A DNA stretch of 64,000 bases. Source: a virus. The translations under genes and the position numbers were made by a program. The notes below the pieces were generated by a model. The model was not told the DNA's origin and ran no database searches. It saw only the letters and a program-made list of their open reading frames with translations. Each line of letters opens with the position of its first letter. The stretch's first letter is position 1. Location of the stretch: IMG/VR virus record IMGVR_UViG_3300049844_000277, positions 36,520 to 100,519 of that record. One strand, 5' to 3'. This document shows positions 1-64,000 of this stretch, piece by piece.

Positions 1-1203
1 AAACATTCCCGTAGACCCGAGTTGCTCAAGAAGCTGTGGGTGCTGTGCGAATAGGTCAAAAATATGACCTTGCATAGCTATAATACCGTCCAGCACGTGG
101 TCTGGAATCTGGGTTCCGGGCGCTAACCGCTCCACAATCATCTTAACAAATTCAGGCGTAGTGAGAATAACGCCAGCAGCGGACAGCGTAGAAAGCACCT
201 GCGCGACGGGATACTTAGATAAAGACTTTAGCGTATCGTCGTCGAACGACGGCATTCGCTGAACCGCGGGAAGAATCATATCGCGGTAACGCTGAATACC
301 GACGGCTTCCTGTTCAGACAAGGGCGACGTTTTGTGGTCAACTGCTACGCCTCGCACAATTTTATCAATGTCCGCGATTTTACGAATAGCAGCGCGCTTC
401 TCGTCCATCGCGTCTAGGTACTCACCGAGTTCAGCGGAGGTGCGTATGTTATACGCATTCTCTTCGGCTACTTTTTTGATCATATAGCCCGTGAGATCAG
501 CTGGCTTGGTTACAAAACTCAAATCGAAGAACTTTGGAGATGGATTGAGAGCTCCAGCGCGCAAGCCGCTAGCGGTTACTTGTCGCATTCCAAACTTTAG
601 GTGATCACAATACTGTTTACGTGTCGGAGCTTTGTGACCACAAACTGTGCAAACATCGTAGGCTATACGGGTTCCCATGCTTACAGCCGGATATTCTCCA
701 TCCGCGATCCGTTCCGCCAAATCCGGCGCGAGCTCATTCCTAAGTCCTAGGAGCAGCTCAACTCGATGCATTTGGGAGTTCCAAAATGCTTTGAGAATGT
801 CGCCGCAAGATTTCAGCGGATCTTTATTAAGATGGTGCCTATAGATCTTCCCGTGCGTCTCAAAACGCTTGTAATGATTCGGTAGAACTTCTTCTTGCGT
901 GACCCACGCGCCATCCGCCTGACAACAACCGCAAGTAGGTTTGAAACCGGTCTTGTAGGGGAACTCGTTGAAGCCGTCGCCATTACGGTTTAAATCGTAG
1001 GTTTCGTACGCTCCTAGCGCGATAACAAGAACAATGCTTGTTCCAGGTTTCGGCTCCACCGCTTTGATGTACTCAGACGCCTCGCTAGCCGTCTTAGTGA
1101 ACTTTTCACGCAAAGGTCTACCGTTGGCACCCCATAGAAGTACCGGTTGAACCGTTGCTTCGCCTGTAGCGAAGTGCGTGTCTAGTTCATAGATTTTCTT
1201 CAC
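1..1203 (-). CDS. Prohead (capsid maturation) protease-like protein, possibly with scaffold-like C-terminal part; 3' end runs off the window
   Basis: Absent from the ORF track because it stays open to position 1. My translation from GTG at 1203 (GTGA overlap with the upstream stop) gives VKKIYELDTHFATGE...THGKIYRHHLNKDP...MHRVELLLGL...GEYPAVSMGTRIAYDVCTVCGHKA... The His ... Ser (VSMG) arrangement resembles HK97/S78-type prohead proteases. The remainder is helical. Confidence 0.4.
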   Translation of the reverse strand, partial: MKKIYELDTHFATGEATVQPVLLWGANGRPLREKFTKTASEASEYIKAVEPKPGTSIVLVIALGAYETYDLNRNGDGFNEFPYKTGFKPTCGCCQADGAWVTQEEVLPNHYKRFETHGKIYRHHLNKDPLKSCGDILKAFWNSQMHRVELLLGLRNELAPDLAERIADGEYPAVSMGTRIAYDVCTVCGHKAPTRKQYCDHLKFGMRQVTASGLRAGALNPSPKFFDLSFVTKPADLTGYMIKKVAEENAYNIRTSAELGEYLDAMDEKRAAIRKIADIDKIVRGVAVDHKTSPLSEQEAVGIQRYRDMILPAVQRMPSFDDDTLKSLSKYPVAQVLSTLSAAGVILTTPEFVKMIVERLAPGTQIPDHVLDGIIAMQGHIFDLFAQHPQLLEQLGSTGMF

Positions 1204-1592
1204 GCGAATAATCCTCGTAACAACTTTACCGCGTACTCCCGCCCTAGTAGCTGAACAGAACGGGTTGCGTCGTAATCGGCCCCAGACAATTTCTCAAGCT
1301 GCGCAGATAGCACATCATCAACGAGAGACGCGGCTGCCAGCTTGTGCATGAGCTCGTTAACGACAGTAGTATCCGAAGCTACCTTTTCACCAATTCCTTG
1401 GGCGGTGTTCCAAAGTTCCAAGAACGCCGTAACAGTATCCGATGACGCGCTCTTCACTGTCCCGAACAGATTATCGCACGTTGACGCCAATAGCTGCTGC
1501 GCTTCCGCTGACACTGAAGGGTCGTCACTCGCAGCCAGCTTCTCAAGCCCGGCCACGGTCTGTAGCGTCTTCCAGAACGTGGGGTAGTGCAT
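1200..1592 (-). CDS. Hypothetical protein
   Basis: ORF track 1200..1658. I prefer ATG at 1592 (MHYPTFWK...) because AAGGAG lies 6 nt upstream and it follows the upstream stop (1595-1597) by 2 nt. Confidence 0.5.
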   Translation of the reverse strand: MHYPTFWKTLQTVAGLEKLAASDDPSVSAEAQQLLASTCDNLFGTVKSASSDTVTAFLELWNTAQGIGEKVASDTTVVNELMHKLAAASLVDDVLSAQLEKLSGADYDATRSVQLLGREYAVKLLRGLFA

Positions 1593-1594
1593 AG

Positions 1595-1816
1595 CTACTC
1601 CTTGTCCGTTTCGGTCAGAGAAGTAAGCGCGCTCAGACCCTTCTGAATCTGACGCCACTCCGCCAAACGCGTCATCATCTTCGCACCAATAATCTCAGAC
1701 GCCGTCTTTGCGTCTATCTCTTCCACGCCATACATTTTAGCCGCTATCTTGTTAAAGCCGAAACGACGTACCGCCTCGTGGAATTCAGGCGCGATAAACT
1801 CAGTTAAGTCTTGCAT
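1595..1816 (-). CDS. Hypothetical small protein
   Basis: ORF track 1595..1846. ATG at 1816 (MQDLTEF...) is preceded by GGAGG and lies 1 nt after the upstream stop. Confidence 0.5.
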   Translation of the reverse strand: MQDLTEFIAPEFHEAVRRFGFNKIAAKMYGVEEIDAKTASEIIGAKMMTRLAEWRQIQKGLSALTSLTETDKE

Positions 1817-1817
1817 G

Positions 1818-2825
1818 TTAGTGCCCTCCGTACGTGGGCCGAGCATCCGCGATAGATCGCTCAGTATCCACTAAATTCTTGATAGTGGCATAATTTACGC
1901 CCGAGCCGCCAAGTACGGCTTCTCTAAGAAAAGACCTAACAGCATTAACATCTAAAGAAAGAGTAGGCGCGAATCTTACCATTGTACCGTAAGACTCTTT
2001 AAGCATCGACTTCGCCTCGGGATTACGCGAAATCGCGTCGCTTAGAACTGGGTCGGATTTGAGTAAAGTCTCGAATAGCGCTTTACGACGAGGTTCGACC
2101 ATAAAATGGTCTCTAAGCGCATCGAAACTCGTACCGATTCCGTGCGCCATTAAGCTAACCAGTGCTCCACCCGCTGACTGCCCTAAGCCTTTACCTAACC
2201 CTTCAACTACATTCTTTTGCGAAGATTCCCAGAACGTGGGTTCCGGCGGTAACGAACGTTTTACAGCACGGGACGCAGCTCTTGCGACAGCCGCTAAATC
2301 TTTTCTACGTTGTGCCCTTACTGCCGGAGGAATCTGGAAAGATGGTGTAGCTGCTTCCTTGGTCATCGAATGGAGCTCAGCTTTTTTCTCCAAAAACTTA
2401 TCCAGACTGGCGGTAATAACTCTCGTTGGATCCGCGTAAGCGTTCATGAGTTCTTCCTCATTTTGTCTCTGGGAAGCGTCAAAGGCTTTACCAAGTATAG
2501 GCGCTAAAAACGCAGTACCTATGGCGGCTCCAGCCAATCTAGGACGCTTGGAAAGAAAACCGTGTGCGCCCTGTAAACCTCGCGCTAAAACACCTGACTC
2601 GTTTGACGCAGGGGATAAAAATTTATCAATACCTCGACCAACGGTACCCGCTAAATTCTTAACACCTTCCGCGGTTCCCTTAGCGCTTTCAATAAGCGCA
2701 AGGCCACGACGTAGGTGTCCTCGTTGACCTTCGGGAAGCTCGGTGAGAACCTCGCGCGGATCTCTTCCGAGAGCCGTCTTCTCGAACAAAGCATCCACGT
2801 ATTCTTTAAAGAGTGCGTTATTCAC
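1818..2825 (-). CDS. Hypothetical protein (335 aa)
   Basis: Long ORF with GTG start 1 nt after the upstream stop, tightly packed in a co-oriented operon. No motif recognised. Confidence 0.55.
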   Translation of the reverse strand: MNNALFKEYVDALFEKTALGRDPREVLTELPEGQRGHLRRGLALIESAKGTAEGVKNLAGTVGRGIDKFLSPASNESGVLARGLQGAHGFLSKRPRLAGAAIGTAFLAPILGKAFDASQRQNEEELMNAYADPTRVITASLDKFLEKKAELHSMTKEAATPSFQIPPAVRAQRRKDLAAVARAASRAVKRSLPPEPTFWESSQKNVVEGLGKGLGQSAGGALVSLMAHGIGTSFDALRDHFMVEPRRKALFETLLKSDPVLSDAISRNPEAKSMLKESYGTMVRFAPTLSLDVNAVRSFLREAVLGGSGVNYATIKNLVDTERSIADARPTYGGH

Positions 2826-2826
2826 G

Positions 2827-3639
2827 TCAGCGCCCTAGAGCAGGCATGTTTTTATCGACCCAAGCTAACGCCTTCGTCATTTTCTCGTAGGTCTGCCGCT
2901 CGGCGCACGCTTCCTTCAAGAGCTTCAGTTCCGGTGTTTCATCGGTCACCACGCGCTCTTGTAAAAAAGCTACCTTTTCAAAATCGGGCGGCGTGTGCTT
3001 GACGCGTAACTCCTCATACAAGAAAGCCATTTCCGCGGAAGCATCTGCGCCTAATTCTGCCCATGCGTTCTTTTCAAATTCGCTGAACTTGGGTCCGTAT
3101 CCCGGTGCTTTCTTGAATGTGCGAGCCAGGGAAGCCAATTTCTCCTCCCACTTTGCTCCGGCGGAAATCTTTTCAAGCTTAAACTCTGTAGCCAACTTTC
3201 GAAGATTCATTACAACAATATCTTCGCGGGCAGGTTTTTCAGTATACTCGGCAGTCTTCTCTTCTAGAGGTCCATCGAACTTCCGACCCAAACGCTTTTC
3301 CCGCATCATGTCGGGAACTTCGTTAGCTAGCTTATCGTTATGAACGCTGGCCGGACGAGGAGGCTCATTAGCCGTATTTAGTAGATTTCGAATTACGGTC
3401 TCAGGATCCCCTGTATCGAATTCAATCATACGGTCAGGGGCTCCTTCTTTCGCCTTGAACATGTTTTGAAAAACATAAACATTGGCCAGGCGAACAAGCG
3501 TTCGAATCTCGTCCGGATTTAGCTTGTGCTCTGAAGCAAACTTTTCGCAGAGTTCGTTAAGACTCTTTTTCGATACGAGATGCTGCTCTGCGATTCCCTG
3601 CGCATTCTTAATAAACTCATTCTCAGACCAGCGTGGCAT
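2827..3639 (-). CDS. Hypothetical protein (270 aa)
   Basis: Long ORF in the co-oriented block. Charged and helical. No motif recognised. Confidence 0.55.
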   Translation of the reverse strand: MPRWSENEFIKNAQGIAEQHLVSKKSLNELCEKFASEHKLNPDEIRTLVRLANVYVFQNMFKAKEGAPDRMIEFDTGDPETVIRNLLNTANEPPRPASVHNDKLANEVPDMMREKRLGRKFDGPLEEKTAEYTEKPAREDIVVMNLRKLATEFKLEKISAGAKWEEKLASLARTFKKAPGYGPKFSEFEKNAWAELGADASAEMAFLYEELRVKHTPPDFEKVAFLQERVVTDETPELKLLKEACAERQTYEKMTKALAWVDKNMPALGR

Positions 3640-3701
3640 TGGAAAGCTCCTTGCGAAGTTGTGTCCAGCGCCACGCTGAGTAGAAGAAGTCGGCCATGGC
3701 G

Positions 3702-4394
3702 TTAGTGCAGAATATCATCGAGCGGAACGGGAGCTTTTTCAACTGGGATTGTTTCGTCCTTACCTTCCAAGGCAATCCGTAGCTCTTCGTAAGCTTGTTT
3801 CGCTTCTTGAGGCTCCATCTTCTCAAGAATCTCTGCGTTCTTGATAGCCGTGGTCCACCACTTCTGAGCCTCCTTGGCTACGCGACTTGTAAGGCTATTC
3901 CCCTTGTGCGACATTCCTCGATAAAAAGAATCGATCATCGTATGTCGAACAATGGTACGAGTATCCACGGCGTCGCGTCCGCCATACATCCAAACCAGAT
4001 AATCTGAGCCGACCATTACGCCCGTCTTCAACAGCTCTACTGCGTAAGGGTCTCCGTCATACATGGAAGCATAGCTAATTCTTTCCAACCGGTTTCTGAA
4101 AACCGTAACATCGAAAAAGAGGTACGTGTAAGTTAGTAAAACCGATACGGGAATACTAAGTACACGCGAAACCGTAGTCGGGTCTGCGTCAGACAAAATA
4201 AACGCATCCATGACTGCACGGTGATTGCTGTCTAAGTACAAGTCGTACGCGTACTCTACCGTCGGGCTCACTTCTCCTCGGTCAACTATGTACGCGTACA
4301 ATGACTTCTCTAACTCGCCTTCAGGCGCAGGCGCAGAAGTCTTTACCATTTCCAACACCGCCTCAAACCGATGGCGGGGAGATATCTGTCGCAT
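3702..4394 (-). CDS. Hypothetical protein (230 aa)
   Basis: Long ORF that starts 2 nt after the stop of the 927-aa gene. Confidence 0.55.
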   Translation of the reverse strand: MRQISPRHRFEAVLEMVKTSAPAPEGELEKSLYAYIVDRGEVSPTVEYAYDLYLDSNHRAVMDAFILSDADPTTVSRVLSIPVSVLLTYTYLFFDVTVFRNRLERISYASMYDGDPYAVELLKTGVMVGSDYLVWMYGGRDAVDTRTIVRHTMIDSFYRGMSHKGNSLTSRVAKEAQKWWTTAIKNAEILEKMEPQEAKQAYEELRIALEGKDETIPVEKAPVPLDDILH

Positions 4395-4396
4395 AA

Positions 4397-7180
4397 TTAC
4401 CCCCGATATACGCTAGGGTCGTTTTGATTTCGAAGAACCAGAGTATTCTGGTTAATCTTCAAAATTAAATCACCCATTCCGCGGAATGTCGAGCGCAGAT
4501 TATCTTCCAGGGAAACGTAAGCAATGTCTCCGACATCACCCTTAATTCGAGTCTCATCCATCCAAAGAGTGAGTAAAACCCGCCCTAAGTTATCCAGAGA
4601 TTTCTCAAGATTAGGGAGATAGCCGGCAACCATTTCCTTAATCGCCGGAGCTTGGGCCATTGATGCCAGCGCTGCAGCGTCAAACGTGCCCGCGTCGTTA
4701 AGCTGCCCCGCTTGCTCAATGAATTGCGGATTCACCTGAGACTGGACGGTATCCACCGAACCGTCATCCGCTGCCATCATAGCTTGCGGAGGCTGCTGCT
4801 GCGCCTGAGCATTAGGGTCAGCGGCCATTTGAGCATTAGGGTCCGCACCCATCTGCTGCTGCGGTGCAGCCATTCCTTGAACCGGCGCGCCTGCGCCCAT
4901 CATCGACGGGTCCATTGGACCACCCATCGCAGCTGCCGCTGCGGCGGGAGCAGCTCCGGCTCCCCCGCCACTAGCAATCATACTCGCCCGCTGCTGGATG
5001 GCTTGAACCATCTGCTGCATTTGCGTCAAAGCCTGCATCTGGCTTTGAATGTTCTGCATCTGTTCAGCGACCGCCATATCAACGGGCGACGGACCTTGCG
5101 GAGGCTGCATCTGCGCCATCTGCATCTGCTGCATCGCGGCCTCAGCGGGATCGGCTTGCTCAGGCTGCTTCTCGGCGGCGCTCTTAGCGCGGCTCCGGAA
5201 TCCGGATTCCATCTTAGCCATGCTGTTGAACCGCTCCCCTGCCTGACGTGATGTCTCGCTAGCGCCGGGCTTGGAGAGGCGGGCCGAGGGCTCTTGCATC
5301 TTGCGAAGAACCGCTGAATCAGCGCTGCGTACTTTTTCAGCGATTACTCGGGGATCCCTAATTGACGTACGGTTCTCAGCAACGCTCAGCCGAGCCGCCA
5401 CCTTCTCCAACTTCTCCGGCTCAATAATCCAGAAAGAATAGTTCCCCTTCTCCGCCGCTTGCTTCAGGGCAAACTCAGCGTCATCAACAGAGATGACCGC
5501 GTCCGTTGCCAGCTTACGCAACGCTGAAACGAAGTTTGGCGCGTACTCACCAGAGATATTGAAACCATTCTCTCCGGTGTACTTCGACACCTTCACCTTC
5601 TCCGCGCCTTCAGCCAACATAGCGTCGGTCGTCCAGCAGAAGATGCTCTTCGGCGTGGTGAGGAAATCGCGCTGCGTGAGCTCATTCTTGGTTGGAAACC
5701 AAACGAAGTTGCTCGGCAAATAGACAATGTCCCCGTGCGTAGGAATCATTAGCTTACTGCCAGGATATTTATCGTCAGTAACCAGCGTCTTCTTGCCCCA
5801 AGAACCAATCACATCGATCCGTCGACTACCCTCAAAATCAGAGGTAACTGAATCAATAGTAACCGGAGCCGTGGCAACAAACGATGCACCGCGACGCTGA
5901 ACAAAGATACCCTTCTGACCCTTGCGAGGACCTGCGGCAGACGCTTCACCAACAGCCTTCTTGAAGACCTCAGAGCCTTCAAGCTGACTCATCGCTACTT
6001 GCGTACCGAGAAGGTCCGTAGAATCTATGAGGTCGCCGTCTTCGGTAATACCGACGTAACGGTCAATATGAAACTCATCCCGATAGCCGTCCTTGCCAGG
6101 GACACGGTACCGCTCATTGTGGCCCTGCATCTCATTCGCAGGTGCTGCGTTTGAGGGACGGAAACGAATGTTACGCGAAGGAATTCGCTTACCTTCAGCA
6201 TCGCCGAATAGGTTGATGGGGTTCGCGATAACTAAAGCAACAACAGGCTTACCGTCGCGCTTCCATAACTTGTAAGCACCGGCATCCTTAGGCTCATGTA
6301 AATCAAGATACGGTTGAATCGCTACCGCGCGATTAACACGCTTACGGTCATCCTTGGCGTAATAGCCCTTTACCTTCACGCCTTGAAAAGCGGCGGGTGA
6401 CTTAGGCCCAAAGATGTCTTTGAATTCAGCGGACGTAGTCTTGTCGTCCGCGACATACAACGCGCCACCATGATTCTTGATTCCACCGCCGTAGTCAGCC
6501 GTTTTCAGCGCATCGACAAGCGGCTTTTCACCATAGAACCACACCGCTTGCTTGAGCAATCGGGGCCGCGTCTCAAGCATCTTGGCCGCAGCCTTCTTGA
6601 CGCGAGAGGGCGCATTGCTGAGGAAAGTTAAAAATGAAAGCTCAGGCTCAGTCTGATTTCGTGCTTCATCAAAGACACGACTCGCCTGCTTAACCGCACC
6701 AGAGACGTCCGAGGCATAGCTGTAACGTCCAGTCGTCGGAGGAACGACCGTATTACGAATGTCGACGTCCGTCGGCATCGTTGTGGGCGGAGTTACACCC
6801 TTGCCCATTTCACCCAGAGATTGCTTGTCCAACTCCTCCAACCAGTCTTTGGATAGTGGGACGAAGACATTCAGATTCTTGTAGTACAAAATGTCCAGCG
6901 GCTTAATCTGATTATCCGCCATCACAACAGGAACGTAGAGCGTCTGCCCTCGCCTAAGGATAACAAACGCGCCGACACCCGAGCCGTCATCGGGTGAAGT
7001 TTCCAGGACTTTGAATGTAACAACGTCCGGAGCAATATTGGGTAATTTCGAGAGGAGGACGTTGTACGCCATTTGGGAAAGACCTTGGTCGAACAAAGCT
7101 TTCGCTTGATCGCCGGTTCCTCCCAGCTGTCCCATCGCTTGCGTCCTAGGCGAAATCGCTGGCATGTCATCTCCCGACAA
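4397..7180 (-). CDS. Large hypothetical protein (927 aa) with Gln/Met/Ala-rich low-complexity segment; possibly virion-associated
   Basis: Uninterrupted 2.8-kb ORF. The segment near 4770-5180 encodes ...AMQQMQMAQMQPPQGP...QMQALTQMQQMVQAIQQ...GADPNAQMAADPNAQAQQQ... No enzymatic motif recognised. Confidence 0.6.
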   Translation of the reverse strand: MSGDDMPAISPRTQAMGQLGGTGDQAKALFDQGLSQMAYNVLLSKLPNIAPDVVTFKVLETSPDDGSGVGAFVILRRGQTLYVPVVMADNQIKPLDILYYKNLNVFVPLSKDWLEELDKQSLGEMGKGVTPPTTMPTDVDIRNTVVPPTTGRYSYASDVSGAVKQASRVFDEARNQTEPELSFLTFLSNAPSRVKKAAAKMLETRPRLLKQAVWFYGEKPLVDALKTADYGGGIKNHGGALYVADDKTTSAEFKDIFGPKSPAAFQGVKVKGYYAKDDRKRVNRAVAIQPYLDLHEPKDAGAYKLWKRDGKPVVALVIANPINLFGDAEGKRIPSRNIRFRPSNAAPANEMQGHNERYRVPGKDGYRDEFHIDRYVGITEDGDLIDSTDLLGTQVAMSQLEGSEVFKKAVGEASAAGPRKGQKGIFVQRRGASFVATAPVTIDSVTSDFEGSRRIDVIGSWGKKTLVTDDKYPGSKLMIPTHGDIVYLPSNFVWFPTKNELTQRDFLTTPKSIFCWTTDAMLAEGAEKVKVSKYTGENGFNISGEYAPNFVSALRKLATDAVISVDDAEFALKQAAEKGNYSFWIIEPEKLEKVAARLSVAENRTSIRDPRVIAEKVRSADSAVLRKMQEPSARLSKPGASETSRQAGERFNSMAKMESGFRSRAKSAAEKQPEQADPAEAAMQQMQMAQMQPPQGPSPVDMAVAEQMQNIQSQMQALTQMQQMVQAIQQRASMIASGGGAGAAPAAAAAAMGGPMDPSMMGAGAPVQGMAAPQQQMGADPNAQMAADPNAQAQQQPPQAMMAADDGSVDTVQSQVNPQFIEQAGQLNDAGTFDAAALASMAQAPAIKEMVAGYLPNLEKSLDNLGRVLLTLWMDETRIKGDVGDIAYVSLEDNLRSTFRGMGDLILKINQNTLVLRNQNDPSVYRG

Positions 7181-7194
7181 AAATCATTGTACTA

Positions 7195-7238
7195 CGTAAA
7201 GCGAAACGGCCGCCGGTCCATTAGGACCCAGCGGCCGT
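7195..7238 (-). terminator. Candidate rho-independent terminator after the 419-aa gene
   Basis: The minus strand reads ACGGCCGCTGGGTCC-TAAT-GGACCGGCGGCCGT (about 13 GC-rich bp with a small internal loop), followed by TTCGCTTT. Confidence 0.45.
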
Positions 7239-7268
7239 CGTGGGCCCACTAACTGGGAGCGAAGGAAC

Positions 7269-8528
7269 TTAGCTCGCCGAAGCCGCGATTTCTCGAATGC
7301 GACCCAGAAGAGCGCTCTCCTTCTTCTGAGCCTTACCCGATTCGTCCTCGTGCTCAACTTCCTTCTTCATCTTCTTGCCCTTCTCAGACTTCGACTCGTC
7401 GCCCTTCATACCTTCCGCGCAAGCCGCCTCTGCTGCCTTCTTCTCCGCATGCAGATGGTTTAAGTACTCCTGCCTCGCGGTGTGGTCGTACCCAATCATC
7501 CGGCTGATAGCCGCAACCTTCTCGTCATCGCTCATCTCCGGAAGGTACGGACCCACGTCTTCCGCGGTCTTCTTAAAGAGGACCAGGAAAGCATCTTCCT
7601 CTGAAGTCTTGGAAGCTTCAATGACCGAGTTCGTCCCAGCGGGGCTGTTCTTAGGCGCCTTAGGGTGCGGCATCTCAGTGCCGACATGGTGCGTCTGAGG
7701 CTCCGAGATGTTGGCGTTACCCATTCCAACTAGGTACGCCCCCTGAGGACGATTCTTTGCGTCAAGCTTCGCCACTGAATCTACCGAGTCGGTAAGCTTG
7801 TTCTTGTCCTTACCGTCATGTAGTCCAACGAGCTTATTCGCAATCTTCTTAAGCTCGGCATCAAGCCCCGCCGCCTTCGCCGAACCGGCGTCCTTCGCTA
7901 CCGAATTCGTACCAGCAGGCGTATTCGCTGGACCCTTGGGATTCTTGCTCAAGTCACCAACGTGACCCTGCATAGACTCGAGCTCAGTCTTGCCCATGCC
8001 GTGGTGATACATTCCCTCGGGTCGTTGCTTTTGGTCTAACGCAGCAACCTCCCCATTATGTGCAGCTTGCGCGGGGTCATTACCCTTGTCGCCACCGTGC
8101 ATGAGAGCGCCGCCGGATGCTTGCTTAACCTCTTCCGCAGCCTTGGTCATACAGGCAACAGCCTCTTCGCCCGCAAGAGACTCGTAGTCCGCTTGAGCAG
8201 CGGTCTTCGTAACTTCAGCAGCAGCTTTTGCTACCTCGGGGCTGGGAGGAGGAAGCGGCATACCGCCCTCACCCGGAGGACCACCGGCAGCGCCGGCCTG
8301 CTCCATGAGCGCGTGAGCAATTTCCATGAGCTTATTCGCCACAGCGGCAAGCTCTTCCGGCGAATGACCGCCCTCAGGAGAAACTTCCGGCATTGGCGCG
8401 GCTACCGGAGAATCGGCGACAGCATCCGCCGCCTCATCCATGGCTTCCTTTGACGGAAACGCGATGATCCCCTGGCGAACCAGTTCGTGTGCAACTCCCC
8501 GTGCTGCGGCGCGCTTAAAGAGTCCCAT
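7269..8528 (-). CDS. Acidic Ala/Lys-rich protein with an internal ~49-aa duplication (scaffold- or decoration-like by composition only)
   Basis: Residues 163-211 (ALDQKQRPEGMYHHGMG...PAGTNSV) and 254-302 (KLDAKNRPQGAYLVGMG...PAGTNSV) are paralogous. AAGGAG RBS, own candidate promoter upstream and terminator downstream. Confidence 0.6.
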   Translation of the reverse strand: MGLFKRAAARGVAHELVRQGIIAFPSKEAMDEAADAVADSPVAAPMPEVSPEGGHSPEELAAVANKLMEIAHALMEQAGAAGGPPGEGGMPLPPPSPEVAKAAAEVTKTAAQADYESLAGEEAVACMTKAAEEVKQASGGALMHGGDKGNDPAQAAHNGEVAALDQKQRPEGMYHHGMGKTELESMQGHVGDLSKNPKGPANTPAGTNSVAKDAGSAKAAGLDAELKKIANKLVGLHDGKDKNKLTDSVDSVAKLDAKNRPQGAYLVGMGNANISEPQTHHVGTEMPHPKAPKNSPAGTNSVIEASKTSEEDAFLVLFKKTAEDVGPYLPEMSDDEKVAAISRMIGYDHTARQEYLNHLHAEKKAAEAACAEGMKGDESKSEKGKKMKKEVEHEDESGKAQKKESALLGRIREIAASAS

Positions 8529-8562
8529 GAAAGTTTGCTCCTTTTACTTTTACTTTGGCCGG

Positions 8563-8591
8563 AGTGTAGGCCAATGGTTGAGATTTAACAA
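8563..8591 (-). promoter_or_regulatory. Candidate sigma-70-like promoter for the 419-aa gene
   Basis: The minus strand reads TTGTTA, a 17-nt spacer, then TACACT, about 35 nt upstream of the AAGGAG RBS. The host consensus is unknown, so this is weak. Confidence 0.25.
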
Positions 8592-8633
8592 TCAATGTAG
8601 TCGGTCGGCGCCGCTACGTACAACTTAGGAGAA

Positions 8634-9083
8634 TCACCCGCCTGAAACAACTTCAGGCTTTGTATCGAACTTGCGCCCCAGTTCGCGCCCAAGAGTTCCT
8701 AACAACATACCACCGCCAAGCTGTCCCGCAAATCCGCCCAAAGGAGCCCCTAACAGAGACCCTGTTAAATTTCCAATAGCTTGTCCTACTACTTCTCCGC
8801 GATATTCAGACGGTGTCGCCTTAGTTTGTAGTGCTGTAAACACCAAAGGAAGCGTAAGAGTTCGCGAAAGATCTCCGCCTGTACGCGGTAAACCTTGCGT
8901 GTATAATCCTGTCTCTGGGTGAAAAAGTGTGCCGTGGTATATTTGCTTTGCGGCCTCTATCGGTCTTCCAATCGCTGAAATGCGTGCCGCCGTAAGAAAA
9001 TCACGAAACGCTCCCGCGCACTTAGTAGCCTCGAAATCTCGTAGTGCGTTTGACGCGCCTGCTATATACGCCCAGTCACGCAT
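8634..9083 (-). CDS. Hypothetical protein with C-terminal glycine-zipper segment
   Basis: The C-terminus reads GQAIGNLTGSLLGAPLGGFAGQLGGGMLLGTLG (GxxxG repeats). The gene starts 2 nt after the beta' C-half stop. Confidence 0.5.
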   Translation of the reverse strand: MRDWAYIAGASNALRDFEATKCAGAFRDFLTAARISAIGRPIEAAKQIYHGTLFHPETGLYTQGLPRTGGDLSRTLTLPLVFTALQTKATPSEYRGEVVGQAIGNLTGSLLGAPLGGFAGQLGGGMLLGTLGRELGRKFDTKPEVVSGG

Positions 9084-9085
9084 AA

Positions 9086-10885
9086 TTAGTAACGCCCTTC
9101 CGGACCCATCCCAAATTCAGCCCCATAAGCATAGGCGGGTACCGGATGCGTACTGTGTAAATCAGACGCAGCGCCGGTTCGTGCCCCCTGCAGAAGGGAA
9201 TCCTTTAGATATCGGTGAGCCAAGCGCGCCATCCAGTCAGGATGTAGCAGTGGATTACGTGCCATCGGACGCATCAAAAATTCTACCCGAGGTAATGTAG
9301 TGGCGACAGATACTTCCGAAATTTTATGCTCATTCAATTTCTGTATAACTGATGGTGTTAACGGAGTTCCGGCGGTGAAGTGAAGAACTTCTTTACCGAG
9401 TACACCACCCTCCGCCTGCTTCAACGGAACAGATTTACTGTGCCGTGCTGCGGCATCTCTATACGTTGAGTAAGGAATAACCTCGCCCTTTACCAACGTA
9501 GGATGCTCATCAGTATGCTCGAGAACTTTGACGTGGTTGAGGTCCGCGCGGGCAACCAACTCAAGGTGCCGCTTGTCGACATTGAGTCCTTGTCCATGAT
9601 AGATGTCGTGCAATGTGTCCACGAGGTACTGTCGTCCGACACCAAAGCCCTTGTGATGAATGAGCTCGTCTGGTTTCGGAATTCCTTCTGATAAGACATC
9701 CCCCGCCTCTACTTTCTGTCCCACATGAACTAAGATTTTTAAGTTTGGTCCGGCGTAATGTTGTAAAGCATCAACATGCACGTATGTTCCACCGTGCGGA
9801 GCTGGGATTATTTTTGTAATAGTACCTGCGTGCTCTGCTAGCGGTGCTTTATTAATGAAGGTCTGGGGGATTTCCAAAAGCTGACGGATACCAGACATCC
9901 CCTCTAACTTGGGGGATGTACCTTTGAGTAACCGCATACCGTGCTTAGCGCCGAGCGCCATTTGAGTCAACGGTTCGGAGATAGACTGGGCGGCACGGAC
10001 TCCGACGTTAACACCGATAGCGTGCGGACGTCCTCGCTCATCTAGACCCTGGCACTTACGACAGACGCCATCCTTGGTGACGCAGGTCATTGGTGAACGC
10101 ACGTACACTGTACTGACCTTTGCCTGAAGCTTAGACGCCACTTCTTTTGTAACTAAATCATTCCGATGAAATCCAGCCTGGTCTCGAGATAAATAGCGGT
10201 CAACAATATTTCCATCGGAACTATTCATTGCGAGACCGTTATCAGTTCCGCAATCGTCCTGGGTAATAACCAGCGGATACATATTGTTGGTCATCACCTT
10301 AGACATATCGCCAGGCTCTGCGATGGCCGTATAGGTTTGTACGATGTTATGTCGCGCTTCGTTTCCTGCGGCCCAATGGTCAGCAGCGGACAACCCTTCG
10401 GCGTAGGACTTACTGATTAGCCAGGGATTTATCTCCCCTTTGCTTGTCGTAGTCGCAACCGGGGACGCAATGGTTTTCATCAGCTGCGGAATATTGCCGC
10501 GCGCACCCGACAATGCCATCGAGGTCATAGAACCTGGATGCTTTTTGGTGTGCTCAAGCATCTTCTTTTGTACATCTAAAATAATCTTCTCTTTGGCGTC
10601 TCTATTGTCCGCGTTTTTAATTGCGGCGACAGCGGGCTGCATGATGCTGTCGCGTTCTTTGTACTCCGGCGTAATGTCATCCAACCCTACAGAGACACCT
10701 TCAAGCGTAGAGATGTCGTCCCCTAAGGTTTTTAGCTTAGAGACAATTTCTACGTATTCGGCAGGATCTTCCTTGGCCAAGTCCAACATTTTCTGTTGGA
10801 ACTCTTTTTTATTTAGTGTGCCCGTAATGTGATGCTTCCCGGGCAGCAGGCTATTGACCAGAAACCTACCTAACGGCTGAGCCAT
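9086..10885 (-). CDS. rpoC: DNA-directed RNA polymerase beta' subunit, C-terminal half
   Basis: Motifs colinear with bacterial beta': GVSVGLDDI, SGARGNIPQLMKT, GLSAADHWAAGNEARHNIVQTYTAIAEPGDMSKV (bridge-helix region), GVNVGVRAAQSISEPLTQMALGAKHG (trigger-loop region). It continues where the 2836-aa ORF stops. Confidence 0.85.
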   Translation of the reverse strand: MAQPLGRFLVNSLLPGKHHITGTLNKKEFQQKMLDLAKEDPAEYVEIVSKLKTLGDDISTLEGVSVGLDDITPEYKERDSIMQPAVAAIKNADNRDAKEKIILDVQKKMLEHTKKHPGSMTSMALSGARGNIPQLMKTIASPVATTTSKGEINPWLISKSYAEGLSAADHWAAGNEARHNIVQTYTAIAEPGDMSKVMTNNMYPLVITQDDCGTDNGLAMNSSDGNIVDRYLSRDQAGFHRNDLVTKEVASKLQAKVSTVYVRSPMTCVTKDGVCRKCQGLDERGRPHAIGVNVGVRAAQSISEPLTQMALGAKHGMRLLKGTSPKLEGMSGIRQLLEIPQTFINKAPLAEHAGTITKIIPAPHGGTYVHVDALQHYAGPNLKILVHVGQKVEAGDVLSEGIPKPDELIHHKGFGVGRQYLVDTLHDIYHGQGLNVDKRHLELVARADLNHVKVLEHTDEHPTLVKGEVIPYSTYRDAAARHSKSVPLKQAEGGVLGKEVLHFTAGTPLTPSVIQKLNEHKISEVSVATTLPRVEFLMRPMARNPLLHPDWMARLAHRYLKDSLLQGARTGAASDLHSTHPVPAYAYGAEFGMGPEGRY

Positions 10886-10891
10886 GGGAAT

Positions 10892-11308
10892 CTATCTCGC
10901 CCCGTATGGGTCATTAGGAGGCGGAGGTTGTTGAGGTTGAGACGGTGTCATGGCCTGCTGTATGCCCATCATAGCTAGGGGAATAGACGCTTGAATCGCC
11001 ATATCCCGCCCAAAACTTTTTAAACCTGATTTCCAACCACCTGGCTCTTGGGCTGGCGTTGCGGGGACCTCAGGTGTCTTTGGTACAGTGTCCGCAGACG
11101 TCACTGCCGGATTGGCGGTACCACCAAAAATAGGCGGCTTGCCTGCTGGCTGCTGTACCGGCGCTGCTGGCGATGTCTTCGGCGTAACAGGTTTGCCCTT
11201 CTGACCCTTCGCGAAGCGCAGCATCTGAACGGGCGCAGGCGCAGCCGTTTTCGTAAACGTCATCCACGCATCAGTAGTTCCCACAGAATAAAAGATATCG
11301 GCAATCAT
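10892..11308 (-). CDS. Proline-rich hypothetical protein
   Basis: ORF of 138 aa that is Pro/Ala-rich throughout. No motif recognised. Confidence 0.4.
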   Translation of the reverse strand: MIADIFYSVGTTDAWMTFTKTAAPAPVQMLRFAKGQKGKPVTPKTSPAAPVQQPAGKPPIFGGTANPAVTSADTVPKTPEVPATPAQEPGGWKSGLKSFGRDMAIQASIPLAMMGIQQAMTPSQPQQPPPPNDPYGAR

Positions 11309-11664
11309 ATCGCAGCTCCGTCCCGACCAATGCCGGAGTAATCATACGTAGGCGAGCCGCCGCTCCAAGGACTTGATACTCCGCCCCATCGTACGGGGTT
11401 CCCAAAACGCTCGCGACGTTTATCACGCTCAGGGGAAATCCCCGGGTCCATGTCCGTAAGATGCTTAGCTAACCGCTCCGCGGCTACGTTCATATCCCCG
11501 TGCGGAATAGCATGCTGCATGGCATGAGCGGCGGTTCTCACGCCGAAATCTTCTTCTGCGCGAATTCTACCTTCAGCGTAAGCTAAATTCGTCATACGAA
11601 AACCTAGGCTACTCTCGCCCACTACGCAATCGATTAGGTGTAACAGCGTTCTCTTTCCAACCAA
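11305..11664 (-). CDS. Hypothetical protein (start uncertain)
   Basis: The track ORF starts at TTG. An internal ATG at 11595 (MTNLAYAEG...) is an alternative. A ~52-codon GTG ORF (from 11767) in another frame overlaps the 5' end. Confidence 0.35.
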   Translation of the reverse strand: MVGKRTLLHLIDCVVGESSLGFRMTNLAYAEGRIRAEEDFGVRTAAHAMQHAIPHGDMNVAAERLAKHLTDMDPGISPERDKRRERFGNPVRWGGVSSPWSGGSPTYDYSGIGRDGAAI

Positions 11665-11750
11665 CTAAAGCTTCGCGCTTTTTAACGGCATCCTTTAGTT
11701 TCTGCGCTAATTCTTCAGCGGCGATGCGCTGTCCTTCCTCGTAAGCGTAC

Positions 11751-12380
11751 TTAAGTACCGGCTCCACGGGAACCTCCTTCACAGAACATCATTCGCCGTA
11801 GGTCATCAGCATGCTGCTGGTCAGTAAGGACCATTTGCTCCAGCATGACCTTAAGCGACAAATTATCTCCGGCCATGTCTGACAGATGTCGTAACTCTTC
11901 AATCAATTGCTTCTCAGTTTGTAGAAGAGTCATGAAAATCTGGTGGAGGTCACTCATGTTCGGGATGACACCTACCTTAGGAATAGGTTCTCCGCCTAAC
12001 GCCGTAATCTTCATTGCGAGATGGTAGGCGTCCATCCGCTCTTCTTTGATGTGCTCTTTAAAGTGGTCGTAGATAACATCTCTAAAGTGCGCACGAATAC
12101 GATCGCCATAATTCATATACATGAAGATGATGGTATATTTGTAGCGCAGCAACTTATTACACTGAGCCACTACCTTATCCTGGGCAACCGCGAAGAATCC
12201 TTCCTCGGCCGATACAGCAAGAGGATGAGCACCAGCAGATGCTGTGGCAAGCGGAGGCATGGCGAACATCTCCTCCGTGTGCGGGGATGACTCCATTGTG
12301 TCCGCCATTGGACTGCTAGGAACTGGAAGACTCGAGCCACTCTCAGCCATGGAAGTACCCACTTTGTAGCGCTGCGTCAT
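11751..12380 (-). CDS. Dps/ferritin-like four-helix-bundle protein with ~70-aa N-terminal extension
   Basis: ...YMNYGDRIRAHFRDVIYDHFKEHIKEERMDAYHLAMKITALGGEPIP... and ...LLQTEKQLIEELRHLSDMAGDNLSLKVMLEQMVLTDQQHADDL... follow the Dps pattern (F..lH..f.e....d.iAERi.aLGG.P ... gD..t...l). Confidence 0.55.
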   Translation of the reverse strand: MTQRYKVGTSMAESGSSLPVPSSPMADTMESSPHTEEMFAMPPLATASAGAHPLAVSAEEGFFAVAQDKVVAQCNKLLRYKYTIIFMYMNYGDRIRAHFRDVIYDHFKEHIKEERMDAYHLAMKITALGGEPIPKVGVIPNMSDLHQIFMTLLQTEKQLIEELRHLSDMAGDNLSLKVMLEQMVLTDQQHADDLRRMMFCEGGSRGAGT

Positions 12381-15300
12381 GTACCCACCTCAACTCGAGT
12401 ATTGAGCGTAATCTCCCCGCGCTTATAGGCGGCGAGAGCTTCTTCTCTATTTTTGAAATGGCGTACTTTATCGTTCGCGGAACTCTCGGCTTTGGACGCC
12501 AAATGTACCCCAAGCATAGCTTCCATTCGTGGCGCTACCATCAAGCTATCTTTTTCACGGTCCGAGAATAGAAGGTTTGAGAGAGTCATCCCCTTCACTT
12601 CATCTATCGCGGGCTTCAGTACGGGAACGTGGATTTGGAATGTGTCCCAAACTACGAGGCCGTCGTTGACCGCGAAAATTTGTGTGTCAGGAACAATAAG
12701 GTCATAGACGGTTTCTTTTCTTAATACCTCGACCGACTCTACTAGATCCCAGGTAATTCCAACGTTCTCAACGATCCTTGCCCAAGCATCGACATCTGGT
12801 GTTTTGGCCGTCCGGAAAAAATGCAACATACGCCGAGCGTTTTGCCTCGTAACGTATGGAGCCTCTTTTCGTTTAGATCGTAGCGTAGCCAATGATGCGC
12901 AGAACGAACTATCTTCCGCGCACGGACCAGTACGGCTGGAGGCGAGGGTCATTAGATTTTTAGGAACAGGAACAATATCCACCTGATCCACAAGTTCATC
13001 AGCTTCTAGGAGGTTCAAAGCCTCCAAAGATTTAGAGTTGTTCCAAATTCCTCTACGAAGCCAGGACACGTTACGCTGGAGGTCTACGGTACTAATAGGT
13101 ATCGTATAAGCTACAGCTTTTTGGAGACGTCCCTCCTTCGGATATGCTTCGCTCACAGAACACCGGACGCCGATAGTTTGTAACAAAAAACGTAATGAAG
13201 CTGCTAACGCAGCAGACGACGTGTGAAGGGCGGCCATCACTTGAAGTTTTGCCTTACCGGCGCTGACAGTGAGTGTACCGTCACCGTTCAACATTCCGAT
13301 GAGCACACCCCACCGAGCCTCCTCAGACCAGTCCCCAAACGCTGGCACGCGTTTCGAGAGACAAGAGCGTCCGGGTACCCTCTCATCTAAGTAACAAGTC
13401 TTGAACAGCTCAACGCACTTCTGCGCACCACTAAAGTGGTCTTTGATACTTTGTCCTGTTATTCCGTTAGATGCGTCGTGTACCTCACGATACGTATTTC
13501 GCTTAATGAGCTTACCCTCAAACGCATTCACCGCGGCAGCAAAGCGTTCACGGTGCACGTCACTAACTTTCGTGTACCCGAAATAATGATCGGTTTCACC
13601 CAGTAAGAAACCGTCGGACAAGAATGCGCCGACCATCCATCCAAACTCAAAATCCCCCTGTGACCCCGTTAACGGTAAATGCCGCACAACCGGAGCTAAC
13701 TTTCCAACGGAATCCGAGGGCGCTGTTGCTTCGATCTGACCTGTTTCATGGTTATAAATACACAACGACTCATTCGTCGACGCCGTAACGCTTAAACCAC
13801 GACGCATTTCTACTTTCGCCACTTCGCATCCGTCTTCAATCGTAAGTCCTGTCACCGGGGACATTACTGATTTACTTGCGGAGTGGTCGTAAGAAAGAAC
13901 GCGAAAACCCTCCGGAACGGCGTAACTGCGAGCACCATTCTTGTCGATACTATAGGGCTCCTCAGCGTGTGGAATCTCTTGAAGCTCCGCTTCCACCAGC
14001 GCCTGTACCGCTGAGGTCCAACAAACACGAGTCTCTGCCGCGAATTTCATGGCTGTCTCCTTGGCTTCATCGCCAAGGAGCGCTTTACAAGCCGCACCTT
14101 CTGCTGTCAACACAACTTTCGTCGAACCCAAGAAACAGTTTCCATCGTAATCCGCATTGAAGCCAAGCTCTGCGAACGGATTTACGCGAATCGTCTTCCC
14201 CGCAACAGGGACGGCGTGAGCGCCAATAAACCCGTACCGGTGGAGAGTCGGAGCGCGATTCACCATCACCGGACGCTCCTTAATCTCCGCCATCAACGCG
14301 TCGTGCGCTGCCGGATGTTTCTTTTCCAACATCTCTTTCGCTTGAATGGCTCCGAAGCCGCGACGGATAAGGCGTGAGATAATAAACTTCCCGTACATGC
14401 CCCAAAGCATGTCTATCGGAATACCTATCTCATCCATGCTCAGAGAGCCGTCTGGAGCTATGGTTCCGCGGCCGGAGATATCTTGCTGCCGCTTCATTAT
14501 TCGTTTTTGGAAAAAGGAACTGTTCCCCGATACGGAAGGTTTACCGTTACGGCGAACAACTACAGTACCATTAGGGACTGTCACACAATACACGGTTCCT
14601 TTGTACGGGTACGCCTCGGTAAAAGAGCCCGACTCAATGGTGACATCAGAAAACCCCCGCACAGAAAAAAGATAATGCGGGAGATGGTGATCCTTAACTG
14701 GCGGACAAATTCCTCTAAAAATAACTTGGTAACCTATTTTTGCAGCGAGATGCTGTAGGTCATCAATTAATTGTAAACTAGCGGTACCGGCGTGAGCACT
14801 CAGCGGTTTACGCCGATAATGGGTTTTCGGGTTTTTCACGTTCTTCGCTAACGAAGGGTGAAGGGTTCCATCTCCACGCAGATATCCGCGCAATAATCCC
14901 TCTAACATAGCAGAAGGCCACGCTAAAATATCTGAAGATAAGTGTTTACTCTCGCACCCACGCCCGCAATGATGCGTTAACCAATCCGCCAGTGAGCGTA
15001 ACCTAATAGTCCACCAGATTACCTGGTATCCATCTTTACGCGTATATGTTTTGCGTACAAAGGGAATATCCAATTTTTTAAAGCACAAATCCACCGCGCG
15101 AACGTGTGGAGACGTTGCGGCTTGACACAAAGAAACCTGGGTTCCTGTTGTGGAAATCCAACCTTCCGCAATCCACCAACCTACAAACTCCGCAAAGGCC
15201 AAAGGATCTGGAGTAAATGTTCCTACTAAATTAGCCGTACGCCGTTTTTTGTTATCCGTAGAAACTTCACACGTATCTCCCGCGAAAACCAACTCCGGAA

Positions 15301-18300
15301 AAGTACCCTCCCACTCCTCAGCGCTAACCATTACCCTCCGGCGGTCCGTGCCTATAAAAGTATCCGCGCGTACCTTTTCCCACGGAGTCCAGACATAGAG
15401 CGCCTTACCGTTACTTACGCGCTTACGGCGATACGAGACTACATGTTCGTGGTTAGGTGTTACACATAAATCAAGTTCACGGCTGCGCGTATGTATCAGA
15501 TCTCCGTCGAACGGCATGGATACTAACGCGGTCGGCTTCTGCCATTCAAATTCCCGGGTGTCTAAGTTAACCGTAGCGACACGAGTTTTTCCGGTGTACT
15601 TAGAAAAACGAACCCACCCTTTTTCTGTAAGAATATCTGTTTGATCATCGTAACATTTTGGCGTAGTTTTCCCGGTAATATGCTCGAGAAATCCCTTTAC
15701 GTTTCTCTTTTGGAGTTTGGGGTTATCTGATTCGTGCGTACCAATCACGGCGCCTACCGCGTGAAACAAGTTCTGACGAAGCTTCGCTTGTTCATCCGGC
15801 GGAAGAATTGGAGATTCAATTTGCTTCCGTAATGACTGATTATGAAGGATAGCGCTTTGGTACAGGTAGTTCGAATCACCTACTACGAGCTCAGAGCCAC
15901 TCTTCCCCGGAAGAATGGGTCGCATTATTGGAGGAAGAACAGGCAACTTGGATAGGACGTACGCATCTCCCGGCTTGAGCTCCTGCCGATTCAGCGCCTC
16001 AAGGAACTTCAACTGCTTTACTGCGTCATCTAGCTTCGTACCGGAGAGCGACTTAATAGAGTTACGGAGCTCCGCGATACGCGCCTTAACGTCGATAGCG
16101 TTAAGCTTTTTCTTTACCGCAGCGCCACCATTCGTATGGTGATACTGGTCAAAATCTTTCGCGGTCATCCCCAGCAAGCGACGGGCAGGGTCGGCGAATA
16201 CAGGATTTACAACGGGCTCGGCGAGCTCAATGTGGCTCCACCGTGTTCCAGTGGTACCGCCAGTAACCGCGGGGTCAAACAATCCCCCACGTTCAGCGGC
16301 CAAATCTTTAGCGCGTACTAACTTCTCATTTTGTACTTCGCCAGATGACATCCGTAGAATGTCTTTATCGGTAAGCGGAGAGAGCGTGCTGATACTTCCA
16401 CGCGAATCAACTTTGACCCCTGCGCCATGCAGCATACCGATGAACTTGTCATAAACGAACGACGACTTGAGTGGAGGGAGAGGCAGTCCCAGCTGAATCG
16501 CCCGCCAGAACTCATCGTTCTTCTGGCTCTTAATAGCCGCCGTCTCTCGAAGCACGTTCCGCGCATTATGTGCAACGAGGGCATTGAACTCCATTTTACC
16601 GACGGCTTTCGCGCCTTCGTCACCGCCCTTAATTGGCTGCTGATTAACGTCGTACGCACCCGTACCGCGCGCGGCGTAGTTGGTCTCCGTGGTCTTAAAC
16701 AAGCGAAGTACGTATTGCGGCCCAACCAGGATTCCCGGAATCTTTTTACCCGACACAGGGTCTATCAGCGTTTCCTTGTCCTTGACCTTGTGCTCCTTCA
16801 GTAAATCCTTTGCCCACTGTACGTTGTCACGCCCTGAAAAGTTTTCAACGACAATAGGTTTACCGATTTTCTTGGCAACCTTAGCGACACACGTCTCTAG
16901 TATTTGCGACGGATTGATTCGGGAAATTACGCCAGCCGAGGTATACAAAACCTCAATCGGCTTACCCGTCTCATCTTGAAGCATCTTGTGATCGGGAACA
17001 ATAAGGGAAACAACGCCCTTGTTTCCGTGGCGTCCTGTGTTTCCGCACCATACTGATTTACCATTTCTGCGAACATACAAAACATGTCCAGGAACAGTTA
17101 CACAGTAAACTGGTGATTTGTACGAATCTACAAAACATTCCACCTGACCCTTCTGTCGTTTGATATGTCCATGATTCACAGTAGGTGTTAATTTCGAATT
17201 AATAATTCGTACCTGCCAATAATCACGACACCAAAAATCTTTACCTTTGATTGTTTGATACCCTTCAGCTTTCGCTAACGACACATTAGCAGCTTTACCA
17301 ATATGTAGTGCGAGACGCTGAACATCATCCGCCAAACGTTTGGATGTTGTTTTGTAGCATATCGGTTGGCCATTTTTAGTATGACCGTCACCCCACATCA
17401 ACCAGTTGAATAGCGTCTCTTGATCCGCTCGAGACCAAGCGAACACCTCAAGCGGGATAAATTTCTCGTAAGACTTACCGAACTGTTTAAAGTACTGCCA
17501 ATATTGCTTGGAATGAATACGAACCTTATCACCTGTGTCCGTGAATAAAATCCCTTCCTCACGAAGAAACTTTTCTAACTGTTTTCGATTTGGCTGATTA
17601 ATTTGCGTAATCTCTATGCCGTAAGTACCGGATTCTTCAATCGTAATGAGATTACCTTCAGATAAAAACGCACCGAGAAGAGCGGCTAAGGTTTTAGTCG
17701 GAAGCGCTTTATCATCTAAAACACGTAAACCCCGGCCCCCTTGTCCCGCGCGCACAGTTATCGAGTCAAATACAAACGACTCAGGAGAGTGCCCCACCCA
17801 AATCCCATCCTTCTTATAACTGACCCTTTTTCCTGCGATTTCATACGCCGGTAAAAGTTGGAAAGATTTCTCGTTGCGCGGTTGAACGTACATATGATGT
17901 CCGTCGGTCACAAACAAATCTACCTGTTGTGATTCGATGCGGTACATCCGTCCGCCTTCTGGATACGAATGAATTGCGTCGGGCTCTAGGTACTCGATAT
18001 TTTCGCCATTCTGTAACGTACAAATCTTATCCGTAATACGTACATCCGCTATCGGTTTCCACCCTTCCCACGTGAGAACCTCAGTCTCTGCATCATAACA
18101 GAGCTTGTCTCCGACGCGCATCGGCTCACGGGTCTTAACCGTTACAACGACACGCTTGTCCGTCACATAAACATCCATGACTTCACCTTCGAAGTCGTGG
18201 TCCCACGTACGAACAAGTTCCCGATACGGCGTAACTAACGTCTTCTTTAGGTTACCGAGAAGCGCATCAGACGCCGAAAGTTTACCTCGTGTGACTCCAG

Positions 18301-20887
18301 CGATGAGTATGTCGTGAGGCATAACCTTCATGCCCTTCTTCACGACACCATTGGGGTCAAGCTTACGATACTGCTCTGCGGTATACTTCGACCCGTAGTA
18401 CTGCTGATGGATATCCCTGCCAACCTTGGAGTCGCGATCTACTTCAACAACTTCCTTGTACATATGCTCTGACGTTAACTTCTCGGCGGCGCCAGAGGAG
18501 ATAACGACGGCATCGTTGGAGTTCATTCCGTAATACGGAACGTACCCTACCGTCATATTCGTACCGAGAGCGAAGGAACCGTTGCGGGTAAAATTAGACT
18601 CCGCGAGCGGCTGATCCGCTTCTACCTTATCACCAGGCTTCACCAGAATGTCGTGATGAAGGTGTGTCTTAGATGCGAACGGAAAATTATTCTCGTATGG
18701 AACCCGAATCAAATCTTTCTCAGCAGCTACCTTTTCCCGATTACGCTCGGAGAGGTAGTCCTCTTTAAACTCATCCCAGGTATACTCATCCATGGAACCG
18801 TAGCCCCAAGGAGGACCGTGCTTCTCGTAAGCGCTTTTAGCGGCCTCTTTGGAATCGAAGCCAAGCATGCACTTGTCTTCGTCGTGAGACCCATCCTTCT
18901 TGCGCTGATGTACGACGTAAACATTATCGAAAGAACCATCTTCCTTCAGATAAACGTCGACCGTTTCACCGTCGTCGCCGACGGTCTTAGGAATGTGTCC
19001 GTAGGCCACGGACATCTTCTTTTCCCACTTCTCTCCTTCGGCGTTAGTGCCGGTACGAATATCTCCCGGTTCAAGCTCAATCTTAACGAGCACACCTTGA
19101 ACAGTCTTTTGACGCTTGACCGCCCCGCCTCGTTTCTCGAAAGCGCTCTTCTCGCTTAAGAAATCTTCAGCGTGCTTCTTTCCGCTAGGGTCGATGTAGA
19201 TGTATTGCCCATCAACCTTCACTACTTTGCCCGCTACAGGTGCCGTAGGAAGAACCAGCCCCGCGAGCTCCTTCTCCCAGCTTGAATGCTCAACACCCTT
19301 CTCAGTCAACTTATTGGCGGCTGATTGTACAAGAGGTGCTTCGCGATGAACGAGAGGAAGGGCTTGTGTTTGAACCTTACCACCCATGATGGCACGGTTC
19401 CCCTGCATCGACTCAAGGAACGGGACAAGGTTAGTTGCCGGAGAATACAACTGAGCCACGTCGTACAACTGGTGAGTCACCTTTGCCGCTGGTACGTGCT
19501 CCAACTGCCCTTTGTTCATTGCGGTGACCATTCCCGTAAGCTTTTGCTTAGGGAACGCCACGACCGCCTCGGACATTTGAGCCGCAGACAGCATCTCATA
19601 CTTACCGGACTTAATGTTCTTAGCTGCGGTGTAGAGATTTCCCGTAGCATCCCGGTGCGCCATCATCGCCGTGCGAATATCAATACCAGCGCGGAAGGAC
19701 TCAGACGTACGAACGGGGTCCAGTATCCCTAGATGACTCGAATGAATAGTACGCGCTTCAGCGGGAATCGCGCGCTCATTCGGAATACCTCCTTCGCCGA
19801 GAGATGTAACACGCACAGCGTGGTCGATGGCCTCCATCGGGTTGATGTGCGTGGGAATCGAGCTCAGTTGTGAACCCGTAAGAAAACTTCGGATGCCGGG
19901 CGAAAAGGGCGACGAAGGAAGAATCGCACGGAGTTCAGTCTTATGTGTTGCGCGACCCTTTACCTTATTTGCCAGGGCACGTGCATCCAGCGTTATACGT
20001 TCCTTGATAAAATCGTCTACCGAATGATACGTCTTGAAACGTAAAGCGTCACGATCATCAGTATCCGCATTATCCCGGTACACCTGTAATAGCCGCTTCG
20101 ACGCAACGAGTAGTGCCTGCGGCGTAACCGATGAAAAAGCGTGCCCCAAGGTTTGTTGGTTAACCTCGGGATCCATAGACGTAACAGCGTAAGCTGCTCG
20201 AATAGCATCAAGCTGTGTCTCAGGATTAGTCGCAGCACGTTTAGCCGGATGCACTACTTTCTCGTAAAGCTTATTCAAATGCTTATCGTGCTTACCTTCG
20301 AAAGCCGCCTCATTTTGATGAGCGACATCCGAGCCCCAATGAGTAGAAATATCAGCGTGCGGAACGCCTAATTTTCGAAGTACGGGGTAAAGCGGAATAG
20401 ATGTCGTCCCATACTCGATGTATGGATGTCCTTGGGCAGGGTCTAACGAAAGTCGAAAATTGGTTCCCTTCGACAAGTTAAAGGCGGCCTCTAGTTCCTC
20501 ATTTCCACGTCGCCGCGTATAGACGCCAGGCTTGAGCCGAAGTTGATTTGATACGTTGTACTCGTTACCGTCCAAAATAAAAGTATGCCGTCCTGTGAAA
20601 TAAGGAAGACTCAATAACGTAAAGTTCTTAACTTTCTCAACTTCTTTACCGGAAGCATCACGTAGTGTGACGGTTCCTTTTATCGGCTCAGAAAGAGAAC
20701 CACCGCTCAATAGCGCGTGCTTTTGATCGTTTGGGCCAAAGTCCTTTTCATGGACCTTCAGGTCACTGACCTCAATACTCTTATCCCGCAATGTCAGTGG
20801 AAAAGCGTTTCGCAACGCATCGAGCGCCTTTGCACGAATTTGAACTCGACGGGACTCGGCATCGGTAAGCACGGGAGTGAGCGACAT
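12377..20887 (-). CDS. rpoBC: DNA-directed RNA polymerase beta subunit fused to the N-terminal half of beta', interrupted by three inteins
   Basis: Beta motifs: FILDGNEYNVSNQLRLKPGVY, GEGGIPNERAIPAEARTIHSSHLGILDP, GNRAIMGGKVQTQALPL, VGDKL|TGRHGNKGVVS, GKMEFNALVAHNA. In the same frame follow beta' motifs: RWSHIELAEPVVNPVF, LPVLPPIMRPI, VNRAPTLHRYG, FNADYDGN|TFQIHVPV. Removing the three inteins (354+378+498 aa) leaves about 1606 aa. Confidence 0.9.
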   Translation of the reverse strand: MSLTPVLTDAESRRVQIRAKALDALRNAFPLTLRDKSIEVSDLKVHEKDFGPNDQKHALLSGGSLSEPIKGTVTLRDASGKEVEKVKNFTLLSLPYFTGRHTFILDGNEYNVSNQLRLKPGVYTRRRGNEELEAAFNLSKGTNFRLSLDPAQGHPYIEYGTTSIPLYPVLRKLGVPHADISTHWGSDVAHQNEAAFEGKHDKHLNKLYEKVVHPAKRAATNPETQLDAIRAAYAVTSMDPEVNQQTLGHAFSSVTPQALLVASKRLLQVYRDNADTDDRDALRFKTYHSVDDFIKERITLDARALANKVKGRATHKTELRAILPSSPFSPGIRSFLTGSQLSSIPTHINPMEAIDHAVRVTSLGEGGIPNERAIPAEARTIHSSHLGILDPVRTSESFRAGIDIRTAMMAHRDATGNLYTAAKNIKSGKYEMLSAAQMSEAVVAFPKQKLTGMVTAMNKGQLEHVPAAKVTHQLYDVAQLYSPATNLVPFLESMQGNRAIMGGKVQTQALPLVHREAPLVQSAANKLTEKGVEHSSWEKELAGLVLPTAPVAGKVVKVDGQYIYIDPSGKKHAEDFLSEKSAFEKRGGAVKRQKTVQGVLVKIELEPGDIRTGTNAEGEKWEKKMSVAYGHIPKTVGDDGETVDVYLKEDGSFDNVYVVHQRKKDGSHDEDKCMLGFDSKEAAKSAYEKHGPPWGYGSMDEYTWDEFKEDYLSERNREKVAAEKDLIRVPYENNFPFASKTHLHHDILVKPGDKVEADQPLAESNFTRNGSFALGTNMTVGYVPYYGMNSNDAVVISSGAAEKLTSEHMYKEVVEVDRDSKVGRDIHQQYYGSKYTAEQYRKLDPNGVVKKGMKVMPHDILIAGVTRGKLSASDALLGNLKKTLVTPYRELVRTWDHDFEGEVMDVYVTDKRVVVTVKTREPMRVGDKLCYDAETEVLTWEGWKPIADVRITDKICTLQNGENIEYLEPDAIHSYPEGGRMYRIESQQVDLFVTDGHHMYVQPRNEKSFQLLPAYEIAGKRVSYKKDGIWVGHSPESFVFDSITVRAGQGGRGLRVLDDKALPTKTLAALLGAFLSEGNLITIEESGTYGIEITQINQPNRKQLEKFLREEGILFTDTGDKVRIHSKQYWQYFKQFGKSYEKFIPLEVFAWSRADQETLFNWLMWGDGHTKNGQPICYKTTSKRLADDVQRLALHIGKAANVSLAKAEGYQTIKGKDFWCRDYWQVRIINSKLTPTVNHGHIKRQKGQVECFVDSYKSPVYCVTVPGHVLYVRRNGKSVWCGNTGRHGNKGVVSLIVPDHKMLQDETGKPIEVLYTSAGVISRINPSQILETCVAKVAKKIGKPIVVENFSGRDNVQWAKDLLKEHKVKDKETLIDPVSGKKIPGILVGPQYVLRLFKTTETNYAARGTGAYDVNQQPIKGGDEGAKAVGKMEFNALVAHNARNVLRETAAIKSQKNDEFWRAIQLGLPLPPLKSSFVYDKFIGMLHGAGVKVDSRGSISTLSPLTDKDILRMSSGEVQNEKLVRAKDLAAERGGLFDPAVTGGTTGTRWSHIELAEPVVNPVFADPARRLLGMTAKDFDQYHHTNGGAAVKKKLNAIDVKARIAELRNSIKSLSGTKLDDAVKQLKFLEALNRQELKPGDAYVLSKLPVLPPIMRPILPGKSGSELVVGDSNYLYQSAILHNQSLRKQIESPILPPDEQAKLRQNLFHAVGAVIGTHESDNPKLQKRNVKGFLEHITGKTTPKCYDDQTDILTEKGWVRFSKYTGKTRVATVNLDTREFEWQKPTALVSMPFDGDLIHTRSRELDLCVTPNHEHVVSYRRKRVSNGKALYVWTPWEKVRADTFIGTDRRRVMVSAEEWEGTFPELVFAGDTCEVSTDNKKRRTANLVGTFTPDPLAFAEFVGWWIAEGWISTTGTQVSLCQAATSPHVRAVDLCFKKLDIPFVRKTYTRKDGYQVIWWTIRLRSLADWLTHHCGRGCESKHLSSDILAWPSAMLEGLLRGYLRGDGTLHPSLAKNVKNPKTHYRRKPLSAHAGTASLQLIDDLQHLAAKIGYQVIFRGICPPVKDHHLPHYLFSVRGFSDVTIESGSFTEAYPYKGTVYCVTVPNGTVVVRRNGKPSVSGNSSFFQKRIMKRQQDISGRGTIAPDGSLSMDEIGIPIDMLWGMYGKFIISRLIRRGFGAIQAKEMLEKKHPAAHDALMAEIKERPVMVNRAPTLHRYGFIGAHAVPVAGKTIRVNPFAELGFNADYDGNCFLGSTKVVLTAEGAACKALLGDEAKETAMKFAAETRVCWTSAVQALVEAELQEIPHAEEPYSIDKNGARSYAVPEGFRVLSYDHSASKSVMSPVTGLTIEDGCEVAKVEMRRGLSVTASTNESLCIYNHETGQIEATAPSDSVGKLAPVVRHLPLTGSQGDFEFGWMVGAFLSDGFLLGETDHYFGYTKVSDVHRERFAAAVNAFEGKLIKRNTYREVHDASNGITGQSIKDHFSGAQKCVELFKTCYLDERVPGRSCLSKRVPAFGDWSEEARWGVLIGMLNGDGTLTVSAGKAKLQVMAALHTSSAALAASLRFLLQTIGVRCSVSEAYPKEGRLQKAVAYTIPISTVDLQRNVSWLRRGIWNNSKSLEALNLLEADELVDQVDIVPVPKNLMTLASSRTGPCAEDSSFCASLATLRSKRKEAPYVTRQNARRMLHFFRTAKTPDVDAWARIVENVGITWDLVESVEVLRKETVYDLIVPDTQIFAVNDGLVVWDTFQIHVPVLKPAIDEVKGMTLSNLLFSDREKDSLMVAPRMEAMLGVHLASKAESSANDKVRHFKNREEALAAYKRGEITLNTRVEVGT
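12644..14137 (-). mobile_element. Intein 3 (498 aa, LAGLIDADG type) inside the catalytic NADFDGD-type motif of beta'
   Basis: Junctions are FNADYDGN|CFLGSTKVVLTAEG... and ...VYDLIVPDTQIFAVNDGLVVWD|TFQIHVPV. Dodecapeptide motifs are MVGAFLSDGF and LIGMLNGDGT. The C-terminus is atypical (Trp-Asp instead of His-Asn). Confidence 0.75.
14522..15655 (-). mobile_element. Intein 2 (378 aa, LAGLIDADG type) in beta' N-half
   Basis: Junctions are ITGKTTPK|CYDDQTDILTEKGW... and ...VVVRRNGKPSVSGN|SSFFQKRIMKR. The site corresponds to the bacterial LLGKRVDYSGRS region. Dodecapeptide motifs are FVGWWIAEGW and LRGYLRGDGT. Confidence 0.8.
17039..18100 (-). mobile_element. Intein 1 (354 aa, LAGLIDADG homing-endonuclease type) in beta, inside the GDK..GRHGNKG motif
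   Basis: Junctions are VGDKL|CYDAETEVLTWEGW... and ...LYVRRNGKSVWCGN|TGRHGNKG. Dodecapeptide motifs are LLGAFLSEGN and WLMWGDGH. Confidence 0.85.
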
Positions 20888-21053
20888 GTTCGTAAGTATA
20901 GACCCTTATTTTGGTATCAGTATATGAGTCACATGCTGTGGCTCATAGAGGGAAGTACCATCACCACCACCAGAGGGGAAGTACAGTGAAAGTGGCAAGG
21001 GTACAGAAGAGGGGTGTAGTAAAAGTAACAACGAGAAAGGAAGTGAGGGCGAG

Positions 21054-21725
21054 ATGTTCCGACAGGAACTAAAGCTCCCCCTCCCCCCAATCCCGTTGCT
21101 ACGGGAAGCGCTCATCTGCGCCGTGGATGACCCTCGAAGATGGGGACAGCCAGGAACTCCGGGTGAAACAATGCCCGAAGCCAAGCAGATGAACATTCTC
21201 GCAGAAATCGCCGCCGACCTCTGCAGGGGTACGCGGTGTTTCTTCTGCGGGAGACAGCAACCGGAGACTCCTCTCGAGGATGTATACCGGTTCAATCCCA
21301 ACACCCCGCTGTGCGAATGTCTTACGCCGTATAGGCGTATGGCGTTCGATTACATCGAGGGATGGGATTGTGAGGAAGGGAAGAAGTCCATCCTCACGCA
21401 AGTGGAGAAGGGAACGATGGACCCGCAGACAAAAGTCTATCAGTATATCTGTAAGTGCGGGACGTTGGCGGTAGTCACCGCTAAAACGCTCGCGAGTGGG
21501 TTGCGAACCTATCAAAAGCACAAGAGACGTAACTTGTGCGATAGGTGCTACAAAGAGCAGGGTAGAAAGCTGGCCGCAGCTATGGTTATGGCTGCGAGGT
21601 CCAAGCATGGGGCGGAGCAAGGTCCGCATGCTAAAATTAATAAAACACCCACCCTACTGAAACCATCAGTAGATACCACAAACATAGTTGTAAATGCACC
21701 GGGGGTAGTAATCCCTCAGTGCTAG
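21054..21725 (+). CDS. Cys-rich hypothetical protein (223 aa), divergent from the RNAP gene
   Basis: GAGG-type RBS before ATG 21054; an alternative ATG lies at 21171. Cys pairs: CRGTRCFFCG, CECL, CKCG, CDRC. A hairpin terminator follows. Confidence 0.45.
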   Translation: MFRQELKLPLPPIPLLREALICAVDDPRRWGQPGTPGETMPEAKQMNILAEIAADLCRGTRCFFCGRQQPETPLEDVYRFNPNTPLCECLTPYRRMAFDYIEGWDCEEGKKSILTQVEKGTMDPQTKVYQYICKCGTLAVVTAKTLASGLRTYQKHKRRNLCDRCYKEQGRKLAAAMVMAARSKHGAEQGPHAKINKTPTLLKPSVDTTNIVVNAPGVVIPQC

Positions 21726-21800
21726 AAGGGACCGGTACTTGAACATCAAGTACGTCGCTTTGGTCGCCCTGATTCTGCTCGGGGTTTAAGGCCAAGGCAG

Positions 21801-21847
21801 CTCTCTCGTGGGAGGTATCTCTCACGAGAGAGTCTTGGTCTTGTTTC
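21801..21847 (+). terminator. Candidate rho-independent terminator
   Basis: CTCTCTCGTGGGAG-GTAT-CTCTCACGAGAGAG forms a ~14-bp stem, followed by TCTTGGTCTTGTTTC. It sits between convergent genes. Confidence 0.5.
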
Positions 21848-22343
21848 AAATATCAGGCTCTGGCGCAGTCCCGTCTACGCGAGGTTCCGGCTTCTTTTTT
21901 TTCGTCGGAATCTTCTCATACCAGCGTAACGAGATAATTACAGAACCATCCTTCTGCGGAATCTCTTGCTCCGAACCAAAGAGCATCTTACCCGCCAGAA
22001 TCGCATTGATTGTCTCTTCGTACTCAGGACGAGTTACGTGCGGGCACTCGTAATCGCCTGTGTCCGGTAAATTCGCTGCGCCAGAAGCGAAATCATTTCC
22101 GCAGCGGGAGCACGATTCCCATGGGCGGAAAATAGTAAACACTTTACGATGAATCTTGAAGTCATACGCCGTAACTCCGGCTATACCATCGGCCTCTGTA
22201 TCTATGACGCGATGCTTGTCGTTAAATGGTAACGGAAAACCATCTGGAAGGTCTCTTCCACGCTCATCAGGCTCAGATGGCCCCTGCATCGCGGCGCTGA
22301 GTACAGATGCGAAGTCAGAACCTACTTCAGCTTTTAACGGCAT
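21846..22343 (-). CDS. Hypothetical protein (165 aa)
   Basis: ORF directly downstream of the portal-like gene. Contains CSRCGN...ECPH. No family recognised. Confidence 0.5.
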   Translation of the reverse strand: MPLKAEVGSDFASVLSAAMQGPSEPDERGRDLPDGFPLPFNDKHRVIDTEADGIAGVTAYDFKIHRKVFTIFRPWESCSRCGNDFASGAANLPDTGDYECPHVTRPEYEETINAILAGKMLFGSEQEIPQKDGSVIISLRWYEKIPTKKKKPEPRVDGTAPEPDI

Positions 22344-22362
22344 TAATCACTCCCGAAGATAT

Positions 22363-25300
22363 TTATACAGGCTGATTTTGTTGCGCCATTTGCGCCTTCG
22401 CCTGCTGTCCTTGTTGGTTCTGAAGATCTTCCAGGCGTTGAATGACAACCGCATGCATCACAGCGTCTTCCTTACTTAAGCTATCCAACTGTGAACGCCT
22501 AGAACCAACATCCAGCCCCATGAGCTGCTGCACTATCTGGTCAGCCTGCGCGATGACCGCCTGCTGGTCGTAGTTGAGCCCAGGAGTACCTTGAGCCTGT
22601 AGCTGAACCTGCTGGGACAAGTTATTCTGTAGTTTTCGTAGCTCATTCTGGACGCGCTGATTGTGCCGCGCCTCATCAAGAGTTTCTTGTAGACGCTTCT
22701 CTCGTTCTGCGTCCAAATCAATGTCGAGTCGCTCTAGTATGGTAGTCATTGAGACGTACGAGGGACCCGCTTGCCCGGTAGCCATGCTGAGCAGTAATTG
22801 TTTAGACTCAGTGTCATCGACCATCTTCAAAGGCGTAAGTTTCGCCTCTATCTTCTCCCAGCCAAGATACCGGGACATCTGGTCGCTGTACCACTGTAGT
22901 AGGTCATTCATATCATCCGCGTGCCCTTGCGTTTGATTCTGAATGAGCCGGAGAGTTGCCTCCATGCCTGCTTTAGTTAGTCCACCGTAGAGGAACTCCT
23001 GCGGAATACCTAACGCAGCCATAATGCTCTTCTCAGCTTCTTGAAGCTCACCGAGCGTTAACATCGCCCGTCCATCGCCACCAAGATTGGATACACCAAG
23101 AGCTACTGGTGCCATCATTATGTGTAAGGGGTCACGTCGCCAGCGACGAATATTTTGTTTCATTTCATCTTGCCAACGCGCAAGAGAAATCATTTGCGTA
23201 AAATCTTGCTGTCCGTTTTGTGCGGGATGCAAGATACGCATTGGCACGACGTGCTCCAGCGCGATCGAATTTTTAGTAGCCCCACCCGCGATACAAAACG
23301 TGGAATCCTCCGCGATCTTGAAGTCAATGTATTGTTCCTCTTCCGACTCCTCTACCACGCTCACTCTCGCCGCAAAATAATCTTTCCAGAAAAAGCCACT
23401 CTTGCCGATGGTAATCTCTTCCGCATCCTCCCAATTCCATAGCGCGTAAAGCCGCTCTTGGGACGCACCGCTAACCCGTACGTGGTAACTCGGTCCGTTT
23501 GGGGTAATAACACGCCCATCAGCAAGCGCGTGAATCGGGGTAATGTGCTCACGAATCGTCGCAATACATCCTACGTGAAGGAGCATACGGTAAACATCAT
23601 ACGCAAGGCCCGCACTGGAGGTGGCGAGAGTATCTTGCCCTTCCCGCGTGTGACCATCCGCCTCCCAGAGACCTTTCAAGAATGCGAGCTTTACAGAATC
23701 CGGCGCATGAAATACTTCCGAAGGAACGCGCTTAACGCGCGCGGTTCCCGGAACCATGCCCTTGATGAGAGCCTTCACAATCACATCACACAAGGTAACC
23801 ATGCTACAGTTACCTCTCTGATTGTATCCACCGCACTCCAAGCCAAACTCTCGCCGAATTGCTTCCCGGAGGGGCTCTTCCGTCTTACTGCCCATCGCAA
23901 TCATAACGGTACGCTGGTTACAGGAACCATTTCCAACGTAATGCCCGAGGATATACGCGAAGTCCTCTGTCATCGGGCGCGTCGCGGGGAGGCGTTTTGG
24001 AACGGACCCTTCTTTCAGCTTCCTACGCGCAATCTTCCCAGGGACTCCCTTCACATGCTCACCGGCGCTCTCCGCCTCAAACGCCTGCGCGGAGGGTAAT
24101 GACATCGCGCTGTAAACGTAATTCTCGGTGTTCGCGAAACCGGTGTACTTAGCAACATCTACCTGCTGCGGCTCCGACGGAATTGTCCGGGGGTAGAGGA
24201 TATAATCACCCTTCTCGAACTGTTCCGCGGGACACATCACCTCTTCGTACAAATGCGGATTCTGAAGAATCTCCGACGACGTCTGCTTGTCTTTCGTATC
24301 CGACCGACGTGCGTCGCTTGTCCGTCGAAGGGTAAGGATGGGATGGTGCGGGGAAAATACCCCGCTGAGATGCCGAAGCCCCGAAAGCGTAATACGGCAT
24401 CCGATTTCATCATCCTTCGCATCCCGATACCACTTCTGCTCGACTGGACGCCACCGCCCGAGGTGTGTTCTCACCAAGTCGCCAACACGTACATCATCCG
24501 CGGGCACGAGACCGGTAGACGTCTCAATGAGTGTATCGAGACTGACGCACTCGTTCGCCTTCCTTAGCGTCATGGTGTAGAGGAAGAGCTTGATTGTCGA
24601 CGCAAGCGGAGGAAATCCCCACTGCTGGTCAATACCCGAAGGACTTGGAACCTTGATATGAAAAAGAGCGTCCTTCTCAAAACGAAACGTCTTGTTGTCT
24701 CGAATGTTTTCCAAGAACTCCATAGGCATCGAATTAATAAGATGCTTTGACCCCGATTTAACTTGGTCCTTAACGTCCTGCGGGATGTTATAGTAGTATA
24801 CAGATTGTCCCGTAATCGGATTGTAATCTATATCCATTAGCTTGGGATCCCACCGAATAATATGGACCCGGCTAGCAGCTAGAATCTTACGGTCAACGAC
24901 TGTACCACGCACATCTCGCTTGCAATGCAGGCAGTGGTAGGTGAAAGCCAGCGATTTCAGCTCAAACTTGTAATCAGTGTGCTGAATAGCAACGAGTTGC
25001 TGACAACTAGGACACTTCAGACTACGAACGAACGGCTTATAAATTGATGTAAAATGATTGCCATATATGTGCTTATCGAGCGACGCCATGAGAAGCGCAC
25101 TCTTAATCTTCAAAGTTTTTTCAAAAAGACGGCGATAGTTGCGCCGGAGTGCTTCATTCGATGTTCCGTACTCGAGGTCAGTTACGACGAGCTCTCCAAA
25201 TTTACGCAGAGCCGCGTAAACATGTGCACTATTATACATCAAATATTCGCACCATTTAAAGAGATCTTTTAGCTTTCTTGGTACAAAACCCGTTAGGAAG

Positions 25301-25374
25301 TCATGTGCAGGGTTTGGGTGTGAAGCCGCCCGGTCAAAAACGGACATTGTATCAGTGTTAGGAAGGTCAGCCAT
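22363..25374 (-). CDS. Portal-like protein interrupted by an intein
   Basis: The extein is about 576 aa. N-terminal Zn-ribbon-like CPSCQQ...CLHCKR. The central part reads ...EKSIMAALGIPQEFLYGG.... The long Gln-rich helical C-terminus is reminiscent of podovirus portal barrels. It is the first gene of the large minus-strand block. The assignment is tentative. Confidence 0.45.
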   Translation of the reverse strand: MADLPNTDTMSVFDRAASHPNPAHDFLTGFVPRKLKDLFKWCEYLMYNSAHVYAALRKFGELVVTDLEYGTSNEALRRNYRRLFEKTLKIKSALLMASLDKHIYGNHFTSIYKPFVRSLKCPSCQQLVAIQHTDYKFELKSLAFTYHCLHCKRDVRGTVVDRKILAASRVHIIRWDPKLMDIDYNPITGQSVYYYNIPQDVKDQVKSGSKHLINSMPMEFLENIRDNKTFRFEKDALFHIKVPSPSGIDQQWGFPPLASTIKLFLYTMTLRKANECVSLDTLIETSTGLVPADDVRVGDLVRTHLGRWRPVEQKWYRDAKDDEIGCRITLSGLRHLSGVFSPHHPILTLRRTSDARRSDTKDKQTSSEILQNPHLYEEVMCPAEQFEKGDYILYPRTIPSEPQQVDVAKYTGFANTENYVYSAMSLPSAQAFEAESAGEHVKGVPGKIARRKLKEGSVPKRLPATRPMTEDFAYILGHYVGNGSCNQRTVMIAMGSKTEEPLREAIRREFGLECGGYNQRGNCSMVTLCDVIVKALIKGMVPGTARVKRVPSEVFHAPDSVKLAFLKGLWEADGHTREGQDTLATSSAGLAYDVYRMLLHVGCIATIREHITPIHALADGRVITPNGPSYHVRVSGASQERLYALWNWEDAEEITIGKSGFFWKDYFAARVSVVEESEEEQYIDFKIAEDSTFCIAGGATKNSIALEHVVPMRILHPAQNGQQDFTQMISLARWQDEMKQNIRRWRRDPLHIMMAPVALGVSNLGGDGRAMLTLGELQEAEKSIMAALGIPQEFLYGGLTKAGMEATLRLIQNQTQGHADDMNDLLQWYSDQMSRYLGWEKIEAKLTPLKMVDDTESKQLLLSMATGQAGPSYVSMTTILERLDIDLDAEREKRLQETLDEARHNQRVQNELRKLQNNLSQQVQLQAQGTPGLNYDQQAVIAQADQIVQQLMGLDVGSRRSQLDSLSKEDAVMHAVVIQRLEDLQNQQGQQAKAQMAQQNQPV
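23269..24549 (-). mobile_element. Intein 4 (427 aa, LAGLIDADG type) in the portal-like gene
   Basis: Junctions are TLRKANE|CVSLDTLIETSTGLV... and ...STFCIAGGATKN|SIALEHVVP. Dodecapeptide motifs are ILGHYVGNGS and LKGLWEADGH. Confidence 0.8.
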
Positions 25375-25430
25375 TTGCGGCCCTCAGTCGTTCTTGTTTA
25401 CGCATCCTCAGTATAGCCTTTGGAGAAGGC

Positions 25431-27488
25431 ATGCCGGAAATTTCCCTCGAACAAATAAACGGAACCGCCGTATTCACTTCGGCGGGTATGCTTCCGGGTC
25501 TAGAACGCGTTCACGCAGGAATGCTGGATGTAGATAAAAAACGCTGGTGGTTTCCAGCGTATCCTCCGTTCGGACTTCTAGCAATTAACGACCTAAAAAA
25601 AATCATAAAAGGAGTCTCGTTCTCGAAAGAAGCGATACAACAAATTGACTTCTTGGAATCCGTCCCAGAGAGATTAACAAAACGTACCCTACCAGAGGGC
25701 TTTCAATTTATCACGCAGCCGTTCGAGCACCAGATTGACGTTCTCACACACGCGCTTCACTATCCGCGCTTCGCCCTCTATCTCGATCCGGGAACCGGTA
25801 AAAGCAAGATAATGGTTGACCTCAAACGCTGCTTCCCGGACGAGCGTATGTTGGTCATCACACCCAAAGTTACTGTAGTCAATTGGGTTAGAGAAGCAGC
25901 TCAACATTCTGGAAATACTCTTAAAGCCGTAGCGCTTCAAGGTACTCCAGAACAAAAAAGAGATATCATTCGAAGGTATAAGGAGTACGATATAATCATA
26001 GCATCTTATGGAACAGCAAGGAACTTGGGATATCCCCGACTGTATCCTGAAACCTTAAAAGCGTTGAAGGCGGCTACGGAAGCAGGAACCCCTCTCACAG
26101 AGAGCGGCCTTGCAACGTTGGTAAGGGGGATTCGTTTTATTTCGGATCCAGGTAGACAATTTGATTTAGCTTTGGCGTGGGCACTCGGTGCTCCAATAGC
26201 ACGAGTATGTGCGTGGGCTGAGGAAGAATCAAAAAAAGAACCACAGTGGTTGAAAGATATTGACTTCAAAATAATAGTAGCGGACGAAAGTCAAAACCTT
26301 AACAATACGTCAGCTGACCAAACAAAAGCCGCACTAGCGTTATCTAAGCAAGCGCCGCGAAGATATTTGATGTCAGGTACTCCAACTCTCGGAGACCCGC
26401 GACATCTCTACGCGCAGATGAAGTTTCTTTCGCCGGCCATCATTCCGGAAAACTGGTTACAGTTTTCAGATATGTTCTTAGTGCGAAGCACCTACAACAA
26501 AAAAATCGTAACAGGGTTCAAGAATATAAATATCCTGAACGAGCGCGTAAACAGAGTAGCAATTCGTAAGACAAAAGAGGAGTGTCTCGATCTTCCTCCG
26601 AGAACAATCATCGACGTTCCGGTGGACTTGTCGAACGAGCAGAAAAAGCTTTACAACAAGATGGTCGAAGAGATGCAGATTGATTTGCAGGATTTCTTCG
26701 ACTCAGAAAGTACTTTAGCTGTACAAAATGCTGCGGTTCTCTTGAACAAGTTGGCACAAGTTACGTCGGGTTTTATCATCGACAGCCAGCGTAAAACTGA
26801 CCTCTGCGACACCTGTATTCACCTAGTAAAGTGCGTCGATTCAAACATCCAGCCATATACAGAACGTTGCCAGGTTGTACAAAAGAGTCCGCCTGGAAGT
26901 GTGAATCTTCTTAAAGAAAACCCAAAGCTAACTATCCTCGACGGACTGCTGGATGAAATCTTAGTGAATGAAACCTCAAAAGTAATTATTTGGGGCCAAT
27001 ATCACGCCGAACTCGATTCAATAGAGGAGCTATTACAAAAGAAGAAAATTACTCTGGTGCGTGGTGGAGAAGGGAATATTCAGAAGAGAATAGATACGTT
27101 CAACCTCGACCCAGACTGTCGCGTATACCTCAGTCACGTAGCAACTGGTGTAGGTATTACTCTGAACTCTGCCGCGTACATGATTTTTTATGCGCTCCCT
27201 TGGTCACTGGGACATTATCTTCAAGCTATCGACCGAAACTTCAGAGCCGGACAGAAGATGAAGACCGTCGTATATAGGTTGATCGCCGCAGATACTGTAG
27301 ATTACTTCAAAGCATTAGCGCTCTCTGAGAAAAAAGATTTGAGCGCTATGTTGACCAATAAGATCGCGTGCGCTACGTGCACTCACGCGCAGAAATGCCT
27401 GCAAAACAATATTGAGGTATTTGAACCTGGCTGCATATATCAACGAAACGTCAAACGTACTATAGCGAAGGCGAGGGTACTCGAATGA
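25431..27488 (+). CDS. SNF2-family DNA helicase/translocase
   Basis: Walker A reads LDPGTGKSKIM. DExQ box reads IVADESQNLNN. C-terminal helicase motifs read GVGITLNSAAYMIFYALPWSLGHYLQAIDRNFRAGQ. GGAGAAGG RBS. Confidence 0.85.
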   Translation: MPEISLEQINGTAVFTSAGMLPGLERVHAGMLDVDKKRWWFPAYPPFGLLAINDLKKIIKGVSFSKEAIQQIDFLESVPERLTKRTLPEGFQFITQPFEHQIDVLTHALHYPRFALYLDPGTGKSKIMVDLKRCFPDERMLVITPKVTVVNWVREAAQHSGNTLKAVALQGTPEQKRDIIRRYKEYDIIIASYGTARNLGYPRLYPETLKALKAATEAGTPLTESGLATLVRGIRFISDPGRQFDLALAWALGAPIARVCAWAEEESKKEPQWLKDIDFKIIVADESQNLNNTSADQTKAALALSKQAPRRYLMSGTPTLGDPRHLYAQMKFLSPAIIPENWLQFSDMFLVRSTYNKKIVTGFKNINILNERVNRVAIRKTKEECLDLPPRTIIDVPVDLSNEQKKLYNKMVEEMQIDLQDFFDSESTLAVQNAAVLLNKLAQVTSGFIIDSQRKTDLCDTCIHLVKCVDSNIQPYTERCQVVQKSPPGSVNLLKENPKLTILDGLLDEILVNETSKVIIWGQYHAELDSIEELLQKKKITLVRGGEGNIQKRIDTFNLDPDCRVYLSHVATGVGITLNSAAYMIFYALPWSLGHYLQAIDRNFRAGQKMKTVVYRLIAADTVDYFKALALSEKKDLSAMLTNKIACATCTHAQKCLQNNIEVFEPGCIYQRNVKRTIAKARVLE

Positions 27489-27931
27489 GATTAATCCTAG
27501 AAAAAAACGAAATCGTCGCCATCTTGGGAAAACATTTCGACGTTGAACTAGACCCCGAAAAAGTAATCATCAAAACAGACCCGCTAGAAATCGAAGTAAG
27601 CGGAATTCCCATGACCGACGCACAACCACGAGAAGAAACGAATGTTGTAACGCTAAGGTCTGGACCAGGAACATATTCAGCGGTGAAGAGCTCTGCGGTG
27701 GATCCAACGGACATCGTCAAAAAGCGAGATGACCCCGACGCTACGACGGAACCGCCTACACCAGGAGACGATGACTTGGGCGGTCCGGGACAAGACTTAC
27801 ACCCGGCAGCAGTCCTTGCGGCATCAAAAGCTCTCGAGCGACAACTCGAACAAGAGAATCCCCTCCTTAAGAGACGAGCCGGACGAGGAACCTCTCGCGC
27901 ACCTGAAGGATTTGAAAACGAGATTACGTGA
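27485..27931 (+). CDS. Hypothetical acidic protein
   Basis: ATGA start/stop overlaps on both sides, so it is operon-embedded. No motif recognised. Confidence 0.5.
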   Translation: MRLILEKNEIVAILGKHFDVELDPEKVIIKTDPLEIEVSGIPMTDAQPREETNVVTLRSGPGTYSAVKSSAVDPTDIVKKRDDPDATTEPPTPGDDDLGGPGQDLHPAAVLAASKALERQLEQENPLLKRRAGRGTSRAPEGFENEIT

Positions 27932-28833
27932 TGACCAAAGGCAACGTTCTGGAACAACCTCACGCGACGGGCCCGAAACCCTCACGTACACAAAAACTGT
28001 TACATCAATTAAACGTTAAGGAAGACTTTCTAGACCTTAAGCTACCCAAAGGTTTTTTCTCAAACTCGCAGTACAACAGCTGGCTAATTTGCGGTCGAGC
28101 ATACGAGTTTAAGTACGTAGAGCAAGTTCCTACGCCTGAGTACGCCTCAACAAGCCGTGGAAACGCTGTGCACGCGGGCGTAGAGCACATGCTTCGAGCG
28201 AAGCTCGCTAGCAAGCACACGACAGTAGAGGAAGGTAGAGAAGTAGTAAGTAAGGTATTCGACGAAAAAGCAAAAGGCGTTGTTGATTGGGGCGAAGAAG
28301 AACCCGGTAAGATTAAAGACGTAGCCATACGACTATTTAACACCTACGCAACATACGGATTACCGAAGGTCAATCCCATAGGGATCGAAGAAGGATTCGC
28401 GAAAAAAGTAGGTGACGTACCGATGGTTGGGTGGGTAGATTTAATCGACGAACAACCCGCCGTAGTAACCGCCAACATGGCGGAAGAGGATGCCGCACTA
28501 GCTCCAACACGCTTAATCACCGCAGACCTAAAAACCGGAAAAGCGAAATGGAGCGAAAAGGAAGTAGCACTTGACCCACAGCTGACTCTGTACTCATACG
28601 TAGTCGGAACACCTTATGTGCGTGTCGACCAACTCATCGACCACAAAAAGGCACCGACATTTCTTCAAGCTAACAGCACAAGAACTCCCCGAGATGCTGA
28701 AATTTTGGTAGAGCACGTCAACGAAGTAGCTGACTTCGTAAGAAAAGGAATCTTCCCAAAAACACACATTGATAATTGGGCATGCGACTCCGGGCATTGT
28801 TCGTTCTGGGATCTGTGTAGAGGAAAAAGATAA
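27928..28833 (+). CDS. PD-(D/E)XK (Cas4/RecB-like) exonuclease with Cys cluster
   Basis: Motifs are GNAVHAGVEH, VGWVDLIDEQ, ADLKTGKAKW and QLTLYSY, plus one N-terminal Cys and C-terminal CDSGHCSFWDLC. Confidence 0.7.
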   Translation: MMTKGNVLEQPHATGPKPSRTQKLLHQLNVKEDFLDLKLPKGFFSNSQYNSWLICGRAYEFKYVEQVPTPEYASTSRGNAVHAGVEHMLRAKLASKHTTVEEGREVVSKVFDEKAKGVVDWGEEEPGKIKDVAIRLFNTYATYGLPKVNPIGIEEGFAKKVGDVPMVGWVDLIDEQPAVVTANMAEEDAALAPTRLITADLKTGKAKWSEKEVALDPQLTLYSYVVGTPYVRVDQLIDHKKAPTFLQANSTRTPRDAEILVEHVNEVADFVRKGIFPKTHIDNWACDSGHCSFWDLCRGKR

Positions 28834-28836
28834 GAG

Positions 28837-29439
28837 ATGTACTGTGCTACATGTAATACTGACTTACCAGAATCCGCGTTCGGAGATAGAGCAGAAACAG
28901 CCTCTGGAAAACGATATTATTGTCGAAAATGCGGAACCAAGAAAAACGTACACTGGCGAAAAAAGAAAGCGGCAGAAGGTTTCTGCTATTCATGCGGTAA
29001 GCGAAAACCTCTTAAAAATAAAACACGGTGTAGGCGTTGCATAGCAATAGCGAAAAAAAGATATCTTGAGAAAACACCTGAAATGCACGCGGAAGCGAAC
29101 CTGAAACAACGAACCAGGTTGGCCGCATTAAAACGGGAAGTTTACGCCGCGTACGGCGGTTATCGCTGCGCCTGTTGTGGTGAAAAACACGAAGAATTCT
29201 TGAGTATTGATCACATAGAAGGAAACGGTAAGCAGCACCGGAAGGAAGTAGGCAGTGGGGGACGCGGTAGTGCGTTGTACAGGTGGCTAAAGAAAAATAA
29301 TTTTCCACCGGGGTTCCAGATTCTGTGCATGAACTGTAACTTTGCGATAGGACACTACGAATCGTGCCCACACAACCCCACGGTAAAAAGAGTAGTTAAA
29401 CGCAGAAGAACCAGGGAACACACATGGCCATCAAGATGA
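28837..29439 (+). CDS. HNH endonuclease (free-standing, homing-type)
   Basis: Zn-ribbon pairs (CATC, CRKCG, CYSCG, CRRC) and an HNH core reading CACCGEKHEEFLSIDHIEGNG...LCMNCNFAIGH. Confidence 0.75.
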   Translation: MYCATCNTDLPESAFGDRAETASGKRYYCRKCGTKKNVHWRKKKAAEGFCYSCGKRKPLKNKTRCRRCIAIAKKRYLEKTPEMHAEANLKQRTRLAALKREVYAAYGGYRCACCGEKHEEFLSIDHIEGNGKQHRKEVGSGGRGSALYRWLKKNNFPPGFQILCMNCNFAIGHYESCPHNPTVKRVVKRRRTREHTWPSR

Positions 29440-29789
29440 GCATGAAGTGTACTCGTTGTCACCGCGAAGACATCCTCGAGCTGGAGACGCTCGCGGAAGC
29501 CACTGCTCTGGAGGAGCACCAGAAGCGTAAGGCGGTTGTGCTGAAGAAGCTCAAGGACTTCGTAGGAAGTCTTCCCGCAGAAGACCTCCCGGATTTCTTC
29601 GCGGTCCTAGGGGACAAGGTTCTGATTCACGACTACCTGTGCGACCCACAGGATGACTCAAAGCGCTCCTGCGCTAGTCGCGTAAGTGACTTGCTCGCGG
29701 GTGTGAACGAACTCGGCGAGCGTAAGCCGAGAACGAAGAAGGAAAAGGAAAAGGAAAAGGAAAAGGAAAAGACTCCGCAAGCGGCGTAA
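29424..29789 (+). CDS. Hypothetical protein with C-terminal (Lys-Glu)n tail
   Basis: ORF of 121 aa ending ...RKPRTKKEKEKEKEKEKTPQAA. Confidence 0.45.
   Translation: MAIKMSMKCTRCHREDILELETLAEATALEEHQKRKAVVLKKLKDFVGSLPAEDLPDFFAVLGDKVLIHDYLCDPQDDSKRSCASRVSDLLAGVNELGERKPRTKKEKEKEKEKEKTPQAA
29741..29770 (+). repeat. (GGAAAA)x5 microsatellite inside the coding sequence
   Basis: Five perfect hexamer units encode the KE repeat. Confidence 0.9.
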
Positions 29790-29793
29790 GCGT

Positions 29794-30003
29794 ATGAAAG
29801 AGAGGATCCCTGTGCCGGATACTGAAAAATATGGCGTTGAAGAAGTAGAAAACGCGGAAAAGCTGGCGGAGGAAAACCTAAATACGTGTCCTCGATGCCG
29901 GAGTAAACTTCGTCCGCGCGACGTCACAGGGATCCTCTTGTGTTTGAAATGTGGTACCTTACCTTTTGAGGCTACGGACCATGGCACTCCGAAGTCTCGC
30001 TAA
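29794..30003 (+). CDS. Small zinc-ribbon protein
   Basis: CPRCRS ... CLKCG in 69 aa. Confidence 0.45.
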   Translation: MKERIPVPDTEKYGVEEVENAEKLAEENLNTCPRCRSKLRPRDVTGILLCLKCGTLPFEATDHGTPKSR

Positions 30004-30235
30004 AAATTCGGCTAGAGTTCAGCGAAAACTAGCCGCGCAGCAGCATCTCATCTACAAGCTCAAAGCCATACGAGCTTTATGGGTTACAGCCCATAATACG
30101 CCGCAGGCGATTGAGAAAATGGAACGAGAGTTTCTTTTTCTTGTAGGTGAGATAGTGGAAGGTACCCCTGTAGAAAAACTTGTTATGATCAACATAAACA
30201 AGTCAGCCTTTCTACGGGAATTTAACGACGGATAG
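29981..30235 (+). CDS. Hypothetical small protein (start uncertain)
   Basis: Track ORF 29951..30235. An ATG at 29981 reduces the overlap with the upstream gene. Confidence 0.35.
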   Translation: MALRSLAKNSARVQRKLAAQQHLIYKLKAIRALWVTAHNTPQAIEKMEREFLFLVGEIVEGTPVEKLVMININKSAFLREFNDG

Positions 30236-30275
30236 CGTTCCCATTCAGCTAAAACACCGTACATGGAGGAGCCAC

Positions 30276-31250
30276 ATGGCTGCCGCCGAAAAACCTGTAT
30301 TGCCTACGTGGACCAAACCGAACCTCGTGACTATTGAACCAACACCGAGGAACCCTCCGAAGCTCATTGAACTCGCGGTCAAGGATATCCTCACGAAAGC
30401 GGGAGACAATATCCGAACAGGAGAACTTCCCGATATTGAAGAGCTTGCCAAGAGTATCAAAGCCGAAGGATTGCTAGAACCAATCATCGTTACTGCCGCA
30501 GAGACGCCGGGAAAGTACTCGGTGATTGCAGGGCACCGCCGACTGACCGCCGTTCGAAGCTTGGGCGAAGAATCTGTCCCTGCGTTGGTAGTAGATGCGG
30601 ATAGCAATCGACGCATCAAGCTAGCGCTCATCGAAAACATCCAACGAAAGGACATGGCTCCGTTGGATAAAGCGAAGGCGTTCGCGAAGCTCATCAAAAA
30701 TACAGGGCTGGAGCAGCAGCAAGTGGCTCAGGCTATCGGAGTTGCCCCAGGATACGTCTCACAATATTTGACTCTCCTCGCGCTACCGGAATCAGCTATC
30801 TCTGCGCTTCGAGATGAAACGCTTTCATTCACACAAGCGCGAGTTCTTTGCCGACTACTTCCGCACATAAAAGAAATCGACGCCCTAGTACTCGAAGCCT
30901 CCAACCTTACCGCTGCCGCGATGGAGACAAAGGTTGCGCATATCCTTGGGACGCTCAAAGCATCGAAAGCTGAAGCTGAAGCTGAAGCCGATGCTGAAGA
31001 TGATAAGGTAAACCCTGAGGATGCGGACGGACGTCCGAAGAAGAAGAGAGTAGCTAAGACCGTGGTACCCGATAAAGCAGTCGAGTATTACGCCGAAGCG
31101 GACTTCCATCCGCTCAAGAAAGAAGACATTCGGGAACTGATGGTCAGCTACAAGCGAAAAGAAGTAAACGCTGAGAGCGAGAAAAAGAGAGAAGAGTATC
31201 GCCTGATTCTCAAGGGAATCACGTTAGCAGCGGATCTTCGTCTTAAGTGA
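30276..31250 (+). CDS. ParB-like nuclease-domain / partition-family DNA-binding protein
   Basis: GLLEPIIVT...YSVIAGHRRLTAVRSLG and ALIENIQRKDMAPLDKAKAF, with an HTH reading LEQQQVAQAIGVAPGYVSQYLTL. GGAGGAG RBS. Confidence 0.8.
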   Translation: MAAAEKPVLPTWTKPNLVTIEPTPRNPPKLIELAVKDILTKAGDNIRTGELPDIEELAKSIKAEGLLEPIIVTAAETPGKYSVIAGHRRLTAVRSLGEESVPALVVDADSNRRIKLALIENIQRKDMAPLDKAKAFAKLIKNTGLEQQQVAQAIGVAPGYVSQYLTLLALPESAISALRDETLSFTQARVLCRLLPHIKEIDALVLEASNLTAAAMETKVAHILGTLKASKAEAEAEADAEDDKVNPEDADGRPKKKRVAKTVVPDKAVEYYAEADFHPLKKEDIRELMVSYKRKEVNAESEKKREEYRLILKGITLAADLRLK

Positions 31251-31259
31251 AGAGATTCA

Positions 31260-32093
31260 CTACTCAAGAAAAACATCTTGAGACGTTTCTACTTGATTTG
31301 CCAATAAGTATGTCTTGATTTGCGCGAGAGTGTCCTTCTTAATCTGCCGGACACGTTCAGAAGATAAATCTACTCTTCTGGAAATCTGCCGGAGATTTTT
31401 AGGCTCTTCTCTCGCGCCGTAATACGCCAGGACAATATATTTATCTCGTTCGCGTAGAGATAAGTTATCTAACGCACGACGTAACATAGTAAGGCCGTAC
31501 GTATTCACTAAATCACGTTCTAAGCTCACATCGCAGTGTCCAGCTACGTCAATAGCGCCAACAGCATCCAACGTAACGTGCGGCTGCTCTACATCAACAC
31601 CGCCACCACTCTTACGTTGCGCTCTTAACGCTTTCTGCTTATGGGCAGGGACACGAATAATTCCTTGACTATCTAACTCCTCTAGTATTTTCTCGCGAAC
31701 CCACCACGCAGCGTATGTAAGAAACTTAGTATTGCGTGAGGTATCAAAACGATCCGCCGCGACTAGAAGTCCTACGTTACCGGCGGATATCAGTGACGTC
31801 AATAGTTCGTTGTCGAACTTTGGTCCCTTAGTGCGATAAGCATATTCTTTCGCTACTTTCACAACAAAGCGAAGGGCTCCCGAAATAAGTCGATCACGCG
31901 CTTTAAAGTTTCGCGGAGTATTACACCTAGGACATCGGGTAGCTGAAGATCCCAAGCTATACGAAGACCTGCACGCAGAACAAGTGCGGTAGGCCTTTAC
32001 TAGATCGCGTTCCTCTCGTTGAGGAATGAATTCATTACCACGTAAATCAGCGAAATAAGCCGAGACTACACGGTCATTGTCCATTGGGTTCAT
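31260..32093 (-). CDS. Sigma-70-family RNA polymerase sigma factor with N-terminal Zn-ribbon insertion
   Basis: Region 2: LISAGNVGLLVAADRFDTSRNTKFLTYAAWWVREKI. Region 3-like: IRVPAHKQKALR. Region 4: LSLRERDKYIVLAYYG...NLRQISRRVDLSSERVRQIKKDTLAQIK. N-terminal CSACRS...CPRCNT. Confidence 0.85.
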   Translation of the reverse strand: MNPMDNDRVVSAYFADLRGNEFIPQREERDLVKAYRTCSACRSSYSLGSSATRCPRCNTPRNFKARDRLISGALRFVVKVAKEYAYRTKGPKFDNELLTSLISAGNVGLLVAADRFDTSRNTKFLTYAAWWVREKILEELDSQGIIRVPAHKQKALRAQRKSGGGVDVEQPHVTLDAVGAIDVAGHCDVSLERDLVNTYGLTMLRRALDNLSLRERDKYIVLAYYGAREEPKNLRQISRRVDLSSERVRQIKKDTLAQIKTYLLANQVETSQDVFLE

Positions 32094-32206
32094 TTTTAAA
32101 CGATCCTCGTTTTAGTGCTGGAAATAGTCAGAAGCTGGGAGTAAGGTGCCCGAGCAATCAACGCAACGAAACCAACAACTAATCCACAAATCAAGAAAGC
32201 ATAACA

Positions 32207-33250
32207 ATGGCTAAGAACAAAGACGTGACCCCCGCCGCGGAACCGGCCGTAATCGTTAATCCGCCGAACGCGACTTCCGCTATCGTCAAAACTGAAGAAA
32301 GCGGGTCTTCGGAGTTCGCTGCGCGCAAAGCTTTGGCCATGCGACTACCCGAAGCCATTCGACCTCGGGCCATGATGTTGAAGCGTCCTACGCCGAATGA
32401 GCTCATGGAGATTGTCATGAACCTTCCTGAGAATAGCCAGGAAGCGATGATGACTCTGGTGGCCAAGACTAACCCAGAGAAGCAGGGGTTGCACACCTCG
32501 TCTAGCGGCTTCGAGCCAACCGCGTTGAAGGTTTACCACGGTACCGGTAACGACCCCATTAGACCCCGACAAACGCTCCCAGGTCAATTCTACTCCGCGG
32601 ACTCTCGGGTTATCGGTGAGAAGTTCAACGCCGTTCCTCTGGCAATCTATGAGGGACACATCCTATGGCCAGAGAAGACCAAGGATTCCAACGAGAGTAA
32701 AGCACCTATCTGCGTTTCAGTCGACCGTAGGATGGGGAGCAAATACGGAAACTGCGACGCTTGTCCGCTTCACCCAAACCTTCGTCCGTATGCGCAGGGT
32801 GGGTGCATGCGAGAAATAACTGTGTACCTCCTCGACCAAGACATGACGTCCATCTACGAGCTCAAGTTCAGTAAGACGAGCGAGGGTGCCGGTAAGGCGC
32901 TCATGGGTGTCATGAAGAAGTCCAACTTCCTCTGGGAGCGCTGGTTTACCTTCGAGGCGAAGGAGCGAGTCGACAAGGGTAACAAGTGGTACATCATTCA
33001 GTCTAGTCCTGTTGCCGATGCTACAAAGGCAATCACGGATACGAAGTTCCATCCGCTATTCAACGCGCTCTCAAAGGTCATTGACGCGGACATCTACTAC
33101 ACGCAGATGGCGAACATCTATGACCGCGCTCGTAACAGTCCTGACTCGAGTGAATCGGTGGTAAACGCCACCCCGGTCGTAGCGTTCGATGAGAAGGCGT
33201 TTCTGAAGAGCGATACCGACGCCGTCCCGGATTACTCCAAGAACGTCTAA
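32207..33250 (+). CDS. Hypothetical protein; possible ssDNA-binding/annealing partner of the adjacent nuclease (position-based guess only)
   Basis: ORF of 347 aa with CDACP. It lies immediately upstream of a Cas4-like exonuclease. No family recognised. Confidence 0.5.
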   Translation: MAKNKDVTPAAEPAVIVNPPNATSAIVKTEESGSSEFAARKALAMRLPEAIRPRAMMLKRPTPNELMEIVMNLPENSQEAMMTLVAKTNPEKQGLHTSSSGFEPTALKVYHGTGNDPIRPRQTLPGQFYSADSRVIGEKFNAVPLAIYEGHILWPEKTKDSNESKAPICVSVDRRMGSKYGNCDACPLHPNLRPYAQGGCMREITVYLLDQDMTSIYELKFSKTSEGAGKALMGVMKKSNFLWERWFTFEAKERVDKGNKWYIIQSSPVADATKAITDTKFHPLFNALSKVIDADIYYTQMANIYDRARNSPDSSESVVNATPVVAFDEKAFLKSDTDAVPDYSKNV

Positions 33251-33288
33251 GCAATTATCGTCGTAACTAACAGGAGGGCGGGGCTCAT

Positions 33289-34128
33289 TTGAGCTCCGCT
33301 CTACCTGTCTGTGTCATTACAAAGGACGCGCACATGTCTTTACCCCTGCCCGAGTACGTACTGAAAGGCATGCCGTGGTCCATCTCTAAGGCGGGGGTAG
33401 TATCTAAGTGCTCCCAGCAATACGAATACAAATACGGCCCGCTAAGAAGAACGTACATTGAAGAAACGTCTTCTTCTGAGGAGAGCCGTATCGGAATCGC
33501 AGTACACCAAGCACTAGAGTTCAGCTTAGACAGGATTCCTGTAAAGCAAGCCTTCCAATTCGCCGCCGACAAGAATGAGCTCACGACTAACGAAGTAGAA
33601 AAGATCAAAAGTTTCTACGACCAAGTCACTCGCTTCGTCGCGTTCATCGAACGCTTTAAGGCAAAGTACGGAGTAAAGCCACAAAACGTACTCATCGAAT
33701 ACCGGATGGGGTTATCTCCGGAGTTCAAGCATACGTCATTCAACGATGACAGCGGACTATTCCGGGGCGTAATAGATTTGATGATGATAACCGAACAAGG
33801 TGACGCGGTAATCATCGACCACAAAACCGGAAAACAAAAAGAGATGTCGATGTACGAGGACCAGTGCAAAGCTTACTGCATCCTTGCTTTAGCCCTGCGC
33901 CCTGAACTCAAGGGAGTTCAAACAGCGATCAACTTCGTACAAACCGACCAGGTTAAGTGGAACTCCCGAGTAACCGCGGAAACTATCCGTGAAAAGTACT
34001 ACCCATGGCTCGTCGATTTCCTAACGCAAGCCTGTGCTGCGCTACAGAATCCTCCCCAGCCTAATGAGGGTTGGTGGTGTGGCTGGTGTGGATACAAAGA
34101 TACGTACTGCCCCAAATTCAAAAAATAA
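33289..34128 (+). CDS. PD-(D/E)XK (Cas4-like) exonuclease, second copy
   Basis: Motifs are GIAVHQALE, GVIDLMMITEQGDAVIIDHKTGKQK and QCKAYCIL, with a canonical C-terminal CGWCGYKDTYC and one N-terminal Cys. TTG start (AGGAGG upstream) or ATG at 33334. Confidence 0.75.
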   Translation: MSSALPVCVITKDAHMSLPLPEYVLKGMPWSISKAGVVSKCSQQYEYKYGPLRRTYIEETSSSEESRIGIAVHQALEFSLDRIPVKQAFQFAADKNELTTNEVEKIKSFYDQVTRFVAFIERFKAKYGVKPQNVLIEYRMGLSPEFKHTSFNDDSGLFRGVIDLMMITEQGDAVIIDHKTGKQKEMSMYEDQCKAYCILALALRPELKGVQTAINFVQTDQVKWNSRVTAETIREKYYPWLVDFLTQACAALQNPPQPNEGWWCGWCGYKDTYCPKFKK

Positions 34129-34167
34129 CCGCACGAGCTACTCGTGCCCACAACCCGAGGAGCTCTC

Positions 34168-37100
34168 ATGGAGAAGCCCGCAGAAATCTGCAGCGGATGT
34201 CCTCGAGAAATCGAGACAGAGACCCATCCCTACGGTTATGTTGAATCGTGGATTGATTCAAACGCCGAACTCATCATCATAGCGGAAGCTCCTGTCTGCG
34301 ATCGCCACGGTAACGTTCCTAGCTCTTTCGACGATGACAGCGGTAAAATCATTCGAACCGCCGTATCCGAGCTACGTAACTTACCTTCGCACAGTAAGCT
34401 AGCGGTCTCGTATACGTACGCAGTACTCTGTACAAGCAACCAGGGCGACAAAGACCCCGAAAAAGCCGTACTGCAACGGTGCCGTACGCTGCTCCAAGCT
34501 GACTTACGTCGCGCAAACAAGAACGCCGTCCTGCTGGTAATGGGTATGTCTGCCCTTCGCGCACTAGAAATAAAAGCCGCGAAGTTGAAGGACATGCAGG
34601 GGCGATTACTCCAAAAGCAGAAAATTGGAGAAGGTGATGACGCTCCGATATTCGATGTCGTCGTAACCGTCTCGACAAAACAGTTGTTCGCGATGCCGGG
34701 AATCTACACGACGTTCGTAGCGGACCTGCGACGAGCTGCGGACGCTGCGAGCGCAGGTGGATTAACACACGTTACCCCACTCGAAAAACTAACCGAAAAA
34801 TACGTAATCCCGAAAACAATCGAAGAAGTACGCCAAATCTGTCGCGAAATACTGAATTATCAAGAAGGTAAAGTATCTGCAGATAACTGGCCTATCTCTG
34901 TAGACACCGAGACAAACACCAAGTTTCCACACCGAGAAAACTTGAAAGTATTGGCGGTGTCCTTCGCATGGGCGGAGGGTAAAGCTACTGCAATTCCATT
35001 AGAGCACCCCACTACACCCTACGCGTACCAAGACGCGATACCGTACGTACGCGAAGTCTTAGCGAGCAAGAAGCCGAAGTTCCTTCATAATGCTAAGTTC
35101 GACCTTAAAGTCTTCATGAAAGCGGGCTGGCCGATTAACGGGTTCGCTTGGGATAGCATGCTAGGGGAACATGCTCTCGAAGAAGATAAAAAGGGACAGT
35201 ACGGATTAAAGCAGTTGACCCGTACTTTCTTCCCGGAATTCGCGACATACGCCGACTCTCTTCAAGAAATGCTCACGCACGAAGAGGGCGACTCGCAGCT
35301 CGACAACCTGAGGAAAGCGCCAAAAGCTTCAACTTCGAAAGATGGGGGATTTGAAAGTATCCCACTTCCCACGCTATTGCTTTATGCGGCAGTCGATGCA
35401 GATATGACACGGCGGCTAGTGTTACTGCAGGAAAAAAGAATTACCGACGAGCAGAACAGAGTAATCGTAGAAACGAATATAACGAAGAGAGAGCAGGCGC
35501 TGGCGATTTCGGCGAGGAAGAAAATACGGCTGAGAATTGCGCCGCTACATAGTGAGACGGAGATGTTGAAGAAGTACATGGTGCTCTACCCCGTCCCAGA
35601 ACTCTGTTCCGCTGATAAGCCGGTAAGACAACTAGTACTGAACAACGTATTCCCCGTTACCCCAGCTCTCGCGAGAATGGAGTTTAAGGGCATACGGATA
35701 GACAGACCGTACCTAACTACGTTGCGTGAAGCGTTGGGAAAAGTCGTCACAGAAACCGCTGCAGAGCTACAGGATATGGCGGGCAGAGAGATAACTCTCA
35801 ATAGTCCGGCAGAGATAGCTGAAATCCTGTTCAACAGCGGGTTTATACATCCAACAACTCACGCCCCCACGACTTATCCCCTCACAGGCATCGGTAAGAC
35901 AAAAACGGGACAGATACAAACCACCGAGAAAGTGATGCAGTACTTGGTGGCGAAGTATCAGTGCCCCTTTGCAGCTAAAAAACTAATCTACGCCAAGGCA
36001 TATAAAGCGAAAAATACGTTCTGTCAGAATGTGTGGGATCTCTCGGAGCTCGACGGGTATCTACACACGAACTACAACCAGCACGGCACAAATTCGGGTA
36101 GACTGTCCTGTGTCGCGGGAGAAACCGTACTAGATACTAATTACGGAAAAATCGAGATACAGAATCTCGATCTGGAGAAGATGCCGGGGATTACCATCCA
36201 GACCCACGAACTCCGCGAACAACCGATTCTACGTAAAATAGAAAAAGGCATTGAAGAAATGTTCGAGGTCGAACTCGAAGACGGGCGCACCATCACCGTG
36301 ACTAAAAAACATCGCTTCTTGACGCCGACGGGGTGGAAACGACTCGAGGAACTGTCAGAAAATGCCGAAATACTCTGCGCCGCCTCCGTGGGTAGTGGAC
36401 CAAATATGCGACTCGTTACAACCCGGATAAAAAGCATACGTCCCGTAGGTCCTAAGAAAGTCTGGGACCTCACAGTAGCGGTCGATCACTCTTACATCGC
36501 CCACGGATTTGTTAACAAAAATTCCAACGATGAAAACATGCAAAACATCCCCAAGAAATTGGCGGGTGTTAACATTAAGAAAGTGTTCCTCCCGGACGAT
36601 GATTCGTATGTCTTCGTCAACGCTGATGCGAAGGGTGCCGAAGTACGAATCCTAACCGCCTACTGCCGAGACCAAGCGCTCATACAATCGCTCAACGCGG
36701 GGCAGGACACGCATTGTTTCATCGCGTCCAAGATTGTTGAAATCGTACGTCAGAGTCCTGGTGCAACGGCGGTTCTCGGAAGCATGAATCTAAGCGATGA
36801 GTATCCTCTGACGTACGAAGACTTCGCGGCTAGAGACAAGCTAAAAGAAACCAATAGTAAGTACGGGGCGATGCTCGACAAATTCAGAACCGCTGTCAAA
36901 CGCGTAGTGTTCGGTATTCTGTACGGCGCCGGTCCTCAGAAAATTGCGGAAACTATTGGTATCAGTCTAGAGCAAGCACAACAGCTCATTCACACTCTGT
37001 TCGCTTTGTTTCCGTCCATCAAGACGTACATGGCGCAGACAAAGTGGGAACTACAACAATTTAATTTAGTCGAAACGTTCTTCGGTAGACGCCGTAGATT

Positions 37101-37527
37101 TAGTGTATCGGGAGCGCCGAAGTATCAAATAGGGAGAGCTGAACGTCAGACAGTTAATTTTAAAATCCAAAGCACAAGCTCTGATATCGTAATGGGACGA
37201 TTACTAGCAATCGAAGAACCTCTCAAAGATTTGGGAGGTAGACTTCTATTGACAGTGCACGACAGCCTTGGGTTTCAAATCAAGAAAAAATATATCCGAC
37301 AGCTACCTGATTTCATTTATACGTATTTGGAGAAGGGTGCAGCAGACGCCCATCCATGGCTCCCAGTCGCATTTAAATGGGACTACGAAGTTGGGTCATC
37401 ATACGGCGAACTCAAATCACTGGAATCCTACCTTGCCAACACGAAAATAGAGGAATACTCGAACGATGCCTACGTCGCCGAGGCTTTCACAGAAGAAGAC
37501 GCAAGAACCTCCCTCTCCGAACCCTGA
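34168..37527 (+). CDS. polA: Family-A DNA polymerase with N-terminal UDG-family-4-like domain and 3'-5' exonuclease domain, interrupted by a mini-intein
   Basis: UDG-like: LIIIAEAPVCDRHGNVPSSFDDDSGKII. Exo I/II/III: SVDTETN, HNAKFDLKVF, YAAVDADMT. Pol motif A: VFVNADAKGAEVRIL; motif B: RTAVKRVVFGILYGAG; motif C: LTVHDSLGF. ATG 34168 follows GAGGAG; the track ORF begins at GTG 34144. Confidence 0.9.
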   Translation: MEKPAEICSGCPREIETETHPYGYVESWIDSNAELIIIAEAPVCDRHGNVPSSFDDDSGKIIRTAVSELRNLPSHSKLAVSYTYAVLCTSNQGDKDPEKAVLQRCRTLLQADLRRANKNAVLLVMGMSALRALEIKAAKLKDMQGRLLQKQKIGEGDDAPIFDVVVTVSTKQLFAMPGIYTTFVADLRRAADAASAGGLTHVTPLEKLTEKYVIPKTIEEVRQICREILNYQEGKVSADNWPISVDTETNTKFPHRENLKVLAVSFAWAEGKATAIPLEHPTTPYAYQDAIPYVREVLASKKPKFLHNAKFDLKVFMKAGWPINGFAWDSMLGEHALEEDKKGQYGLKQLTRTFFPEFATYADSLQEMLTHEEGDSQLDNLRKAPKASTSKDGGFESIPLPTLLLYAAVDADMTRRLVLLQEKRITDEQNRVIVETNITKREQALAISARKKIRLRIAPLHSETEMLKKYMVLYPVPELCSADKPVRQLVLNNVFPVTPALARMEFKGIRIDRPYLTTLREALGKVVTETAAELQDMAGREITLNSPAEIAEILFNSGFIHPTTHAPTTYPLTGIGKTKTGQIQTTEKVMQYLVAKYQCPFAAKKLIYAKAYKAKNTFCQNVWDLSELDGYLHTNYNQHGTNSGRLSCVAGETVLDTNYGKIEIQNLDLEKMPGITIQTHELREQPILRKIEKGIEEMFEVELEDGRTITVTKKHRFLTPTGWKRLEELSENAEILCAASVGSGPNMRLVTTRIKSIRPVGPKKVWDLTVAVDHSYIAHGFVNKNSNDENMQNIPKKLAGVNIKKVFLPDDDSYVFVNADAKGAEVRILTAYCRDQALIQSLNAGQDTHCFIASKIVEIVRQSPGATAVLGSMNLSDEYPLTYEDFAARDKLKETNSKYGAMLDKFRTAVKRVVFGILYGAGPQKIAETIGISLEQAQQLIHTLFALFPSIKTYMAQTKWELQQFNLVETFFGRRRRFSVSGAPKYQIGRAERQTVNFKIQSTSSDIVMGRLLAIEEPLKDLGGRLLLTVHDSLGFQIKKKYIRQLPDFIYTYLEKGAADAHPWLPVAFKWDYEVGSSYGELKSLESYLANTKIEEYSNDAYVAEAFTEEDARTSLSEP
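36109..36522 (+). mobile_element. Intein 5 (138-aa mini-intein, no endonuclease domain) in DNA polymerase
   Basis: Junctions are TNSGRLS|CVAGETVLDTNYGKI... and ...HSYIAHGFVNKN|SNDENMQNIPK. The spliced sequence restores the PolA (T/S)GRLSS....QNIP motif. Confidence 0.8.
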
Positions 37528-37528
37528 T

Positions 37529-37792
37529 GTGGTAGTGCACACGCCTCTAGCGCTACACACCAAGAACCTCAAAGAAGCTGTAGGTACCCTCGTCATCTTT
37601 TACCTCGTAAACAACGGAAGACCTCTTCGAGGAATTTTGTTGGAATATGACGATGAGACAGTAGTTATCGCTCCTAAAACTACAATTCCCCGCGAAAAGA
37701 TAGTAGCCTTCTATCAGGCCAAAAATGCTCCTCCCAAAAACAAAGAAGTTCCAAGATCTTCTGTTCGTCGATACAGAAACGACGGGACTTGA
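37529..37792 (+). CDS. Small protein with possible Sm-like fold (start uncertain)
   Basis: GTLVIFYLVNNGRPLRGILLEYDDETVVIAPKT..IPREKIVAFY resembles an Sm1-type beta-strand pattern. GTG lies right after the polA stop; the track ORF starts at 37466. Confidence 0.3.
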   Translation: MVVHTPLALHTKNLKEAVGTLVIFYLVNNGRPLRGILLEYDDETVVIAPKTTIPREKIVAFYQAKNAPPKNKEVPRSSVRRYRNDGT

Positions 37793-38297
37793 CCCTACTA
37801 AGCATGAGATACTCGAGGTCGCGGCGATACGTACAACGCCTGATGCGAAGCAGGTGCTGACGACGTATCACGCGAAAATAAAGCCACTACGTATCGAAAC
37901 CGCGGAACCAAAGGCTCTTGAGATAAACAAGTATTCCGCGGAGGAGTGGACCTTTGACAAGTGCGTCAATCCTGAGGTTGTGGTAAGAGCCCTAATGGCT
38001 ATGTCGCACAATACGGTGCTAGTAGGGCACAACGTATCGTTCGATGAGGGATTTCTTACGGCTTTATTGCGTCAATTCTACGCGACAGTTCCGTGGGGAT
38101 ACCATAAGATCGATACAGTCGCACTCGCGTGGCCCCTATTCATGTACACTCCCGCTGAAGGAGTGAGCTTAGAAAAGGTTTGTAGATATCTCGGTACTAC
38201 AAACAAACCTGAGCATCGAGCAATGAACGATGCCCTCGCGTGCAGGGATGTGTATTTAAGTCTGATGTCTCGTTGGGAAAAAGCTTGTGAAGCGTAA
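37725..38297 (+). CDS. DEDDh (DnaQ-like) 3'-5' exonuclease
   Basis: LLFVDTETTGLDP, LVGHNVSFDEGFL and HRAMNDALACRDVY. Confidence 0.8.
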   Translation: MLLPKTKKFQDLLFVDTETTGLDPTKHEILEVAAIRTTPDAKQVLTTYHAKIKPLRIETAEPKALEINKYSAEEWTFDKCVNPEVVVRALMAMSHNTVLVGHNVSFDEGFLTALLRQFYATVPWGYHKIDTVALAWPLFMYTPAEGVSLEKVCRYLGTTNKPEHRAMNDALACRDVYLSLMSRWEKACEA

Positions 38298-38311
38298 CCT
38301 GTAGATACGTA

Positions 38312-38413
38312 AAATCTTTGTTCCAGTACATCTGGAGTCAGCGTAGCGCTGACATGCTTCCCAGAGCTCTTAGTTTGGTAGCCTAGCTAACAAATATAAG
38401 GTCAATGGCCGCC
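38312..38413 (+). repeat. Copy A of a ~100-nt block-conserved repeat containing a GTCAGCG-TAG-CGCTGAC hairpin
   Basis: Blocks shared with copy B: ATCTTT, GGAGTCAGCGTAG(C/T)GCTGACAT, TTAG, AGCCTAGCT, AAGGTCA, GGCCGCC. Confidence 0.7.
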
Positions 38414-38480
38414 GGGGAAAAATGAACTCCCTGAACCCCACCGAGCTCGAGCAAACAATAAATATATAGTAGAACATAGA

Positions 38481-38590
38481 AAGATCTTTCCTGCCCGGTA
38501 CCATTTCGGAGTCAGCGTAGTGCTGACATATGGCCCGATGTTAGCGCGAAGCCTAGCTTCAAGCTAAGAGAAGGTCATTATGGGCCGCCT
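38481..38590 (+). repeat. Copy B of the block-conserved repeat
   Basis: Same ordered blocks as copy A. The single stem difference (C to T) preserves pairing as G-U. Confidence 0.7.
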
Positions 38591-38793
38591 CCGCCTCAAG
38601 GGCAATATCCTTAAGTATGTGGCGCCTATATTGGACATTCCGCGGAATCATAGAACTAAGAGGAAAGACGTAGGGAGCGTAGGGATTCGAGCTGTAAACA
38701 CAGCGCCCGCGTAGTGCGGGCAGCCGTAAGCTGTTCAGATAAGCTATGAGATAAGCTTGAAATCAACCATATCCTCACTGAATGAGGAATCCC

Positions 38794-40398
38794 TTACGCG
38801 TAGAATTTCAGGTCATTAGACACAAGCTTATGTGCAAACCATCCGAACAGTTGTGCATGAAGACAATCGTCAGGTAATTGGGGACTGTGTCGCCAAACCT
38901 TTTTACCTGACGACGTAACTTCTTCATAGACGTTCAGAATATCTTTAATCGCTTCACGTGATTCTTCTCGTGGCGGATATACAACCGAACCCCGCTTCAG
39001 AAACATGAGATAGTTATCAATCATCGTCGTGCGGTCAGCGAGATACCTGTCCAAGCCATTGTGCTTTATCGGCTGACCTAACGCTCCGTACTGCATCATG
39101 TGCACGCGGTGAGCGCCTAGACGGTCTCGTAGCGTCGCATTAGGTAGTGCGCCTTCGCCAGCGTCACCGATGACCATCGCAACAGCGTAATGCTGGCAAA
39201 TCGCAGCGATATTCTCGACATCTGCGACGGCGTTGCTTCCTGGGTAAATTCGGAAGTAGAGCGTACGTAACTTCTGTGTTGCGGGATGAAAGCCCCACAC
39301 CCATAGGACCGTACGGCTAACGCCCGTCGTTCCGCCGCCCGACCAATCAACGCCGGCAACAGTAATCGAACAGCCTTCCAAATTTTTACCTGGCGTAGGG
39401 GATATCTGGGGGCCTGTGCACAGTGCTTCGAGCTCCTCCAGTGAAATAAGTCTACGACCTACGGCATCTGATACACCCAAGACCTCATTGCGGAACTTAG
39501 CCGCGGAAAACATGTCATGGTCACGGAGGATATCATCCCAACGCGCCTGAGCGTCCTCGACTGCACTCGGCTTTTCGGGCGTATTTTTTACACACGACGG
39601 GATGTTCAGCGGCATAATCAATTGAGAAATGTGAAAGCCTTTAATGGAGTGTTTTCCAGTACCCTTGTCGGCAATACGCATATCGATCCACTGCCCTGCG
39701 CGGGGATTTAAAACCTTCCCACAATTAAGACAAATGGGGCCGTGTTTACCGAGAGACTTCTCACTAATAACGAAGTTGTATTTACTACACCCCTCGCACT
39801 TCATCACCCATTCGCTCTGAGAAGACTGATCCCACAAAAATTGAATGGAGTTCTCCATAGTTTTCGGAGTTCCGGCGTAAGTTTCGAACCGGTACGCGGA
39901 ATTCTTCATACACGCCAAAATTACGGGAATGACACTGTCGTATAATACGTCCTGTACTTCGTCAAACAAACAACGGTCAGCGGAAAAACCACGCGCACGA
40001 TCCGCGTCATCGGTCGCGTACGTGAACCCGTTCTCTGACCCGTTCGTATACGACCGATGTAATACGCGATCCGCGTGATCTGGAGATAAGAAGTATTTCT
40101 TAATCAACGGCGAATACGACAATGTTTTACCAACACGCGTGTTAGAGAACAAGAGAGTTTGCTCGCGTGAAGGACTGGAATAGTAACTCTTGAAAAATGG
40201 GCGAGAAACAGATTCAGATATAATAAAGTTAGCCAGAGATGTGCTTTTACTGACCTGACGCGCAGTCATCAGAAGCGTCGATTTATAACCTCCGTCATAT
40301 ATCGATTTGAAAAATGGATAGTCTGTAAGACTAAAGGGAGCGCCGTCTAGCCATAATAGACGCTCAGCCACTTCCGAAAGACGTTTACTTCCAATCAC
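38794..40398 (-). CDS. terL: Terminase large subunit
   Basis: N-terminal ATPase with deviant Walker A (LMTARQVSKSTSL) and Walker B (DRCLFDEVQD). C-terminal RNase-H-like nuclease acidic motifs (VAGVDWSGGG, MVIGDAGEG). Zn-ribbon CEGCSK...CLNCGK. GTG start. Confidence 0.65.
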   Translation of the reverse strand: MIGSKRLSEVAERLLWLDGAPFSLTDYPFFKSIYDGGYKSTLLMTARQVSKSTSLANFIISESVSRPFFKSYYSSPSREQTLLFSNTRVGKTLSYSPLIKKYFLSPDHADRVLHRSYTNGSENGFTYATDDADRARGFSADRCLFDEVQDVLYDSVIPVILACMKNSAYRFETYAGTPKTMENSIQFLWDQSSQSEWVMKCEGCSKYNFVISEKSLGKHGPICLNCGKVLNPRAGQWIDMRIADKGTGKHSIKGFHISQLIMPLNIPSCVKNTPEKPSAVEDAQARWDDILRDHDMFSAAKFRNEVLGVSDAVGRRLISLEELEALCTGPQISPTPGKNLEGCSITVAGVDWSGGGTTGVSRTVLWVWGFHPATQKLRTLYFRIYPGSNAVADVENIAAICQHYAVAMVIGDAGEGALPNATLRDRLGAHRVHMMQYGALGQPIKHNGLDRYLADRTTMIDNYLMFLKRGSVVYPPREESREAIKDILNVYEEVTSSGKKVWRHSPQLPDDCLHAQLFGWFAHKLVSNDLKFYA

Positions 40399-40426
40399 AA
40401 GTTAAACCGTGGTAGGAAATGATTAA

Positions 40427-40627
40427 ATGAGCAACGTTGGACAGGAAAAAACTGTACAAGGCGAAAATTATTGGGACCGCTGCGTTATGCCACGGATTAC
40501 TCCGTACGAAGGATCGACTCTAAGCGTAGCATATAAGTGTTTCGAACTAGCCTGTAGAATCACACGATCCTTTCAACGCAAAAACATTCTTAGCGATAGT
40601 AGCGAATACGTAAGGGTCCTCGTGTAG
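40427..40627 (+). pseudogene. Relic/duplicate of the 5' end of the AAA ATPase gene
   Basis: MSNVGQEKTVQGENYWDRCVMPRITPYEGSTL aligns without gaps to the start of 41213..42496, MSNTAQNSVATTESYWDKYGIPRVTLHEALAQ (12/32 identical). Similarity ends where the oppositely oriented endonuclease gene begins (40547). Confidence 0.4.
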
Positions 40628-41185
40628 TAAGCCGAAAGCAGCATTACAATTACCGTGCGCTAACCCCCGAACAACGCCTGTAGTGTGGTCATGGTCAATT
40701 TTCGGAACCTCAAAAAGAGGGCGATCGCATAACCAACAACGTCCCGACTGAGCGATAAGTAACGTATGCCATCGGGAAAGAGTTAGTCCGTAGGTGTGAC
40801 GTGCACGGTGTCCTGGATTAGCGAGACGCCACGCTTTTGTACGCGCTTTCGCCGTTGCCGAATTAGCACGGTAGTACGCAGCTTGATACTCTCTAATCTT
40901 ATCGCGGTTACTAGCGTAATATTTCGAAGCACGAGCCTTTACTTTCTGCGGATTAGCTTTACGGTAGTCAGCTCTTTGTAATCGGATCTCTTCCGCGTGC
41001 TCCTCCCTATAATTCTTACTGTACTTCTTAATCCGAGGCGCATTCTTCTTACTATATTTTTTCTGCTGTGCGCGAATTTCCTCACGATGCGCGTAATAGT
41101 ACTGAGCCGCCAATATTCTCGAGCAGGGCGCGCATCGCCCATCTTTGCGTTTCTCCGTACTCCCACACTTGTTACATTTTCCCAT
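40547..41185 (-). CDS. Endonuclease-VII-family (HNH-like) homing endonuclease
   Basis: CWLCDRPLFEVPKIDHDHTTGVVRGLAHGNCNAAFGLL, plus N-terminal Zn-ribbon CNKCGS...CAPCS and repeated YY..NRE.IR helices. Confidence 0.75.
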   Translation of the reverse strand: MGKCNKCGSTEKRKDGRCAPCSRILAAQYYYAHREEIRAQQKKYSKKNAPRIKKYSKNYREEHAEEIRLQRADYRKANPQKVKARASKYYASNRDKIREYQAAYYRANSATAKARTKAWRLANPGHRARHTYGLTLSRWHTLLIAQSGRCWLCDRPLFEVPKIDHDHTTGVVRGLAHGNCNAAFGLLHEDPYVFATIAKNVFALKGSCDSTG

Positions 41186-41212
41186 TTACACAATATACAC
41201 TAGAGCAAACAT

Positions 41213-42496
41213 ATGAGCAATACCGCGCAAAACAGCGTAGCCACCACAGAAAGTTATTGGGATAAGTACGGGATTCCTAGAGTAACACTTCACGAAGCCC
41301 TTGCACAAATTGAACTCTCCATTATCTACAATCAAACAAGAGGAGTTTTTTGTTTAATCTCAGAAGCTGGAGAAGGAAAATCGCAAGGAATTCACCAACT
41401 AGCTCGAAAACACCGAAGGCGTGTGGTGGACATCCGAACATCGCAATTTTCTATGATTGGCGCAGGTGTTCCCCAGAGAGCAGACGAAACAGGGCACTTC
41501 AAAATCGCCATCCCAAATGATTACCCGAAACCGGGAGAAAAGTGCCTACTAGTATTCGATGAAATCAACCAAGGGCAACAACACGCCGTAGCGCTATTTT
41601 TCAAACTATTGGAAGATCGAGGAATCTACGACTACACACTCCCCAACGATTGCATCATCGTTGCTTTGATGAACCCCTCGACCGCGAACTACTCAGTCAC
41701 TAAAATTGAAACTAATTCAGCTTTTAACAGACGACTACAAAAACTCTACGTATACAACACTTTCTCCGATTGGAAGAAGCACGCACAAACAAACGACTTC
41801 CACTACACAGATGGGCTTCAGAAGCCCTGCCATCCGATGGTTGTACGGTTGCTCACAGCTACTCCCGCCATGCTGTATACCGCCAAGGATAGAGACGGGA
41901 ATAAGCAGTATGCCTGTCCCGCAACCTGGCAGACCGTATCTCTGTCGCTCTACAACCTCGCCGATGCGGGCGTGGACCTCACAAGTGAGCGAGCGGAGAA
42001 TCGAATCGCCGCGTCTATCAATATCGTCAACGCGCGGATGCTCGTGGAGTTCATCAAGAACAACGAGATACTCATCGGCCCGGAAGAAGTTCTGTTCAAG
42101 TACAAGCCGAAGAGCAAGCTTCGAGAGCGAGTGCTCGAAATACAAAAGGAGCCCGGCGGTACGTACACGCAGCTCGTAGAAGATGTCGCGCAATACATCT
42201 TCCGCGAGAGACCGGAAGCCGAAGTCATCGCGCCCAACCTCGTTCAGTTCTGGCACGATATGCCGGTCGAACAAGCGCAGCCGTTCTACCAAATGCTAGA
42301 TGCTGCCTGTCAGGCACACGGCGGTATCAAGGAGCCCAAGAACGTTCAGTACATGCAGGCGCTCACCACCGCGAATCGTCAGTATCCGCTGTGGAAAGAA
42401 ATCAACGACAGAATCAACCGCATTCACGACGAGGTCGAGAAGAAGATTCATGGGCGAGGGGTCGGGAAAGACCCCATGCTCAGTGCTCAAATGTAG
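41213..42496 (+). CDS. AAA (MoxR/dynein-related-like) ATPase
   Basis: Walker A reads LISEAGEGKSQG. Walker B reads CLLVFDEINQG. Also VALMNPS...FNRRL. Confidence 0.65.
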   Translation: MSNTAQNSVATTESYWDKYGIPRVTLHEALAQIELSIIYNQTRGVFCLISEAGEGKSQGIHQLARKHRRRVVDIRTSQFSMIGAGVPQRADETGHFKIAIPNDYPKPGEKCLLVFDEINQGQQHAVALFFKLLEDRGIYDYTLPNDCIIVALMNPSTANYSVTKIETNSAFNRRLQKLYVYNTFSDWKKHAQTNDFHYTDGLQKPCHPMVVRLLTATPAMLYTAKDRDGNKQYACPATWQTVSLSLYNLADAGVDLTSERAENRIAASINIVNARMLVEFIKNNEILIGPEEVLFKYKPKSKLRERVLEIQKEPGGTYTQLVEDVAQYIFRERPEAEVIAPNLVQFWHDMPVEQAQPFYQMLDAACQAHGGIKEPKNVQYMQALTTANRQYPLWKEINDRINRIHDEVEKKIHGRGVGKDPMLSAQM

Positions 42497-43223
42497 CGAG
42501 CTCTCGACGCAGATGCTTGGTTCTATCTTCGACGTAACGCCAAGCAACAGCTAACCGGCCAAGCTGCGCCCCCAAGGCGGAAATATCGAACGTACGTGCT
42601 TTTCGTTCGAGCTCCTCCTTGGGGAGCGCTTGCCAAGCCGCTTCGGTTTCTTTTTGAAGCACTAAGGAATCCGCGCTCAATTTACTCGTCAACTCTTCCA
42701 ACGCGAATCCCAAGCCGACGGGTGGAAGTACTAGTCCCTCGTCGAAGAGAGATACACCGACGTACGCAGCGACGCTCTCGTCATATTCAGGTCGAGTAGA
42801 TTCACCATCAGTCAGCGCAAACAAGAGCTCCGCCTCAAAAGCGGCCCACGCCATCTGCGCTGAATCACACTTCGGCACGTCGTTCGGACTTACCATCTCC
42901 TGCGTCAAGGCGTGCGTCGTTGCGCCGAATACGCGGTAATCCCAGTAAAAGCTGGGAGTCAGCGCGAGCGCAACACCCGCCATTAATTTATCTCGATTCG
43001 AGGTGTGGATGGGTAGTTCGTGCCATAGCGTTTCAGGCTCGTAAGCCGTGAAATGTGGACCCAGTAAATAACGGGCTGATACAAGTAAGGCTGTTGCAGA
43101 CGTATCTGCGTTTTGTAGCAACTCTTTAGCGGTCTGCTCGTGTACGGACGTAGGGATGCGGAAATATGCCGCATAGGCTTCCTTTACTGCGAGACGTTGT
43201 AGCTCAGAAAGCGTCATCGACAA
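42480..43223 (-). CDS. Hypothetical protein (247 aa)
   Basis: Long ORF, translationally coupled to the upstream gene. No motif recognised. Confidence 0.5.
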   Translation of the reverse strand: MSMTLSELQRLAVKEAYAAYFRIPTSVHEQTAKELLQNADTSATALLVSARYLLGPHFTAYEPETLWHELPIHTSNRDKLMAGVALALTPSFYWDYRVFGATTHALTQEMVSPNDVPKCDSAQMAWAAFEAELLFALTDGESTRPEYDESVAAYVGVSLFDEGLVLPPVGLGFALEELTSKLSADSLVLQKETEAAWQALPKEELERKARTFDISALGAQLGRLAVAWRYVEDRTKHLRRELATFEH

Positions 43224-44239
43224 TGCGCCCTCAACTGAAGCTTCAAATCCAGAGGAAGCGTATCGACTACAACAGCAAGCTTGGATTGGTCAACTTCACC
43301 CCCGGGTGCTACCTCATCTCGAAGTTCCTTGCCGCCTAAATCTTCCCAGAAAGAAGCGGGAAGCGCTGCTATCTTCTTCATCGGAACAAACGTACCACCC
43401 AAATCAACAGAATGGGCCGCCTGCTTTTCCGTATTGAACACCGTCCTCACGGCATCCGGAAGATTTCGGTCGTAGTGCTTATCTAAACCTGACTGCTCGT
43501 CGAGCTCCGCGAGAACCGACGCAAACTTCATCAAGCCTTTTCGATCAAAAATTTCTACAGGCTTCTGCTTCAAGCCGTCCGCCAAAGTTTGATACGCTAG
43601 CTTAAATACCTTCGCATCTTCGGGAAGCTTGTTTGCACGGGCCTCAACCCAATCCCGCGCGGTCTTCGTATTCGAGACTACGAGTCCCGCGAGTTGTAGG
43701 ACCTCAGGGCGGAGCTCGACGTTAAGCTCATCTGCTCGCTTCACCAACTCCGCGCAGGCCGAGACACGGTGCTCCATATCCAACTTGGGCAAGGACTCTA
43801 CCAGTTCTTCTTGTGCCCGCTTACACTGCTCAGGATTCGTCACACGAAACAGCCTAAGAGTTGGTAAAAGATATTGATTATCCTCCGAAGCTACCTTCGC
43901 CGTCTCCTCTTGGAAGATAGATTCAGGAACGGCGTATACCTCTAACGCCTGCGCGATATTCGCGCGTACCTCCTCAGGAAGCTCCGAAGCTACCTTTGAG
44001 TACGCGTAGCTCAGCATGGCGTGCTCAGGTGTATGAAGAGGAAATTTTCGCTCCGACGGCCAAGCAAAGGCCGAATCGGGAAGCGCATCAGCTTCACTCG
44101 GCTCTATCGTCGCCTGCTTAACAAACTCCTCCATAGCAGGCATACGGTTGATCTGCCGGTACAAGGTACCAAATGCGGTATCGGAAAATTGGTCAATCGC
44201 TGACATTGTTGACCTCTGCAAGAGAAGACGTCGCGTCAA
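43214..44239 (-). CDS. Hypothetical protein (341 aa)
   Basis: Long ORF. No motif recognised. Confidence 0.5.
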   Translation of the reverse strand: MTRRLLLQRSTMSAIDQFSDTAFGTLYRQINRMPAMEEFVKQATIEPSEADALPDSAFAWPSERKFPLHTPEHAMLSYAYSKVASELPEEVRANIAQALEVYAVPESIFQEETAKVASEDNQYLLPTLRLFRVTNPEQCKRAQEELVESLPKLDMEHRVSACAELVKRADELNVELRPEVLQLAGLVVSNTKTARDWVEARANKLPEDAKVFKLAYQTLADGLKQKPVEIFDRKGLMKFASVLAELDEQSGLDKHYDRNLPDAVRTVFNTEKQAAHSVDLGGTFVPMKKIAALPASFWEDLGGKELRDEVAPGGEVDQSKLAVVVDTLPLDLKLQLRAHCR

Positions 44240-44251
44240 GAGTATAGGCGG

Positions 44252-45946
44252 ATGTTGGGAAGTGAGCCAGCATACTTCTTAAAGGATATCCAAAAAATGT
44301 CAAACCAGCCTGAACAAGAAAATGCACTCCAGAAATCGATGGTTTTCTGGGTGTCCCGCCGAGGAGCCTCTAACTACTGGGCCTCGGTCGTGAATGGAAT
44401 GAATAAGAGGTTCTCTAACGACGAAGGAACAATGTCGGTGCAGCTCACAGAGAACTGGAAATATATCCTCACCTGCCATCTTCCAGCGTTCGAATCGTGG
44501 TCGCCGAGAATGCGACTACTTGCTCTCGTTCACGAATGCGCTCACGTAGTTCTTCAGCACATTCCCCGGCTGTTCAAGATGTTGGCCAATTGTACAGACC
44601 CGTTCGTACGCACAGCCATCACATCGACGTTCAACTTCGCAGCAGACTTCGCGGCGAATGACGCAATCGTTCGACTTGAAGACGGATTCACAGAAGCGCA
44701 CAAAGCCTTCATGCACGTCAGTCCAGACGGAAAGCCGATTCCTCTCTCCAAAGAAGAAGAGGAGAAACTTCCCGGTGAATGGCCATTTCTTTTGCCAGAA
44801 GAATTTGGACTACCTCGTGGAAAGACAATGGAAGAGTACTTCGTGCTCATCCTCAAGGACCTCCCGAAGTTCAAACAACACGTCGAGGAGATGATGAAAA
44901 ACCTCGAACGTATTCTGAGTGAAATGGGGGAAGACTCCGAAGGAGAAGGAGAGGGAGAATCAGAGGATGGAAGTGGCGGCCAGGGAAAATCTCCCTCCCG
45001 TCGAAACATTCCACCTAAAGGGATTCCCGGCATTCCCGACGAAATCGTCAAGCACGCTCTCAACTCACCAGAGACCTTCGAGATGTTGCAGAAGGCCTTT
45101 GATAAGATTTCCAGTAAAGCACACAAGCAGTGGAACGAAAAAGCAAAGGAGATGACACCTGAGGAAGCAATCTCTGCGGGCAATAAGCTCAAGAAGCACG
45201 CGCAGACGATGGTCAGGGCCGCGAATGACCGCGTAAAGAGAGACCGCGGATTCATGCCCGGCGGAGTCCAGAAGATAATTGACGCGCTGATGGAGCCGGA
45301 CCAGATTCCCTGGGATTCAATTCTTCGAGACATCATTCACGGAGCAATAAGCGCTCGCGTTCAAGAGGAGATGGTCTCTCCGAATCTGTCTCTCATCAAC
45401 GAAGACTACTTGGAGCCGTGGCCTGGGCAAACATTGGAATTTGGCTTCAACATCACCTGGATGACCGATACCTCTGGTTCGATGGGTGATAGTGAATACG
45501 CGCGGGCGTGTAACTGCATGAACTCGCTGCTTGCGCAGAACAAGTTCGTATCCGTCACATACTGCGAGTGTGACGCCATCATGCAAAAGGAGGTGAAAGT
45601 CACAAACATCGAACCGCTCACAGAGGAATACTTGAGCGAGCTCCGTACACGCCGAGGATATGGAGGAACTGTCTATACGCCGTTCTTCAAGCGCGTAATG
45701 GGTGCGGATGAACCTCGGGATTGGATTGATGGCGCACCACGACTAGAGGATGCGCATCCCAAACCGGACTTAATGGTAATCTGCACGGATGGTGGCGTTC
45801 GTCTCATGGGAGAATGCTTCCCGAAGTATCGGCCAGAATGTCCCATCATCTGGTTGTTGATGCCAGGCTGCCATGCTACGACCGGAATGGATGATGTCGC
45901 GCCGGACCGGTTGATTCAGATGTATAAAATGCGGGAGGAGGAGTAG
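44252..45946 (+). CDS. HExxH metallopeptidase-like (DUF2201_N-type) plus VWA-like domain protein
   Basis: LALVHECAHVVLQH (HExxH). MIDAS-like WMTDTSGSMGD. GYGGTVYTPFF and LMVICTDGG. An acidic linker lies between the domains. Alternative start at ATG 44297. Confidence 0.65.
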   Translation: MLGSEPAYFLKDIQKMSNQPEQENALQKSMVFWVSRRGASNYWASVVNGMNKRFSNDEGTMSVQLTENWKYILTCHLPAFESWSPRMRLLALVHECAHVVLQHIPRLFKMLANCTDPFVRTAITSTFNFAADFAANDAIVRLEDGFTEAHKAFMHVSPDGKPIPLSKEEEEKLPGEWPFLLPEEFGLPRGKTMEEYFVLILKDLPKFKQHVEEMMKNLERILSEMGEDSEGEGEGESEDGSGGQGKSPSRRNIPPKGIPGIPDEIVKHALNSPETFEMLQKAFDKISSKAHKQWNEKAKEMTPEEAISAGNKLKKHAQTMVRAANDRVKRDRGFMPGGVQKIIDALMEPDQIPWDSILRDIIHGAISARVQEEMVSPNLSLINEDYLEPWPGQTLEFGFNITWMTDTSGSMGDSEYARACNCMNSLLAQNKFVSVTYCECDAIMQKEVKVTNIEPLTEEYLSELRTRRGYGGTVYTPFFKRVMGADEPRDWIDGAPRLEDAHPKPDLMVICTDGGVRLMGECFPKYRPECPIIWLLMPGCHATTGMDDVAPDRLIQMYKMREEE

Positions 45947-45958
45947 AATAGGCGCACT

Positions 45959-46264
45959 ATGCCAACCGTCACTCCTCCAATAACTGATGACTCGGATTGC
46001 AGGGGCTACAAAGTACGATTCAACGAATCTTGGGAAGGGTCTATCTACAAAGCGAACCGTCATTGCTGGATGGCTACGCTAACCAAGAAACAGAAGAATC
46101 GCGCGCTTGTCATTCGTCCCGGAAAAAATTTTCCAAATCCTACGGAAGCGAAGAAATGGTGTGAAGAACAATTTGAACTAGAAGAAAAATCAGCGGTCCC
46201 ATACGAACAAAAACTTCGAGACGTACTCGTCGCAATCCGTAAACAAATAGAAGAAACCCTATAA
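45959..46264 (+). CDS. Hypothetical small protein
   Basis: ORF of 101 aa, tightly spaced in the operon. Confidence 0.45.
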   Translation: MPTVTPPITDDSDCRGYKVRFNESWEGSIYKANRHCWMATLTKKQKNRALVIRPGKNFPNPTEAKKWCEEQFELEEKSAVPYEQKLRDVLVAIRKQIEETL

Positions 46265-46265
46265 C

Positions 46266-46652
46266 ATGTCGCTATACAACTCGCTTTTCGGCCAAGAAAC
46301 TCTGGCCCCAGTTCTCCTAAACGCGCTGAACCTGTCTCGAGAAACCGTCGGAAGATATCGAGACTGTTATCTGGCGAAGGGGGAAGACTTAGGAATGCGC
46401 ATCATCGTATTCACGCGAAACGGTGGCGGTAATCGTGAAGACTACGAAGAAGTAACTCGCTATCTTCAAGCACATCCCCTGTACGTTCGCGACTGGGATG
46501 AAGAGTACGATTGTACTTACGCGTCGTACGAGTTTCGCGTACCAGAGTCGCTAGCCAAGGCCTTGGAAAAATTTGATGAGGAAGAACTCATGCCGCAGTA
46601 CGCACCGATGGAAAAATTCAAAGCGGTAATTGAGAAGCTCAACAGTCAGTAA
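46266..46652 (+). CDS. Hypothetical protein (128 aa)
   Basis: The ORF starts 2 nt after the upstream stop and is followed by a strong terminator. Confidence 0.5.
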   Translation: MSLYNSLFGQETLAPVLLNALNLSRETVGRYRDCYLAKGEDLGMRIIVFTRNGGGNREDYEEVTRYLQAHPLYVRDWDEEYDCTYASYEFRVPESLAKALEKFDEEELMPQYAPMEKFKAVIEKLNSQ

Positions 46653-46682
46653 CAGTCCTCCTCCCCCTCCCCTTCCCCCTCT

Positions 46683-46721
46683 AGGGCTTCTACGTACGCG
46701 TAGGAGCCCTTTCTTTTTCTT
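46683..46721 (+). terminator. Rho-independent terminator
   Basis: AGGGCTTCTACG-TACG-CGTAGGAGCCCT forms a 12-bp stem with one G-U pair, followed by TTCTTTTTCTT. Confidence 0.7.
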
Positions 46722-46728
46722 AGGTACC

Positions 46729-47331
46729 ATGGACCTCTACTGTCTTCGTGTTCGTAGGAACATCGCTGGACGTAAATTTCCCTTCGATAGAGTGTATCTC
46801 GCGAAATACGGGGATCACGTTATATTCAAAAGATTATTCAGGTATGCCTTCATCCTTCCCGTTGAAGGCGTACTAAAGGAAACGCTGTACTGTCTCCCCA
46901 TTGAAGACAGCATGACGCACGCATTCGACAGAGTAGAAACGCCTGAGAAAATTCCAGATGTAGAGTGGAAGACGCTCATCGACTCGACGGACTGGGTACT
47001 CGCGGTACCGATTCTATCGAAGTACGTGACCGCTAACATGCCGAGATATATTATTGCCAAGTCCACGGTGCCCCGAAGAGACAAGAAAAACTCTAACGCG
47101 TGCGCAAACCCGTTTCCAAACATGACGTACTTGCAGACACCCGAGCAAAACATTCGGCCAATATGTGTCGCATGTCCGAACTTTATCCAGCATCAGAACG
47201 GTCACTGCGAACTTGGAGATAAGCTCTGCTACGACTCTCTTTCCCTGGGAATCCGAAATCACTTTGAAGAAGGCATGATGGTTCCTCCTGCCCCGGAAAA
47301 AGAACAAGTGACTGAGGAGGGGAACGACTAA
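46729..47331 (+). CDS. Hypothetical Cys-containing protein, first gene of the RT operon
   Basis: ATG at 46729 (MDLYCLRVRR...) lies just after the terminator; the track ORF start 46630 would read through the hairpin. Contains CVACPNFIQHQNGHCELGDKLC. TAATG overlap with the RT start. Confidence 0.5.
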   Translation: MDLYCLRVRRNIAGRKFPFDRVYLAKYGDHVIFKRLFRYAFILPVEGVLKETLYCLPIEDSMTHAFDRVETPEKIPDVEWKTLIDSTDWVLAVPILSKYVTANMPRYIIAKSTVPRRDKKNSNACANPFPNMTYLQTPEQNIRPICVACPNFIQHQNGHCELGDKLCYDSLSLGIRNHFEEGMMVPPAPEKEQVTEEGND

Positions 47332-48467
47332 TGCCTGTCTACAAACAAAATTTCCTTGAGCGAATTGAAGTACGCGAGCCACTCATCAAAGGCGTACCCC
47401 TTATCGTCGATGACTGGAGTCTGGCATTCCAGCTAGGTTTTACGGGTAAGACCGCGTGGTACATCATCCATGAACGCGCCAGTATGTACCGGGAGTTCAT
47501 GCTGAAAAAGAAGTCTGGGGGTCTCCGTAGAACGTTTGATCCAACTAACCTCCTGCGCATTTTCCAGAAACAACTACGCGCACGCATTCTGTTCCCGCTC
47601 GTATCTCGCCTAGGTCCGCACGTAGCCGCGTATCAGGTCGGTAAGAGCACGCTTGATGCGGCAAACTGGCACCTGCGCGAGTGTAAAATCTGCGACGACA
47701 CGACCCGTCCCGGCACGAGTCCTGTGAAACATGAGTGTCCTCGACGGGGTGTGAAGTTCAAAATGGATTTGAAGGATTTCTTTCTATCGACTCGTCGGTC
47801 CTGGATACGACAGTATTTCCACGAAGTCGTCGGATACAATCACTACGTCTCGTCGATTCTGGGGCACCTACTGACGACGAGTTATAAAGATGAGCGGAGA
47901 AAAGACAGGAACGGCGTTCCGCCAGGCGCATTAACAGCTGGCGATATTTGTAATCTCATCTGTGATTGGAAGATAGATCAACCGCTTATGGCGGCACTAC
48001 CCACAGGCTGGAAGTACACACGGTACGCCGATGACTTGTATTTCTCGTACGACGCACCCCTTCCATCAAAAGAAGTAAACAAGATAATCCGACTAGCCTC
48101 GGACACCATCACCGGCTCCGGTTACCGGGTAAATTGGAAAAAGCTCCAAGTGCAACACTGGAGCCGGCCCCAGCGAGTACTAGGTATCAATATCAACAGA
48201 AAACTAAACATCCCTGCGACTGAGTACCGTCGAATGCACATGATTCTGTATAAAGCAAAGAAGCATGGATTCCAGGCGCAACTTACGTGGGCAAAGAAAG
48301 CCGATGTTCCGGAACTTCACGCCTGGATAACCGGCAAACTGAATTACTACGCGCGATTCGCACCAGATAAAACCAATAAACTACAACGGCTTTATCAAGA
48401 AGCGAAGGACGCGAATCCAAGCGAAGAGGCCGCGGTGTTCAACTTTGGAACCGGTGCAAACCCATGA
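47331..48467 (+). CDS. Reverse transcriptase, retron/Abi-like
   Basis: YREFMLKKKSGGLRRTFDP (RT1/2), AAYQVGKSTLDAANWH (NAxxH-like), KMDLKDFFLST (RT3), GVPPGALTAGDICN (RT4), YTRYADDLYFSY (YADD, RT5), RVLGININ (RT7, VTG-like). There is a Cys-containing ~25-aa insertion between NAxxH and RT3. GAGGAGG RBS. Confidence 0.8.
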   Translation: MPVYKQNFLERIEVREPLIKGVPLIVDDWSLAFQLGFTGKTAWYIIHERASMYREFMLKKKSGGLRRTFDPTNLLRIFQKQLRARILFPLVSRLGPHVAAYQVGKSTLDAANWHLRECKICDDTTRPGTSPVKHECPRRGVKFKMDLKDFFLSTRRSWIRQYFHEVVGYNHYVSSILGHLLTTSYKDERRKDRNGVPPGALTAGDICNLICDWKIDQPLMAALPTGWKYTRYADDLYFSYDAPLPSKEVNKIIRLASDTITGSGYRVNWKKLQVQHWSRPQRVLGININRKLNIPATEYRRMHMILYKAKKHGFQAQLTWAKKADVPELHAWITGKLNYYARFAPDKTNKLQRLYQEAKDANPSEEAAVFNFGTGANP

Positions 48468-49840
48468 ACATGTACACGGTTTGCCACGCGTACGATGCAC
48501 GTAACGCAAGGTCAGATGCACTTGCGCTTTTGTTCAATACTCCCGACACTAAAAAAATAGCAGGAATCCCTGAGCTCTCCGAAATATATCCCAACGGATA
48601 TTTCGTCACTAGTATCTCCGACATAAAATCAGGAGACCCCTACAGACACTCATACTACCAAAGACAAAGATACTCCCACAATCCTGCTCCTTACACGATG
48701 GTATCCATTTTCGCTACGTACCCCCGTCCAGATGAGGCAAAACTAAACAGCGAAGATATTTGCTTCTTCGTAAATGGAAAAACATATCAGGTTAATCTAC
48801 GTACCCGCTACAACCACTGCCTGTCGTTGTTCAAAGCGGTAGGTTGTGCGCAATGCCCTGATAACGGGCTCCCCTGCGTATCCCAGGAAGCCGAAGAGCT
48901 AATCGAGCTTGATAAGAAACTCACCGACGCCGAAAGGCCTGTGTATTTCAACGAGACAGCGTTCTCGAACAATACCGAGTTCTTGAACGATATCGACGAC
49001 ATAGAGTTCTTAAAGTACCTACAAAGAAAGCACCCGTCCCTCGGTGACTTCAAACTTGTCAAACCCGGATCAACAAGTCCACGTTCGTTCCATAGTACTT
49101 TCCGCCCGTACTGGGACCACGACTTTTCGCTAGTTCCACGTAATGAAAAAGAAAAGTCAGACGCGGCATCTCGAGCAGCACGGACACGTAAGTTCAAGAA
49201 GGAAGAATGTCCTCAGTGCGTCATCAAAGATAGCTGCTCGAATGCATCCCGGTGTGATGGTAGATATCCGCCACAGGAGACGATTATCAAGCAGGCGAAT
49301 GCGGAGCTTACTGCGGCGATAGCCGGGTCGATACTTCCCGAGTGGGCGATATGGGAAGTTGCTCGAGGCGCGGGACAAACAGCAAAACATTCCAGGTGGC
49401 ACATCATGCTCACCGGAATACTATTAGACCGATATGGAAATGGGTCTCTCCGCGCTACAGTTCACCGCGCAAAAACAGACATCGATGAGTACAAAAGACT
49501 CAATACGTACGAAGAAATCGCTGAAGTATTTAACTTAGCGAAAACGGAAAAAGATGTGCCGCCCGAGCGTGGACCACTGAGGAGCTTTGAGCTCCGCGCA
49601 GTTTGGTGGTTGGCGCTTCTTGCTCGCTCAACCGCTCGAAGGGCTACAGGTTGGGGAGGTTCCCGGTACGTCGTAAGTATCGGTGTAGATGAGAAGACCG
49701 GTATCTCGCTCGAATGGACAAACGGGCGAGATATATCCCACTGGCACAGCAACAATCTACGTAAGATTGAAGATGTATCGAGGTGCCTCACGCCGAATAG
49801 TTTGTACGGCGTAGCTAAGGAACAATTCGTTCAGCGGTAG
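48464..49840 (+). CDS. Hypothetical protein (458 aa), third gene of the RT operon
   Basis: ATGA overlap with the RT stop. Several Cys pairs (CAQCPDNGLPC, CPQCVIKDSCSNASRC). No family recognised. Confidence 0.55.
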   Translation: MNMYTVCHAYDARNARSDALALLFNTPDTKKIAGIPELSEIYPNGYFVTSISDIKSGDPYRHSYYQRQRYSHNPAPYTMVSIFATYPRPDEAKLNSEDICFFVNGKTYQVNLRTRYNHCLSLFKAVGCAQCPDNGLPCVSQEAEELIELDKKLTDAERPVYFNETAFSNNTEFLNDIDDIEFLKYLQRKHPSLGDFKLVKPGSTSPRSFHSTFRPYWDHDFSLVPRNEKEKSDAASRAARTRKFKKEECPQCVIKDSCSNASRCDGRYPPQETIIKQANAELTAAIAGSILPEWAIWEVARGAGQTAKHSRWHIMLTGILLDRYGNGSLRATVHRAKTDIDEYKRLNTYEEIAEVFNLAKTEKDVPPERGPLRSFELRAVWWLALLARSTARRATGWGGSRYVVSIGVDEKTGISLEWTNGRDISHWHSNNLRKIEDVSRCLTPNSLYGVAKEQFVQR

Positions 49841-50918
49841 GACACACTTCCTGGTACGCAAGGAAGGCTTCTGTATCTGCGAGGAGGGCGGCCGACTGAG
49901 CTTCGTCGGCTGCTCTCTTCGCTGTCGCCGCTTCGGCGGCAGCCGTATCTGCGTCTTTCTTTTTTTGGCTCGTAATGGACACTTCACCGAGCTTATTAGT
50001 ACAGGTGAGCGCCATATCGCTTCTAAACGCTTCGAGGACTGACTGTCCGTTCGTAACTTCATCCACGACCGCTGCATCCATGGCAGTCTTAGCGGCGTCC
50101 CAGATGGCTTTCGCGCTGGTGTAGGCGCTCTTTGCGGCGTCGTAGGTAGCATTATCTGCGGTACCTGCTCGATAGGCGTCGGCCACACTAACGAACGTAG
50201 TAACTGCGTTGGTGTAGGTAACCGACGCTGAAATAAAGTTGTTGACGCTTGCCCGGTACGTGCTAATAGCCGTGTTCCCGGAGTTGAAGCGCCCCAGCAT
50301 CGCGCTACACTTCTGGCTCTCACTTAACGCCGTGACGTTGTCTTCGTTCGCCGCTGAAGCTGCGGCTGCGGTTACGGTAGCGTCCGTCGTTGCTTCGGCT
50401 GCCGTCACTTTGCTAGCCAGGTACTCGGCGTGCGCCGTAGTGTACTCGGACTCCCGTTCCGCAACGATGCCCGCGGTGAGGGGCATTGAAATCGTCGAGT
50501 AGTCTGGCGGCGAGGTAAGAGGCGCCAAAAACTGCTCGTTGTAGGTATGCCAATCGGCAATCAGATTGTCGACACGTTGTTGAATGAGAAGCTTGGCGCT
50601 CGAGGCCGTAGCAATGTCATCATAAACAACCGTGAAGTTCGTGCTGAGATAAAGGGTCTGATTTAAGCCGACCGCCGTTTCTCGGCCTAAGGACAGCGTC
50701 GTCAAATCAGCTACGTTAGCGACGCGAAGAAAAGTATCTGACTTTGGATCAACTGAGTTAACTATCTGATGGACAAAAATATTTGACGTGTACGGAGAAG
50801 GCCCGTATAGGGGGAGATCTCCTGCCTCGACCGAGTCGATGCTCGAATCAATCTTGAAGCGTTGAATACTAGCTTCGTCGAGAAATACAGTGCAACGTTG
50901 TCCAAGAGTGGTAGGCAT
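49815..50918 (-). CDS. Ala/Thr-rich fibre-like or coiled-coil hypothetical protein
   Basis: ORF of 367 aa. The C-terminal two thirds are Ala/Thr/Ser-rich and helical. The 3' end overlaps the convergent 48464..49840 gene by 26 nt. Confidence 0.45.
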   Translation of the reverse strand: MPTTLGQRCTVFLDEASIQRFKIDSSIDSVEAGDLPLYGPSPYTSNIFVHQIVNSVDPKSDTFLRVANVADLTTLSLGRETAVGLNQTLYLSTNFTVVYDDIATASSAKLLIQQRVDNLIADWHTYNEQFLAPLTSPPDYSTISMPLTAGIVAERESEYTTAHAEYLASKVTAAEATTDATVTAAAASAANEDNVTALSESQKCSAMLGRFNSGNTAISTYRASVNNFISASVTYTNAVTTFVSVADAYRAGTADNATYDAAKSAYTSAKAIWDAAKTAMDAAVVDEVTNGQSVLEAFRSDMALTCTNKLGEVSITSQKKKDADTAAAEAATAKRAADEAQSAALLADTEAFLAYQEVCPTAERIVP

Positions 50919-50945
50919 TTTTTGTTTTTCTTGTTTCCCTTGTTC

Positions 50946-51311
50946 TTACGGCACCGTAACGGCGGTAGTGCCAATCACGAACGAGGTCGCGATTATATCA
51001 TACTCTTGCGCCAAGCTCGTCAAGCGTGACTCGATGGTCGCCGCAAAGTCGATAGCCTGATTCGCCGCAGTATACAACTGGGTAACAGTGTTTTGTCGGT
51101 AAAAGGGAATGGCGGGCGTTGCTACGTCGGGATACGTCTGCACGTCAAGCACGGTGGCTATATGGTCATAGAGGCCGTCGCTGTACCGGTACACAAACAC
51201 AGCGTCATCGATATTAACCGTACTGGTGACCGTAGCCGCAACGCTGTATTGCGCCGGTGGACCAGTAATCGTCGACTGAACCAGATTGTACGTGATGCTA
51301 GTAGCGGCCAT
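50946..51311 (-). CDS. Hypothetical protein (121 aa)
   Basis: ATG at 51311 (MAATSITYNLV...) follows GGGAG. The track ORF starts further upstream at 51395. Confidence 0.45.
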   Translation of the reverse strand: MAATSITYNLVQSTITGPPAQYSVAATVTSTVNIDDAVFVYRYSDGLYDHIATVLDVQTYPDVATPAIPFYRQNTVTQLYTAANQAIDFAATIESRLTSLAQEYDIIATSFVIGTTAVTVP

Positions 51312-51427
51312 GGTGCTCCCAGTATAGGCCGCACATCTATCCATGTCTAAACAACTTCGAATCGGCCTTTGGGATGTGCAGAAGACCATCCCCATTCTCT
51401 ATTTCTACCGTGTAAACCCCCGAACTG

Positions 51428-51937
51428 TTGATGACGACAAACTCAGATTATTGGCTGAGATGGGCAAGCGCCCAAGGAGCTACGATGCCGGCACACTCCC
51501 GAGGTCAAAGTCAAAGTCAAATCCAAAACCCAAATCTGGACGTGTTTCTAGAAGGTGACGTATATACGACGAATTGTCGATGCTCTGATTGTGGGAACAA
51601 TCACAGGAAAACAGAAAGAAAAGAATATTACTGGGCCACGGTCTCGAACTGCCACCGTGAATTAGCTCGAGCAGCAGAGGTTTACACGGCGGTCTGGGAG
51701 CCGAACACGGCGGGGTCTACCGTCGCAAAGCAGCTCATCGTTCCGCTGACCATCGGCCTCGCGGAGCTTGAAGTTCATCCTGAAAAATTTGAGAGCATCG
51801 CTCGTCGAAGCGTGTGTGCTCCGTACGGGGGATATCAATCCTTCGTGCATTTCATCCAAGGCTATCTGCAAGCGTGCATCGAGTACCCTGACGCCACCGT
51901 GCGGGTATCTACGCATAATTGGGGGCTACGTGATTGA
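51428..51937 (+). CDS. Hypothetical protein (169 aa)
   Basis: ORF with CRCSDCGN. It contains a (GTCAAA)x3 microsatellite near 51503-51520. Confidence 0.45.
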   Translation: MMTTNSDYWLRWASAQGATMPAHSRGQSQSQIQNPNLDVFLEGDVYTTNCRCSDCGNNHRKTERKEYYWATVSNCHRELARAAEVYTAVWEPNTAGSTVAKQLIVPLTIGLAELEVHPEKFESIARRSVCAPYGGYQSFVHFIQGYLQACIEYPDATVRVSTHNWGLRD

Positions 51938-52250
51938 TCTAATCGAGCAGCTAACTCGGCAGAAGGAGTTCTCTCTTAGGACCTTTGGGCCCGGCGATTC
52001 ACGCGAGAGATTCGCTGGATTGCGGGAGCATATTGAGAAGGAACTGAGAGAGCTGGAGTCCGCCCCGTACGACTTGGAAGAGTGGATAGACATCATCTTG
52101 TTGGCGCTGGACGGCGCATGGAGGACCGGCGCAAGTCCAGCAGAGATAATCGCAATGCTCCAATACAAGCAACGAAAGAACGAAGAAAGAAAGTGGCCCC
52201 GCTGGCAAGACGTTTCGTTTGAGCGAGCGATGGAACACATCAAGGACTAA
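51930..52250 (+). CDS. MazG-like / DUF550-type nucleotide pyrophosphohydrolase
   Basis: LREHIEKELRELESAPYDLEEWIDIILLALDGAWRTGASPAEIIAML. GTG 51930 follows GGGGG and overlaps the upstream stop by 8 nt; the track ORF begins at 51768. Confidence 0.4.
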   Translation: MIDLIEQLTRQKEFSLRTFGPGDSRERFAGLREHIEKELRELESAPYDLEEWIDIILLALDGAWRTGASPAEIIAMLQYKQRKNEERKWPRWQDVSFERAMEHIKD

Positions 52251-52275
52251 CTGCGTAGTATCCCTCCCCACGACT

Positions 52276-52614
52276 ATGTCTGACTGCTCTTCTTCTTCCC
52301 TTCCCTCCCCTTCTTCCCTTCCCTCTTCTTCTTCCCCTTCTTTTGACGCCGACATTCTGGCCGATGCCGAATCACGCGAGTACAACGAGTTCCTTCGCCG
52401 CGCTTACCTCCGCCGACGAATAGATAAACCTGGCTCTCGGTTAATCGGATACGGCGGCATGCCGAAGAATGACCAGCAAGCGAGATTCGGGCCCGCGATT
52501 TGGGAGTTTACGCCGGAGATCGCCAATATGGCGGCGCGGTATGCTTCTTATGTGCAGGGTCGGTACCTCCGATATCTCCGCGTCCGTCTTCCCCCACGAC
52601 ATCGGGAGTCATAG
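52276..52614 (+). CDS. Hypothetical protein (start uncertain; the 5' part is a Ser/Pro-rich translation of a C/T tract)
   Basis: Track ORF 52219..52614. The 5' ~90 nt is a polypyrimidine tract that may be non-coding. Confidence 0.3.
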   Translation: MSDCSSSSLPSPSSLPSSSSPSFDADILADAESREYNEFLRRAYLRRRIDKPGSRLIGYGGMPKNDQQARFGPAIWEFTPEIANMAARYASYVQGRYLRYLRVRLPPRHRES

Positions 52615-52619
52615 TCACA

Positions 52620-53651
52620 ATGGAACGTGCGTACGGCGTAGCAATTGCCTCCATCTATTTGGAGAAGCTGAAGTATCACGTCTTTCCTATTCGGCAGATA
52701 CTCGGAATAACGACTGGAGAACCCCGCTGTGACTGTACGGATGAAACGTGTCCGAACGTCGGAAAACATCCGCGAGTAGCGTGGTCTAAGAATACTGCGA
52801 CCGCGTCTGCTTGGGAACGTTGGCCAAATGACGGCTTTGGAATCGCAACAGGTGCGCGTTCGGGTATTTGGGTCTTGGATGTCGACCCGAAGAATAACGG
52901 TCCGGAGACACTACGGGTGCTCGAGCAGGCTCCAGGGCACGCTCCATTACCCAGGACAATAACCGTAAAGACGGGCTCGGGAGGGGAACATTACTACTTC
53001 CGATATCCTGGTCCGAATTACCGTAACACCGCCGGTGCGCTCGGGTTGGGACTAGACACGCGTGGTGACGGTGGATTCGTCGTTGGGCCTGGGTCACTGC
53101 ACAAGAGCGGGCGACGGTACACGTGGAAGCATGGGCCCGCCGATGCGCCGCTCGCCGATCCGCCTGAGTGGTTGCTCAAGTTGGTGAAGCAAACAGCCAA
53201 ATACCGGCGAGACGTGAACGTTGAAAAACAAGGGCTGCACACAGCACCTGTCCCACGCGCAGAGGCGGAATATCTTCTCGAAATAATGTTGGACCCGGAC
53301 TGCAGGCTAACGCAGTGGATGCGCACGTCTCCCGACGACGTCAGCCGAGAAACGTGGCGAGGATTTGCGACAAACCTCGCTTGCGCTGTAGTCGATCATC
53401 CTGAGTTGATCGAAAAAGCCTGCGAAGCGTTCCACGAAATCTCGTCCGGATATTCGCGCTATAAGGTTTCTGAAACGGAGCGAGTATTTAGAGATTCCGT
53501 AACAGTTGCACGGGTTTACGGCCCAATGTCGTTCGAGCACATGGTGAGGTCAGGAATGCCCTCAGAGCACGCTATTCCTCCCCACGCAAAAAACTTGTTG
53601 CACTCCGCGCAGTTGGAGATGCGGAGAAAAAGGCCTCGCAAGTCGGATTGA
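52620..53651 (+). CDS. Bifunctional primase-polymerase (Prim-Pol, archaeo-eukaryotic primase superfamily)
   Basis: YHVFPI...GKHPRVAW...GFGIATGARSGIWVLDVDPKNNG...TVKTGSGGEHYYFRYP...GLDTRGDGGFVVGPGSLHKSGRRYTW. ATG 52620 lies right after the upstream stop and a GGGAG. Confidence 0.8.
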   Translation: MERAYGVAIASIYLEKLKYHVFPIRQILGITTGEPRCDCTDETCPNVGKHPRVAWSKNTATASAWERWPNDGFGIATGARSGIWVLDVDPKNNGPETLRVLEQAPGHAPLPRTITVKTGSGGEHYYFRYPGPNYRNTAGALGLGLDTRGDGGFVVGPGSLHKSGRRYTWKHGPADAPLADPPEWLLKLVKQTAKYRRDVNVEKQGLHTAPVPRAEAEYLLEIMLDPDCRLTQWMRTSPDDVSRETWRGFATNLACAVVDHPELIEKACEAFHEISSGYSRYKVSETERVFRDSVTVARVYGPMSFEHMVRSGMPSEHAIPPHAKNLLHSAQLEMRRKRPRKSD

Positions 53652-53826
53652 AAAGTGGAATCCTCTCCGCTTCACACTTCACGCTTCGCGTCCGCGGCGC
53701 CTTCGAAAAACCTCGCCACACCCTTGCCGTCCGAACACATAAGCGGGTCTTCCCGTACCCACTCAGTCAAAGACGGCAAGGATGTGACGTAGGCGCCCCA
53801 CCATCCCCCACGGAAAGAGGAGCATA

Positions 53827-55728
53827 ATGCTGCTGCCTAGTCCTGCTGAGGTCAAAGAACTAATCGTCTCTGCAGCCTTTCAAAGCGATGCGTTCATCGT
53901 GGCAAAAGGCGAAAAGACGCAAACAATGAAGGATATAGAAGCTGAAAAAGCGGCCCACGCAATGGCGGCCCGTCAGTCTAGTGGTCTACCACAAAGTACA
54001 AACGCACTTCAAACTTCGCCAAACCCGGACCCTGCGCCACCTCCCGTAGTGGAGAAGTTGGCCGGGGTTCTTAAGTTCCTAATCCAGAATGACCCCGTAC
54101 TGCTAGCAAAAACGAAGATTGAATTCAAAAAGCATTTCACAGGAGTCCTGACAAAGGGAAAGCTCATCTTAGAGCCTCTTTGTGACTCCCTCTTCGATTC
54201 AGCATCGGCCGAAGACATCACCTACAAAGAATTACGTAAGTTGGGAATGCATCGGGGCGGGCAGATACCCGGCGTGGAGACGTTGGGCCGGTGGATTCGA
54301 AGTGAAGCGTATAGCCAGTGCGTACCCAACGGACCACTGACCGATGACTACGTCTCCTTAATAGTCTTACTCACGCTCGACCCTGAGCTTCTAAAGGGCA
54401 AGCTGGAGTGGGACGATATGAACAAGGCTATTACGATTAACAGAGAACCTATTGATTTAGCAAAGACAGTAAGTCGAATCCGTACGCAGATAGGGGATAC
54501 TTACTCTCAGGAAGTCGGACGCTTACGTAAAATGCGTCGAATCGTCCCCTCACATCAATCTGTAGAGCAAGCCCTGGAAGCCCTGGCGAAGGAAAATCCG
54601 TTCCACGCAACGAAAGAATGGATGGACGCGCTCCCTGCGTGGGACGGCGTCGACCGCATGCTTCCGCTCCTAAAGGCTATCAGAGGCTGGGTGGATACGT
54701 CTGCCATTGACATGCCGCAACATATAAAAGAAGAGCACGAAAGGATAAACAACCTAGCGCTGAAACAGCTAACCAAAACACTCATCGGCACGGTAGCTAG
54801 AACATACGAGCCCGGGTGTCAGATGGACACGATGTTAGTGTTAAAATCCAAGCAGGGGACCAAGAAATCCACATTATTCCGCGTACTGGCACCAGCAGGT
54901 AGGTTCTCGGCATCGCACGGTGAATTCGGGACTAAAGACTCCCGAATGGTATACACGAAGAATACCTGGGTAGAGATTGCGGAACTGAGTGGGATGCAAC
55001 GCAAAGAAATACAAACAATCAAAGCTGAAATCAGTGACCGCAGTGATGACTTCCGACCACCGTACGCTAAAGCTATCATCAATAACCCTAGGTGGTGCGT
55101 GCTCGTAGGGTCTACGAACGACGATAAGTTCCTGAAAGACCAGTCGGGGTCGCGTCGATTCTGGATTATCGTCATAGGAGACGACACGAAGGCGGATATG
55201 GTCTTCGTGGAGAACAATAAGCCACAGCTATGGGCACAGGCGGTGGCTCTCTATAAGGCTGCCCCTATGTGCCAGGACTGCCTCGCGCGGGCCGATGGGG
55301 AGACCCGCTGCCCGACGCACCGCTGGTGGCTTACCGACGAGGAGGACAGCTTCAGAGAGAAGTACAACGAGAACTTCACGGAAGTGGAACCCTACGTAGA
55401 GGCGCTCAGGGACTGGATGAGCAGCGCAATCTCGGACCGTCGTTCGTCGAAACAGGGGCTACACACGGCGGTAAAAAATACCGACCACATGACGGTCGCG
55501 CAATTTCTTCAGGAGGTCATTATGCTACCGCCAGAGAAGGTTTTTGATCGAATCCAGCAGGATAGAATGGCCCGAGCACTCAAAATTTGCGGATACACTA
55601 AAAAACACACAGAACACGGAAATATTTGGATAAGTCCAGGAATGCGCAATAGACCAGATTTGAAATTAGTCGCTAAAGAAAAAACAGAGGCGGTATCGGA
55701 GAATTTGACAAAAACGTCGGAACAATGA
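53827..55728 (+). CDS. VirE / D5-like primase-associated P-loop helicase
   Basis: Walker A reads LKSKQGTKKSTLF. Also WVEIAELSGM, FRPPYAKAIINNPRWCVLVGSTNDDKFLKDQSGSRRFWII. AAGAGGAG RBS. Confidence 0.75.
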   Translation: MLLPSPAEVKELIVSAAFQSDAFIVAKGEKTQTMKDIEAEKAAHAMAARQSSGLPQSTNALQTSPNPDPAPPPVVEKLAGVLKFLIQNDPVLLAKTKIEFKKHFTGVLTKGKLILEPLCDSLFDSASAEDITYKELRKLGMHRGGQIPGVETLGRWIRSEAYSQCVPNGPLTDDYVSLIVLLTLDPELLKGKLEWDDMNKAITINREPIDLAKTVSRIRTQIGDTYSQEVGRLRKMRRIVPSHQSVEQALEALAKENPFHATKEWMDALPAWDGVDRMLPLLKAIRGWVDTSAIDMPQHIKEEHERINNLALKQLTKTLIGTVARTYEPGCQMDTMLVLKSKQGTKKSTLFRVLAPAGRFSASHGEFGTKDSRMVYTKNTWVEIAELSGMQRKEIQTIKAEISDRSDDFRPPYAKAIINNPRWCVLVGSTNDDKFLKDQSGSRRFWIIVIGDDTKADMVFVENNKPQLWAQAVALYKAAPMCQDCLARADGETRCPTHRWWLTDEEDSFREKYNENFTEVEPYVEALRDWMSSAISDRRSSKQGLHTAVKNTDHMTVAQFLQEVIMLPPEKVFDRIQQDRMARALKICGYTKKHTEHGNIWISPGMRNRPDLKLVAKEKTEAVSENLTKTSEQ

Positions 55729-55788
55729 ACTTATTAAAAAACAATAGGTGTAAGCAAGTTTCGGGCCAACAAACTTTTTCAAAAATTC

Positions 55789-56125
55789 CTGAAAGGGGCG
55801 TTCAGCCGCAAATGTCCGTAATTACTAAAACTCGAAGAAAAACCTGAACAGGCTGAATGCCCTGACATGGTGCTTCTTATATAAGCATGGAGTAACAGGG
55901 GTATTACTGACCCACCCTGGGTCATTTTTGACGGACACTGGGTATAAAGTTCAGAAACATATTCAGGGTATTCAGGTATTCAGTTATCCAATAAAATCAA
56001 GTACTTAGAACGAAAAATGGCTGAATACCCCCTGAATATCCCCCCCTATGGCACCAGAATTGCTTGTGCGGTCAAAATCGAACTTTCTGGGCTATTTTCT
56101 GGGCTATTATTTTGTTCAGTATTCC
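55789..56125. repeat. Iteron-like array built on a TTCAG/CTGAA core
   Basis: Three direct (A/G)TATTCAG units lie at 55959-55983. Two inverted units, CTGAATAC and CTGAATAT, lie at 56021-56039 across an AT-rich spacer. CTGAACAGG-CTGAATGCC-CTGACATGG lies at 55844-55870, and further TTCAG/CTGAA copies lie at 55789, 55801, 55950 and 56115. Confidence 0.6.
56085..56108 (+). repeat. Perfect tandem duplication TTCTGGGCTATT x2
   Basis: Read directly at 56085-56096 and 56097-56108. Confidence 0.9.
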
Positions 56126-56436
56126 TTTTAACCAAATGCCCGAACTGGCGAACATTGATCACGTGCCATCCCGCGCGCCCAACATTGATCCCGTGCTGTC
56201 CGAGCCGACCCTCAGCGGGGTCAAGCTCCCGTGCTGTCCGCGCCAGCCTCCGGCCGGCCCCGCTTCCGCAAGGGAAACCTTCCCGACGTCCCGACGAAGA
56301 CTATACCCTAGCCTAGCCTTATCCTCCACCCCCGTCCCCACTCTCGCTGTAGCCGTAGATTTCCTGGCAAGTCTCGCCAAAGGCCTCCAGCGGGCCGTAG
56401 GACCGACGAACCGGCGTAACCCGGTCCGACCCCTTG

Positions 56437-56482
56437 CCCGACCCCCGAACGTCGCTCCTGCGCCCGCCTAGGCCCCTTCCCG
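56437..56482 (+). repeat. 46-bp exact direct repeat, copy 1 (C-rich island)
   Basis: CCCGACCCCCGAACGTCGCTCCTGCGCCCGCCTAGGCCCCTTCCCG. Confidence 0.9.
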
Positions 56483-56561
56483 CCGGTCCGCCGAATCCGC
56501 CTCAAACCGCCCTGAGTGGCCTCCAGGCGCTCAAACGCCCCAGACCCGACCCAAGACCCTA

Positions 56562-56607
56562 CCCGACCCCCGAACGTCGCTCCTGCGCCCGCCTAGGCCC
56601 CTTCCCG
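56562..56607 (+). repeat. 46-bp exact direct repeat, copy 2
   Basis: Identical 46-mer located 125 bp downstream of copy 1. Confidence 0.9.
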
Positions 56608-56645
56608 GCCTAGACTCGAGGGGAACTCTCGCCGGGAGAAGACCC

Positions 56646-56870
56646 TTGAAGCCCCTACCCGCCCTGACGCTTCGCGACGTCCTCAAGAACGAAATTGAAA
56701 ACGATCGACGGAACGTCGAACAGATTTCCGTCTCTCGCCAGGATTCAGTTAACCGTTCAATCGCCATATGTGCGCGCCGGTACATCGAAGCGCTGGACTT
56801 TGGCGATGAAACGTTGTTGTTTGATGCCGAAGATAATTTGCGGCTTGCGCTTGATAACGTTCGTTCTTGA
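56646..56870 (+). CDS. Hypothetical small protein (TTG start, uncertain)
   Basis: ORF of 74 aa with protein-like composition (…RDVLKNEIENDRRNVEQISV…). It contains no ATG. Confidence 0.3.
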   Translation: MKPLPALTLRDVLKNEIENDRRNVEQISVSRQDSVNRSIAICARRYIEALDFGDETLLFDAEDNLRLALDNVRS

Positions 56871-56888
56871 TTATTCGCTTACTTCAAA

Positions 56889-57446
56889 ATGTTATTTCTC
56901 GGAGTCGATCAATCACTACGCAGCTCCGGAGTGGCTGTCATTTCCGAGGAACAAGAATCTGTCTATCTTGGGCGTATAGCCCCTGCTAAGCTTTCAGATG
57001 CACCAAGGTTGGCTGCAATAAGAGACGCATTACAGACACTCATTACTACAACACCAGACATCCGCTTTGCCGCGCTAGAAGGGTACGCGTATGACGTTGG
57101 CGCTGGTAGAGTGTTTGAGCTGGGTGAAGTTGGCGCTGTTGTTAAGTTGGCGCTTTATGACGCTAAAATCCCGTTTATCGTCGTTCCGCCGGCCTCTCTA
57201 AAGCAATTCGTAGCTGACCACGGCAACGCCAATAAGACGCAAATGCGGATATCTGTATTACGTCGTTGGGGTTATGACATTACCCAGGACGACGAATGTG
57301 ATGCCTTTGGTTTGGCGCAAGTCGCTAGAGCTGTACACCTTAACAAGGGCACGACTCGCTCCGAACTCGAAGTACTGAAGAAGCTACGTACAACAGACAA
57401 GAAGGTTTCTTTAGTCAGCTTCAAGACCCGATTCCCTTCCATCTAA
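56889..57446 (+). CDS. RuvC-like Holliday junction resolvase (phage type)
   Basis: MLFLGVDQSLRSSGVAVI (first Asp), ALEGYAY (Glu), DECDAFGLAQVA (Asp..Asp). Confidence 0.7.
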   Translation: MLFLGVDQSLRSSGVAVISEEQESVYLGRIAPAKLSDAPRLAAIRDALQTLITTTPDIRFAALEGYAYDVGAGRVFELGEVGAVVKLALYDAKIPFIVVPPASLKQFVADHGNANKTQMRISVLRRWGYDITQDDECDAFGLAQVARAVHLNKGTTRSELEVLKKLRTTDKKVSLVSFKTRFPSI

Positions 57447-57458
57447 GAGAATAAGAAT

Positions 57459-57659
57459 ATGCGTTGCTCCAACTGCGAATCCCCGATGAAGGATGTCGAC
57501 GGTATGACTGTTCGGCTTAATAAGGACAATACAGCCCTCACGCATCTCTGCGGTGAGTGTATCTCAGGAGTTTTGACGCTTAAGATTGTCTTGTCCCGTC
57601 AGCGGGCGCAGGATTCGTTTACGTTTTCTGGTTATTTGCCGGTAGCGTCGGAGAGGTGA
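57459..57659 (+). CDS. Small zinc-ribbon protein
   Basis: CSNCES ... CGEC in 66 aa. Confidence 0.4.
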   Translation: MRCSNCESPMKDVDGMTVRLNKDNTALTHLCGECISGVLTLKIVLSRQRAQDSFTFSGYLPVASER

Positions 57660-57886
57660 GTGAGAGTGAGGAGCTTATGAGCAAGAGACGTTGCATCGAG
57701 TGCGAAGAAATAATTCCACCGGATTCTCTTTTTTACCGAGTGACTCGCCCAGGAGACCAAGCCATTGAGAGCTGCTGTGCGCGATGTGTTCCGAGCTTAC
57801 GGGCTCGCGTGAAGGCCGCCAATGCTTTGTACGTGGAATTCGGTCGCGCCGATGAGGTGGCTCCTTTACCGCAGCCGGTGAACTGA
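57656..57886 (+). CDS. Small zinc-ribbon protein
   Basis: CIECEE ... CCARC. GTGA overlap with the upstream gene; alternative ATG at 57677. Confidence 0.4.
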   Translation: MSESEELMSKRRCIECEEIIPPDSLFYRVTRPGDQAIESCCARCVPSLRARVKAANALYVEFGRADEVAPLPQPVN

Positions 57887-57889
57887 ACG

Positions 57890-58375
57890 ATGCCTCTTTT
57901 ACCGAGTACATTGTCGTCCGGACTCATAAAGCTCGACGACCCGAGTGGTCCCAATCCCAAGAACATCCCTGCGGTAGCGCAGGCTTGGTTTAATCTTTGG
58001 TGGGACTATGCGCAGAACATGACGTACTTGGTTCCTGGAGGCGGCGGACGGCCTCTCGTCGAAAGTTCGTTCAAATCAATTTTGATGGGCGGGCTTTCAC
58101 CGGTTCCTGTGCCGATAACTTTCTTTGTAGCTTTGGGCACAGCGATGTTGGCGGCGTGGGCGACGCTAGGAACTCCGGCGACTCTCACACCGCCGATTGT
58201 ATCCCTGATTCCGCAGCCCGTACCGTTTGCACCAGCGGGCGTCGCAATAGTTCCAATCGGGATGGCATCAAAAGATAAGAAGCTTCCTCGGGCGGCGCTA
58301 GCGACGCTCATTCATACGTGGACAATCACAGCGCAGGCCGTTGGTCCCAGCGGTCCTGTGGGGCCTATCTCGTAG
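57890..58375 (+). CDS. Hydrophobic/membrane-like hypothetical protein
   Basis: Hydrophobic stretches include FFVALGTAMLAAWATLG and AGVAIVPIGM. Confidence 0.4.
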   Translation: MPLLPSTLSSGLIKLDDPSGPNPKNIPAVAQAWFNLWWDYAQNMTYLVPGGGGRPLVESSFKSILMGGLSPVPVPITFFVALGTAMLAAWATLGTPATLTPPIVSLIPQPVPFAPAGVAIVPIGMASKDKKLPRAALATLIHTWTITAQAVGPSGPVGPIS

Positions 58376-58699
58376 GTGACCGGGATGATTATCAGTGAAC
58401 GCGACGGGTGGGTAAACCCACGCCACGCATCCGTTGTTTATGATTTGTTCTGCCGCAACTGCTGTTTACCACGCTCGAAGCACGTCGACGGTAAGTGCTT
58501 ATTTGATTCTACCTCTTTCGAGTTTGCATCTCTGGAGCGACAAATATCACTCGCTTGCGCGCAGATGTTTGAAGGTAGGCCGGCTACTGAGCGTACGCTG
58601 GATATAGTCCAGCAGTACGCAGCTTATTTGCGAAGGGATTTATGTCTCTTGGGGTTTACAGAAAAGAATCCAACTGGAATACAGTTTAAACATGTCTGA
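58376..58699 (+). CDS. Hypothetical protein (107 aa)
   Basis: ORF contiguous with its neighbours. No motif recognised. Confidence 0.4.
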   Translation: MTGMIISERDGWVNPRHASVVYDLFCRNCCLPRSKHVDGKCLFDSTSFEFASLERQISLACAQMFEGRPATERTLDIVQQYAAYLRRDLCLLGFTEKNPTGIQFKHV

Positions 58700-58943
58700 T
58701 ACTTCCGATGCGGTTGCGTATTTTCGAGACCGAGAGAAATTTTTATTCAAGCGTAGTTTGAATGAACTCTTCTCCGAGCAGGAAGCAGTGTGGGAACGCC
58801 ACTCTCGCACACTCGACCGATTCAATAGATTGACCGACGTAACGGCGGTGACCAGTGAAAATACAGTAAATATGGTAGCGGTTGATGTGTCGGGGAAGGG
58901 AATCTATTCCTCGGATGTTGGGGTATTTTTTCTAAGTCGTTAA
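58692..58943 (+). CDS. Hypothetical protein (83 aa)
   Basis: The ORF overlaps the upstream stop by 8 nt. Confidence 0.4.
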   Translation: MSDTSDAVAYFRDREKFLFKRSLNELFSEQEAVWERHSRTLDRFNRLTDVTAVTSENTVNMVAVDVSGKGIYSSDVGVFFLSR

Positions 58944-58955
58944 AGGAGTCTTAAA

Positions 58956-59867
58956 ATGTCTGCTCAAATTGTTCCGTTTCAGTTCGAAGGCGAAGAAGAA
59001 GTTCGAGTCATCATGAAGAACGGAGAGCCGTGGTTCGTTGCTTCAGACCTGTGTCGGGTCCTGGACATCAAGGACGTCTCCGTCGCCGTACGTAACTTCC
59101 CGGAATCACTGATTGGTCGGTGTTTAACACCGACGAGCGCGGGGGAGCGAGAAGCCATTACCCTCAGCGAAGCCGGCATGTGGCGGCTGGTCATGCGCTC
59201 CGACAAGCCCAAGGCCCTCGAGCTCCAACAGTGGCTTTCGGAGCACGTACTTCCGAGTATTCGTAAGACCGGTGTGTACTTTGCCGGGATTTCTCCTGAA
59301 TCGCTGAAAAGCCAGCGCGTTCAGCACGCTATTCAGCTCGTACACCTCACTGCTGAATTCGAGTTAGCACAGGAGCAACTTAACGAACATACCCGGCAAC
59401 TGATTCGGCAGAATCAGGCTCTCAATAAGCATGAACAACAGTTGAAGACCCTCGAAGAGACAACGGCCATCATCGACGACTACGTCACCATTAAGGGAGC
59501 CGCAAAGAAGCTCGGGGTACGCATCGATTCAACTCTCGCTGGAATGATGGGTAAAGTCGCAGCGACCCGAACTAAGCAGCGGGGGTTACTCATTCGAGAT
59601 GTTGCTGATTTACAACACGGAACAGTGCACGCATATCCTCGAGAAATCGCGGAAGAGGCAGTGCTGTTTGTAACGGCGAATGAACCACAGCGGCTCATCG
59701 AAAAACAAGAAGCCGCAGCGAAGAGGGAAGCGAAGAAGCTTGAGCAGATGAAGGAGGAAGCTAGCGCAGTTCCTACTTCTAACGGAGCGTCGAAGCATAG
59801 GCTCCAATTTATCGATCTTCCGGATGACGCATTTTTGAAGGAAGATGATAAGTCGACCATACAATGA
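58956..59867 (+). CDS. BRO-N domain protein (antirepressor-like)
   Basis: QIVPFQFEGEEEVRVIMKNGEPWFVASDLCRVLDIKD...WRLVMRSDKPKALELQQWL. AAAGGAG RBS. Confidence 0.7.
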   Translation: MSAQIVPFQFEGEEEVRVIMKNGEPWFVASDLCRVLDIKDVSVAVRNFPESLIGRCLTPTSAGEREAITLSEAGMWRLVMRSDKPKALELQQWLSEHVLPSIRKTGVYFAGISPESLKSQRVQHAIQLVHLTAEFELAQEQLNEHTRQLIRQNQALNKHEQQLKTLEETTAIIDDYVTIKGAAKKLGVRIDSTLAGMMGKVAATRTKQRGLLIRDVADLQHGTVHAYPREIAEEAVLFVTANEPQRLIEKQEAAAKREAKKLEQMKEEASAVPTSNGASKHRLQFIDLPDDAFLKEDDKSTIQ

Positions 59868-59946
59868 GCTAGGAACGCCCGTGCCTATTTCGGCGGATCT
59901 CGATGTTGAATAGTTCTGAAGAGACGATTATTTTACGGGGAATCTA

Positions 59947-60339
59947 GTGAGTATTAAGGAACAGTTAAAGAAGTACACAAAGGCGCATCACCGGTTGGAA
60001 TGGTTAGCCCGGGTTGAGGTTATACAGGAAGAGGCAGCTAAGGACGCGTATGGAGCTGCGGAGGAGATTCGTACTCGTCAGTTAGAAGTAATAACCCATT
60101 TGCTAAAGGCTGAATCTAGTAGCAAGCTCATTACGGAGCTGAAGCAGATTCGCGAACAGCGCGCGAATGACGATGATTGCGCGGATGAGACGGGAATGGA
60201 GACGTTGTGGGAGTTGGTTACGCATGGGGCTGCAGGACTTCATCACGATTTGGATTTCTCCAATAGGCGGAAACTGGACGCGTATGTTCGCGTTCTCAAC
60301 GGGATTCTTCGTATGGCTACGAAGGGGTCTGAGTACTGA
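59947..60339 (+). CDS. Hypothetical helical protein
   Basis: ORF of 130 aa with GTG start. Confidence 0.4.
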   Translation: MSIKEQLKKYTKAHHRLEWLARVEVIQEEAAKDAYGAAEEIRTRQLEVITHLLKAESSSKLITELKQIREQRANDDDCADETGMETLWELVTHGAAGLHHDLDFSNRRKLDAYVRVLNGILRMATKGSEY

Positions 60340-60376
60340 GTTCCCGGGAATCACTTTTTATTGAAAGGAGTTTTAC

Positions 60377-60691
60377 GTGGCTCTATCGACCGCATCACAC
60401 CAGTTTCAGGATTTGGGCGAGGTACGTACGGTGGTTAAGCAGGGAGAACCGTGGTTTGTCGCGGAAGATTTGTGTCAGATGCTGGGGGTAGAGGATGTTC
60501 CAGGAGCTGTTGCGCTCATTCCACGTGTTTTAAGGGAGACTGTGGAGGTTGAGACTTTAGATGGGCCGGAGCAGGCGGTGGTTCTTCGTGAATCTGGTAT
60601 GCATTTATTGGTGCAAAGAGCCAATTCGATTAATTCACTGCCCCTTCGTACGTGGTTGAAAGAAACCATTATTCCGAGCATTGAAGTGTGA
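60377..60691 (+). CDS. BRO-N domain protein, short paralogue
   Basis: FQDLGEVRTVVKQGEPWFVAEDLCQMLGVEDV...LRTWLKETIIPSI. AAAGGAG RBS with GTG start. Confidence 0.65.
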   Translation: MALSTASHQFQDLGEVRTVVKQGEPWFVAEDLCQMLGVEDVPGAVALIPRVLRETVEVETLDGPEQAVVLRESGMHLLVQRANSINSLPLRTWLKETIIPSIEV

Positions 60692-60972
60692 GCAAAGAAC
60701 AGCAGCTCCAGGGAATTACGCCGTACGTACTTAGATTGAGCGCTCACTACGCTGCGTTGGGCATCGGTACGTATTACCCAAAGGGCTATAGCCAGTTCGA
60801 TCGTGTTGAAGTAGGTGTCAAGCAACCTTGGCAACCAGGCAAGCTCTTCACCGAGTCTTGTCTGATTCTCGAGGTTGCTTTTTTTAGCTCTAACGAGATG
60901 CTTCGCTACGTGGAGTTCGCACTGACGCCGGCTGGGTTTGGTGGGCGGCCGATCGTCAAAGAGATTAAGTGA
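60688..60972 (+). CDS. Hypothetical protein (94 aa)
   Basis: GTGTGA start/stop overlap with the BRO-N gene. It competes with an antisense ORF at 60475..61011. Confidence 0.35.
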   Translation: MSKEQQLQGITPYVLRLSAHYAALGIGTYYPKGYSQFDRVEVGVKQPWQPGKLFTESCLILEVAFFSSNEMLRYVEFALTPAGFGGRPIVKEIK

Positions 60973-60979
60973 GTTATCG

Positions 60980-61396
60980 CTATAATCCGAACACGCTACT
61001 CGCCGCATCATATCCTTGTCGGTAAGCAGCAGGGTCTCCCGCCTTCTTCACCTCTTCGTAGAGCCCGCGGACCTTCTTGTCGCTCTTGTTCGCCTCGTCG
61101 TGCGCGGTCTCGTAGTTCATCCCACGGTTCTTCATCAGACGATGCTCGATGGCCTCGTGAATGACCGTTGAGACGCGGTCCTTAGGGGAGAGGTTCTTCT
61201 CCACCCACATCTCGCCTTTCGGGATGTACGAGTACCGCGAAGGGTTCCCGCCCATCGTGAAGTCGGTGTCGATGTCGTCCCGGACCTTCGTTCCGTCCAC
61301 CGTCTTTATTTTTAGCTCGTCGGGGCCTGAACGGGGCGCAGTGTCGCGGCGTTTTTCATCTGCTATTTTGGTGAGGTTCGTTGTTCTCGTAACCAT
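60980..61396 (-). CDS. Small HExxH-motif protein (possible minimal metallopeptidase)
   Basis: STVIHEAIEHRLM in a 138-aa ORF. Nothing else recognised. Confidence 0.35.
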   Translation of the reverse strand: MVTRTTNLTKIADEKRRDTAPRSGPDELKIKTVDGTKVRDDIDTDFTMGGNPSRYSYIPKGEMWVEKNLSPKDRVSTVIHEAIEHRLMKNRGMNYETAHDEANKSDKKVRGLYEEVKKAGDPAAYRQGYDAASSVFGL

Positions 61397-61561
61397 TTCT
61401 TAGTTTAGTTCATTTTGAGTAGGCTTAATTCCTTGGCGACTGTTACGGAATATCCTGAAATTCTTGTCCGGTACCCGCGACGTTGACAACTTCATGCCGC
61501 TGCCCGGTTAGGTTTGTGATGGATAGTCGTACCATGTAGAGAGTATAGCTATACTCCCTCC

Positions 61562-62122
61562 ATGCGCGTCGCCATCTATGATAAAAATCCAGGGTATGGT
61601 CTGTGGCAACACTTCCTCGCCTTAACCTGGCGCATCGGCTGCTGCATCCACTGGGTGTTCGGTAAGCTTGATGCGTATTACGGCGCATCATCGTGGGATG
61701 ATGCTTTTAAGTGGCTTGAGTCGAGGCCGGGGATGCTCACATCAGTTCAGTATTGGGGGCACGGAAGTCCCGGCACGGCGTGGCTTGCCGGGAAGCCGAT
61801 CGACGTCACCCAATTTAAACGTATCCAACATAAAGTAGTTCCGGCTACCGTCCTTTGGTTTCGTACGTGTTCGACGTTTCAAGGCGAGAGCGGACACACG
61901 GTATCGAAGTACCTGACTAACCTGCTAGGCTGTACCGTAGCCGCGCATACTCGAATCATCGGCGTATTTCAGGGCGGCTTACACACTCGACGTCCCGGCG
62001 AAGAACCAAGTTGGCCTGTGACGGAAGGCGAATTCCCGAATTCCAAATTGGCGCAGCTAGGACTTAAGTGGGGCAACAACACTGTCCTGTGCTTGGCGGC
62101 GAGAATTCCTAAGGGTTGGTAA
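61562..62122 (+). CDS. Hypothetical protein (186 aa)
   Basis: Isolated plus-strand ORF containing SVQYWGHGSPGTAWL. No family assigned. Confidence 0.45.
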   Translation: MRVAIYDKNPGYGLWQHFLALTWRIGCCIHWVFGKLDAYYGASSWDDAFKWLESRPGMLTSVQYWGHGSPGTAWLAGKPIDVTQFKRIQHKVVPATVLWFRTCSTFQGESGHTVSKYLTNLLGCTVAAHTRIIGVFQGGLHTRRPGEEPSWPVTEGEFPNSKLAQLGLKWGNNTVLCLAARIPKGW

Positions 62123-62183
62123 TAGTCTCGACTTCACTAAACCGTCTGCTTCACCAGCGCGGTAGACCTTGGGGTTTAGTGAA

Positions 62184-62256
62184 CTCCCCGAGTAGGACTC
62201 GAACCTACGACCTAGCGATTAACAGTCGCTCGCTCCACCAGCTGAGCTATCGGGGA
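62184..62256 (-). tRNA. tRNA-Asn (anticodon GTT)
   Basis: The reverse complement folds as TCCCCGA-TA-GCTC-AGCTGGTG-GAGC-G-AGCGA-CTGTTAA-TCGCT-AGGTC-GTAGG-TTCGAGT-CCTAC-TCGGGGA-G. The 7/4/5/5-bp stems are perfect, the T-loop is TTCGAGT, and CCA is not encoded. Confidence 0.9.
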
Positions 62257-62261
62257 AGATG

Positions 62262-62459
62262 TTACTCTTTTTCTTTTTTAGCTTTTTCGCGGGAGATAAT
62301 CAGATTCGACGACATCGGAGTTAGTCCGTGTTTGGCGGCGAGCTTCTCTCTTACGTCTTTTGCCGCATCCATGAAACTCTTGAGAAGCTTGTTCTGCGTG
62401 AATCCATTCTTCTTTTGCAGGAATGTGATTTCCCAAGTGAACTTGACGATATCACTCAT
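62262..62459 (-). CDS. Hypothetical small protein
   Basis: ORF of 65 aa between the tRNA and the membrane-protein pair. Confidence 0.35.
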   Translation of the reverse strand: MSDIVKFTWEITFLQKKNGFTQNKLLKSFMDAAKDVREKLAAKHGLTPMSSNLIISREKAKKEKE

Positions 62460-62466
62460 TTAGAGA

Positions 62467-62910
62467 TTACCGAGTAACGTAGACACCTAATACCACGCCC
62501 GCTATTACTCCGACGGCGAGGCCGACCCCGCCCGCGATGGCCCACGCTGGAAAAGGTCCGGGGCGTGCCTCTGCAGCGGTAGCGCGCGTCGTCTCAAGTG
62601 TGAGCAGGAAGTTCAGCCTCTCGTTATTTGATTGCAGAGTACTACACGCAGTCTTCTCGGCGTTCAGCGCTTCCTTAAGCTTGCTTACCGCTTTTTCGTG
62701 TTCTACTTTGATTTCGGCGTGCTTATTCTCCAGTTTAGTCAGCCTGTCTATTTCCAAATCCAGCGCAATCAACTTCCAAGCATCGTTGAACTCATAGCAC
62801 GCCTTATCGCCGCACATCTTCCACTTGGGGATGTACTTCAACTCGTTAGCATGCGCGGGTACAGAGAGACAGACGATGATAGTGATAGCGCCGAAGGGTC
62901 TACGGTTCAC
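62467..62910 (-). CDS. Secreted/lipoprotein-like coiled-coil protein with C-terminal TM helix (unimolecular-spanin-like topology)
   Basis: N-terminal signal reads MNRRPFGAITIIVCLSVPAHA. The central part is helical. The C-terminal TM reads FPAWAIAGGVGLAVGVIAGVVLGVYV. Confidence 0.35.
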   Translation of the reverse strand: MNRRPFGAITIIVCLSVPAHANELKYIPKWKMCGDKACYEFNDAWKLIALDLEIDRLTKLENKHAEIKVEHEKAVSKLKEALNAEKTACSTLQSNNERLNFLLTLETTRATAAEARPGPFPAWAIAGGVGLAVGVIAGVVLGVYVTR

Positions 62911-63305
62911 AGCTTAACTCCCGCAAGCTTGTTGAGCGCCGTCCAGTCTTTATTTGCTACGGCTTGTAAGAGCTTCATCTGAGTTCGATGTTCTTCTTCG
63001 ATGAGATTGAGCTCTTCCTCTTTTCGCCGGACGGCTTTCAGAGATTCCTCGGCTACAACCTCGGCGACCATCCTTCGCTGCAGATTCGTCTCGACTTTCG
63101 CAGCAACGGCGGCCTGTTCAGCATCGAGCTTCCATCGATTGATTTCGTCTCGACGGATAGCCAATTCAGCGGCCCGCTTCTTAAGCAAACGATGAATCTG
63201 CACAACCATGACGGCAAGAAGTATTCCGCCTAGCAGTTTCCACCACCAGCTAGGCGGGTTCTTCACCTTCTTGGCGAGCTCGAGGATGCGGGATTTGATG
63301 GTCAC
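62907..63305 (-). CDS. Type-II membrane coiled-coil protein (i-spanin- or holin-like topology)
   Basis: TM reads WWWKLLGGILLAVMVVQI, followed by a long charged helix. 4-nt overlap with the downstream gene. Confidence 0.35.
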   Translation of the reverse strand: MTIKSRILELAKKVKNPPSWWWKLLGGILLAVMVVQIHRLLKKRAAELAIRRDEINRWKLDAEQAAVAAKVETNLQRRMVAEVVAEESLKAVRRKEEELNLIEEEHRTQMKLLQAVANKDWTALNKLAGVKL

Positions 63306-63323
63306 GGTTTGTTTACGTAGCTG

Positions 63324-63614
63324 TTAGGCGTCTACTGTCTCTGTTGTATCTTCTTTGGCTTCGTCGTTGGTTTCAGATTCGTCGTCGGCTTTTTCTTTAA
63401 TTTTTGGCAATACGTCGACTGTGAACGTTAGTGTCATAGGGATCGGCGTACTGTTGTTCGCATACTCGTCTACAAGCGTAGCGAGGAATACGAGCTTTAA
63501 TCTGCGTGTAGCATCCTCGGATGTGCTTCCCAAAGCCCACGCCCAGTTCAGTCCTGGGACGAAGGCTTTGTGTGTACCATCGAGCTGCTCTTCGATTCCG
63601 ATGCGGATTAGCAT
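63324..63614 (-). CDS. HicB/UPF0150-like fold protein with acidic tail
   Basis: IRIGIEEQLDGTHKAFVPGLNWAWALGSTSEDATRRLKLVFLATLVDEY...TPIP follows the HicB N-domain pattern. Confidence 0.35.
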   Translation of the reverse strand: MLIRIGIEEQLDGTHKAFVPGLNWAWALGSTSEDATRRLKLVFLATLVDEYANNSTPIPMTLTFTVDVLPKIKEKADDESETNDEAKEDTTETVDA

Positions 63615-63623
63615 TTAATAGGC

Positions 63624-64000
63624 TCAAGGAGGACTGATTGTGATCGTTCTCACTGTTCCACCGATTTTTATTTTGAGCGCGGAGCCGGTGACCCAGATGT
63701 CTCCGTCTTGTGGACTTCCTGGATCTCCTGTACGTGGTGCTATGCGTATAGTACCTCGGTTTGAGTTTATCGCAGAGAATATCGCCGCTAAGCCTGTATT
63801 TGCAATATTTTGACCATAGAAGCAGGTATGTGTACCGTTGTTACTCGTATTCGAATCAATGGAGGAGTAATAGCCTATATGCGCTGATGAGCCATTACTA
63901 GGATAGCTATAGGTGGAGAAAGCGTATCCGTCAGAACAAGATCCGATTACCGCGGCCGTCTCCGGGGAGTTTACAGTTGATGACGCGTAAATCCCGCTCG
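63624..64000 (-). CDS. Tail-fibre-like protein, C-terminal end (5' part outside the window)
   Basis: Absent from the ORF track. My translation of the minus strand gives ...SSIDSNTSNNGTHTCFYGQNIANTGLAAIFSAINSNRGTIRIAPRTGDPGSPQDGDIWVTGSALKIKIGGTVRTITISPP*. The P..GDIW...LK.. ending is common in phage fibre C-termini. Confidence 0.4.
   Translation of the reverse strand, partial: SGIYASSTVNSPETAAVIGSCSDGYAFSTYSYPSNGSSAHIGYYSSIDSNTSNNGTHTCFYGQNIANTGLAAIFSAINSNRGTIRIAPRTGDPGSPQDGDIWVTGSALKIKIGGTVRTITISPP

Follow-up and report, generated by a model that had tools for sequence, protein, structure and literature searches.

The locus described here raises the question of why the genes of a bacterial-type RNA polymerase (RNAP) core lie among those that build the head of a tailed phage, and whether the enzyme is carried in the virion. 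The window, a 64,000-nt stretch (positions 36,520 to 100,519) of viral record IMGVR_UViG_3300049844_000277, comes from a source contig of 167,875 bp; a megablast search of its positions 1-25000 against cultured phages returned zero matches. A sequence-only reading had described positions 1..25374 as a tightly packed block of minus-strand genes that runs from a portal-like to a prohead-protease-like gene. This description fits a chain of 16 minus-strand ORFs, which accounts for 94.8% of the segment and has junctions of -64 to +105 nt with the single exception of a 958-nt interval, but not a conserved plus-strand gene (21054..21725), encoding a Cys-rich 223-aa protein, that breaks up the block. 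The plus-strand ORF was 45-48% identical to its counterparts in the metagenomic relatives L002 and L003 (tblastn, E 1e-47 to 1e-51) while the minus-strand ORFs overlapping it scored far more poorly, the sign of the GC skew flips at 21054-21725, and an opposite-strand gene is present at the equivalent position of L007. Between the end of this gene (21725) and that of a convergent 165-aa gene (21846..22343, minus strand) lies a hairpin with a 15-bp stem (21800..21833), a candidate bidirectional terminator; the 165-aa gene, 3′ of the portal gene, is 65-68% identical to L002 and L003 and had no match in family searches of the Pfam/PHROG type. Both flanks of the block were identified as proposed, but the block extends past the protease-like gene, which is cut at the window edge: in L006, an 85% relative, a homologue of the major capsid protein of Salmonella phage Arash comes next on the same strand, about 2 kb downstream, and a capsid-protein homologue is likewise found 2-3 kb downstream on the same strand in Arash and Vibrio phage D181 as in L006. 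We take the region to be the module for head morphogenesis in an uncultured tailed phage of the Arash type, in the order portal, protease/scaffold-like protein and major capsid protein (the last just beyond the window), and the RNAP core genes of this phage are residents of that module.

The portal gene (22363..25374, minus strand) encodes 1003 aa, or 576 aa without its intein, and was assigned on the basis of fold and homology to Arash gp204. When an AF2 model of the spliced sequence (pLDDT 71.5, moderate confidence) was compared with the PDB by Foldseek, the best 50 matches were all portals or portal-containing neck, connector or vertex entries of tailed viruses (E from 2.5e-7, probability 1.00, TM up to 0.54 on the target), and the protein is 30% identical to gp204, which is annotated as 'portal protein'. 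The assignment thus withstands fold search, while sequence searches gave no portal family: the ORF had no portal match in Pfam or PHROG, and a profile from 56 homologues returned noise and no portal from the PDB sequences. Metagenomes hold 660 portal homologues at E <= 0.001. The LAGLIDADG intein of the portal (aa 276-702; 23269..24549, minus strand) was recognised by LAGLIDADG_3 (E 7.7e-12) and Hint_2 in Pfam, and the L002 and Arash portals have no insert at exactly this point.

The RNAP genes lie between the portal and protease-like genes as had been stated, yet they are not beta and beta′ halves. The larger (12377..20887, minus strand; 2836 aa, or 1606 aa without three inteins) encodes beta fused to the N-terminal part of beta′ (beta′N); it was matched in Pfam by Rpb2_3, Rpb2_6 (E 1.9e-41), Rpb1_1 and Rpb1_2, and is collinear with ORFs of 1604 aa in L002, 1580 aa in L007 and 1525 aa in Arash (gp206). 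The smaller (9086..10885, minus strand; 599 aa) encodes the C-terminal part (beta′C; Pfam Rpb1_5, E 7.6e-19), which is 82-85% identical to L002 and L003, and aligns with Arash gp216 over 99% of its length at 33% identity. The best RNAP matches in PHROG were phage families. No alpha or omega subunit was recognised among the block ORFs, and no second RNAP set was seen, with a single beta′C locus per genome in Arash and D181.

A type I inorganic pyrophosphatase-like domain (InPase, PF18823, E 1.6e-32; 112.6 bits against a curated cutoff of 26.8) is inserted in beta at aa 578-727 (18707..19156, minus strand). Its best PDB match was the C-terminal part of 9b41_L, 'gp19 Portal' (E 2.8e-13); the match to the H. 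pylori PPase was weak (E 0.022), and in this weak alignment YGHIPKTVGDDGETVDV of the insert is paired with YGFVPNTLGSDGDPVDA of the H. pylori enzyme. The insert is present in L002, L003 and at least two further metagenomic RNAP fusions, and is missing from Arash and L007. Cultured phages hold 463 InPase records, and the 40 listed are mostly annotated as minor head, portal or internal head proteins; the InPase passages of Iyer et al. 2017 (PMC5512222) assign the clade chiefly to polyvalent proteins of phages, with likely packaging in the virion. The PF18823 domains of polyvalent and portal proteins appear to share YGxIPxT and DGxxVD-type motifs with the beta insert, but their context is that of head-internal proteins, whereas the domain here is embedded within the beta subunit of an RNAP, a context absent from those passages of PMC5512222 and from the listed cultured-phage records.

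The portal intein and the first two RNAP inteins, intein 1 (aa 930-1283; 17039..18100, minus strand; LAGLIDADG_3, E 3.7e-16) within the beta motif GDKL|TGRHGNKG and intein 2 (aa 1745-2122; 14522..15655, minus strand) in beta′, have class 1 features (C...N|S or T) and are absent from orthologues at a conserved site; their block B sequences are TDGH, TPNH and SPHH, and all three are without the penultimate His. Intein 3 (aa 2251-2748; 12644..14137, minus strand), in the Mg-binding NADFDGD loop, is atypical: it keeps Cys1 and Thr+1, but falls outside class 1 with a TxxN block B and a W-D end. The His at B:10 has been described as the most conserved residue of inteins, some of which tolerate Asp at the C-terminus (PMC4031507). 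The -1 residue of intein 3 is Asn where the third catalytic Asp belongs, so canonical splicing would leave Asn at this position, which raises the question of whether the polymerase is active. The same arrangement was found in one other sequence, the 48%-identical P0241; intein-less relatives have the full NADYDGD, and the remaining catalytic motifs of the RNAP, GRHGNKG and NADYDG as far as its first two Asp are concerned, show strong conservation and are intact. We found no earlier description of an intein in the NADFDGD loop or of an RNAP with an inserted pyrophosphatase domain, and both are directly testable.

At the other end of the block, positions 1..1203 (minus strand) hold the first 401 codons of the protease-like gene, whose full product (P0121) in the source contig has 659 aa and consists of a gp21/assemblin-fold domain followed by a long helical C-terminal region. 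Its earlier assignment is borne out by fold search, in which the product of 1..1203 matched the prohead-protease fold (T4 gp21 / herpesvirus assemblin), and the protein has a head-maturation-protease match in PHROG; a profile of the family gave noise only against the PDB sequences. His110, His123, His124 and Ser175 (in AVSMG), which are candidate catalytic residues, do not vary among 55 homologues; the His-Ser spacing presumably resembles that of gp21. Upstream of this gene are five genes (1200..4394, minus strand; 230, 270, 335, 83 and 152 aa) without family matches in Pfam or PHROG, the 230-aa one matching Arash gp219. The gene of a 927-aa protein (4397..7180, minus strand) is a homologue of Arash gp218, which it matches in its N- and C-terminal parts; nothing was found for it in Pfam, PHROG or the PDB (phmmer), and the low-complexity region that had been pointed out in it is an A/Q/M/P-rich stretch at aa ~601-810. 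The genes of a 149-aa Gly-rich protein and a 419-aa repeat protein (7269..9083, minus strand) are conserved in L002 and L003, and their products are without family match. The repeat is present in two copies (42% identity over 71 aa, E 1e-15), and the Gly-rich and Pro-rich compositions were equally confirmed, with 24 G in the 149-aa protein and 23 P in a 138-aa protein. The latter is encoded, together with a 119-aa protein, at 10892..11664 (minus strand), and neither small gene was assigned a function. A ferritin-like 209-aa protein (11751..12380, minus strand; PF00210, E 4.3e-11) is conserved in L002 and L003. For most small proteins of the block, Pfam and PHROG scans gave nothing. No DGR-type repeats were detected around the reverse-transcriptase gene, and an Rfam scan found a single tRNA and nothing else.

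The synteny of the block was compared among IMG/VR and JGI sequences and the cultured phages Arash and D181, and was found to be conserved down to about 30% identity. The shared order is portal, small gene, RNAP fusion, further genes, beta′C, gp218-like, gp219-like, further genes, protease-like and capsid protein; it was observed in L002, L003 and L006 (75-87% identity), in L007 (portal 53% identical), in D181, and in Arash (about 30%). By contrast, RNAP-encoding phages with separate full-length beta′ and beta genes (Rhizobium TM30 and Cobetia Carin-5) carry them in the replication module, and the head-module position thus goes with the fusion/split architecture. Arash (OQ632216, gp204-gp226, PMC10585845) resembles the window in its portal, small gene, fusion, beta′C, gp218, gp219, gp222 (protease-like) and major capsid protein, in its single RNAP set with sigma-family genes, and in a genome of about 180 kb. 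It differs in (i) an amino-acid identity of ~30-35% to the window; (ii) the absence of the inteins and the InPase insert; (iii) a helicase (gp217) after beta′C; (iv) several opposite-strand genes between its two RNAP genes; and (v) an RNAP ORF that overlaps the portal unit, where the window has the opposite-strand gene and hairpin. Vibrio phages D181, D148 and D69 (OZ196140 and others) have the module order of the window, with a beta′C of about 33% identity to it, and their portal, RNAP, protease-like and capsid proteins share 51-62% identity with those of Arash; their beta+beta′N gene, however, is split by a homing-endonuclease gene, and almost all of their genes are unannotated. We know of no proteome for this Vibrio group and of no isolate from the clade of the window. 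The mReC phages (Weinheimer & Aylward 2020, PMC7481178) are similar in being uncultured tailed phages with cellular-type beta and beta′ on contigs of up to >200 kb; that paper has no mention of virion packaging, portal synteny or inteins and uses 'fused' once, on crAssphage, and the sample ids of L002, L003 and L006 are absent from its supplements. By gene content and module order, the phage of the window appears to be an Arash-like, mReC-type RNAP-encoding tailed phage.

Evidence on packaging comes from the virion preparation of Arash, the one relative with an available virion proteome, in which both RNAP subunits were present and among the top five proteins by spectral count. In the published LC-MS data (PMC10585845), Gp206 had 128 unique peptides, 3516 spectra (the top count of all) and 100% coverage, followed by Gp216 (40 unique peptides, 1210 spectra) and Gp218 (36, 1149), with the portal gp204 at 32 and 877 and the capsid protein at 30 and 1333; for DNA ligase, primase and two helicases, 2 unique peptides apiece were recorded. 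Per residue, we calculated 2.3 and 2.0 spectra for the RNAP subunits and 1.5 for the portal. These values are to be read with the preparation in mind, which was purified by sucrose gradient only and gave 116 of 272 annotated features, with a proteome table that includes inconsistent rows (2 unique peptides with 100% coverage), and the authors noted that enzymes may be abundant carry-over (PMC10585845). Rifampicin has no mention in the same paper. A point against packaging is that the one sigma gene of the window is closer to Arash gp196 than to gp10, the sigma associated with the virion, and gp196 is not among the rows of Arash Table 2 that were considered (PMC10585845). Of the earlier proposal of a late-made, packaged and injected polymerase, the packaging is supported by homology, through the conserved gene order, the Arash virion proteome and the InPase context, and the RNAP of the window's phage is probably carried in its capsid; late synthesis and injection are putative.

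As an overall explanation we favor, with some confidence, a head-module RNAP that is packaged with the head proteins and delivered for early transcription. The RNAP polypeptides and the gp218-like 927-aa protein would be made along with the head proteins, enter the prohead as internal proteins, remain in the DNA-filled capsid and be delivered to the host with the genome; there, the RNAP and a phage sigma factor would transcribe the early genes without the host polymerase, and the pyrophosphatase domain of beta may remove the pyrophosphate product. Only tentatively, as a possibility we think does not reach even chances, do we extend this to a presumably sigma-dependent RNAP core of bacterial type (beta-beta′N plus beta′C) as regular head-internal cargo across widespread uncultured phages; in the window's clade the core would be equipped with a pyrophosphatase, as a self-contained transcription machine for injection, and its non-canonical intein 3 would regenerate the third Asp or gate activity after translation.

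The same observations can be read in other ways. The RNAP genes may occupy the head module by history only and encode a non-virion polymerase that transcribes middle and late genes with a phage sigma factor, its detection in Arash being carry-over, a reading we consider rather unlikely but one to be taken seriously. The Arash authors raised carry-over themselves, and their 116 'structural' proteins include ligase, primase and ribonucleotide reductases (PMC10585845); in addition, a separate conserved element precedes the RNAP operon of this clade and a hairpin sets the operon apart from the portal gene, the single RNAP set must serve later transcription anyway, and related RNAP-encoding phages hold these genes in the replication module. 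Carry-over does not sit easily, however, with the peptide and spectral counts of Gp206 when replication enzymes yielded 2 unique peptides each (PMC10585845), with an order conserved across about 30% identity and an RNAP ORF overlapping the portal-unit ORFs in Arash and D181, or with an insert from a clade otherwise found in head-internal proteins.

It is improbable that the packaged RNAP, or its unspliced precursor, acts as a head-internal structural or DNA-organising protein or as pyrophosphatase or anti-host cargo instead of in early transcription. Although InPase domains typically occur in injected proteins of the polyvalent kind, to which the passages of PMC5512222 on this domain ascribe proposed roles in conflict, and canonical splicing of intein 3 would leave Asn for the third catalytic Asp, the enzyme otherwise keeps its catalytic motifs (GRHGNKG and two of the Asp in NADYDG) and has Rpb1/Rpb2 domain matches, the intein-less relatives keep the full NADYDGD, and sigma-factor genes accompany the RNAP. 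The chance of dealing here with cellular DNA (bacterial rpoBC) or with a chimeric assembly instead of a phage module is negligible. Fused rpoB-rpoC genes do occur in some bacteria and the contig is metagenomic, but the order is shared by two groups of cultured phages and by several independent 127-190-kb contigs, the window codes for a large terminase subunit as well as the portal and prohead protease, and the top RNAP matches are the phage PHROG families; the synteny in cultured phages and the independent contigs effectively refute such an origin.

The favored reading, a packaged polymerase, had been likened to the virion RNAPs of phiKZ and N4, a comparison that applies to function only: the phage of the window has one core of bacterial type, accompanied by genes of the sigma family. 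The phiKZ/AR9 enzyme is likewise a multisubunit, cellular-type two-barrel RNAP, and is packaged and injected for host-independent early transcription (PMC7598289, PMC7824862). The phiKZ group has two paralogous RNAP sets (virion and non-virion) of 4-5 polypeptides each and no sigma factor (PMC7598289, PMC7824862), in contrast to the one set, the beta-beta′N fusion and the sigma-70-family genes of the window's phage; membership in the phiKZ-type virion RNAP family was rejected on these grounds and on the single beta′C locus of Arash and D181. The N4 virion RNAP and crAss-like gp66 are similar as giant polymerases that travel in the capsid and are ejected into the host, but the former is a single-subunit T7-like enzyme and the latter a highly divergent single-chain two-barrel enzyme, neither with a bacterial-type beta/beta′ core. 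The gene of crAss-like gp66 is reportedly among the virion genes (Drobysheva et al. 2021). Three unrelated solutions are known for host-independent early transcription by an injected polymerase: the single-subunit enzyme of N4, the split multisubunit enzyme of phiKZ/AR9, and crAss gp66. Should the packaging of the Arash-type enzyme prove true, a fourth would join them, with an almost complete core of bacterial type that apparently works with sigma factors, in a phage group abundant in metagenomes. Arash grows on Salmonella and would then offer a tractable system for asking how so large an RNAP of cellular type reaches the prohead and gets through the tail. A two-chain enzyme of ~245 kDa would need to make that passage, a size that counts against injection.

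The timing of RNAP synthesis was considered from the sequences upstream of the genes. A promoter-like element (20888..20935, minus strand) lies directly 5′ of the RNAP ORF, with TATACT 7 nt from the ATG and no Shine-Dalgarno sequence at the ORF start; it is the only conserved stretch of the RNAP upstream region in an alignment of the window, L002 and L003, and its conservation does not extend to L007 or Arash. Because the opposite-strand gene, the hairpin and this element intervene, the portal gene and the RNAP operon are not contiguous in the window's clade, and the two could be expressed at different times. Overlaps between the RNAP ORF and the portal-unit ORFs before it, of 8 nt in Arash and of 38 or 1 nt in D181, imply that the RNAP and portal genes of these two phages are co-transcribed. 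Since later transcription also depends on the one RNAP, the packaged model does not require late synthesis. The sequence CTATACT occurs 7 times in the window, and 5 copies are intergenic and correctly oriented 5′ of starts, including those of the portal and RNAP genes. As a motif of shared portal/RNAP co-regulation it was dropped, since only the RNAP copy is kept in relatives, the portal copy is not conserved, and the motif is missing upstream of the RNAP in L007 and Arash. The copy 5′ of the 927-aa gene in L002 and L006 sits in a hairpin loop and is probably not a promoter. Consensus sigma-70 promoters were depleted, with 6 found against 17.2 expected, a difference that is suggestive only.

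The sequence-only reading described window 1-25374 as a block with all of its genes on the minus strand and with RNA polymerase (RNAP) genes between portal-like and protease-like genes, and this observation was found to be real, with corrections. Sixteen minus-strand ORFs are chained in the interval, covering 94.8% of it with ORF-to-ORF junctions of -64 to +105 nt. The single break in the chain is a 958-nt interval between the start of a 2836-aa ORF (20887) and the end of a 165-aa ORF (21846), and within it a plus-strand gene (21054-21725) encodes a Cys-rich 223-aa protein with several CxxC pairs. This translation is kept in two IMG/VR relatives (45-48% identity, E-values 1e-47 to 1e-51), while the minus-strand ORFs overlapping the gene had far poorer conservation scores. 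In addition, the GC skew changes sign in the 2-kb bin holding the interval, and a hairpin with a 15-bp stem (21800-21833) occupies the convergent gap after the gene. The assignment of every gene to the minus strand was thus close, as it holds for the 16 ORFs but not for this conserved gene, and the interval is composed of at least two units: (i) the portal and 165-aa genes; and (ii) the RNAP operon onward. The related genome L007 carries a 304-aa opposite-strand gene at the matching spot.

The block is a head-morphogenesis module that extends beyond the window edge, and the assumption of a structural module was borne out. The 1003-aa portal ORF product, which is 30% identical to the annotated portal gp204 of Salmonella phage Arash (OQ632216), had no portal family match in Pfam and PHROG scans. 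The ORF contains a 427-aa LAGLIDADG intein (aa 276-702; window 23269-24549, minus strand) that is missing from relatives; the spliced portal is 576 aa, and database searching with it gave 660 homologues at E ≤ 0.001, including the window's own gene on a 167,875-bp JGI contig. Some further portal homologues (P0011 and P0012) are also intein-bearing. An AlphaFold model of the spliced portal was built from 56 of the homologues (mean pLDDT 71.5), and its best 50 Foldseek PDB matches were all portal or portal-containing entries, including those of G20c, lambda, T4, N4, and HTV1. At the other end of the block, the minus-strand ORF at 1-1203 represents the initial 401 codons of P0121, a 659-aa protein that matches phrog_18299, 'head maturation protease' (E-value 5e-8; 4e-9 for a full-length relative), with His110, His123, His124, and Ser175 invariant across 55 homologues. 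For the rest of P0121 mainly helices are predicted, as might be expected of a scaffold-like tail. In an 85% identical relative (L006), the protease-like gene is followed on the same strand, some 2 kb further downstream, by a gene whose product is homologous to the major capsid protein of Arash (37% identity, E-value 8e-61).

The RNAP genes had been read as 'halves'. In the 2836-aa ORF, Pfam analysis placed Rpb2 domains 3 and 6 ahead of Rpb1 domains 1 and 2, and Rpb1 domain 5 was detected in a 599-aa ORF; the two genes therefore encode a beta+beta'N fusion and beta'C rather than beta and beta'. Comparison of the 2836-aa ORF with the intein-free 1604-aa ORF of relative L002 and with Arash gp206 delimited three inteins, leaving 1606 aa: intein 1 (aa 930-1283; window 17039-18100) within GDKL/TGRHGNKG, intein 2 (aa 1745-2122; window 14522-15655), and intein 3 (aa 2251-2748; window 12644-14137) within the NADFDGD loop, all on the minus strand. 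A pyrophosphatase-like InPase domain (PF18823; aa 578-727; window 18707-19156, minus strand; 112.6 bits versus a cutoff of 26.8) is inserted in the beta portion between Rpb2 domains 3 and 6. This insert is present in L002 and L003 as well as in the RNAP fusions of two metagenomic representatives of other 50% clusters (P0244 and P0245); Arash has nothing at the site, and L007 has another insert of about 105 aa. The insert retains a PPase-like motif, YGHIPKTVGDDGETVDV; its alignment with the H. pylori PPase is weak (E-value 0.022), and the nearest solved structure is the C-terminal part of the 9b41 chain named 'gp19 Portal' (E-value 2.8e-13). Between both RNAP genes lies a minus-strand ferritin-like gene (11751-12380; PF00210, E-value 4e-11) that is kept in L002 and L003 and was unmatched in two Arash regions (L001 and L008).

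Including one in DNA polymerase A (within 34144-37527), five inteins were detected in the 64-kb window, all of which lack the penultimate His; they end in KN (portal), GN, GN, and WD (RNAP inteins 1 to 3), and KN (DNA polymerase A). No intein is present in the portal or RNAP genes of the close relatives L002 and L003. Intein 3 is atypical. Where intein-free relatives have NADYDG-D-TFQIHVP at the Mg-binding loop, the window has NADYDG-N/CFLGST ... VTASTNES ... LVVW-D/TFQIHVP, such that the -1 residue is Asn at the place of the third catalytic Asp (flanking codons 14138-14140 and 12641-12643), block B has TxxN instead of TxxH, and the C-terminal end is Trp-Asp before Thr+1. Canonical splicing would yield NADYDGN-TFQ, with Asn replacing the third Asp. 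An arrangement identical in kind was found in a Logan protein of only 48% identity (P0241), indicating that these oddities are conserved and not a sequencing error.

The order of portal, small gene, RNAP fusion, beta'C, gp218-like (927 aa here), gp219-like (230 aa), protease-like, and capsid protein genes was found to recur in L002, L003, L006, L007 (portal 53% identical to that of the window), Vibrio phage D181, and Arash. The small ORF between the portal and RNAP genes of Arash and D181 overlaps the RNAP ORF at one end and either overlaps or abuts the portal ORF at the other, implying a single transcript in those phages. The RNAP genes of Rhizobium phage TM30 and of Cobetia phage Carin-5, by contrast, encode beta' and beta separately, each at full length, and lie in the replication module; thus, position in the head module goes together with the fusion/split architecture, and this combination defines the group of Arash, D181, and the window. 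In D181, a homing-endonuclease gene splits beta+beta'N into two ORFs (L004 13650-19164), and nearly all genes of the module, RNAP and portal included, are annotated 'hypothetical protein'.

Gene order had suggested, as one reading, that the polymerase is made late, packaged, and injected. We consider it somewhat probable that this phage packages its RNAP, a reading that has support from homology and from the single published proteome of a distant relative, Arash. In the LC-MS data reported for sucrose-gradient Arash particles (PMC10585845), Gp206 (beta+beta'N) topped detection with 128 unique peptides, 3516 spectra, and 100% coverage, accompanied by Gp216 (beta'C; 40 and 1210), Gp218 (36 and 1149), the portal (32 and 877), and the capsid protein (30 and 1333); the DNA ligase, primase, and two helicases were reported with 2 unique peptides apiece. 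From these counts we calculated 2.3 and 2.0 spectra per residue for the RNAP subunits and 1.5 for the portal. The particle list comprises 116 of 272 annotated features, with carry-over allowed for by its authors. Table 2 of that report calls for caution in that it is internally inconsistent, several rows combining 2 unique peptides with about 100% coverage and hundreds of spectra. Independent support for packaging comes from the usual protein context of the InPase domain. Iyer et al. 2017 (PMC5512222) place this clade chiefly in polyvalent proteins of phages, which they regard as likely to be packaged; among 463 cultured-phage InPase records, most of the 40 listed carry a minor head, portal, internal head, or DarB-like protein annotation.

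Timing was less simple. An element of about 45 nt (20888-20935, minus strand) adjoins the RNAP start codon (...ATACTGATACCAAAATAAGGGTCTATACTTACGAAC-ATG), and when the upstream regions of the window, L002, and L003 are aligned it is the one part that is conserved. TATACT is positioned 7 nt from this ATG and a Shine-Dalgarno sequence is absent; the RNAP ORF may have a dedicated phage promoter and a near-leaderless mRNA. Further copies of the heptamer CTATACT closely precede the starts at 25410, 44241, and 61542/61549; the copy upstream of the portal gene is not conserved. A minus-strand sigma-70-family gene with regions 2 and 4 (31260-32093) resembles Arash gp196 and has no resemblance to Arash gp10; among the Arash virion rows considered here, gp10 is present and gp196 is absent (PMC10585845). 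Together, the RNAP upstream element and the likeness of the sigma gene to gp196 rather than the listed gp10 weaken a simple picture of one late operon. Between 7000 and 26000, sigma-70 consensus promoters are rarer than expected (6 versus 17.2).

The window RNAP is functionally akin to the phiKZ/AR9 and N4 virion RNAPs and to crAss gp66, but by homology it belongs to none of these types; a single RNAP set was found, beta is fused to beta'N, and sigma genes are present. The phage is an uncultured new member of the Arash-like group, which falls among the wider set of tailed phages with RNAP genes described by Weinheimer & Aylward (PMC7481178), whose paper leaves packaging, synteny, and inteins undiscussed. 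The system belongs to a kind already known but little studied.

Elsewhere in the window, a plus-strand reverse-transcriptase gene (47331-48467; RVT_1, E-value 2.4e-14) is probably not a diversity-generating retroelement, since no template/variable repeat pair was found around it within 43000-52000. A 496-nt non-coding gap (38298-38793) that adjoins the large terminase gene carries the 22-nt palindromic element GGAGTCAGCGTAGCGCTGACAT twice (38334 and 38508) plus a weaker third copy, and could be a packaging site or terminator array.

Follow-up and report, generated by a model that had tools for sequence, protein, structure and literature searches.

A phage-borne bacterial-type RNA polymerase with beta fused to the N-terminal half of beta' and the C-terminal half of beta' in a separate gene

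The present study analyzes a stretch of 64,000 nucleotides of viral DNA (the window), in which two open reading frames on the minus strand, of 2836 and 599 aa, carry the large-subunit sequences of a multisubunit RNA polymerase (RNAP). Both lie exactly where a sequence-only reading had placed them, and the beta and beta' hallmark motifs quoted there are all present in the order given. The polymerase features and the genes between them, in window coordinates, are as follows.

12377..20887, minus strand: precursor ORF of 2836 aa, beta and the N-terminal ~45% of beta' in frame (ORF list, translation, Pfam)
16397..20887, minus strand: beta part, aa 1-~1497, including a slot insert and intein 1 (MAFFT against Salmonella RpoB and RpoC)
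12380..16396, minus strand: beta' N-half (beta'N), aa ~1498-2836, equivalent to E. coli beta' ~19-550 (alignments)
11751..12380, minus strand: ferritin/Dps-like gene, 209 aa (Pfam PF00210)
11305..11595, minus strand: small conserved protein, ~96 aa from an internal ATG (tblastn, 59-64% identity in related loci L003, L005 and L006)
10892..11308, minus strand: Pro-rich ORF, 138 aa, variable, with conservation confined to the first ~31 aa, in one relative
9086..10885, minus strand: beta' C-half (beta'C), 599 aa, equivalent to E. coli beta' ~575-1407 minus SI3 (Pfam, PDB, NCBIfam, alignment)

Pfam families in the 2836-aa frame run in the order Rpb2_3 and Rpb2_6 (beta), then Rpb1_1 and Rpb1_2 (beta'), with LAGLIDADG and intein-splicing domains also present; removal of three LAGLIDADG inteins leaves an extein of 1606 aa. 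In this one protein phmmer matched both beta (E=4e-54) and beta' (E=2e-32) from PDB, while the 599-aa ORF, with Rpb1_5 and a weak Rpb1_4, matched beta' (E=2e-35) and covers positions 552-1071 of the NCBIfam rpoC profile. Together the Pfam Rpb2/Rpb1 families and PDB matches cover all catalytic domains, collinear with the bacterial subunits and including the GDK...GRHGNKG lysine motif. Pfam, alignments and relatives thus agree with the earlier proposal of a phage-borne bacterial-type core with beta fused to beta'N and beta'C separate. Its description as close to bacterial was overstated, since identity to enterobacterial beta and beta' is only 27-32% in conserved blocks (25-33% for the beta part against RpoB in BLASTP blocks).

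Alignment with Salmonella RpoB and RpoC (MAFFT) puts the junction at aa ~1497, nt ~16.39 kb, where the beta C-terminus ...GAGVKVDSRGSI passes into beta' at about residue 19 without a linker, as expected from the stop-free passage noticed earlier near that position. In E. coli beta' numbering, the fusion frame ends at ~550 and the 599-aa ORF picks up at ~575. The beta part keeps the flap-tip segment and is without SI2; beta'N keeps the lid, clamp helices, rudder and catalytic loop. The suspected loss of the Zn-ribbon cysteines from beta' proves to be deletion of the whole first Zn ribbon, the segment at E. coli beta' ~66-97. In beta'C are found the F-loop, bridge helix, cysteines of the second Zn site, a short trigger loop and the conserved C-terminal region.

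The arrangement is not unique, being shared with phage Arash, with three GenBank genomes of Vibrio phages and with metagenomic proteins numbering in the hundreds. There were 753 homologues of the fusion at E<=1e-10, and in the best 120 of these, one fragment of 949 aa excepted, Pfam domains of both subunits lie within a single protein of 1445-2480 aa. Intein-free homologues are 1600-1608 aa long with 82-86% identity at 100% coverage, and the beta'C orthologues in L003, L005 and L006 are 82-85% identical. The beta, junction and DYDGD motifs occur in one frame upstream of a separate beta'C in 45/47 IMG/VR loci, and the gene order is repeated on a 196-kb contig. Locus L011 has a 1999-aa fusion and a 599-aa beta'C. 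One-piece matches across the junction were also obtained in Arash and in Vibrio phages D69, D148 and D181, and the architecture spans a large clade of ~170-197 kb phages that includes at least four cultured ones. The other two IMG/VR loci, L055 (2066 aa) and L058 (2079 aa), carry an unsplit beta-beta' fusion with a 5-aa link at the split site, and because these distant relatives are unsplit the split looks derived.

An assembly or frameshift artefact, or a piece of bacterial chromosome, has a negligible probability: the same fusion is found in >100 independent proteins or contigs from different sources and in isolate genomes, and the contig has phage hallmark genes and synteny. Recurrence in independent contigs means that the arrangement is not due to chance, frameshift or misassembly, and the contig is phage as first supposed, carrying TerL, an orthologue of the Arash portal gene and synteny with 180-196 kb phage contigs. 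No description of a fused-and-split RNAP was found in the literature. The architecture is real and an apparently undescribed form of phage RNAP.

Of the three small genes between the halves, the ferritin/Dps-like gene has a start that overlaps the fusion stop (ATGA) behind a GAGGTG Shine-Dalgarno sequence, and it occupies the same position in L003, L005 and L006. The next was listed as a 119-aa TTG ORF (11305..11664), but its conserved part begins at an internal Met, and the shorter start is preferred because relatives have stop codons upstream; it had no Pfam, PHROG or NCBIfam match, as was the case for almost all flanking and intervening ORFs. The earlier account of this interval therefore stands for the Dps-like and Pro-rich 138-aa genes, with the 119-aa gene shortened to ~96 aa.

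It could be asked whether the halves are joined again in the RNA or in the protein, through an intron carrying ORFs or through trans-splicing, to give a single beta-beta' chain as in L055 and L058 or in Helicobacter. The existence of unsplit relatives would fit this, as would the mobile elements in the RNAP genes of this family; in the Vibrio phages, including D181, a group I intron carrying a homing endonuclease interrupts the gene for the fusion. Rejoining is nevertheless extremely improbable. No Rfam intron model matched in 10700..12600, between the halves, and the intron candidate was dropped on that ground; the intervening genes are conserved and protein-coding, in Arash including virion-protein genes and genes on the opposite strand; beta'C has its own ATG start codon; and split-intein motifs were not found at the ends of the halves (...RVEVGT(stop) / MAQPLGR...). 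Given the lack of an Rfam intron, the start codon of beta'C and the opposite-strand genes between the Arash halves, this is a true gene split and not an intron.

Comparison with Arash is particularly informative. Arash Gp206 and Gp216 (OQ632216), like the proteins of Vibrio phages D69, D148 and D181, follow the same two-gene plan with other genes between. The window has the features of this Arash-like group, namely an ORF with beta and beta' ~19-550, a same-strand beta'C of ~600 aa downstream, loss of the Zn ribbon and a portal gene upstream; junction and split point coincide, the Zn ribbon is deleted in both and the portal gene lies just upstream. RNAP identity is 33-37%. The Arash proteins (beta::beta'N 1525 aa, beta'C ~606 aa) compare with the 1606-aa extein and 599 aa of the window; Arash has no inteins, no pyrophosphatase insert and nine intervening genes rather than three. 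By spectral count, Gp206, Gp216 and a sigma factor rank with the most abundant proteins of the Arash virion, and the published annotation calls the two RNAP proteins beta and beta' with fusion and split unmentioned (PMC10585845).

Other multisubunit RNAPs resemble the window in part. Caudovirales encoding a multisubunit RNAP (mReC), mostly of 100-300 kb, have deep-branching, alignable, bacterial-like beta and beta' (PMC7481178). In the table rows considered these are separate complete proteins of 920-1563 and 899-1370 aa, with two sets on some contigs, and the text mentions neither fusion or split of these enzymes nor sigma factors or inteins (PMC7481178). The mReC criterion applied here is separate full-length beta and beta', the latter at least 800 aa with NADxDGD. 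Membership was rejected on this basis, since in the window NADxDG lies in the beta-bearing ORF and the other beta' piece has 599 aa; L011 (1999 + 599 aa) likewise does not match an mReC entry of 1371 + 1010 aa from the same metagenome, and the family of the window was not recognisable in those tables (PMC7481178).

The phiKZ/AR9-type polymerases are, like the window, phage-encoded and without alpha and omega, and one set is packaged in the virion. The sequence-only reading held that they split differently, which is overstated for beta': in phiKZ-type, cyanobacterial and window proteins alike, the break falls in the linker that follows the catalytic double-psi barrel. In phiKZ/AR9-type enzymes, however, beta is made of 2-3 polypeptides and is unfused to beta', sequences are far more diverged, no sigma-family factor is present and there are usually two paralogous sets, as opposed to one in Arash. 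The window, with an unsplit fused beta and a sigma-70-family gene, does not belong with them.

Helicobacter and Wolbachia RpoBC share the in-frame fusion of the beta C-terminus to the beta' N-terminus, but beta' is full-length and the cellular genomes have alpha and omega. NCBIfam models for beta/beta' fusions gave matches to beta'C only, far below cut-off (84 against 5372 bits and 67 against 4632), and the window frame stops at E. coli beta' ~550, so it is not of this type; full fusions among its relatives are limited to the distant L055 and L058. Cyanobacterial and plastid RpoC1/RpoC2 also divide beta' in the linker after the catalytic barrel, yet the phage split lies some tens of residues upstream: the cyanobacterial gamma chain runs ~67 residues past the end of phage beta'N, and phage beta'C residue 42 aligns to rpoC2 profile position 26. 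Phage beta'C lacks an SI3-type insertion and scores 96.8 bits against the rpoC2 model TIGR02388 (cut-off 467.4). With this sub-cut-off score and the offset the window was not assigned to RpoC1/RpoC2, and its split looks like an event independent of the cyanobacterial one.

A further domain, additional to what had been observed before, is embedded in beta.

18761..19120, minus strand: type I inorganic pyrophosphatase-like (InPase) domain in beta (Pfam PF18823, 112.6 bits against a cut-off of 26.8)

It spans aa 590-709 of the 2836-aa ORF and occupies a slot (entire insert ~18713..19192) in a beta surface hairpin that corresponds to residues ~737-745 of the E. coli subunit. In relatives the slot is 12-528 aa long, and in some it holds GNAT, P-loop or tandem PPase domains. 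The acidic motifs YG.IP.T.G.D.E.[VIL]D[VIM], D[EA]DK and [KR].E[LV]..GD are kept in ~40/57 relatives with a long slot, including the window. Domains of the InPase type are characteristic of proteins packaged in virions, and virion-borne ones have been proposed to clear PPi for early transcription (PMC5512222).

The surrounding genes are relevant to how such an enzyme might be used.

22363..25374, minus strand: portal protein, orthologue of Arash gp204 (tblastn to the Arash and Vibrio D181 portal regions, two blocks)
23269..24549, minus strand: portal intein, 427 aa (Pfam Hint, LAGLIDADG; boundaries from intein-free L003)
31260..32093, minus strand: sigma-70-family factor, 277 aa, regions 2 and 4 (Pfam Sigma70_r2, r4)

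The adjoining portal gene places the RNAP genes in the virion module, where they are flanked by the portal gene on one side and by homologues of the Arash virion proteins gp218 and gp219 on the other. The sigma factor scores 70.5 bits against NCBIfam TIGR02937 (cut-off 42.9), has an 83% identical orthologue at the same relative position in L003 and is probably the initiation factor for the phage polymerase. Orthology with Arash gp10 was considered and is unsupported (E=0.024). In bacteria the beta flap tip and beta' clamp helices dock sigma; both elements are kept here, and the sigma-70-family gene lies in the same genome region. Pfam families for alpha or omega were not detected among the scanned ORFs of the 64-kb window of a ~180-196 kb genome, in agreement with the first reading, nor did tblastn with E. 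coli RpoA match anything in the complete genomes of Arash and the Vibrio phages. The remainder of the genome could encode a second polymerase or an analogue of alpha or omega, and such genes might also have diverged beyond recognition. A crude intergenic 7-mer count gave no convincing phage-specific promoter motif, and sigma-70-consensus promoter-like sites are depleted in the region (6 against 17.2+/-3.7 expected). Near a reverse-transcriptase gene no template or variable repeat of a diversity-generating retroelement (DGR) was found, and no near-identical DNA was found in GenBank phages.

These patterns are consistent with a two-chain, phage-specific core of bacterial type, without alpha and omega, that works with a phage sigma factor, is packaged and injected with the virion, clears PPi through its InPase domain and derives from a fully fused gene, to which we give a probability of roughly 75%. 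The first polypeptide would be beta tethered to beta'N, matured from the 2836-aa precursor by excision of three inteins, and the second would be beta'C with bridge helix, trigger loop and second Zn site, the two making up a complete catalytic core. The enzyme would work without alpha and omega, and the beta-beta' tether may replace the alpha-dimer platform, as comparison with alpha-less phiKZ-type enzymes and with engineered or Helicobacter fusions suggests. The phage sigma factor would recognise promoters; the packaged and injected polymerase would, by analogy with Arash, transcribe early genes independently of the host polymerase; and the InPase domain would hydrolyse the PPi released by RNA synthesis. 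Other genes probably entered a fully fused beta-beta' gene at a permissive loop that follows the catalytic barrel, giving rise to the split form.

Alternatively, the polymerase may be real but not a virion enzyme, being made after infection from host-transcribed genes for middle or late transcription with or without the phage sigma. We regard this as unlikely. It would be compatible with the finding that the window sigma is not an orthologue of the Arash virion sigma and with the promoter-like sites matching the sigma-70 consensus that do exist in the region, though depleted, but it does not account well for genes situated in a structural module from portal to gp218/gp219 homologues, for the abundance of the Arash orthologues in virions or for an InPase domain of a kind typical of virion-packaged proteins. 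The injected, alpha-less, sigma-using polymerase is the likeliest reading because the Arash virion contains the orthologues and a sigma factor in such abundance; packaging is seen in Arash, whose RNAP is 33-37% identical, and would extend to the window phage by analogy.

The fusion contains three inteins, at precursor aa 930-1283, 1745-2122 and 2251-2748.

17039..18100, minus strand: intein 1, 354 aa, LAGLIDADG, at beta GDKL/TGRHGNKG (intein-free homologues; Pfam LAGLIDADG_3)
14522..15655, minus strand: intein 2, 378 aa, LAGLIDADG motifs, at beta' GKTTPK/SSFFQKR (intein-free homologues)
12644..14137, minus strand: intein 3, 498 aa, LAGLIDADG motifs, in the Mg-binding loop, NADYDG-N/CFLGS...GLVVW-D/TFQIHVP

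Inteins 1 and 2 fit class 1, with Cys1, block B TDGH and TPNH, C-termini ...CGN and ...SGN, and +1 Thr and +1 Ser, respectively. Both have Gly in place of the penultimate His, a known variation (PMC4031507), and the site of intein 2 is also occupied in homologues P0029 and P0055. Intein 3 departs from class 1 despite Cys1 and +1 Thr: residue -1 is Asn, block B reads TASTNES without His, the end is Trp-Asp instead of His-Asn, and the Pfam Intein_splicing match is below cut-off. A C-terminal Asp is a documented rare variant, and next to no inteins are known that lack the block B His (PMC4031507). The precursor loop thus reads NADYDG-N, intein, -TFQ, where intein-free relatives have NADYDGD, and canonical splicing would leave Asn as the third Mg-binding residue (DYDGN-T). 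Since intein-free relatives all have Asp there, catalytic competence of the allele in the window is not assured.

It is conceivable, therefore, that the allele is crippled or decaying, either because intein 3 leaves Asn for the third catalytic Asp or because it fails to splice. Its -1 Asn, the missing block B His, penultimate His and C-terminal Asn, the rarity of such inteins and the retention of Asp in all ~160 intein-free or other-intein sequences would fit decay. The same Asn...(Trp/Tyr)-Asp pattern and TASTNES block, however, recur in five other sequences from diverged hosts, one of them a mini-intein in a distant RNAP, and the exteins around intein 3 are 79-86% identical. This recurrence and extein conservation point to function under selection, and we consider decay very unlikely. 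A homologue search with intein 3 returned only 2 proteins owing to its word-index prefilter, and further examples came from the IMG/VR loci and from the set of RNAP homologues.

A broader interpretation is possible but tentative, and we think it less likely than not as a whole: the family may be an undescribed class of injected, minimal, alpha/omega-less, sigma-70-family-dependent two-chain RNAPs in which beta serves as carrier for enzyme domains that can be exchanged in the slot (pyrophosphatase, GNAT, kinase-like and others), with the fused, split, intron and intein forms documenting fragmentation towards the phiKZ type and the catalytic-loop intein splicing non-canonically. One possible chemistry is that a succinimide of the -1 Asn activates the N-terminal scissile bond and regenerates the catalytic Asp.

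Most of what is known about phage multisubunit RNAPs comes from the phiKZ/AR9 group, which is very diverged and sigma-less. The Arash-like family, in contrast, can be aligned to bacterial beta and beta', keeps the sigma-docking elements with sigma-70-family genes nearby, has no alpha or omega that we found and is virion-packaged in Arash. Arash on Salmonella, or the Vibrio phages, offer culturable systems in which to ask how a two-barrel RNAP assembles without an alpha platform, how small a sigma-dependent core can be and where split viral RNAPs originate. If the proposed function is correct, the embedded pyrophosphatase would couple PPi removal directly to transcription; the variable slot suggests that the injected polymerase may also deliver effectors. 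The fused, fused-and-split and intron- or intein-broken forms would, if the fragmentation scenario is true, record the breaking up of a cellular-type RNAP by mobile elements.

The anomaly of the catalytic-loop intein, like the pyrophosphatase, is additional to the observations of the sequence-only reading. In every case Asn at the third Asp position of the DYDGD loop is paired with Asp as the last residue of the intein itself, and unusual protein-splicing chemistry could be tested cleanly on an intein that sits in the Mg-binding loop and shows this fixed Asn/Asp exchange.

With its fused and split genes, the window adds a new architectural variant to the phage multisubunit RNA polymerases (RNAPs), one that a few isolate genomes and many metagenomic contigs already carry without its having been recognised. 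The two ORFs described in the sequence-only reading, 12377..20887(-) of 2836 aa and 9086..10885(-) of 599 aa, were recovered in the ORF list and translation, and their interpretation as beta fused to the N-terminal half of beta' and a separate beta' C-terminal half (beta'C) was supported, with corrections, by alignments and by relatives. Pfam profiles covered both beta and beta' on the long ORF, in the order RNA_pol_Rpb2_3, InPase (aa 590-709), Rpb2_6 (split by LAGLIDADG), Rpb1_1, Rpb1_2 and an intein splicing domain, and the 599-aa ORF carried Rpb1_5 and, weakly, Rpb1_4. Against solved structures the long protein matched bacterial beta with a best E of 4e-54 and also beta' (E=2e-32), and the 599-aa protein matched beta' (E=2e-35).

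Salmonella RpoB and RpoC from a bacterial record present as a contaminant served for the alignment, which showed that the beta C-terminus, ...GAGVKVDSRGSI, runs directly into beta' from about residue 19. The Zn-ribbon segment of 32 residues (E. coli beta' ~66-97) was missing in all family members. The long frame ends ...AYKRGEITLNTRVEVGT and a stop at a position matching E. coli beta' ~550, the 599-aa protein restarts at ~575 (MAQPLGRFLVNSLLP... corresponding to TVGRAILWMIVP), and hairpin 552-572 of beta' is gone between the two halves; the identical break was found in a 196-kb relative, Salmonella phage Arash (OQ632216) and Vibrio phage D181. Retained in beta' were the lid, clamp helices, rudder, F-loop, bridge helix, C-terminal conserved region, all four cysteines of the second Zn site and a short trigger loop with its His, and beta kept the flap-tip segment. 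SI3 and, in beta, SI2 were missing. The two chains make up a complete catalytic core with sigma-docking elements. Alignable blocks are 27-32% identical to the enterobacterial subunits, and the earlier description of this core as close to bacterial therefore holds in a relative sense only. The beta'C gene starts at its own ATG, the stop of the fusion overlaps the start of a ferritin-like gene (ATGA) preceded by a GAGGTG Shine-Dalgarno sequence, and no intron model matched the DNA between the halves.

That fusion and split might be artefacts of one contig is countered by the same architecture in independent contigs, in the 196-kb relative and in IMG/VR loci. An extein query (the fusion protein after intein removal) retrieved 753 proteins at E<=1e-10, and the best 120 of these, bar one 949-aa fragment, had beta and beta' domains in a single chain of 1445-2480 aa, many of them located on 170-197 kb contigs. 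Gene order on the 196-kb contig was as in the window: sigma, ParB, nuclease, SNF2, portal, two small genes, fusion, ferritin-like, small genes, beta'C. A beta'C relative was encoded at 58 IMG/VR loci and, among the 47 with enough upstream sequence, 45 had a single open frame with the beta lysine motif, the GGLFD junction motif and DYDGD, positioned 0.65-5 kb upstream of beta'C. Distant relatives on two IMG/VR contigs (L055, 5579..11779, with a catalytic loop reading DHDGD, and L058, 5504..11743) encoded unsplit, full-length beta-beta' fusions of 2066 and 2079 aa with a five-residue link (NGRET and NGKDT) exactly at the window gene's split position; the simplest account is therefore that the split form arose from a full fusion.

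We found no description of the fused-and-split architecture in the literature. A one-piece match across the beta/beta' junction came, out of 50,697 GenBank phage records, from Arash and the Vibrio phages D69, D148 and D181 alone, and the Arash orthologues are annotated as beta (Gp206) and beta' (Gp216) with neither fusion nor split mentioned (PMC10585845). For the mReC clade of multisubunit-RNAP-encoding Caudovirales, the table rows consulted list beta and beta' as separate proteins, and the paper mentions neither sigma factors nor inteins, and fusion for crAssphage only (PMC7481178). In jumbo-phage enzymes of phiKZ type, beta is split and a sigma factor is lacking; according to a review, their beta' splits fall in the same region as the window's. 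The cyanobacterial gamma/beta' split lies in the same linker, with the window split some tens of residues upstream.

The window ORFs scanned yielded no alpha, in agreement with the sequence-only reading, and tblastn detected none in the complete genomes of Arash and the Vibrio phages either; the beta-beta' tether may stand in for the absent alpha platform. The RNAP genes lie inside a virion module with a sigma-70-family gene nearby. Mass spectrometry of Arash virions detected Gp206, with the top spectral count of all proteins, Gp216 and sigma factor Gp10 (PMC10585845); by analogy with these data, the enzyme could be packaged and injected for early host-independent transcription, and initiation would use the phage sigma factor.

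The contig is phage, with large terminase, endonuclease VII, family A DNA polymerase, Prim-Pol, a VapE-like protein, SNF2, PD-(D/E)XK, ParB, a sigma-70-family factor and Bro-N; in addition, the Arash portal has its orthologue in a 1003-aa ORF upstream of the fusion, and gp218 and gp219, virion proteins of Arash, have matches among the ORFs downstream of beta'C. Between the RNAP genes, close relatives conserved the ferritin-like gene and a protein of ~96 aa without a family match:

11305..11664, minus strand: TTG ORF first read as 119 aa, probably ~96 aa from an internal ATG (11595)

The shorter start is preferred because in relatives that Met is preceded by stop codons.

The RNAP genes of this family are mobile-element hot spots, with four intein sites among 126 homologues. 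By comparison with intein-free homologues, the long ORF contains three inteins, leaving an extein product of 1606 aa, and the window at least five:

Inteins of the window
aa 930-1283 of the long ORF: intein 1, in beta between GDKL and TGRHGNKG
aa 1745-2122 of the long ORF: intein 2, in beta' between GKTTPK and SSFFQKR
12644..14137, minus strand: intein 3 (aa 2251-2748), inside the Mg-binding NADYDGD loop; junction codons 14138..14140 and 12644..12646
23269..24549, minus strand: portal intein in ORF 22363..25374, 427 aa, LAGLIDADG, from CVSL to ATKN between RKANE and SIALEHVV
36109..36522, plus strand: mini-intein of the family A DNA polymerase in ORF 34144..37527, 138 aa, from C to NKN between GRLS and SNDENMQNIP

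The window's portal protein is the orthologue of Arash gp204, and its counterpart in the relative L003 was intein-free. What looks like an extra beta split in D181 is a group I intron (9182..9462 of its locus, OZ196140; RF00028, 100.7 bits) that, with the homing-endonuclease ORF after it, interrupts the beta part; one gene accounts for both of the "hypothetical proteins" (515 and 1006 aa), which are its exons.

Intein 3 is anomalous. Intein-free sequences read DYDGD followed by T, A or S (154/154), and all six Cys1 inteins at this site (window, P0010, P0013, P0041, P0127 and P0128, the last a mini-intein in a distant host) follow DYDG-N, run from C to (W/Y)-D and precede T, so that Asn at -1 occupies the position of the third catalytic Asp. 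All six share a TASTNES block where the block B His, which is missing, would be. Other inteins at the site keep Asp at -1 and either start with Ser and end with Asp or start with D, K, N or F, which are non-nucleophiles, and end with Asn. Judged from these residues, canonical splicing of intein 3 would leave Asn as third metal ligand; either this is tolerated, or the allele is impaired, or Asp is restored by non-canonical chemistry. Inteins that end in Asp are known as a rare variant, whereas examples lacking the block B His are almost unknown (PMC4031507).

Beta also has a variable insert site (slot) at a hairpin corresponding to E. coli beta ~737-745, occupied in the window by a type I pyrophosphatase-like domain (InPase, 112.6 bits):

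18713..19192, minus strand: slot insert, aa ~566-725 of the long ORF

Slot length among relatives ranged from 12 aa (empty) to 528 aa, and representative slots contained one or two (tandem) pyrophosphatase-like domains, GNAT acetyltransferase or P-loop kinase-like domains, or modules without Pfam assignment; InPase acidic motifs were kept in ~40 of 57 long slots. InPase domains are known from virion-packaged phage "polyvalent proteins", with a proposed role in pyrophosphate clearance aiding early transcription (PMC5512222), and the presence of one within the polymerase itself fits that proposal.

Several further features were observed. An SNF2-family helicase gene (25431..27488, plus strand) diverges from the portal/RNAP block, with the same placement in L003, and a linked Swi2/Snf2 helicase also occurs in jumbo phages with their own RNAP (PMC7824862). 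The replication region contains a reverse transcriptase (RVT_1) gene (47331..48467, plus strand); a search of 43000..53000 revealed no template/variable repeat pair, so the gene is not obviously part of a DGR. There is one tRNA gene (62184..62256, minus strand; RF00005, 68.2 bits). Sigma-70-consensus promoter-like sites were depleted in 7000..26000 (6 versus 17.2 +/- 3.7 in shuffles), and a 15-bp hairpin (21800..21833) lies in the gap of 541 nt that precedes the RNAP gene block.

Follow-up and report, generated by a model that had tools for sequence, protein, structure and literature searches.

The window analysed here, a 64,000-nucleotide stretch of a viral genome record, holds one long gene for RNA polymerase beta and the N-terminal part of beta', interrupted by three in-frame inteins; the C-terminal part of beta' has a gene of its own (Table 1). 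The long gene is matched by Pfam families Rpb2_6, Rpb2_3, Rpb1_1 and Rpb1_2 and by NCBIfam rpoB, rpoC and fused beta-beta' models, and its beta' part ends about 90 aa past the Mg loop. The predicted product is the large catalytic polypeptide of a phage multisubunit RNA polymerase. An earlier note on this DNA had described a single RNA polymerase polypeptide, which is right for beta and N-terminal beta' and wrong for the remainder of beta', whose separate gene matches gp216 of Salmonella phage Arash (32% identity, E = 3e-50) and keeps its position in the syntenic locus L003, on a 196-kb metagenomic contig.

Together the three inteins make up 1230 codons, leaving an extein of 1606 aa, about 90% of which aligns with Arash gp206 at 36% (tblastn) or 38% (MAFFT) identity. 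In its beta part the extein additionally contains an InPase domain, which most close relatives have according to precomputed Pfam matches and which is missing from Arash and from Vibrio phage D181. This domain lacks splice-junction residues and is not an intein.

Table 1. Features of the RNA polymerase locus in window coordinates; here and in the text, a slash within a motif or between two residues of a junction marks the insertion point.
Feature	Position	Strand	Description
RNA polymerase beta + N-terminal beta' precursor	12377..20887	-	single uninterrupted ORF, 2836 codons; three in-frame inteins
InPase domain (inorganic-pyrophosphatase-like, PF18823)	18761..19120	-	inside beta part of extein; Pfam, E = 1.6e-32
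Intein 1, 354 aa (aa 930-1283)	17039..18100	-	inserted in beta, GDKL/TGRHGNKG
Intein 2, 378 aa (aa 1745-2122)	14522..15655	-	inserted in beta', GKTTPK/SSFFQK
Asn codon AAC, -1 of intein 3	14138..14140	-	place of third Asp in catalytic DxDGD triad
Intein 3, 498 aa (aa 2251-2748)	12644..14137	-	inserted in beta' Mg-binding loop, NADYDG(N)/TFQIHVP
beta' C-terminal part, separate gene, 599 aa	9086..10885	-	Pfam RNA_pol_Rpb1_5, E = 7.6e-19; predicted partner subunit of spliced product

Anatomy and predicted folds of the inserts

Three LAGLIDADG inteins had been reported in the earlier note, and their positions and share of the codons proved exact. As that note also described, each starts with Cys, carries two dodecapeptide motifs and has Thr or Ser directly behind it, namely Thr after inteins 1 and 3 and Ser after intein 2. 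The dodecapeptides, all of which retain the acidic residue, are LAALLGAFLSEGN and LFNWLMWGDGH in intein 1, FAEFVGWWIAEGW and LLRGYLRGDGT in intein 2, and FGWMVGAFLSDGF and WGVLIGMLNGDGT in intein 3, and the Pfam LAGLIDADG_3 model, which the note had named as a check, matches all three (E = 9.5e-9, 1.3e-4 and 4e-3). Inteins 1 and 2 would be ordinary class-1 inteins with Cys1, a TxxH block B (TDGH and TPNH), a C-terminal Asn and Thr or Ser at +1, in which the penultimate His is replaced by Gly; position 4 of block F in intein 1 is Cys. The intein 1 site is occupied by about 50 inteins of other phages, while the intein 2 site, which presumably corresponds to KGKQGR/FRQN of E. coli, upstream of the SGR motif, is occupied in only four alleles (this window, P0010, P0011 and P0030).

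Searches with the single sequences gave little: Pfam Intein_splicing matched intein 3 only, at 26.2 bits and under its curated cut-off of 35.8, and phmmer with the inserts against PDB sequences returned nothing significant. A profile of the intein 1/2 family matched solved inteins by sequence (TliVMA intein, E = 1.6e-11). AF2 models of intein 2 (pLDDT 85.5, pTM 0.86) and intein 3 (pLDDT 87, pTM 0.83) predict with high confidence a Hint fold plus a LAGLIDADG fold, the former being the fold whose absence, according to the earlier note, would have told against inteins. In Foldseek searches the intein 2 model matched the TliVMA intein (1.3e-16), PhoVMA and PI-SceI, and the intein 3 model matched the TliVMA intein (3e-18), PI-PfuI (3.6e-18), PI-TkoII, PI-SceI and Pab PolII (2lcj).

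Intein-free alleles, which the note had suggested looking for, were found. Arash gp206, Vibrio phage D181 and 41 of the 121 close metagenomic relatives align gap-free across each insertion site, and comparison with L003, a syntenic intein-free allele, places the insertions codon-exactly at the DNA level. The junction and block residues of the inteins are conserved across relatives.

The inserts are genuine LAGLIDADG inteins, which likely splice and home as set out here and below. Three selfish elements would have colonised three of the most conserved motifs of the gene; the 2836-aa precursor would be translated, and each intein would then fold into a Hint domain, excise itself and join its flanks, after which the spliced 1606-aa polypeptide would assemble with the product of the C-terminal beta' gene.

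The Mg-loop Asn beside intein 3

The earlier note located intein 3 correctly inside the Mg-binding loop and missed that the residue preceding it is Asn, not the third Asp. In L003 the matching codon is GAC, and the third Asp is present in all 85 intein-free alleles scored, in at least 120 intein-free IMG/VR contigs and in every allele without a Mg-loop insertion, except one sequence missing the motif. No extein column other than that of the -1 Asn tells intein-3-type alleles apart from the others (100% versus 0%), and no compensating substitution for it was found elsewhere in the precursor polypeptide.

Intein 3 has Cys1, the block F sequence VYDL, a Trp-Asp end rather than His-Asn, and TNES where TxxH is expected in block B, so that the His residues of block B and block F are missing, as are the penultimate His and the terminal Asn; judged by its sequence alone, it could splice poorly. 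It is conserved in nine close alleles. Related inteins with an Asn/Cys junction, counted as 109 representatives clustered at 50% identity, all have Cys1, a [Y/W/F]-Asp end and then Thr or Ser. Since intein-free alleles can carry Ala at +1 of this site, Thr or Ser there is a requirement of the intein.

Intein 3 would be a member of a large Mg-loop-specific family with an unusual catalytic set, in which Cys1 is combined with a Trp-Asp C-terminus and block B has no His, and which is always accompanied by the -1 Asn. Because Cys1 and the +1 Thr or Ser are strictly conserved, its junctions are most likely Asn/Cys and Asp/Thr. Inteins with a C-terminal Asp or Gln do splice (PMC4031507), and intein 3 would be released through the known variant in which the C-terminal Asp cyclises, leaving ...DYDGN-TFQ.... 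In many inteins a -1 Asp leads to premature N-terminal cleavage, Asn being in the slow class (PMC11842431), and the -1 Asn has probably been selected because Asp beside the Cys1 thioester would cause such cleavage. By canonical chemistry the splice product would be a DYDGN polymerase lacking the third Mg-binding Asp, a residue thought essential, which speaks against this reading of intein 3. The predicted junction peptide of intein 3 is VNPFAELGFNADYDG[N/D]TFQIHVPVLK, of which the Asn form is 0.984 Da lighter than the Asp form.

It is also conceivable, though rather unlikely, that intein 3 and its Asn/Cys relatives regenerate the catalytic Asp, either by deamidation of the -1 Asn during or immediately after splicing or by leaving the terminal Asp of the intein in the product. 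In a non-canonical variant of this idea, Asn-Cys...Trp would effectively be excised and Gly joined to Asp, which would yield exactly the intein-free DYDGD-TFQIHVP. At this position Asn is confined to sites next to an intein Cys1 and absent from contiguous genes: contiguous DxDGN-T was found neither in IMG/VR nor in 241 million metagenome records, whereas Asn/Cys junctions are present at 4 loci in the former and 25 in the latter. Moreover, the pair formed by the -1 residue and the last intein residue always has at least one Asp, with (Asn, Asp), (Asp, Asn) and (Asp, Asp) all seen and (Asn, Asn) absent; every one of the 109 Asn/Cys inteins ends in Asp and none in Asn. The missing pair would not be predicted by simple canonical chemistry, but the swap could equally reflect an interacting pair of active-site residues that covary. 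The endonuclease-less mini-intein P0122 keeps the Asn...Asp arrangement too, which therefore persists without homing drive. Regeneration by excision would need cleavage just before Asn and just after Trp, or a +1 Asp acting as nucleophile, and we know of no chemistry that does either, while the strictly conserved Cys1 and +1 Thr or Ser point to canonical junctions. As for deamidation, the spontaneous reaction at Asn-Thr is slow and yields mostly isoAsp.

Intein occupancy across the phage family

The 121 close homologues divide into 41 that are intein-free, 53 with a single intein, 24 with two and 3 with three. This large metagenomic phage family has at least eight probable insertion sites, mini-inteins without endonuclease are present at the same sites, and occupancy forms a presence/absence mosaic. 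Endonuclease homing into intein-free alleles would explain this patchwork, each endonuclease cutting the intein-free alleles of co-infecting relatives so that the intein is copied in. The portal-like and DNA polymerase genes of the window carry inteins too, which points to a general infestation of the genome.

As the earlier note had recognised, inteins 1 and 2 are related; their homology spans the full length (24% identity, BLASTP E = 5e-17), and their family occupies a third site as well, DPxRTPE/S. The intragenomic spread proposed on that basis holds only in that the two are one family. Same-site inteins form clean clades (mean identity 45-57%, against 22-27% between sites), and intein 1 and intein 2 have their closest relatives (78% and 64% identity, respectively) among same-site inteins of other phages, so the jumps between sites are old, and the two inteins of this genome were probably each acquired by ordinary same-site homing. 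GC3 is 0.40 in intein 1 compared with 0.53-0.60 in the exteins, and that of intein 2 is also below the exteins.

Since each of the three sites falls within a catalytic motif, the precursor must be inactive until spliced, which supports the earlier claim that a working enzyme requires the removal of all three inteins. The same note had gone further and proposed that the three splicing events could act as a post-translational gate on phage transcription. Conditional splicing has a precedent in some inteins, for example in mycobacterial DnaB (PMC6195587), but we find a regulatory role as gate or timer very improbable here: a third of the close relatives manage without inteins, the mosaic marks selfish homing elements and not a conserved regulator, the inteins keep intact endonuclease motifs, and the portal-like and DNA polymerase genes are affected as well. 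Arash gp206 is the most abundant protein detected by mass spectrometry in virions, and gp216 is abundant too (PMC10585845). By homology with these two proteins, the enzyme may be carried in the virion in the Arash manner, which would place its synthesis and its use one infection cycle apart; synthesised late and delivered to the next host cell, it would have ample time for splicing.

That intein 3 is dead for splicing, or gives a dead DYDGN enzyme, leaving the phage RNA polymerase non-functional or dispensable, is very improbable. The absence of the usual catalytic His residues and terminal Asn from intein 3, and of the third Mg ligand from the coding sequence, would fit such a loss, but both exteins and intein termini stay conserved and free of frameshifts in alleles at 41-76% extein identity as well as in the 109 representatives, which implies long-term purifying selection on a working precursor. 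The window has only one Mg-loop motif, and Arash has a single beta-beta' gene set in the region examined. Least of all do we believe that the inserts are lineage-specific domains kept in the mature enzyme, since, weak as the single-sequence matches are, the predicted Hint and LAGLIDADG folds contradict this, both junctions carry nucleophiles, insert-free alleles are common, and the GDK..GRHGNKG motif and the Mg loop could hardly hold a domain of 350-500 aa.

Comparison with known systems

The top Foldseek matches of inteins 2 and 3 (E = 1e-16 to 3e-18) are solved class-1 inteins, namely TliVMA and PhoVMA (7qss, 7qsu, 7qst), PI-PfuI (1dq3), PI-TkoII/PI-PkoII (2cw7) and PI-SceI (1vde, 1ef0). They share a Hint domain split by a LAGLIDADG endonuclease, Cys1 and Ser or Thr at +1, but identity is only 10-17%, and their host proteins and insertion sites are different. 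Unlike the solved inteins, inteins 1 and 2 end in Gly-Asn instead of His-Asn and have Cys at position 4 of block F, and intein 3 has the Trp-Asp end and no block-B His. Three or more inteins, and hence several independent splicing events per polypeptide, are also found, for example, in archaeal replication factor C and in cyanobacterial or archaeal ribonucleotide reductases, where the proteins that host the inteins differ; we found no report in the searchable literature of a three-intein multisubunit RNA polymerase or a three-intein phage gene.

For intein 3, a close system is that of the catalytic-loop inteins in the large subunit of archaeal DNA polymerase D (PolD; Pyrococcus abyssi and Methanoculleus marisnigri Pol II), which have a C-terminal Gln instead of Asn and splice slowly (PMC4031507). 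PolD, a two-barrel polymerase and relative of RNA polymerase, functions although only two of the canonical Asp triad are present. Its inteins differ from intein 3 in host enzyme and exact position, in ending in Gln rather than Asp and in being archaeal mini-inteins, and replacement of a catalytic Asp by Asn at -1 is not described for them in the literature examined. Eukaryotes and their viruses have inteins at several non-allelic, highly conserved positions near the active site of the beta homologues RPB2, RPA2 and RPC2, and some of these non-allelic inteins are interrelated, suggesting rare moves to new sites (PMC1635734, Goodwin et al. 2006). Unlike the inteins described here, they come from eukaryotes or eukaryotic viruses and occur one per protein, with none in the Mg loop of the largest subunit.

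The gene organisation is orthologous to that of Salmonella phage Arash (gp206 and gp216) and of Vibrio phages D69, D181 and D148, which likewise have a fused beta and N-terminal beta', a separate gene for C-terminal beta' and a portal gene nearby. In contrast to the present locus, they have no inteins, no InPase domain and a canonical Mg loop, AADYDGD, and in D181 and D148 the gene is split by a stretch with a free-standing homing endonuclease ORF.

Layout of the polymerase gene and identity of its inserts

The polymerase gene is a single uninterrupted ORF whose first part matches rpoB and Rpb2 domains 3 and 6 and whose last part matches beta′ N-terminal domains, Rpb1 domains 1 and 2 and rpoC (Pfam, NCBIfam), with the protein stopping ∼90 residues past the Mg-binding loop of beta′ and the remainder of beta′ encoded separately. 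Three inserts lie within this ORF, exactly where the earlier note had placed them, and together they account for 1230 codons, leaving an extein of 1606 aa. With intein 1 removed, the beta motif GDK..GRHGNKG is whole, and the beta′ Mg-binding motif (NADFDGD) is encoded as NADYDGN, with Asn replacing the third Asp.

Features of the polymerase region and of other intein-bearing genes; positions are those of the window unless another locus is named, and ↓ marks a junction here and in the text
Feature	Position (nt)	Strand	Size or residues	Remarks
Polymerase precursor ORF	12377-20887	-	2836 codons	uninterrupted
Intein 1	17039-18100		354 aa (aa 930-1283)
Intein 2	14522-15655		378 aa (aa 1745-2122)
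Intein 3	12644-14137		498 aa (aa 2251-2748)
InPase domain (inorganic-pyrophosphatase-like, PF18823)	18761-19120	-	aa 590-709	in beta part; Pfam E = 1.6e-32
Remainder of beta′ (Rpb1 domain 5)	9086-10885		599 aa	separate gene
Ferritin-like protein gene	11751-12380	-	209 aa	start 4 nt before polymerase ORF end
Intein in portal-like gene	23269-24549	-	427 aa	inside ORF 22363-25374; LAGLIDADG and Hint signatures (CVSLDT...GGATKN↓S)
Mini-intein in DNA polymerase A gene	36109-36522	+	138 aa	inside gene 34168-37527; no endonuclease (CVAGETVL...HGFVNKN↓S)
Split stretch of polymerase gene, Vibrio phage D181	7525-8473 of locus L002		∼950 bp	between CDS 5980-7524 and 8474-11494; small ORFs and an annotated free-standing homing endonuclease

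The beta part also carries the InPase domain, which is present in most close relatives and absent from Salmonella phage Arash and Vibrio phage D181; fusion of a pyrophosphatase with an RNA polymerase would be of functional interest. By tblastn, this domain also matched proteins of unrelated phages that are annotated as portal or ParB. The ferritin-like gene looks translationally coupled to the virion RNA polymerase gene, an arrangement kept in L003, a syntenic intein-free metagenomic locus (196-kb contig, protein P0008).

As expected of class 1 inteins, all three inserts are in-frame insertions that interrupt an essential motif and are missing from orthologues. Residue 1 is Cys in each, and the first C-extein residue (+1) is Thr, Ser and Thr, respectively, in keeping with the need for Cys, Ser or Thr at both positions, which are conserved in all same-site inteins. 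The block B motif TxxH reads TDGH in intein 1 and TPNH in intein 2, and is invariant across the family to which these two belong. At their C-termini, inteins 1 and 2 end in Gly-Asn, keeping the Asn and missing the His, and intein 3 ends in Trp-Asp. Since both deviations from His-Asn have functional precedents (PMC4031507), they do not exclude intein membership.

The AlphaFold2 model of intein 3 with 20-aa flanks (pLDDT 87, pTM 0.83) was matched by Foldseek to the TliVMA intein (3e-18), PI-PfuI (3.6e-18), PI-TkoII and PI-SceI, and that of intein 2 (pLDDT 85.5, pTM 0.86) to TliVMA (1.3e-16), PhoVMA and PI-SceI. Homology between inteins 1 and 2 runs from end to end (E = 5e-17), and the profile of their family matches solved inteins by sequence (TliVMA 1.6e-11, PI-PkoII 6.6e-11). 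A Hint fold is predicted on these grounds for all three, from models for inteins 2 and 3 and from homology and profile matches for intein 1, which argues against ordinary insertions lacking that fold, the outcome that would have spoken against the earlier note. Single-sequence phmmer searches of PDB sequences with inteins 1 and 3 returned nothing significant, and a family profile and a fold search were needed. Each intein holds two dodecapeptide motifs with the acidic residue kept in all, and Pfam LAGLIDADG_3 matches were obtained; the models of inteins 2 and 3 also match I-DmoI, I-SceI and I-OnuI in Foldseek, so that motifs and predicted folds alike are those of LAGLIDADG homing endonucleases, whose two motifs each close with a conserved acidic residue and Gly within a pseudo-dimeric alpha-beta fold. 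Intein-free alleles, junction nucleophiles and the evidence for the Hint fold all agree that the inserts are inteins.

Two other views of the inserts were rejected. Permanent domains are disfavoured by the folds and the insertion sites. Class 3 inteins have no N-terminal nucleophile, a Cys at block F position 4 that serves as obligate nucleophile and a Trp-Cys-Thr signature; here that block F position is Cys in inteins 1 and 2 (VYCVTVP) and Asp in intein 3 (VYDL), and the class 3 mechanism is excluded by the presence of Cys1 in all three.

Intein-free alleles and the history of the inteins

The closest cultured relatives are phage Arash and the Vibrio phages D69, D181 and D148 (36–38% identity), and a megablast search with the polymerase gene found no match among INPHARED phages. 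Arash gp206 (1525 aa) is the same fusion of beta with N-terminal beta′ as in the window, without the inserts, and reads VGDKV↓TGLHGNKG, GPK↓NGFFQSK and AADYDGD↓ALS across the three sites. Closer homologues are metagenomic: 120 were found among 5.8 billion proteins, with 41–82% identity (best local alignment) and lengths of 1583–2825 aa. In a joint alignment of 121 proteins, the window's included, 53 carry one intein, 24 carry two and three carry all three (the window, P0010 and P0091). The intein-free alleles that the earlier note looked to in related phages do exist, in Arash, in 41 of these 121 proteins and in L003, against which the insertion in the window is codon-exact at all three sites.

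In Vibrio phages D181 and D148, a stretch of ∼950 bp that includes the homing endonuclease ORF breaks the orthologous gene in two behind the motif NMVPFFNS, and could represent a mobile intron or a fractured gene. The polymerase gene would thus be a target for mobile elements of another sort as well.

The likeness of inteins 1 and 2 had been taken as a sign of intragenomic spread, of which the shared ancestry stands and the setting does not. One intein family, with the signature CYDxxTEVLTxxGWK ... YVRRNGKxxWSGN↓S, occupies three sites, GDKL↓[S/T]GRHGNKG (about 50 sequences), DPxRTPE↓S (19) and GKTTPK↓SSFFQK (4), and some of its members are mini-inteins of 144–170 aa without endonuclease. Each site forms a single clade in a neighbour-joining tree, with a mean identity of 45–57% within sites versus 22–27% between them, and the nearest relatives of inteins 1 and 2 are the same-site inteins of the metagenomic homologues P0003 (78%) and P0011 (64%), respectively. 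Given such clean same-site clades, the transfers from one site to another are old and happened outside this genome; a recent origin of intein 2 here as a duplicate of intein 1 is rejected on the same evidence and by their identity of only 24%. The GC3 of inteins 1 and 2 is 0.40 and 0.43, versus 0.53–0.60 in the exteins.

Since each of the three inteins interrupts a catalytic motif, all must be removed, and splicing had been proposed as a gate on phage transcription. This idea is unsupported: many alleles lack inteins and the endonuclease motifs have stayed intact, which points to selfish homing elements rather than a regulatory device. Homing by site-specific cleavage of intein-free alleles would be in line with the mosaic of presence and absence and with the same-site clades, which support it indirectly. 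Homing endonucleases aimed at polymerase genes mediate competition between co-infecting jumbo phages (reviewed in PMC13282480), and by analogy those of the window could play the same role. As for the enzyme itself, no protein in purified Arash virions has a higher spectral count than gp206, and gp216 is also abundant there (PMC10585845); by homology, the polymerase of the window is probably packaged and then put to use when the next infection begins.

The Mg-loop intein and the third catalytic Asp

Every allele without an insertion in the Mg loop reads D[Y/F]DGD↓[T/A], except one sequence that lacks the motif (85 of 85 in the junction count). In the window the sequence is NADYDG-N↓C...VVW-D↓TFQIHVP, with AAC as the last codon ahead of the intein versus GAC in L003. 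In the close family, this site holds three related insertion types. Type A (the window and eight others, and also P0121 and P0122) has the junctions DxDGN↓CF.GST and VVWD↓T, a turn T-N-E-S equivalent to block B that has no His and is conserved in close alleles, block F VYDL, and a penultimate Trp before the last Asp, the block assignment of intein 3 being inferred from pattern and AlphaFold2 secondary structure. Type C (n = 17) has DxDGD↓[S/C] and IV[F/Y]D↓T, and type B (n = 10) has DxDGD↓x and ILSN↓T, with no nucleophile at position 1.

The type B members (P0010, P0021, P0033, P0056, P0061, P0091, P0102, P0112, P0117 and P0119) have Ala, Glu, Asp, Lys, Phe or Asn at position 1, and none has Cys, Ser or Thr there. 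The block B His and the Cys at block F position 4 are both missing; Asp at the last N-extein position (−1), the Ser-Asn C-terminus and Thr at +1 are kept. Judged by these residues, type B belongs to none of the three described intein classes; speculatively, its junction might be activated by the −1 Asp itself, via an anhydride.

With intein 3 as phmmer query, exhaustive comparison with 1.84 billion cluster representatives gave 567 proteins at E ≤ 1e-3, of which 131 reached E ≤ 1e-30, and among the best 150 nearly all full-length ones are homologues of the same phage polymerase; by tblastn, no cultured phage in INPHARED carries intein 3. Junction statistics were compiled from the cluster representatives of this search and the close family, in counts that are not phylogenetically independent. 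In all 109 D.DGN↓C junctions the intein ends in Asp followed by Thr or Ser (97 confirmed by pattern search, and the other 12, read individually, likewise Asp-Thr), and the residue ahead of this Asp is, with few exceptions, Tyr, Trp or Phe. Junctions with Ser as residue 1 carry Asp at −1 in 21 cases whose C-terminal end was confirmed and in 9 further cases without such confirmation, and never Asn; Cys1 with Asp at −1 occurs in only 3–4 cases. Paired as −1 and last intein residue, the phylogenetically non-independent counts are 70 for (Asn, Asp), 25 for (Asp, Asp), 10 for (Asp, Asn) and 0 for (Asn, Asn).

Type A alleles are set apart by the −1 column alone, with no other extein column doing so, and we found no substitution compensating for the lost Asp within the beta/N-terminal beta′ polypeptide. 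In DNA-level scans, the contiguous pattern NxD[Y/F]DGN-Txx[V/I]HxP occurred 0 times in IMG/VR and 0 times in 241 million metagenome records, the same pattern with Asp occurred at least 120 times in IMG/VR, and the Asn↓Cys junction pattern occurred 4 times in IMG/VR and 25 times in the 241 million metagenome records. Asn at the position of the third Asp thus exists only beside the Cys of the intein.

With the intein, Cys1 and Thr or Ser at +1 are strictly conserved, whereas +1 may be Ala in intein-free alleles, a contrast that favours Asn↓Cys and Asp↓Thr as the genuine splice junctions of intein 3. Other inteins that end in Asp do splice (PMC4031507). Asp at −1 diverts many inteins to premature N-terminal cleavage, a side reaction in which Asn is slow (PMC11842431), and this provides a plausible reason for selecting Asn beside the Cys1 thioester; such selection against premature cleavage would also plausibly fit the covariation of Cys1 with Asn and of Ser1 with Asp. 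Canonical splicing of intein 3 would yield a mature DYDGN loop in which the third Mg ligand is Asn, and the predicted spliced junction peptide is VNPFAELGFNADYDG[N/D]TFQIHVPVLK.

An attractive alternative is that Asn-Cys...Trp is excised, which would restore DYDGD-T exactly. That boundary is at odds with the strict conservation of Cys1 and of Thr or Ser at +1, and we know of no chemistry that fits it; Asn↓Cys and Asp↓Thr remain our main reading. The complete lack of Asn in intein-free alleles, the invariant terminal Asp and the missing (Asn, Asn) pair leave room for an Asp-restoring reaction, in which splicing would be coupled to deamidation of the −1 Asn or the terminal Asp of the intein would stay in the product. 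We consider it unlikely that this intein family uses an undescribed splicing chemistry to supply the mature polymerase with an Asp for its catalytic triad; if it did, the essential metal ligand would come into being solely through splicing.

In the commonest type of Mg-loop intein, Asp-to-Asn at the third catalytic metal ligand and a C-terminal Asp are both invariable, and one of three things must hold: a D-D-N triad suffices for a multisubunit RNA polymerase, selfish drive outweighs a real catalytic cost of the intein, or Asp is regenerated during splicing by a chemistry not yet known. Each answer would be informative to intein chemists and transcription enzymologists. Regarding the first, PolD, a related two-barrel polymerase whose catalytic loop holds an intein insertion site in several species, uses two of the three Asp (PMC4996933), so a two-Asp site is not unthinkable.

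An intein hotspot and its known counterparts

The wider polymerase family has 28–39% extein identity to the window, about equal to Arash. Crude chaining of BLAST alignments suggested further insertion sites near extein residues 500–530, 970–980, 1070 and 1200, and apparently three or four insertions in the distant members P0186, P0185, P0211, P0214, P0201, P0190, P0259 and P0267 (up to 3387 aa). With at least eight probable intein sites and up to four insertions per gene, the virion-type multisubunit RNA polymerase of this large uncultured family of ∼180–200-kb phages is an intein hotspot. Two more inteins in the window extend this to a general infestation by mobile elements. The portal-like protein has 1003 aa in the window versus 578 aa in the intein-free L003, where +1 is Ala, with 88% extein identity, and the mini-intein of DNA polymerase A sits in the motif GRLS↓S..NMQNIP and matches Pfam Intein_splicing exactly at the cut-off (35.8 bits).

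In the searchable literature we found no prior account of an intein hotspot in this phage polymerase family, and nothing on point concerning inteins in phage multisubunit RNA polymerases or inteins with DFDGD or DFDGN. There is precedent for inteins as such, for proteins with several of them and for inteins in the active sites of polymerases. The presence of three in a single protein is a new example of this known phenomenon, of which we found no earlier description in this host protein or phage group, and the Mg-loop intein family with Asn for Asp is a new variant that poses a mechanistic question.
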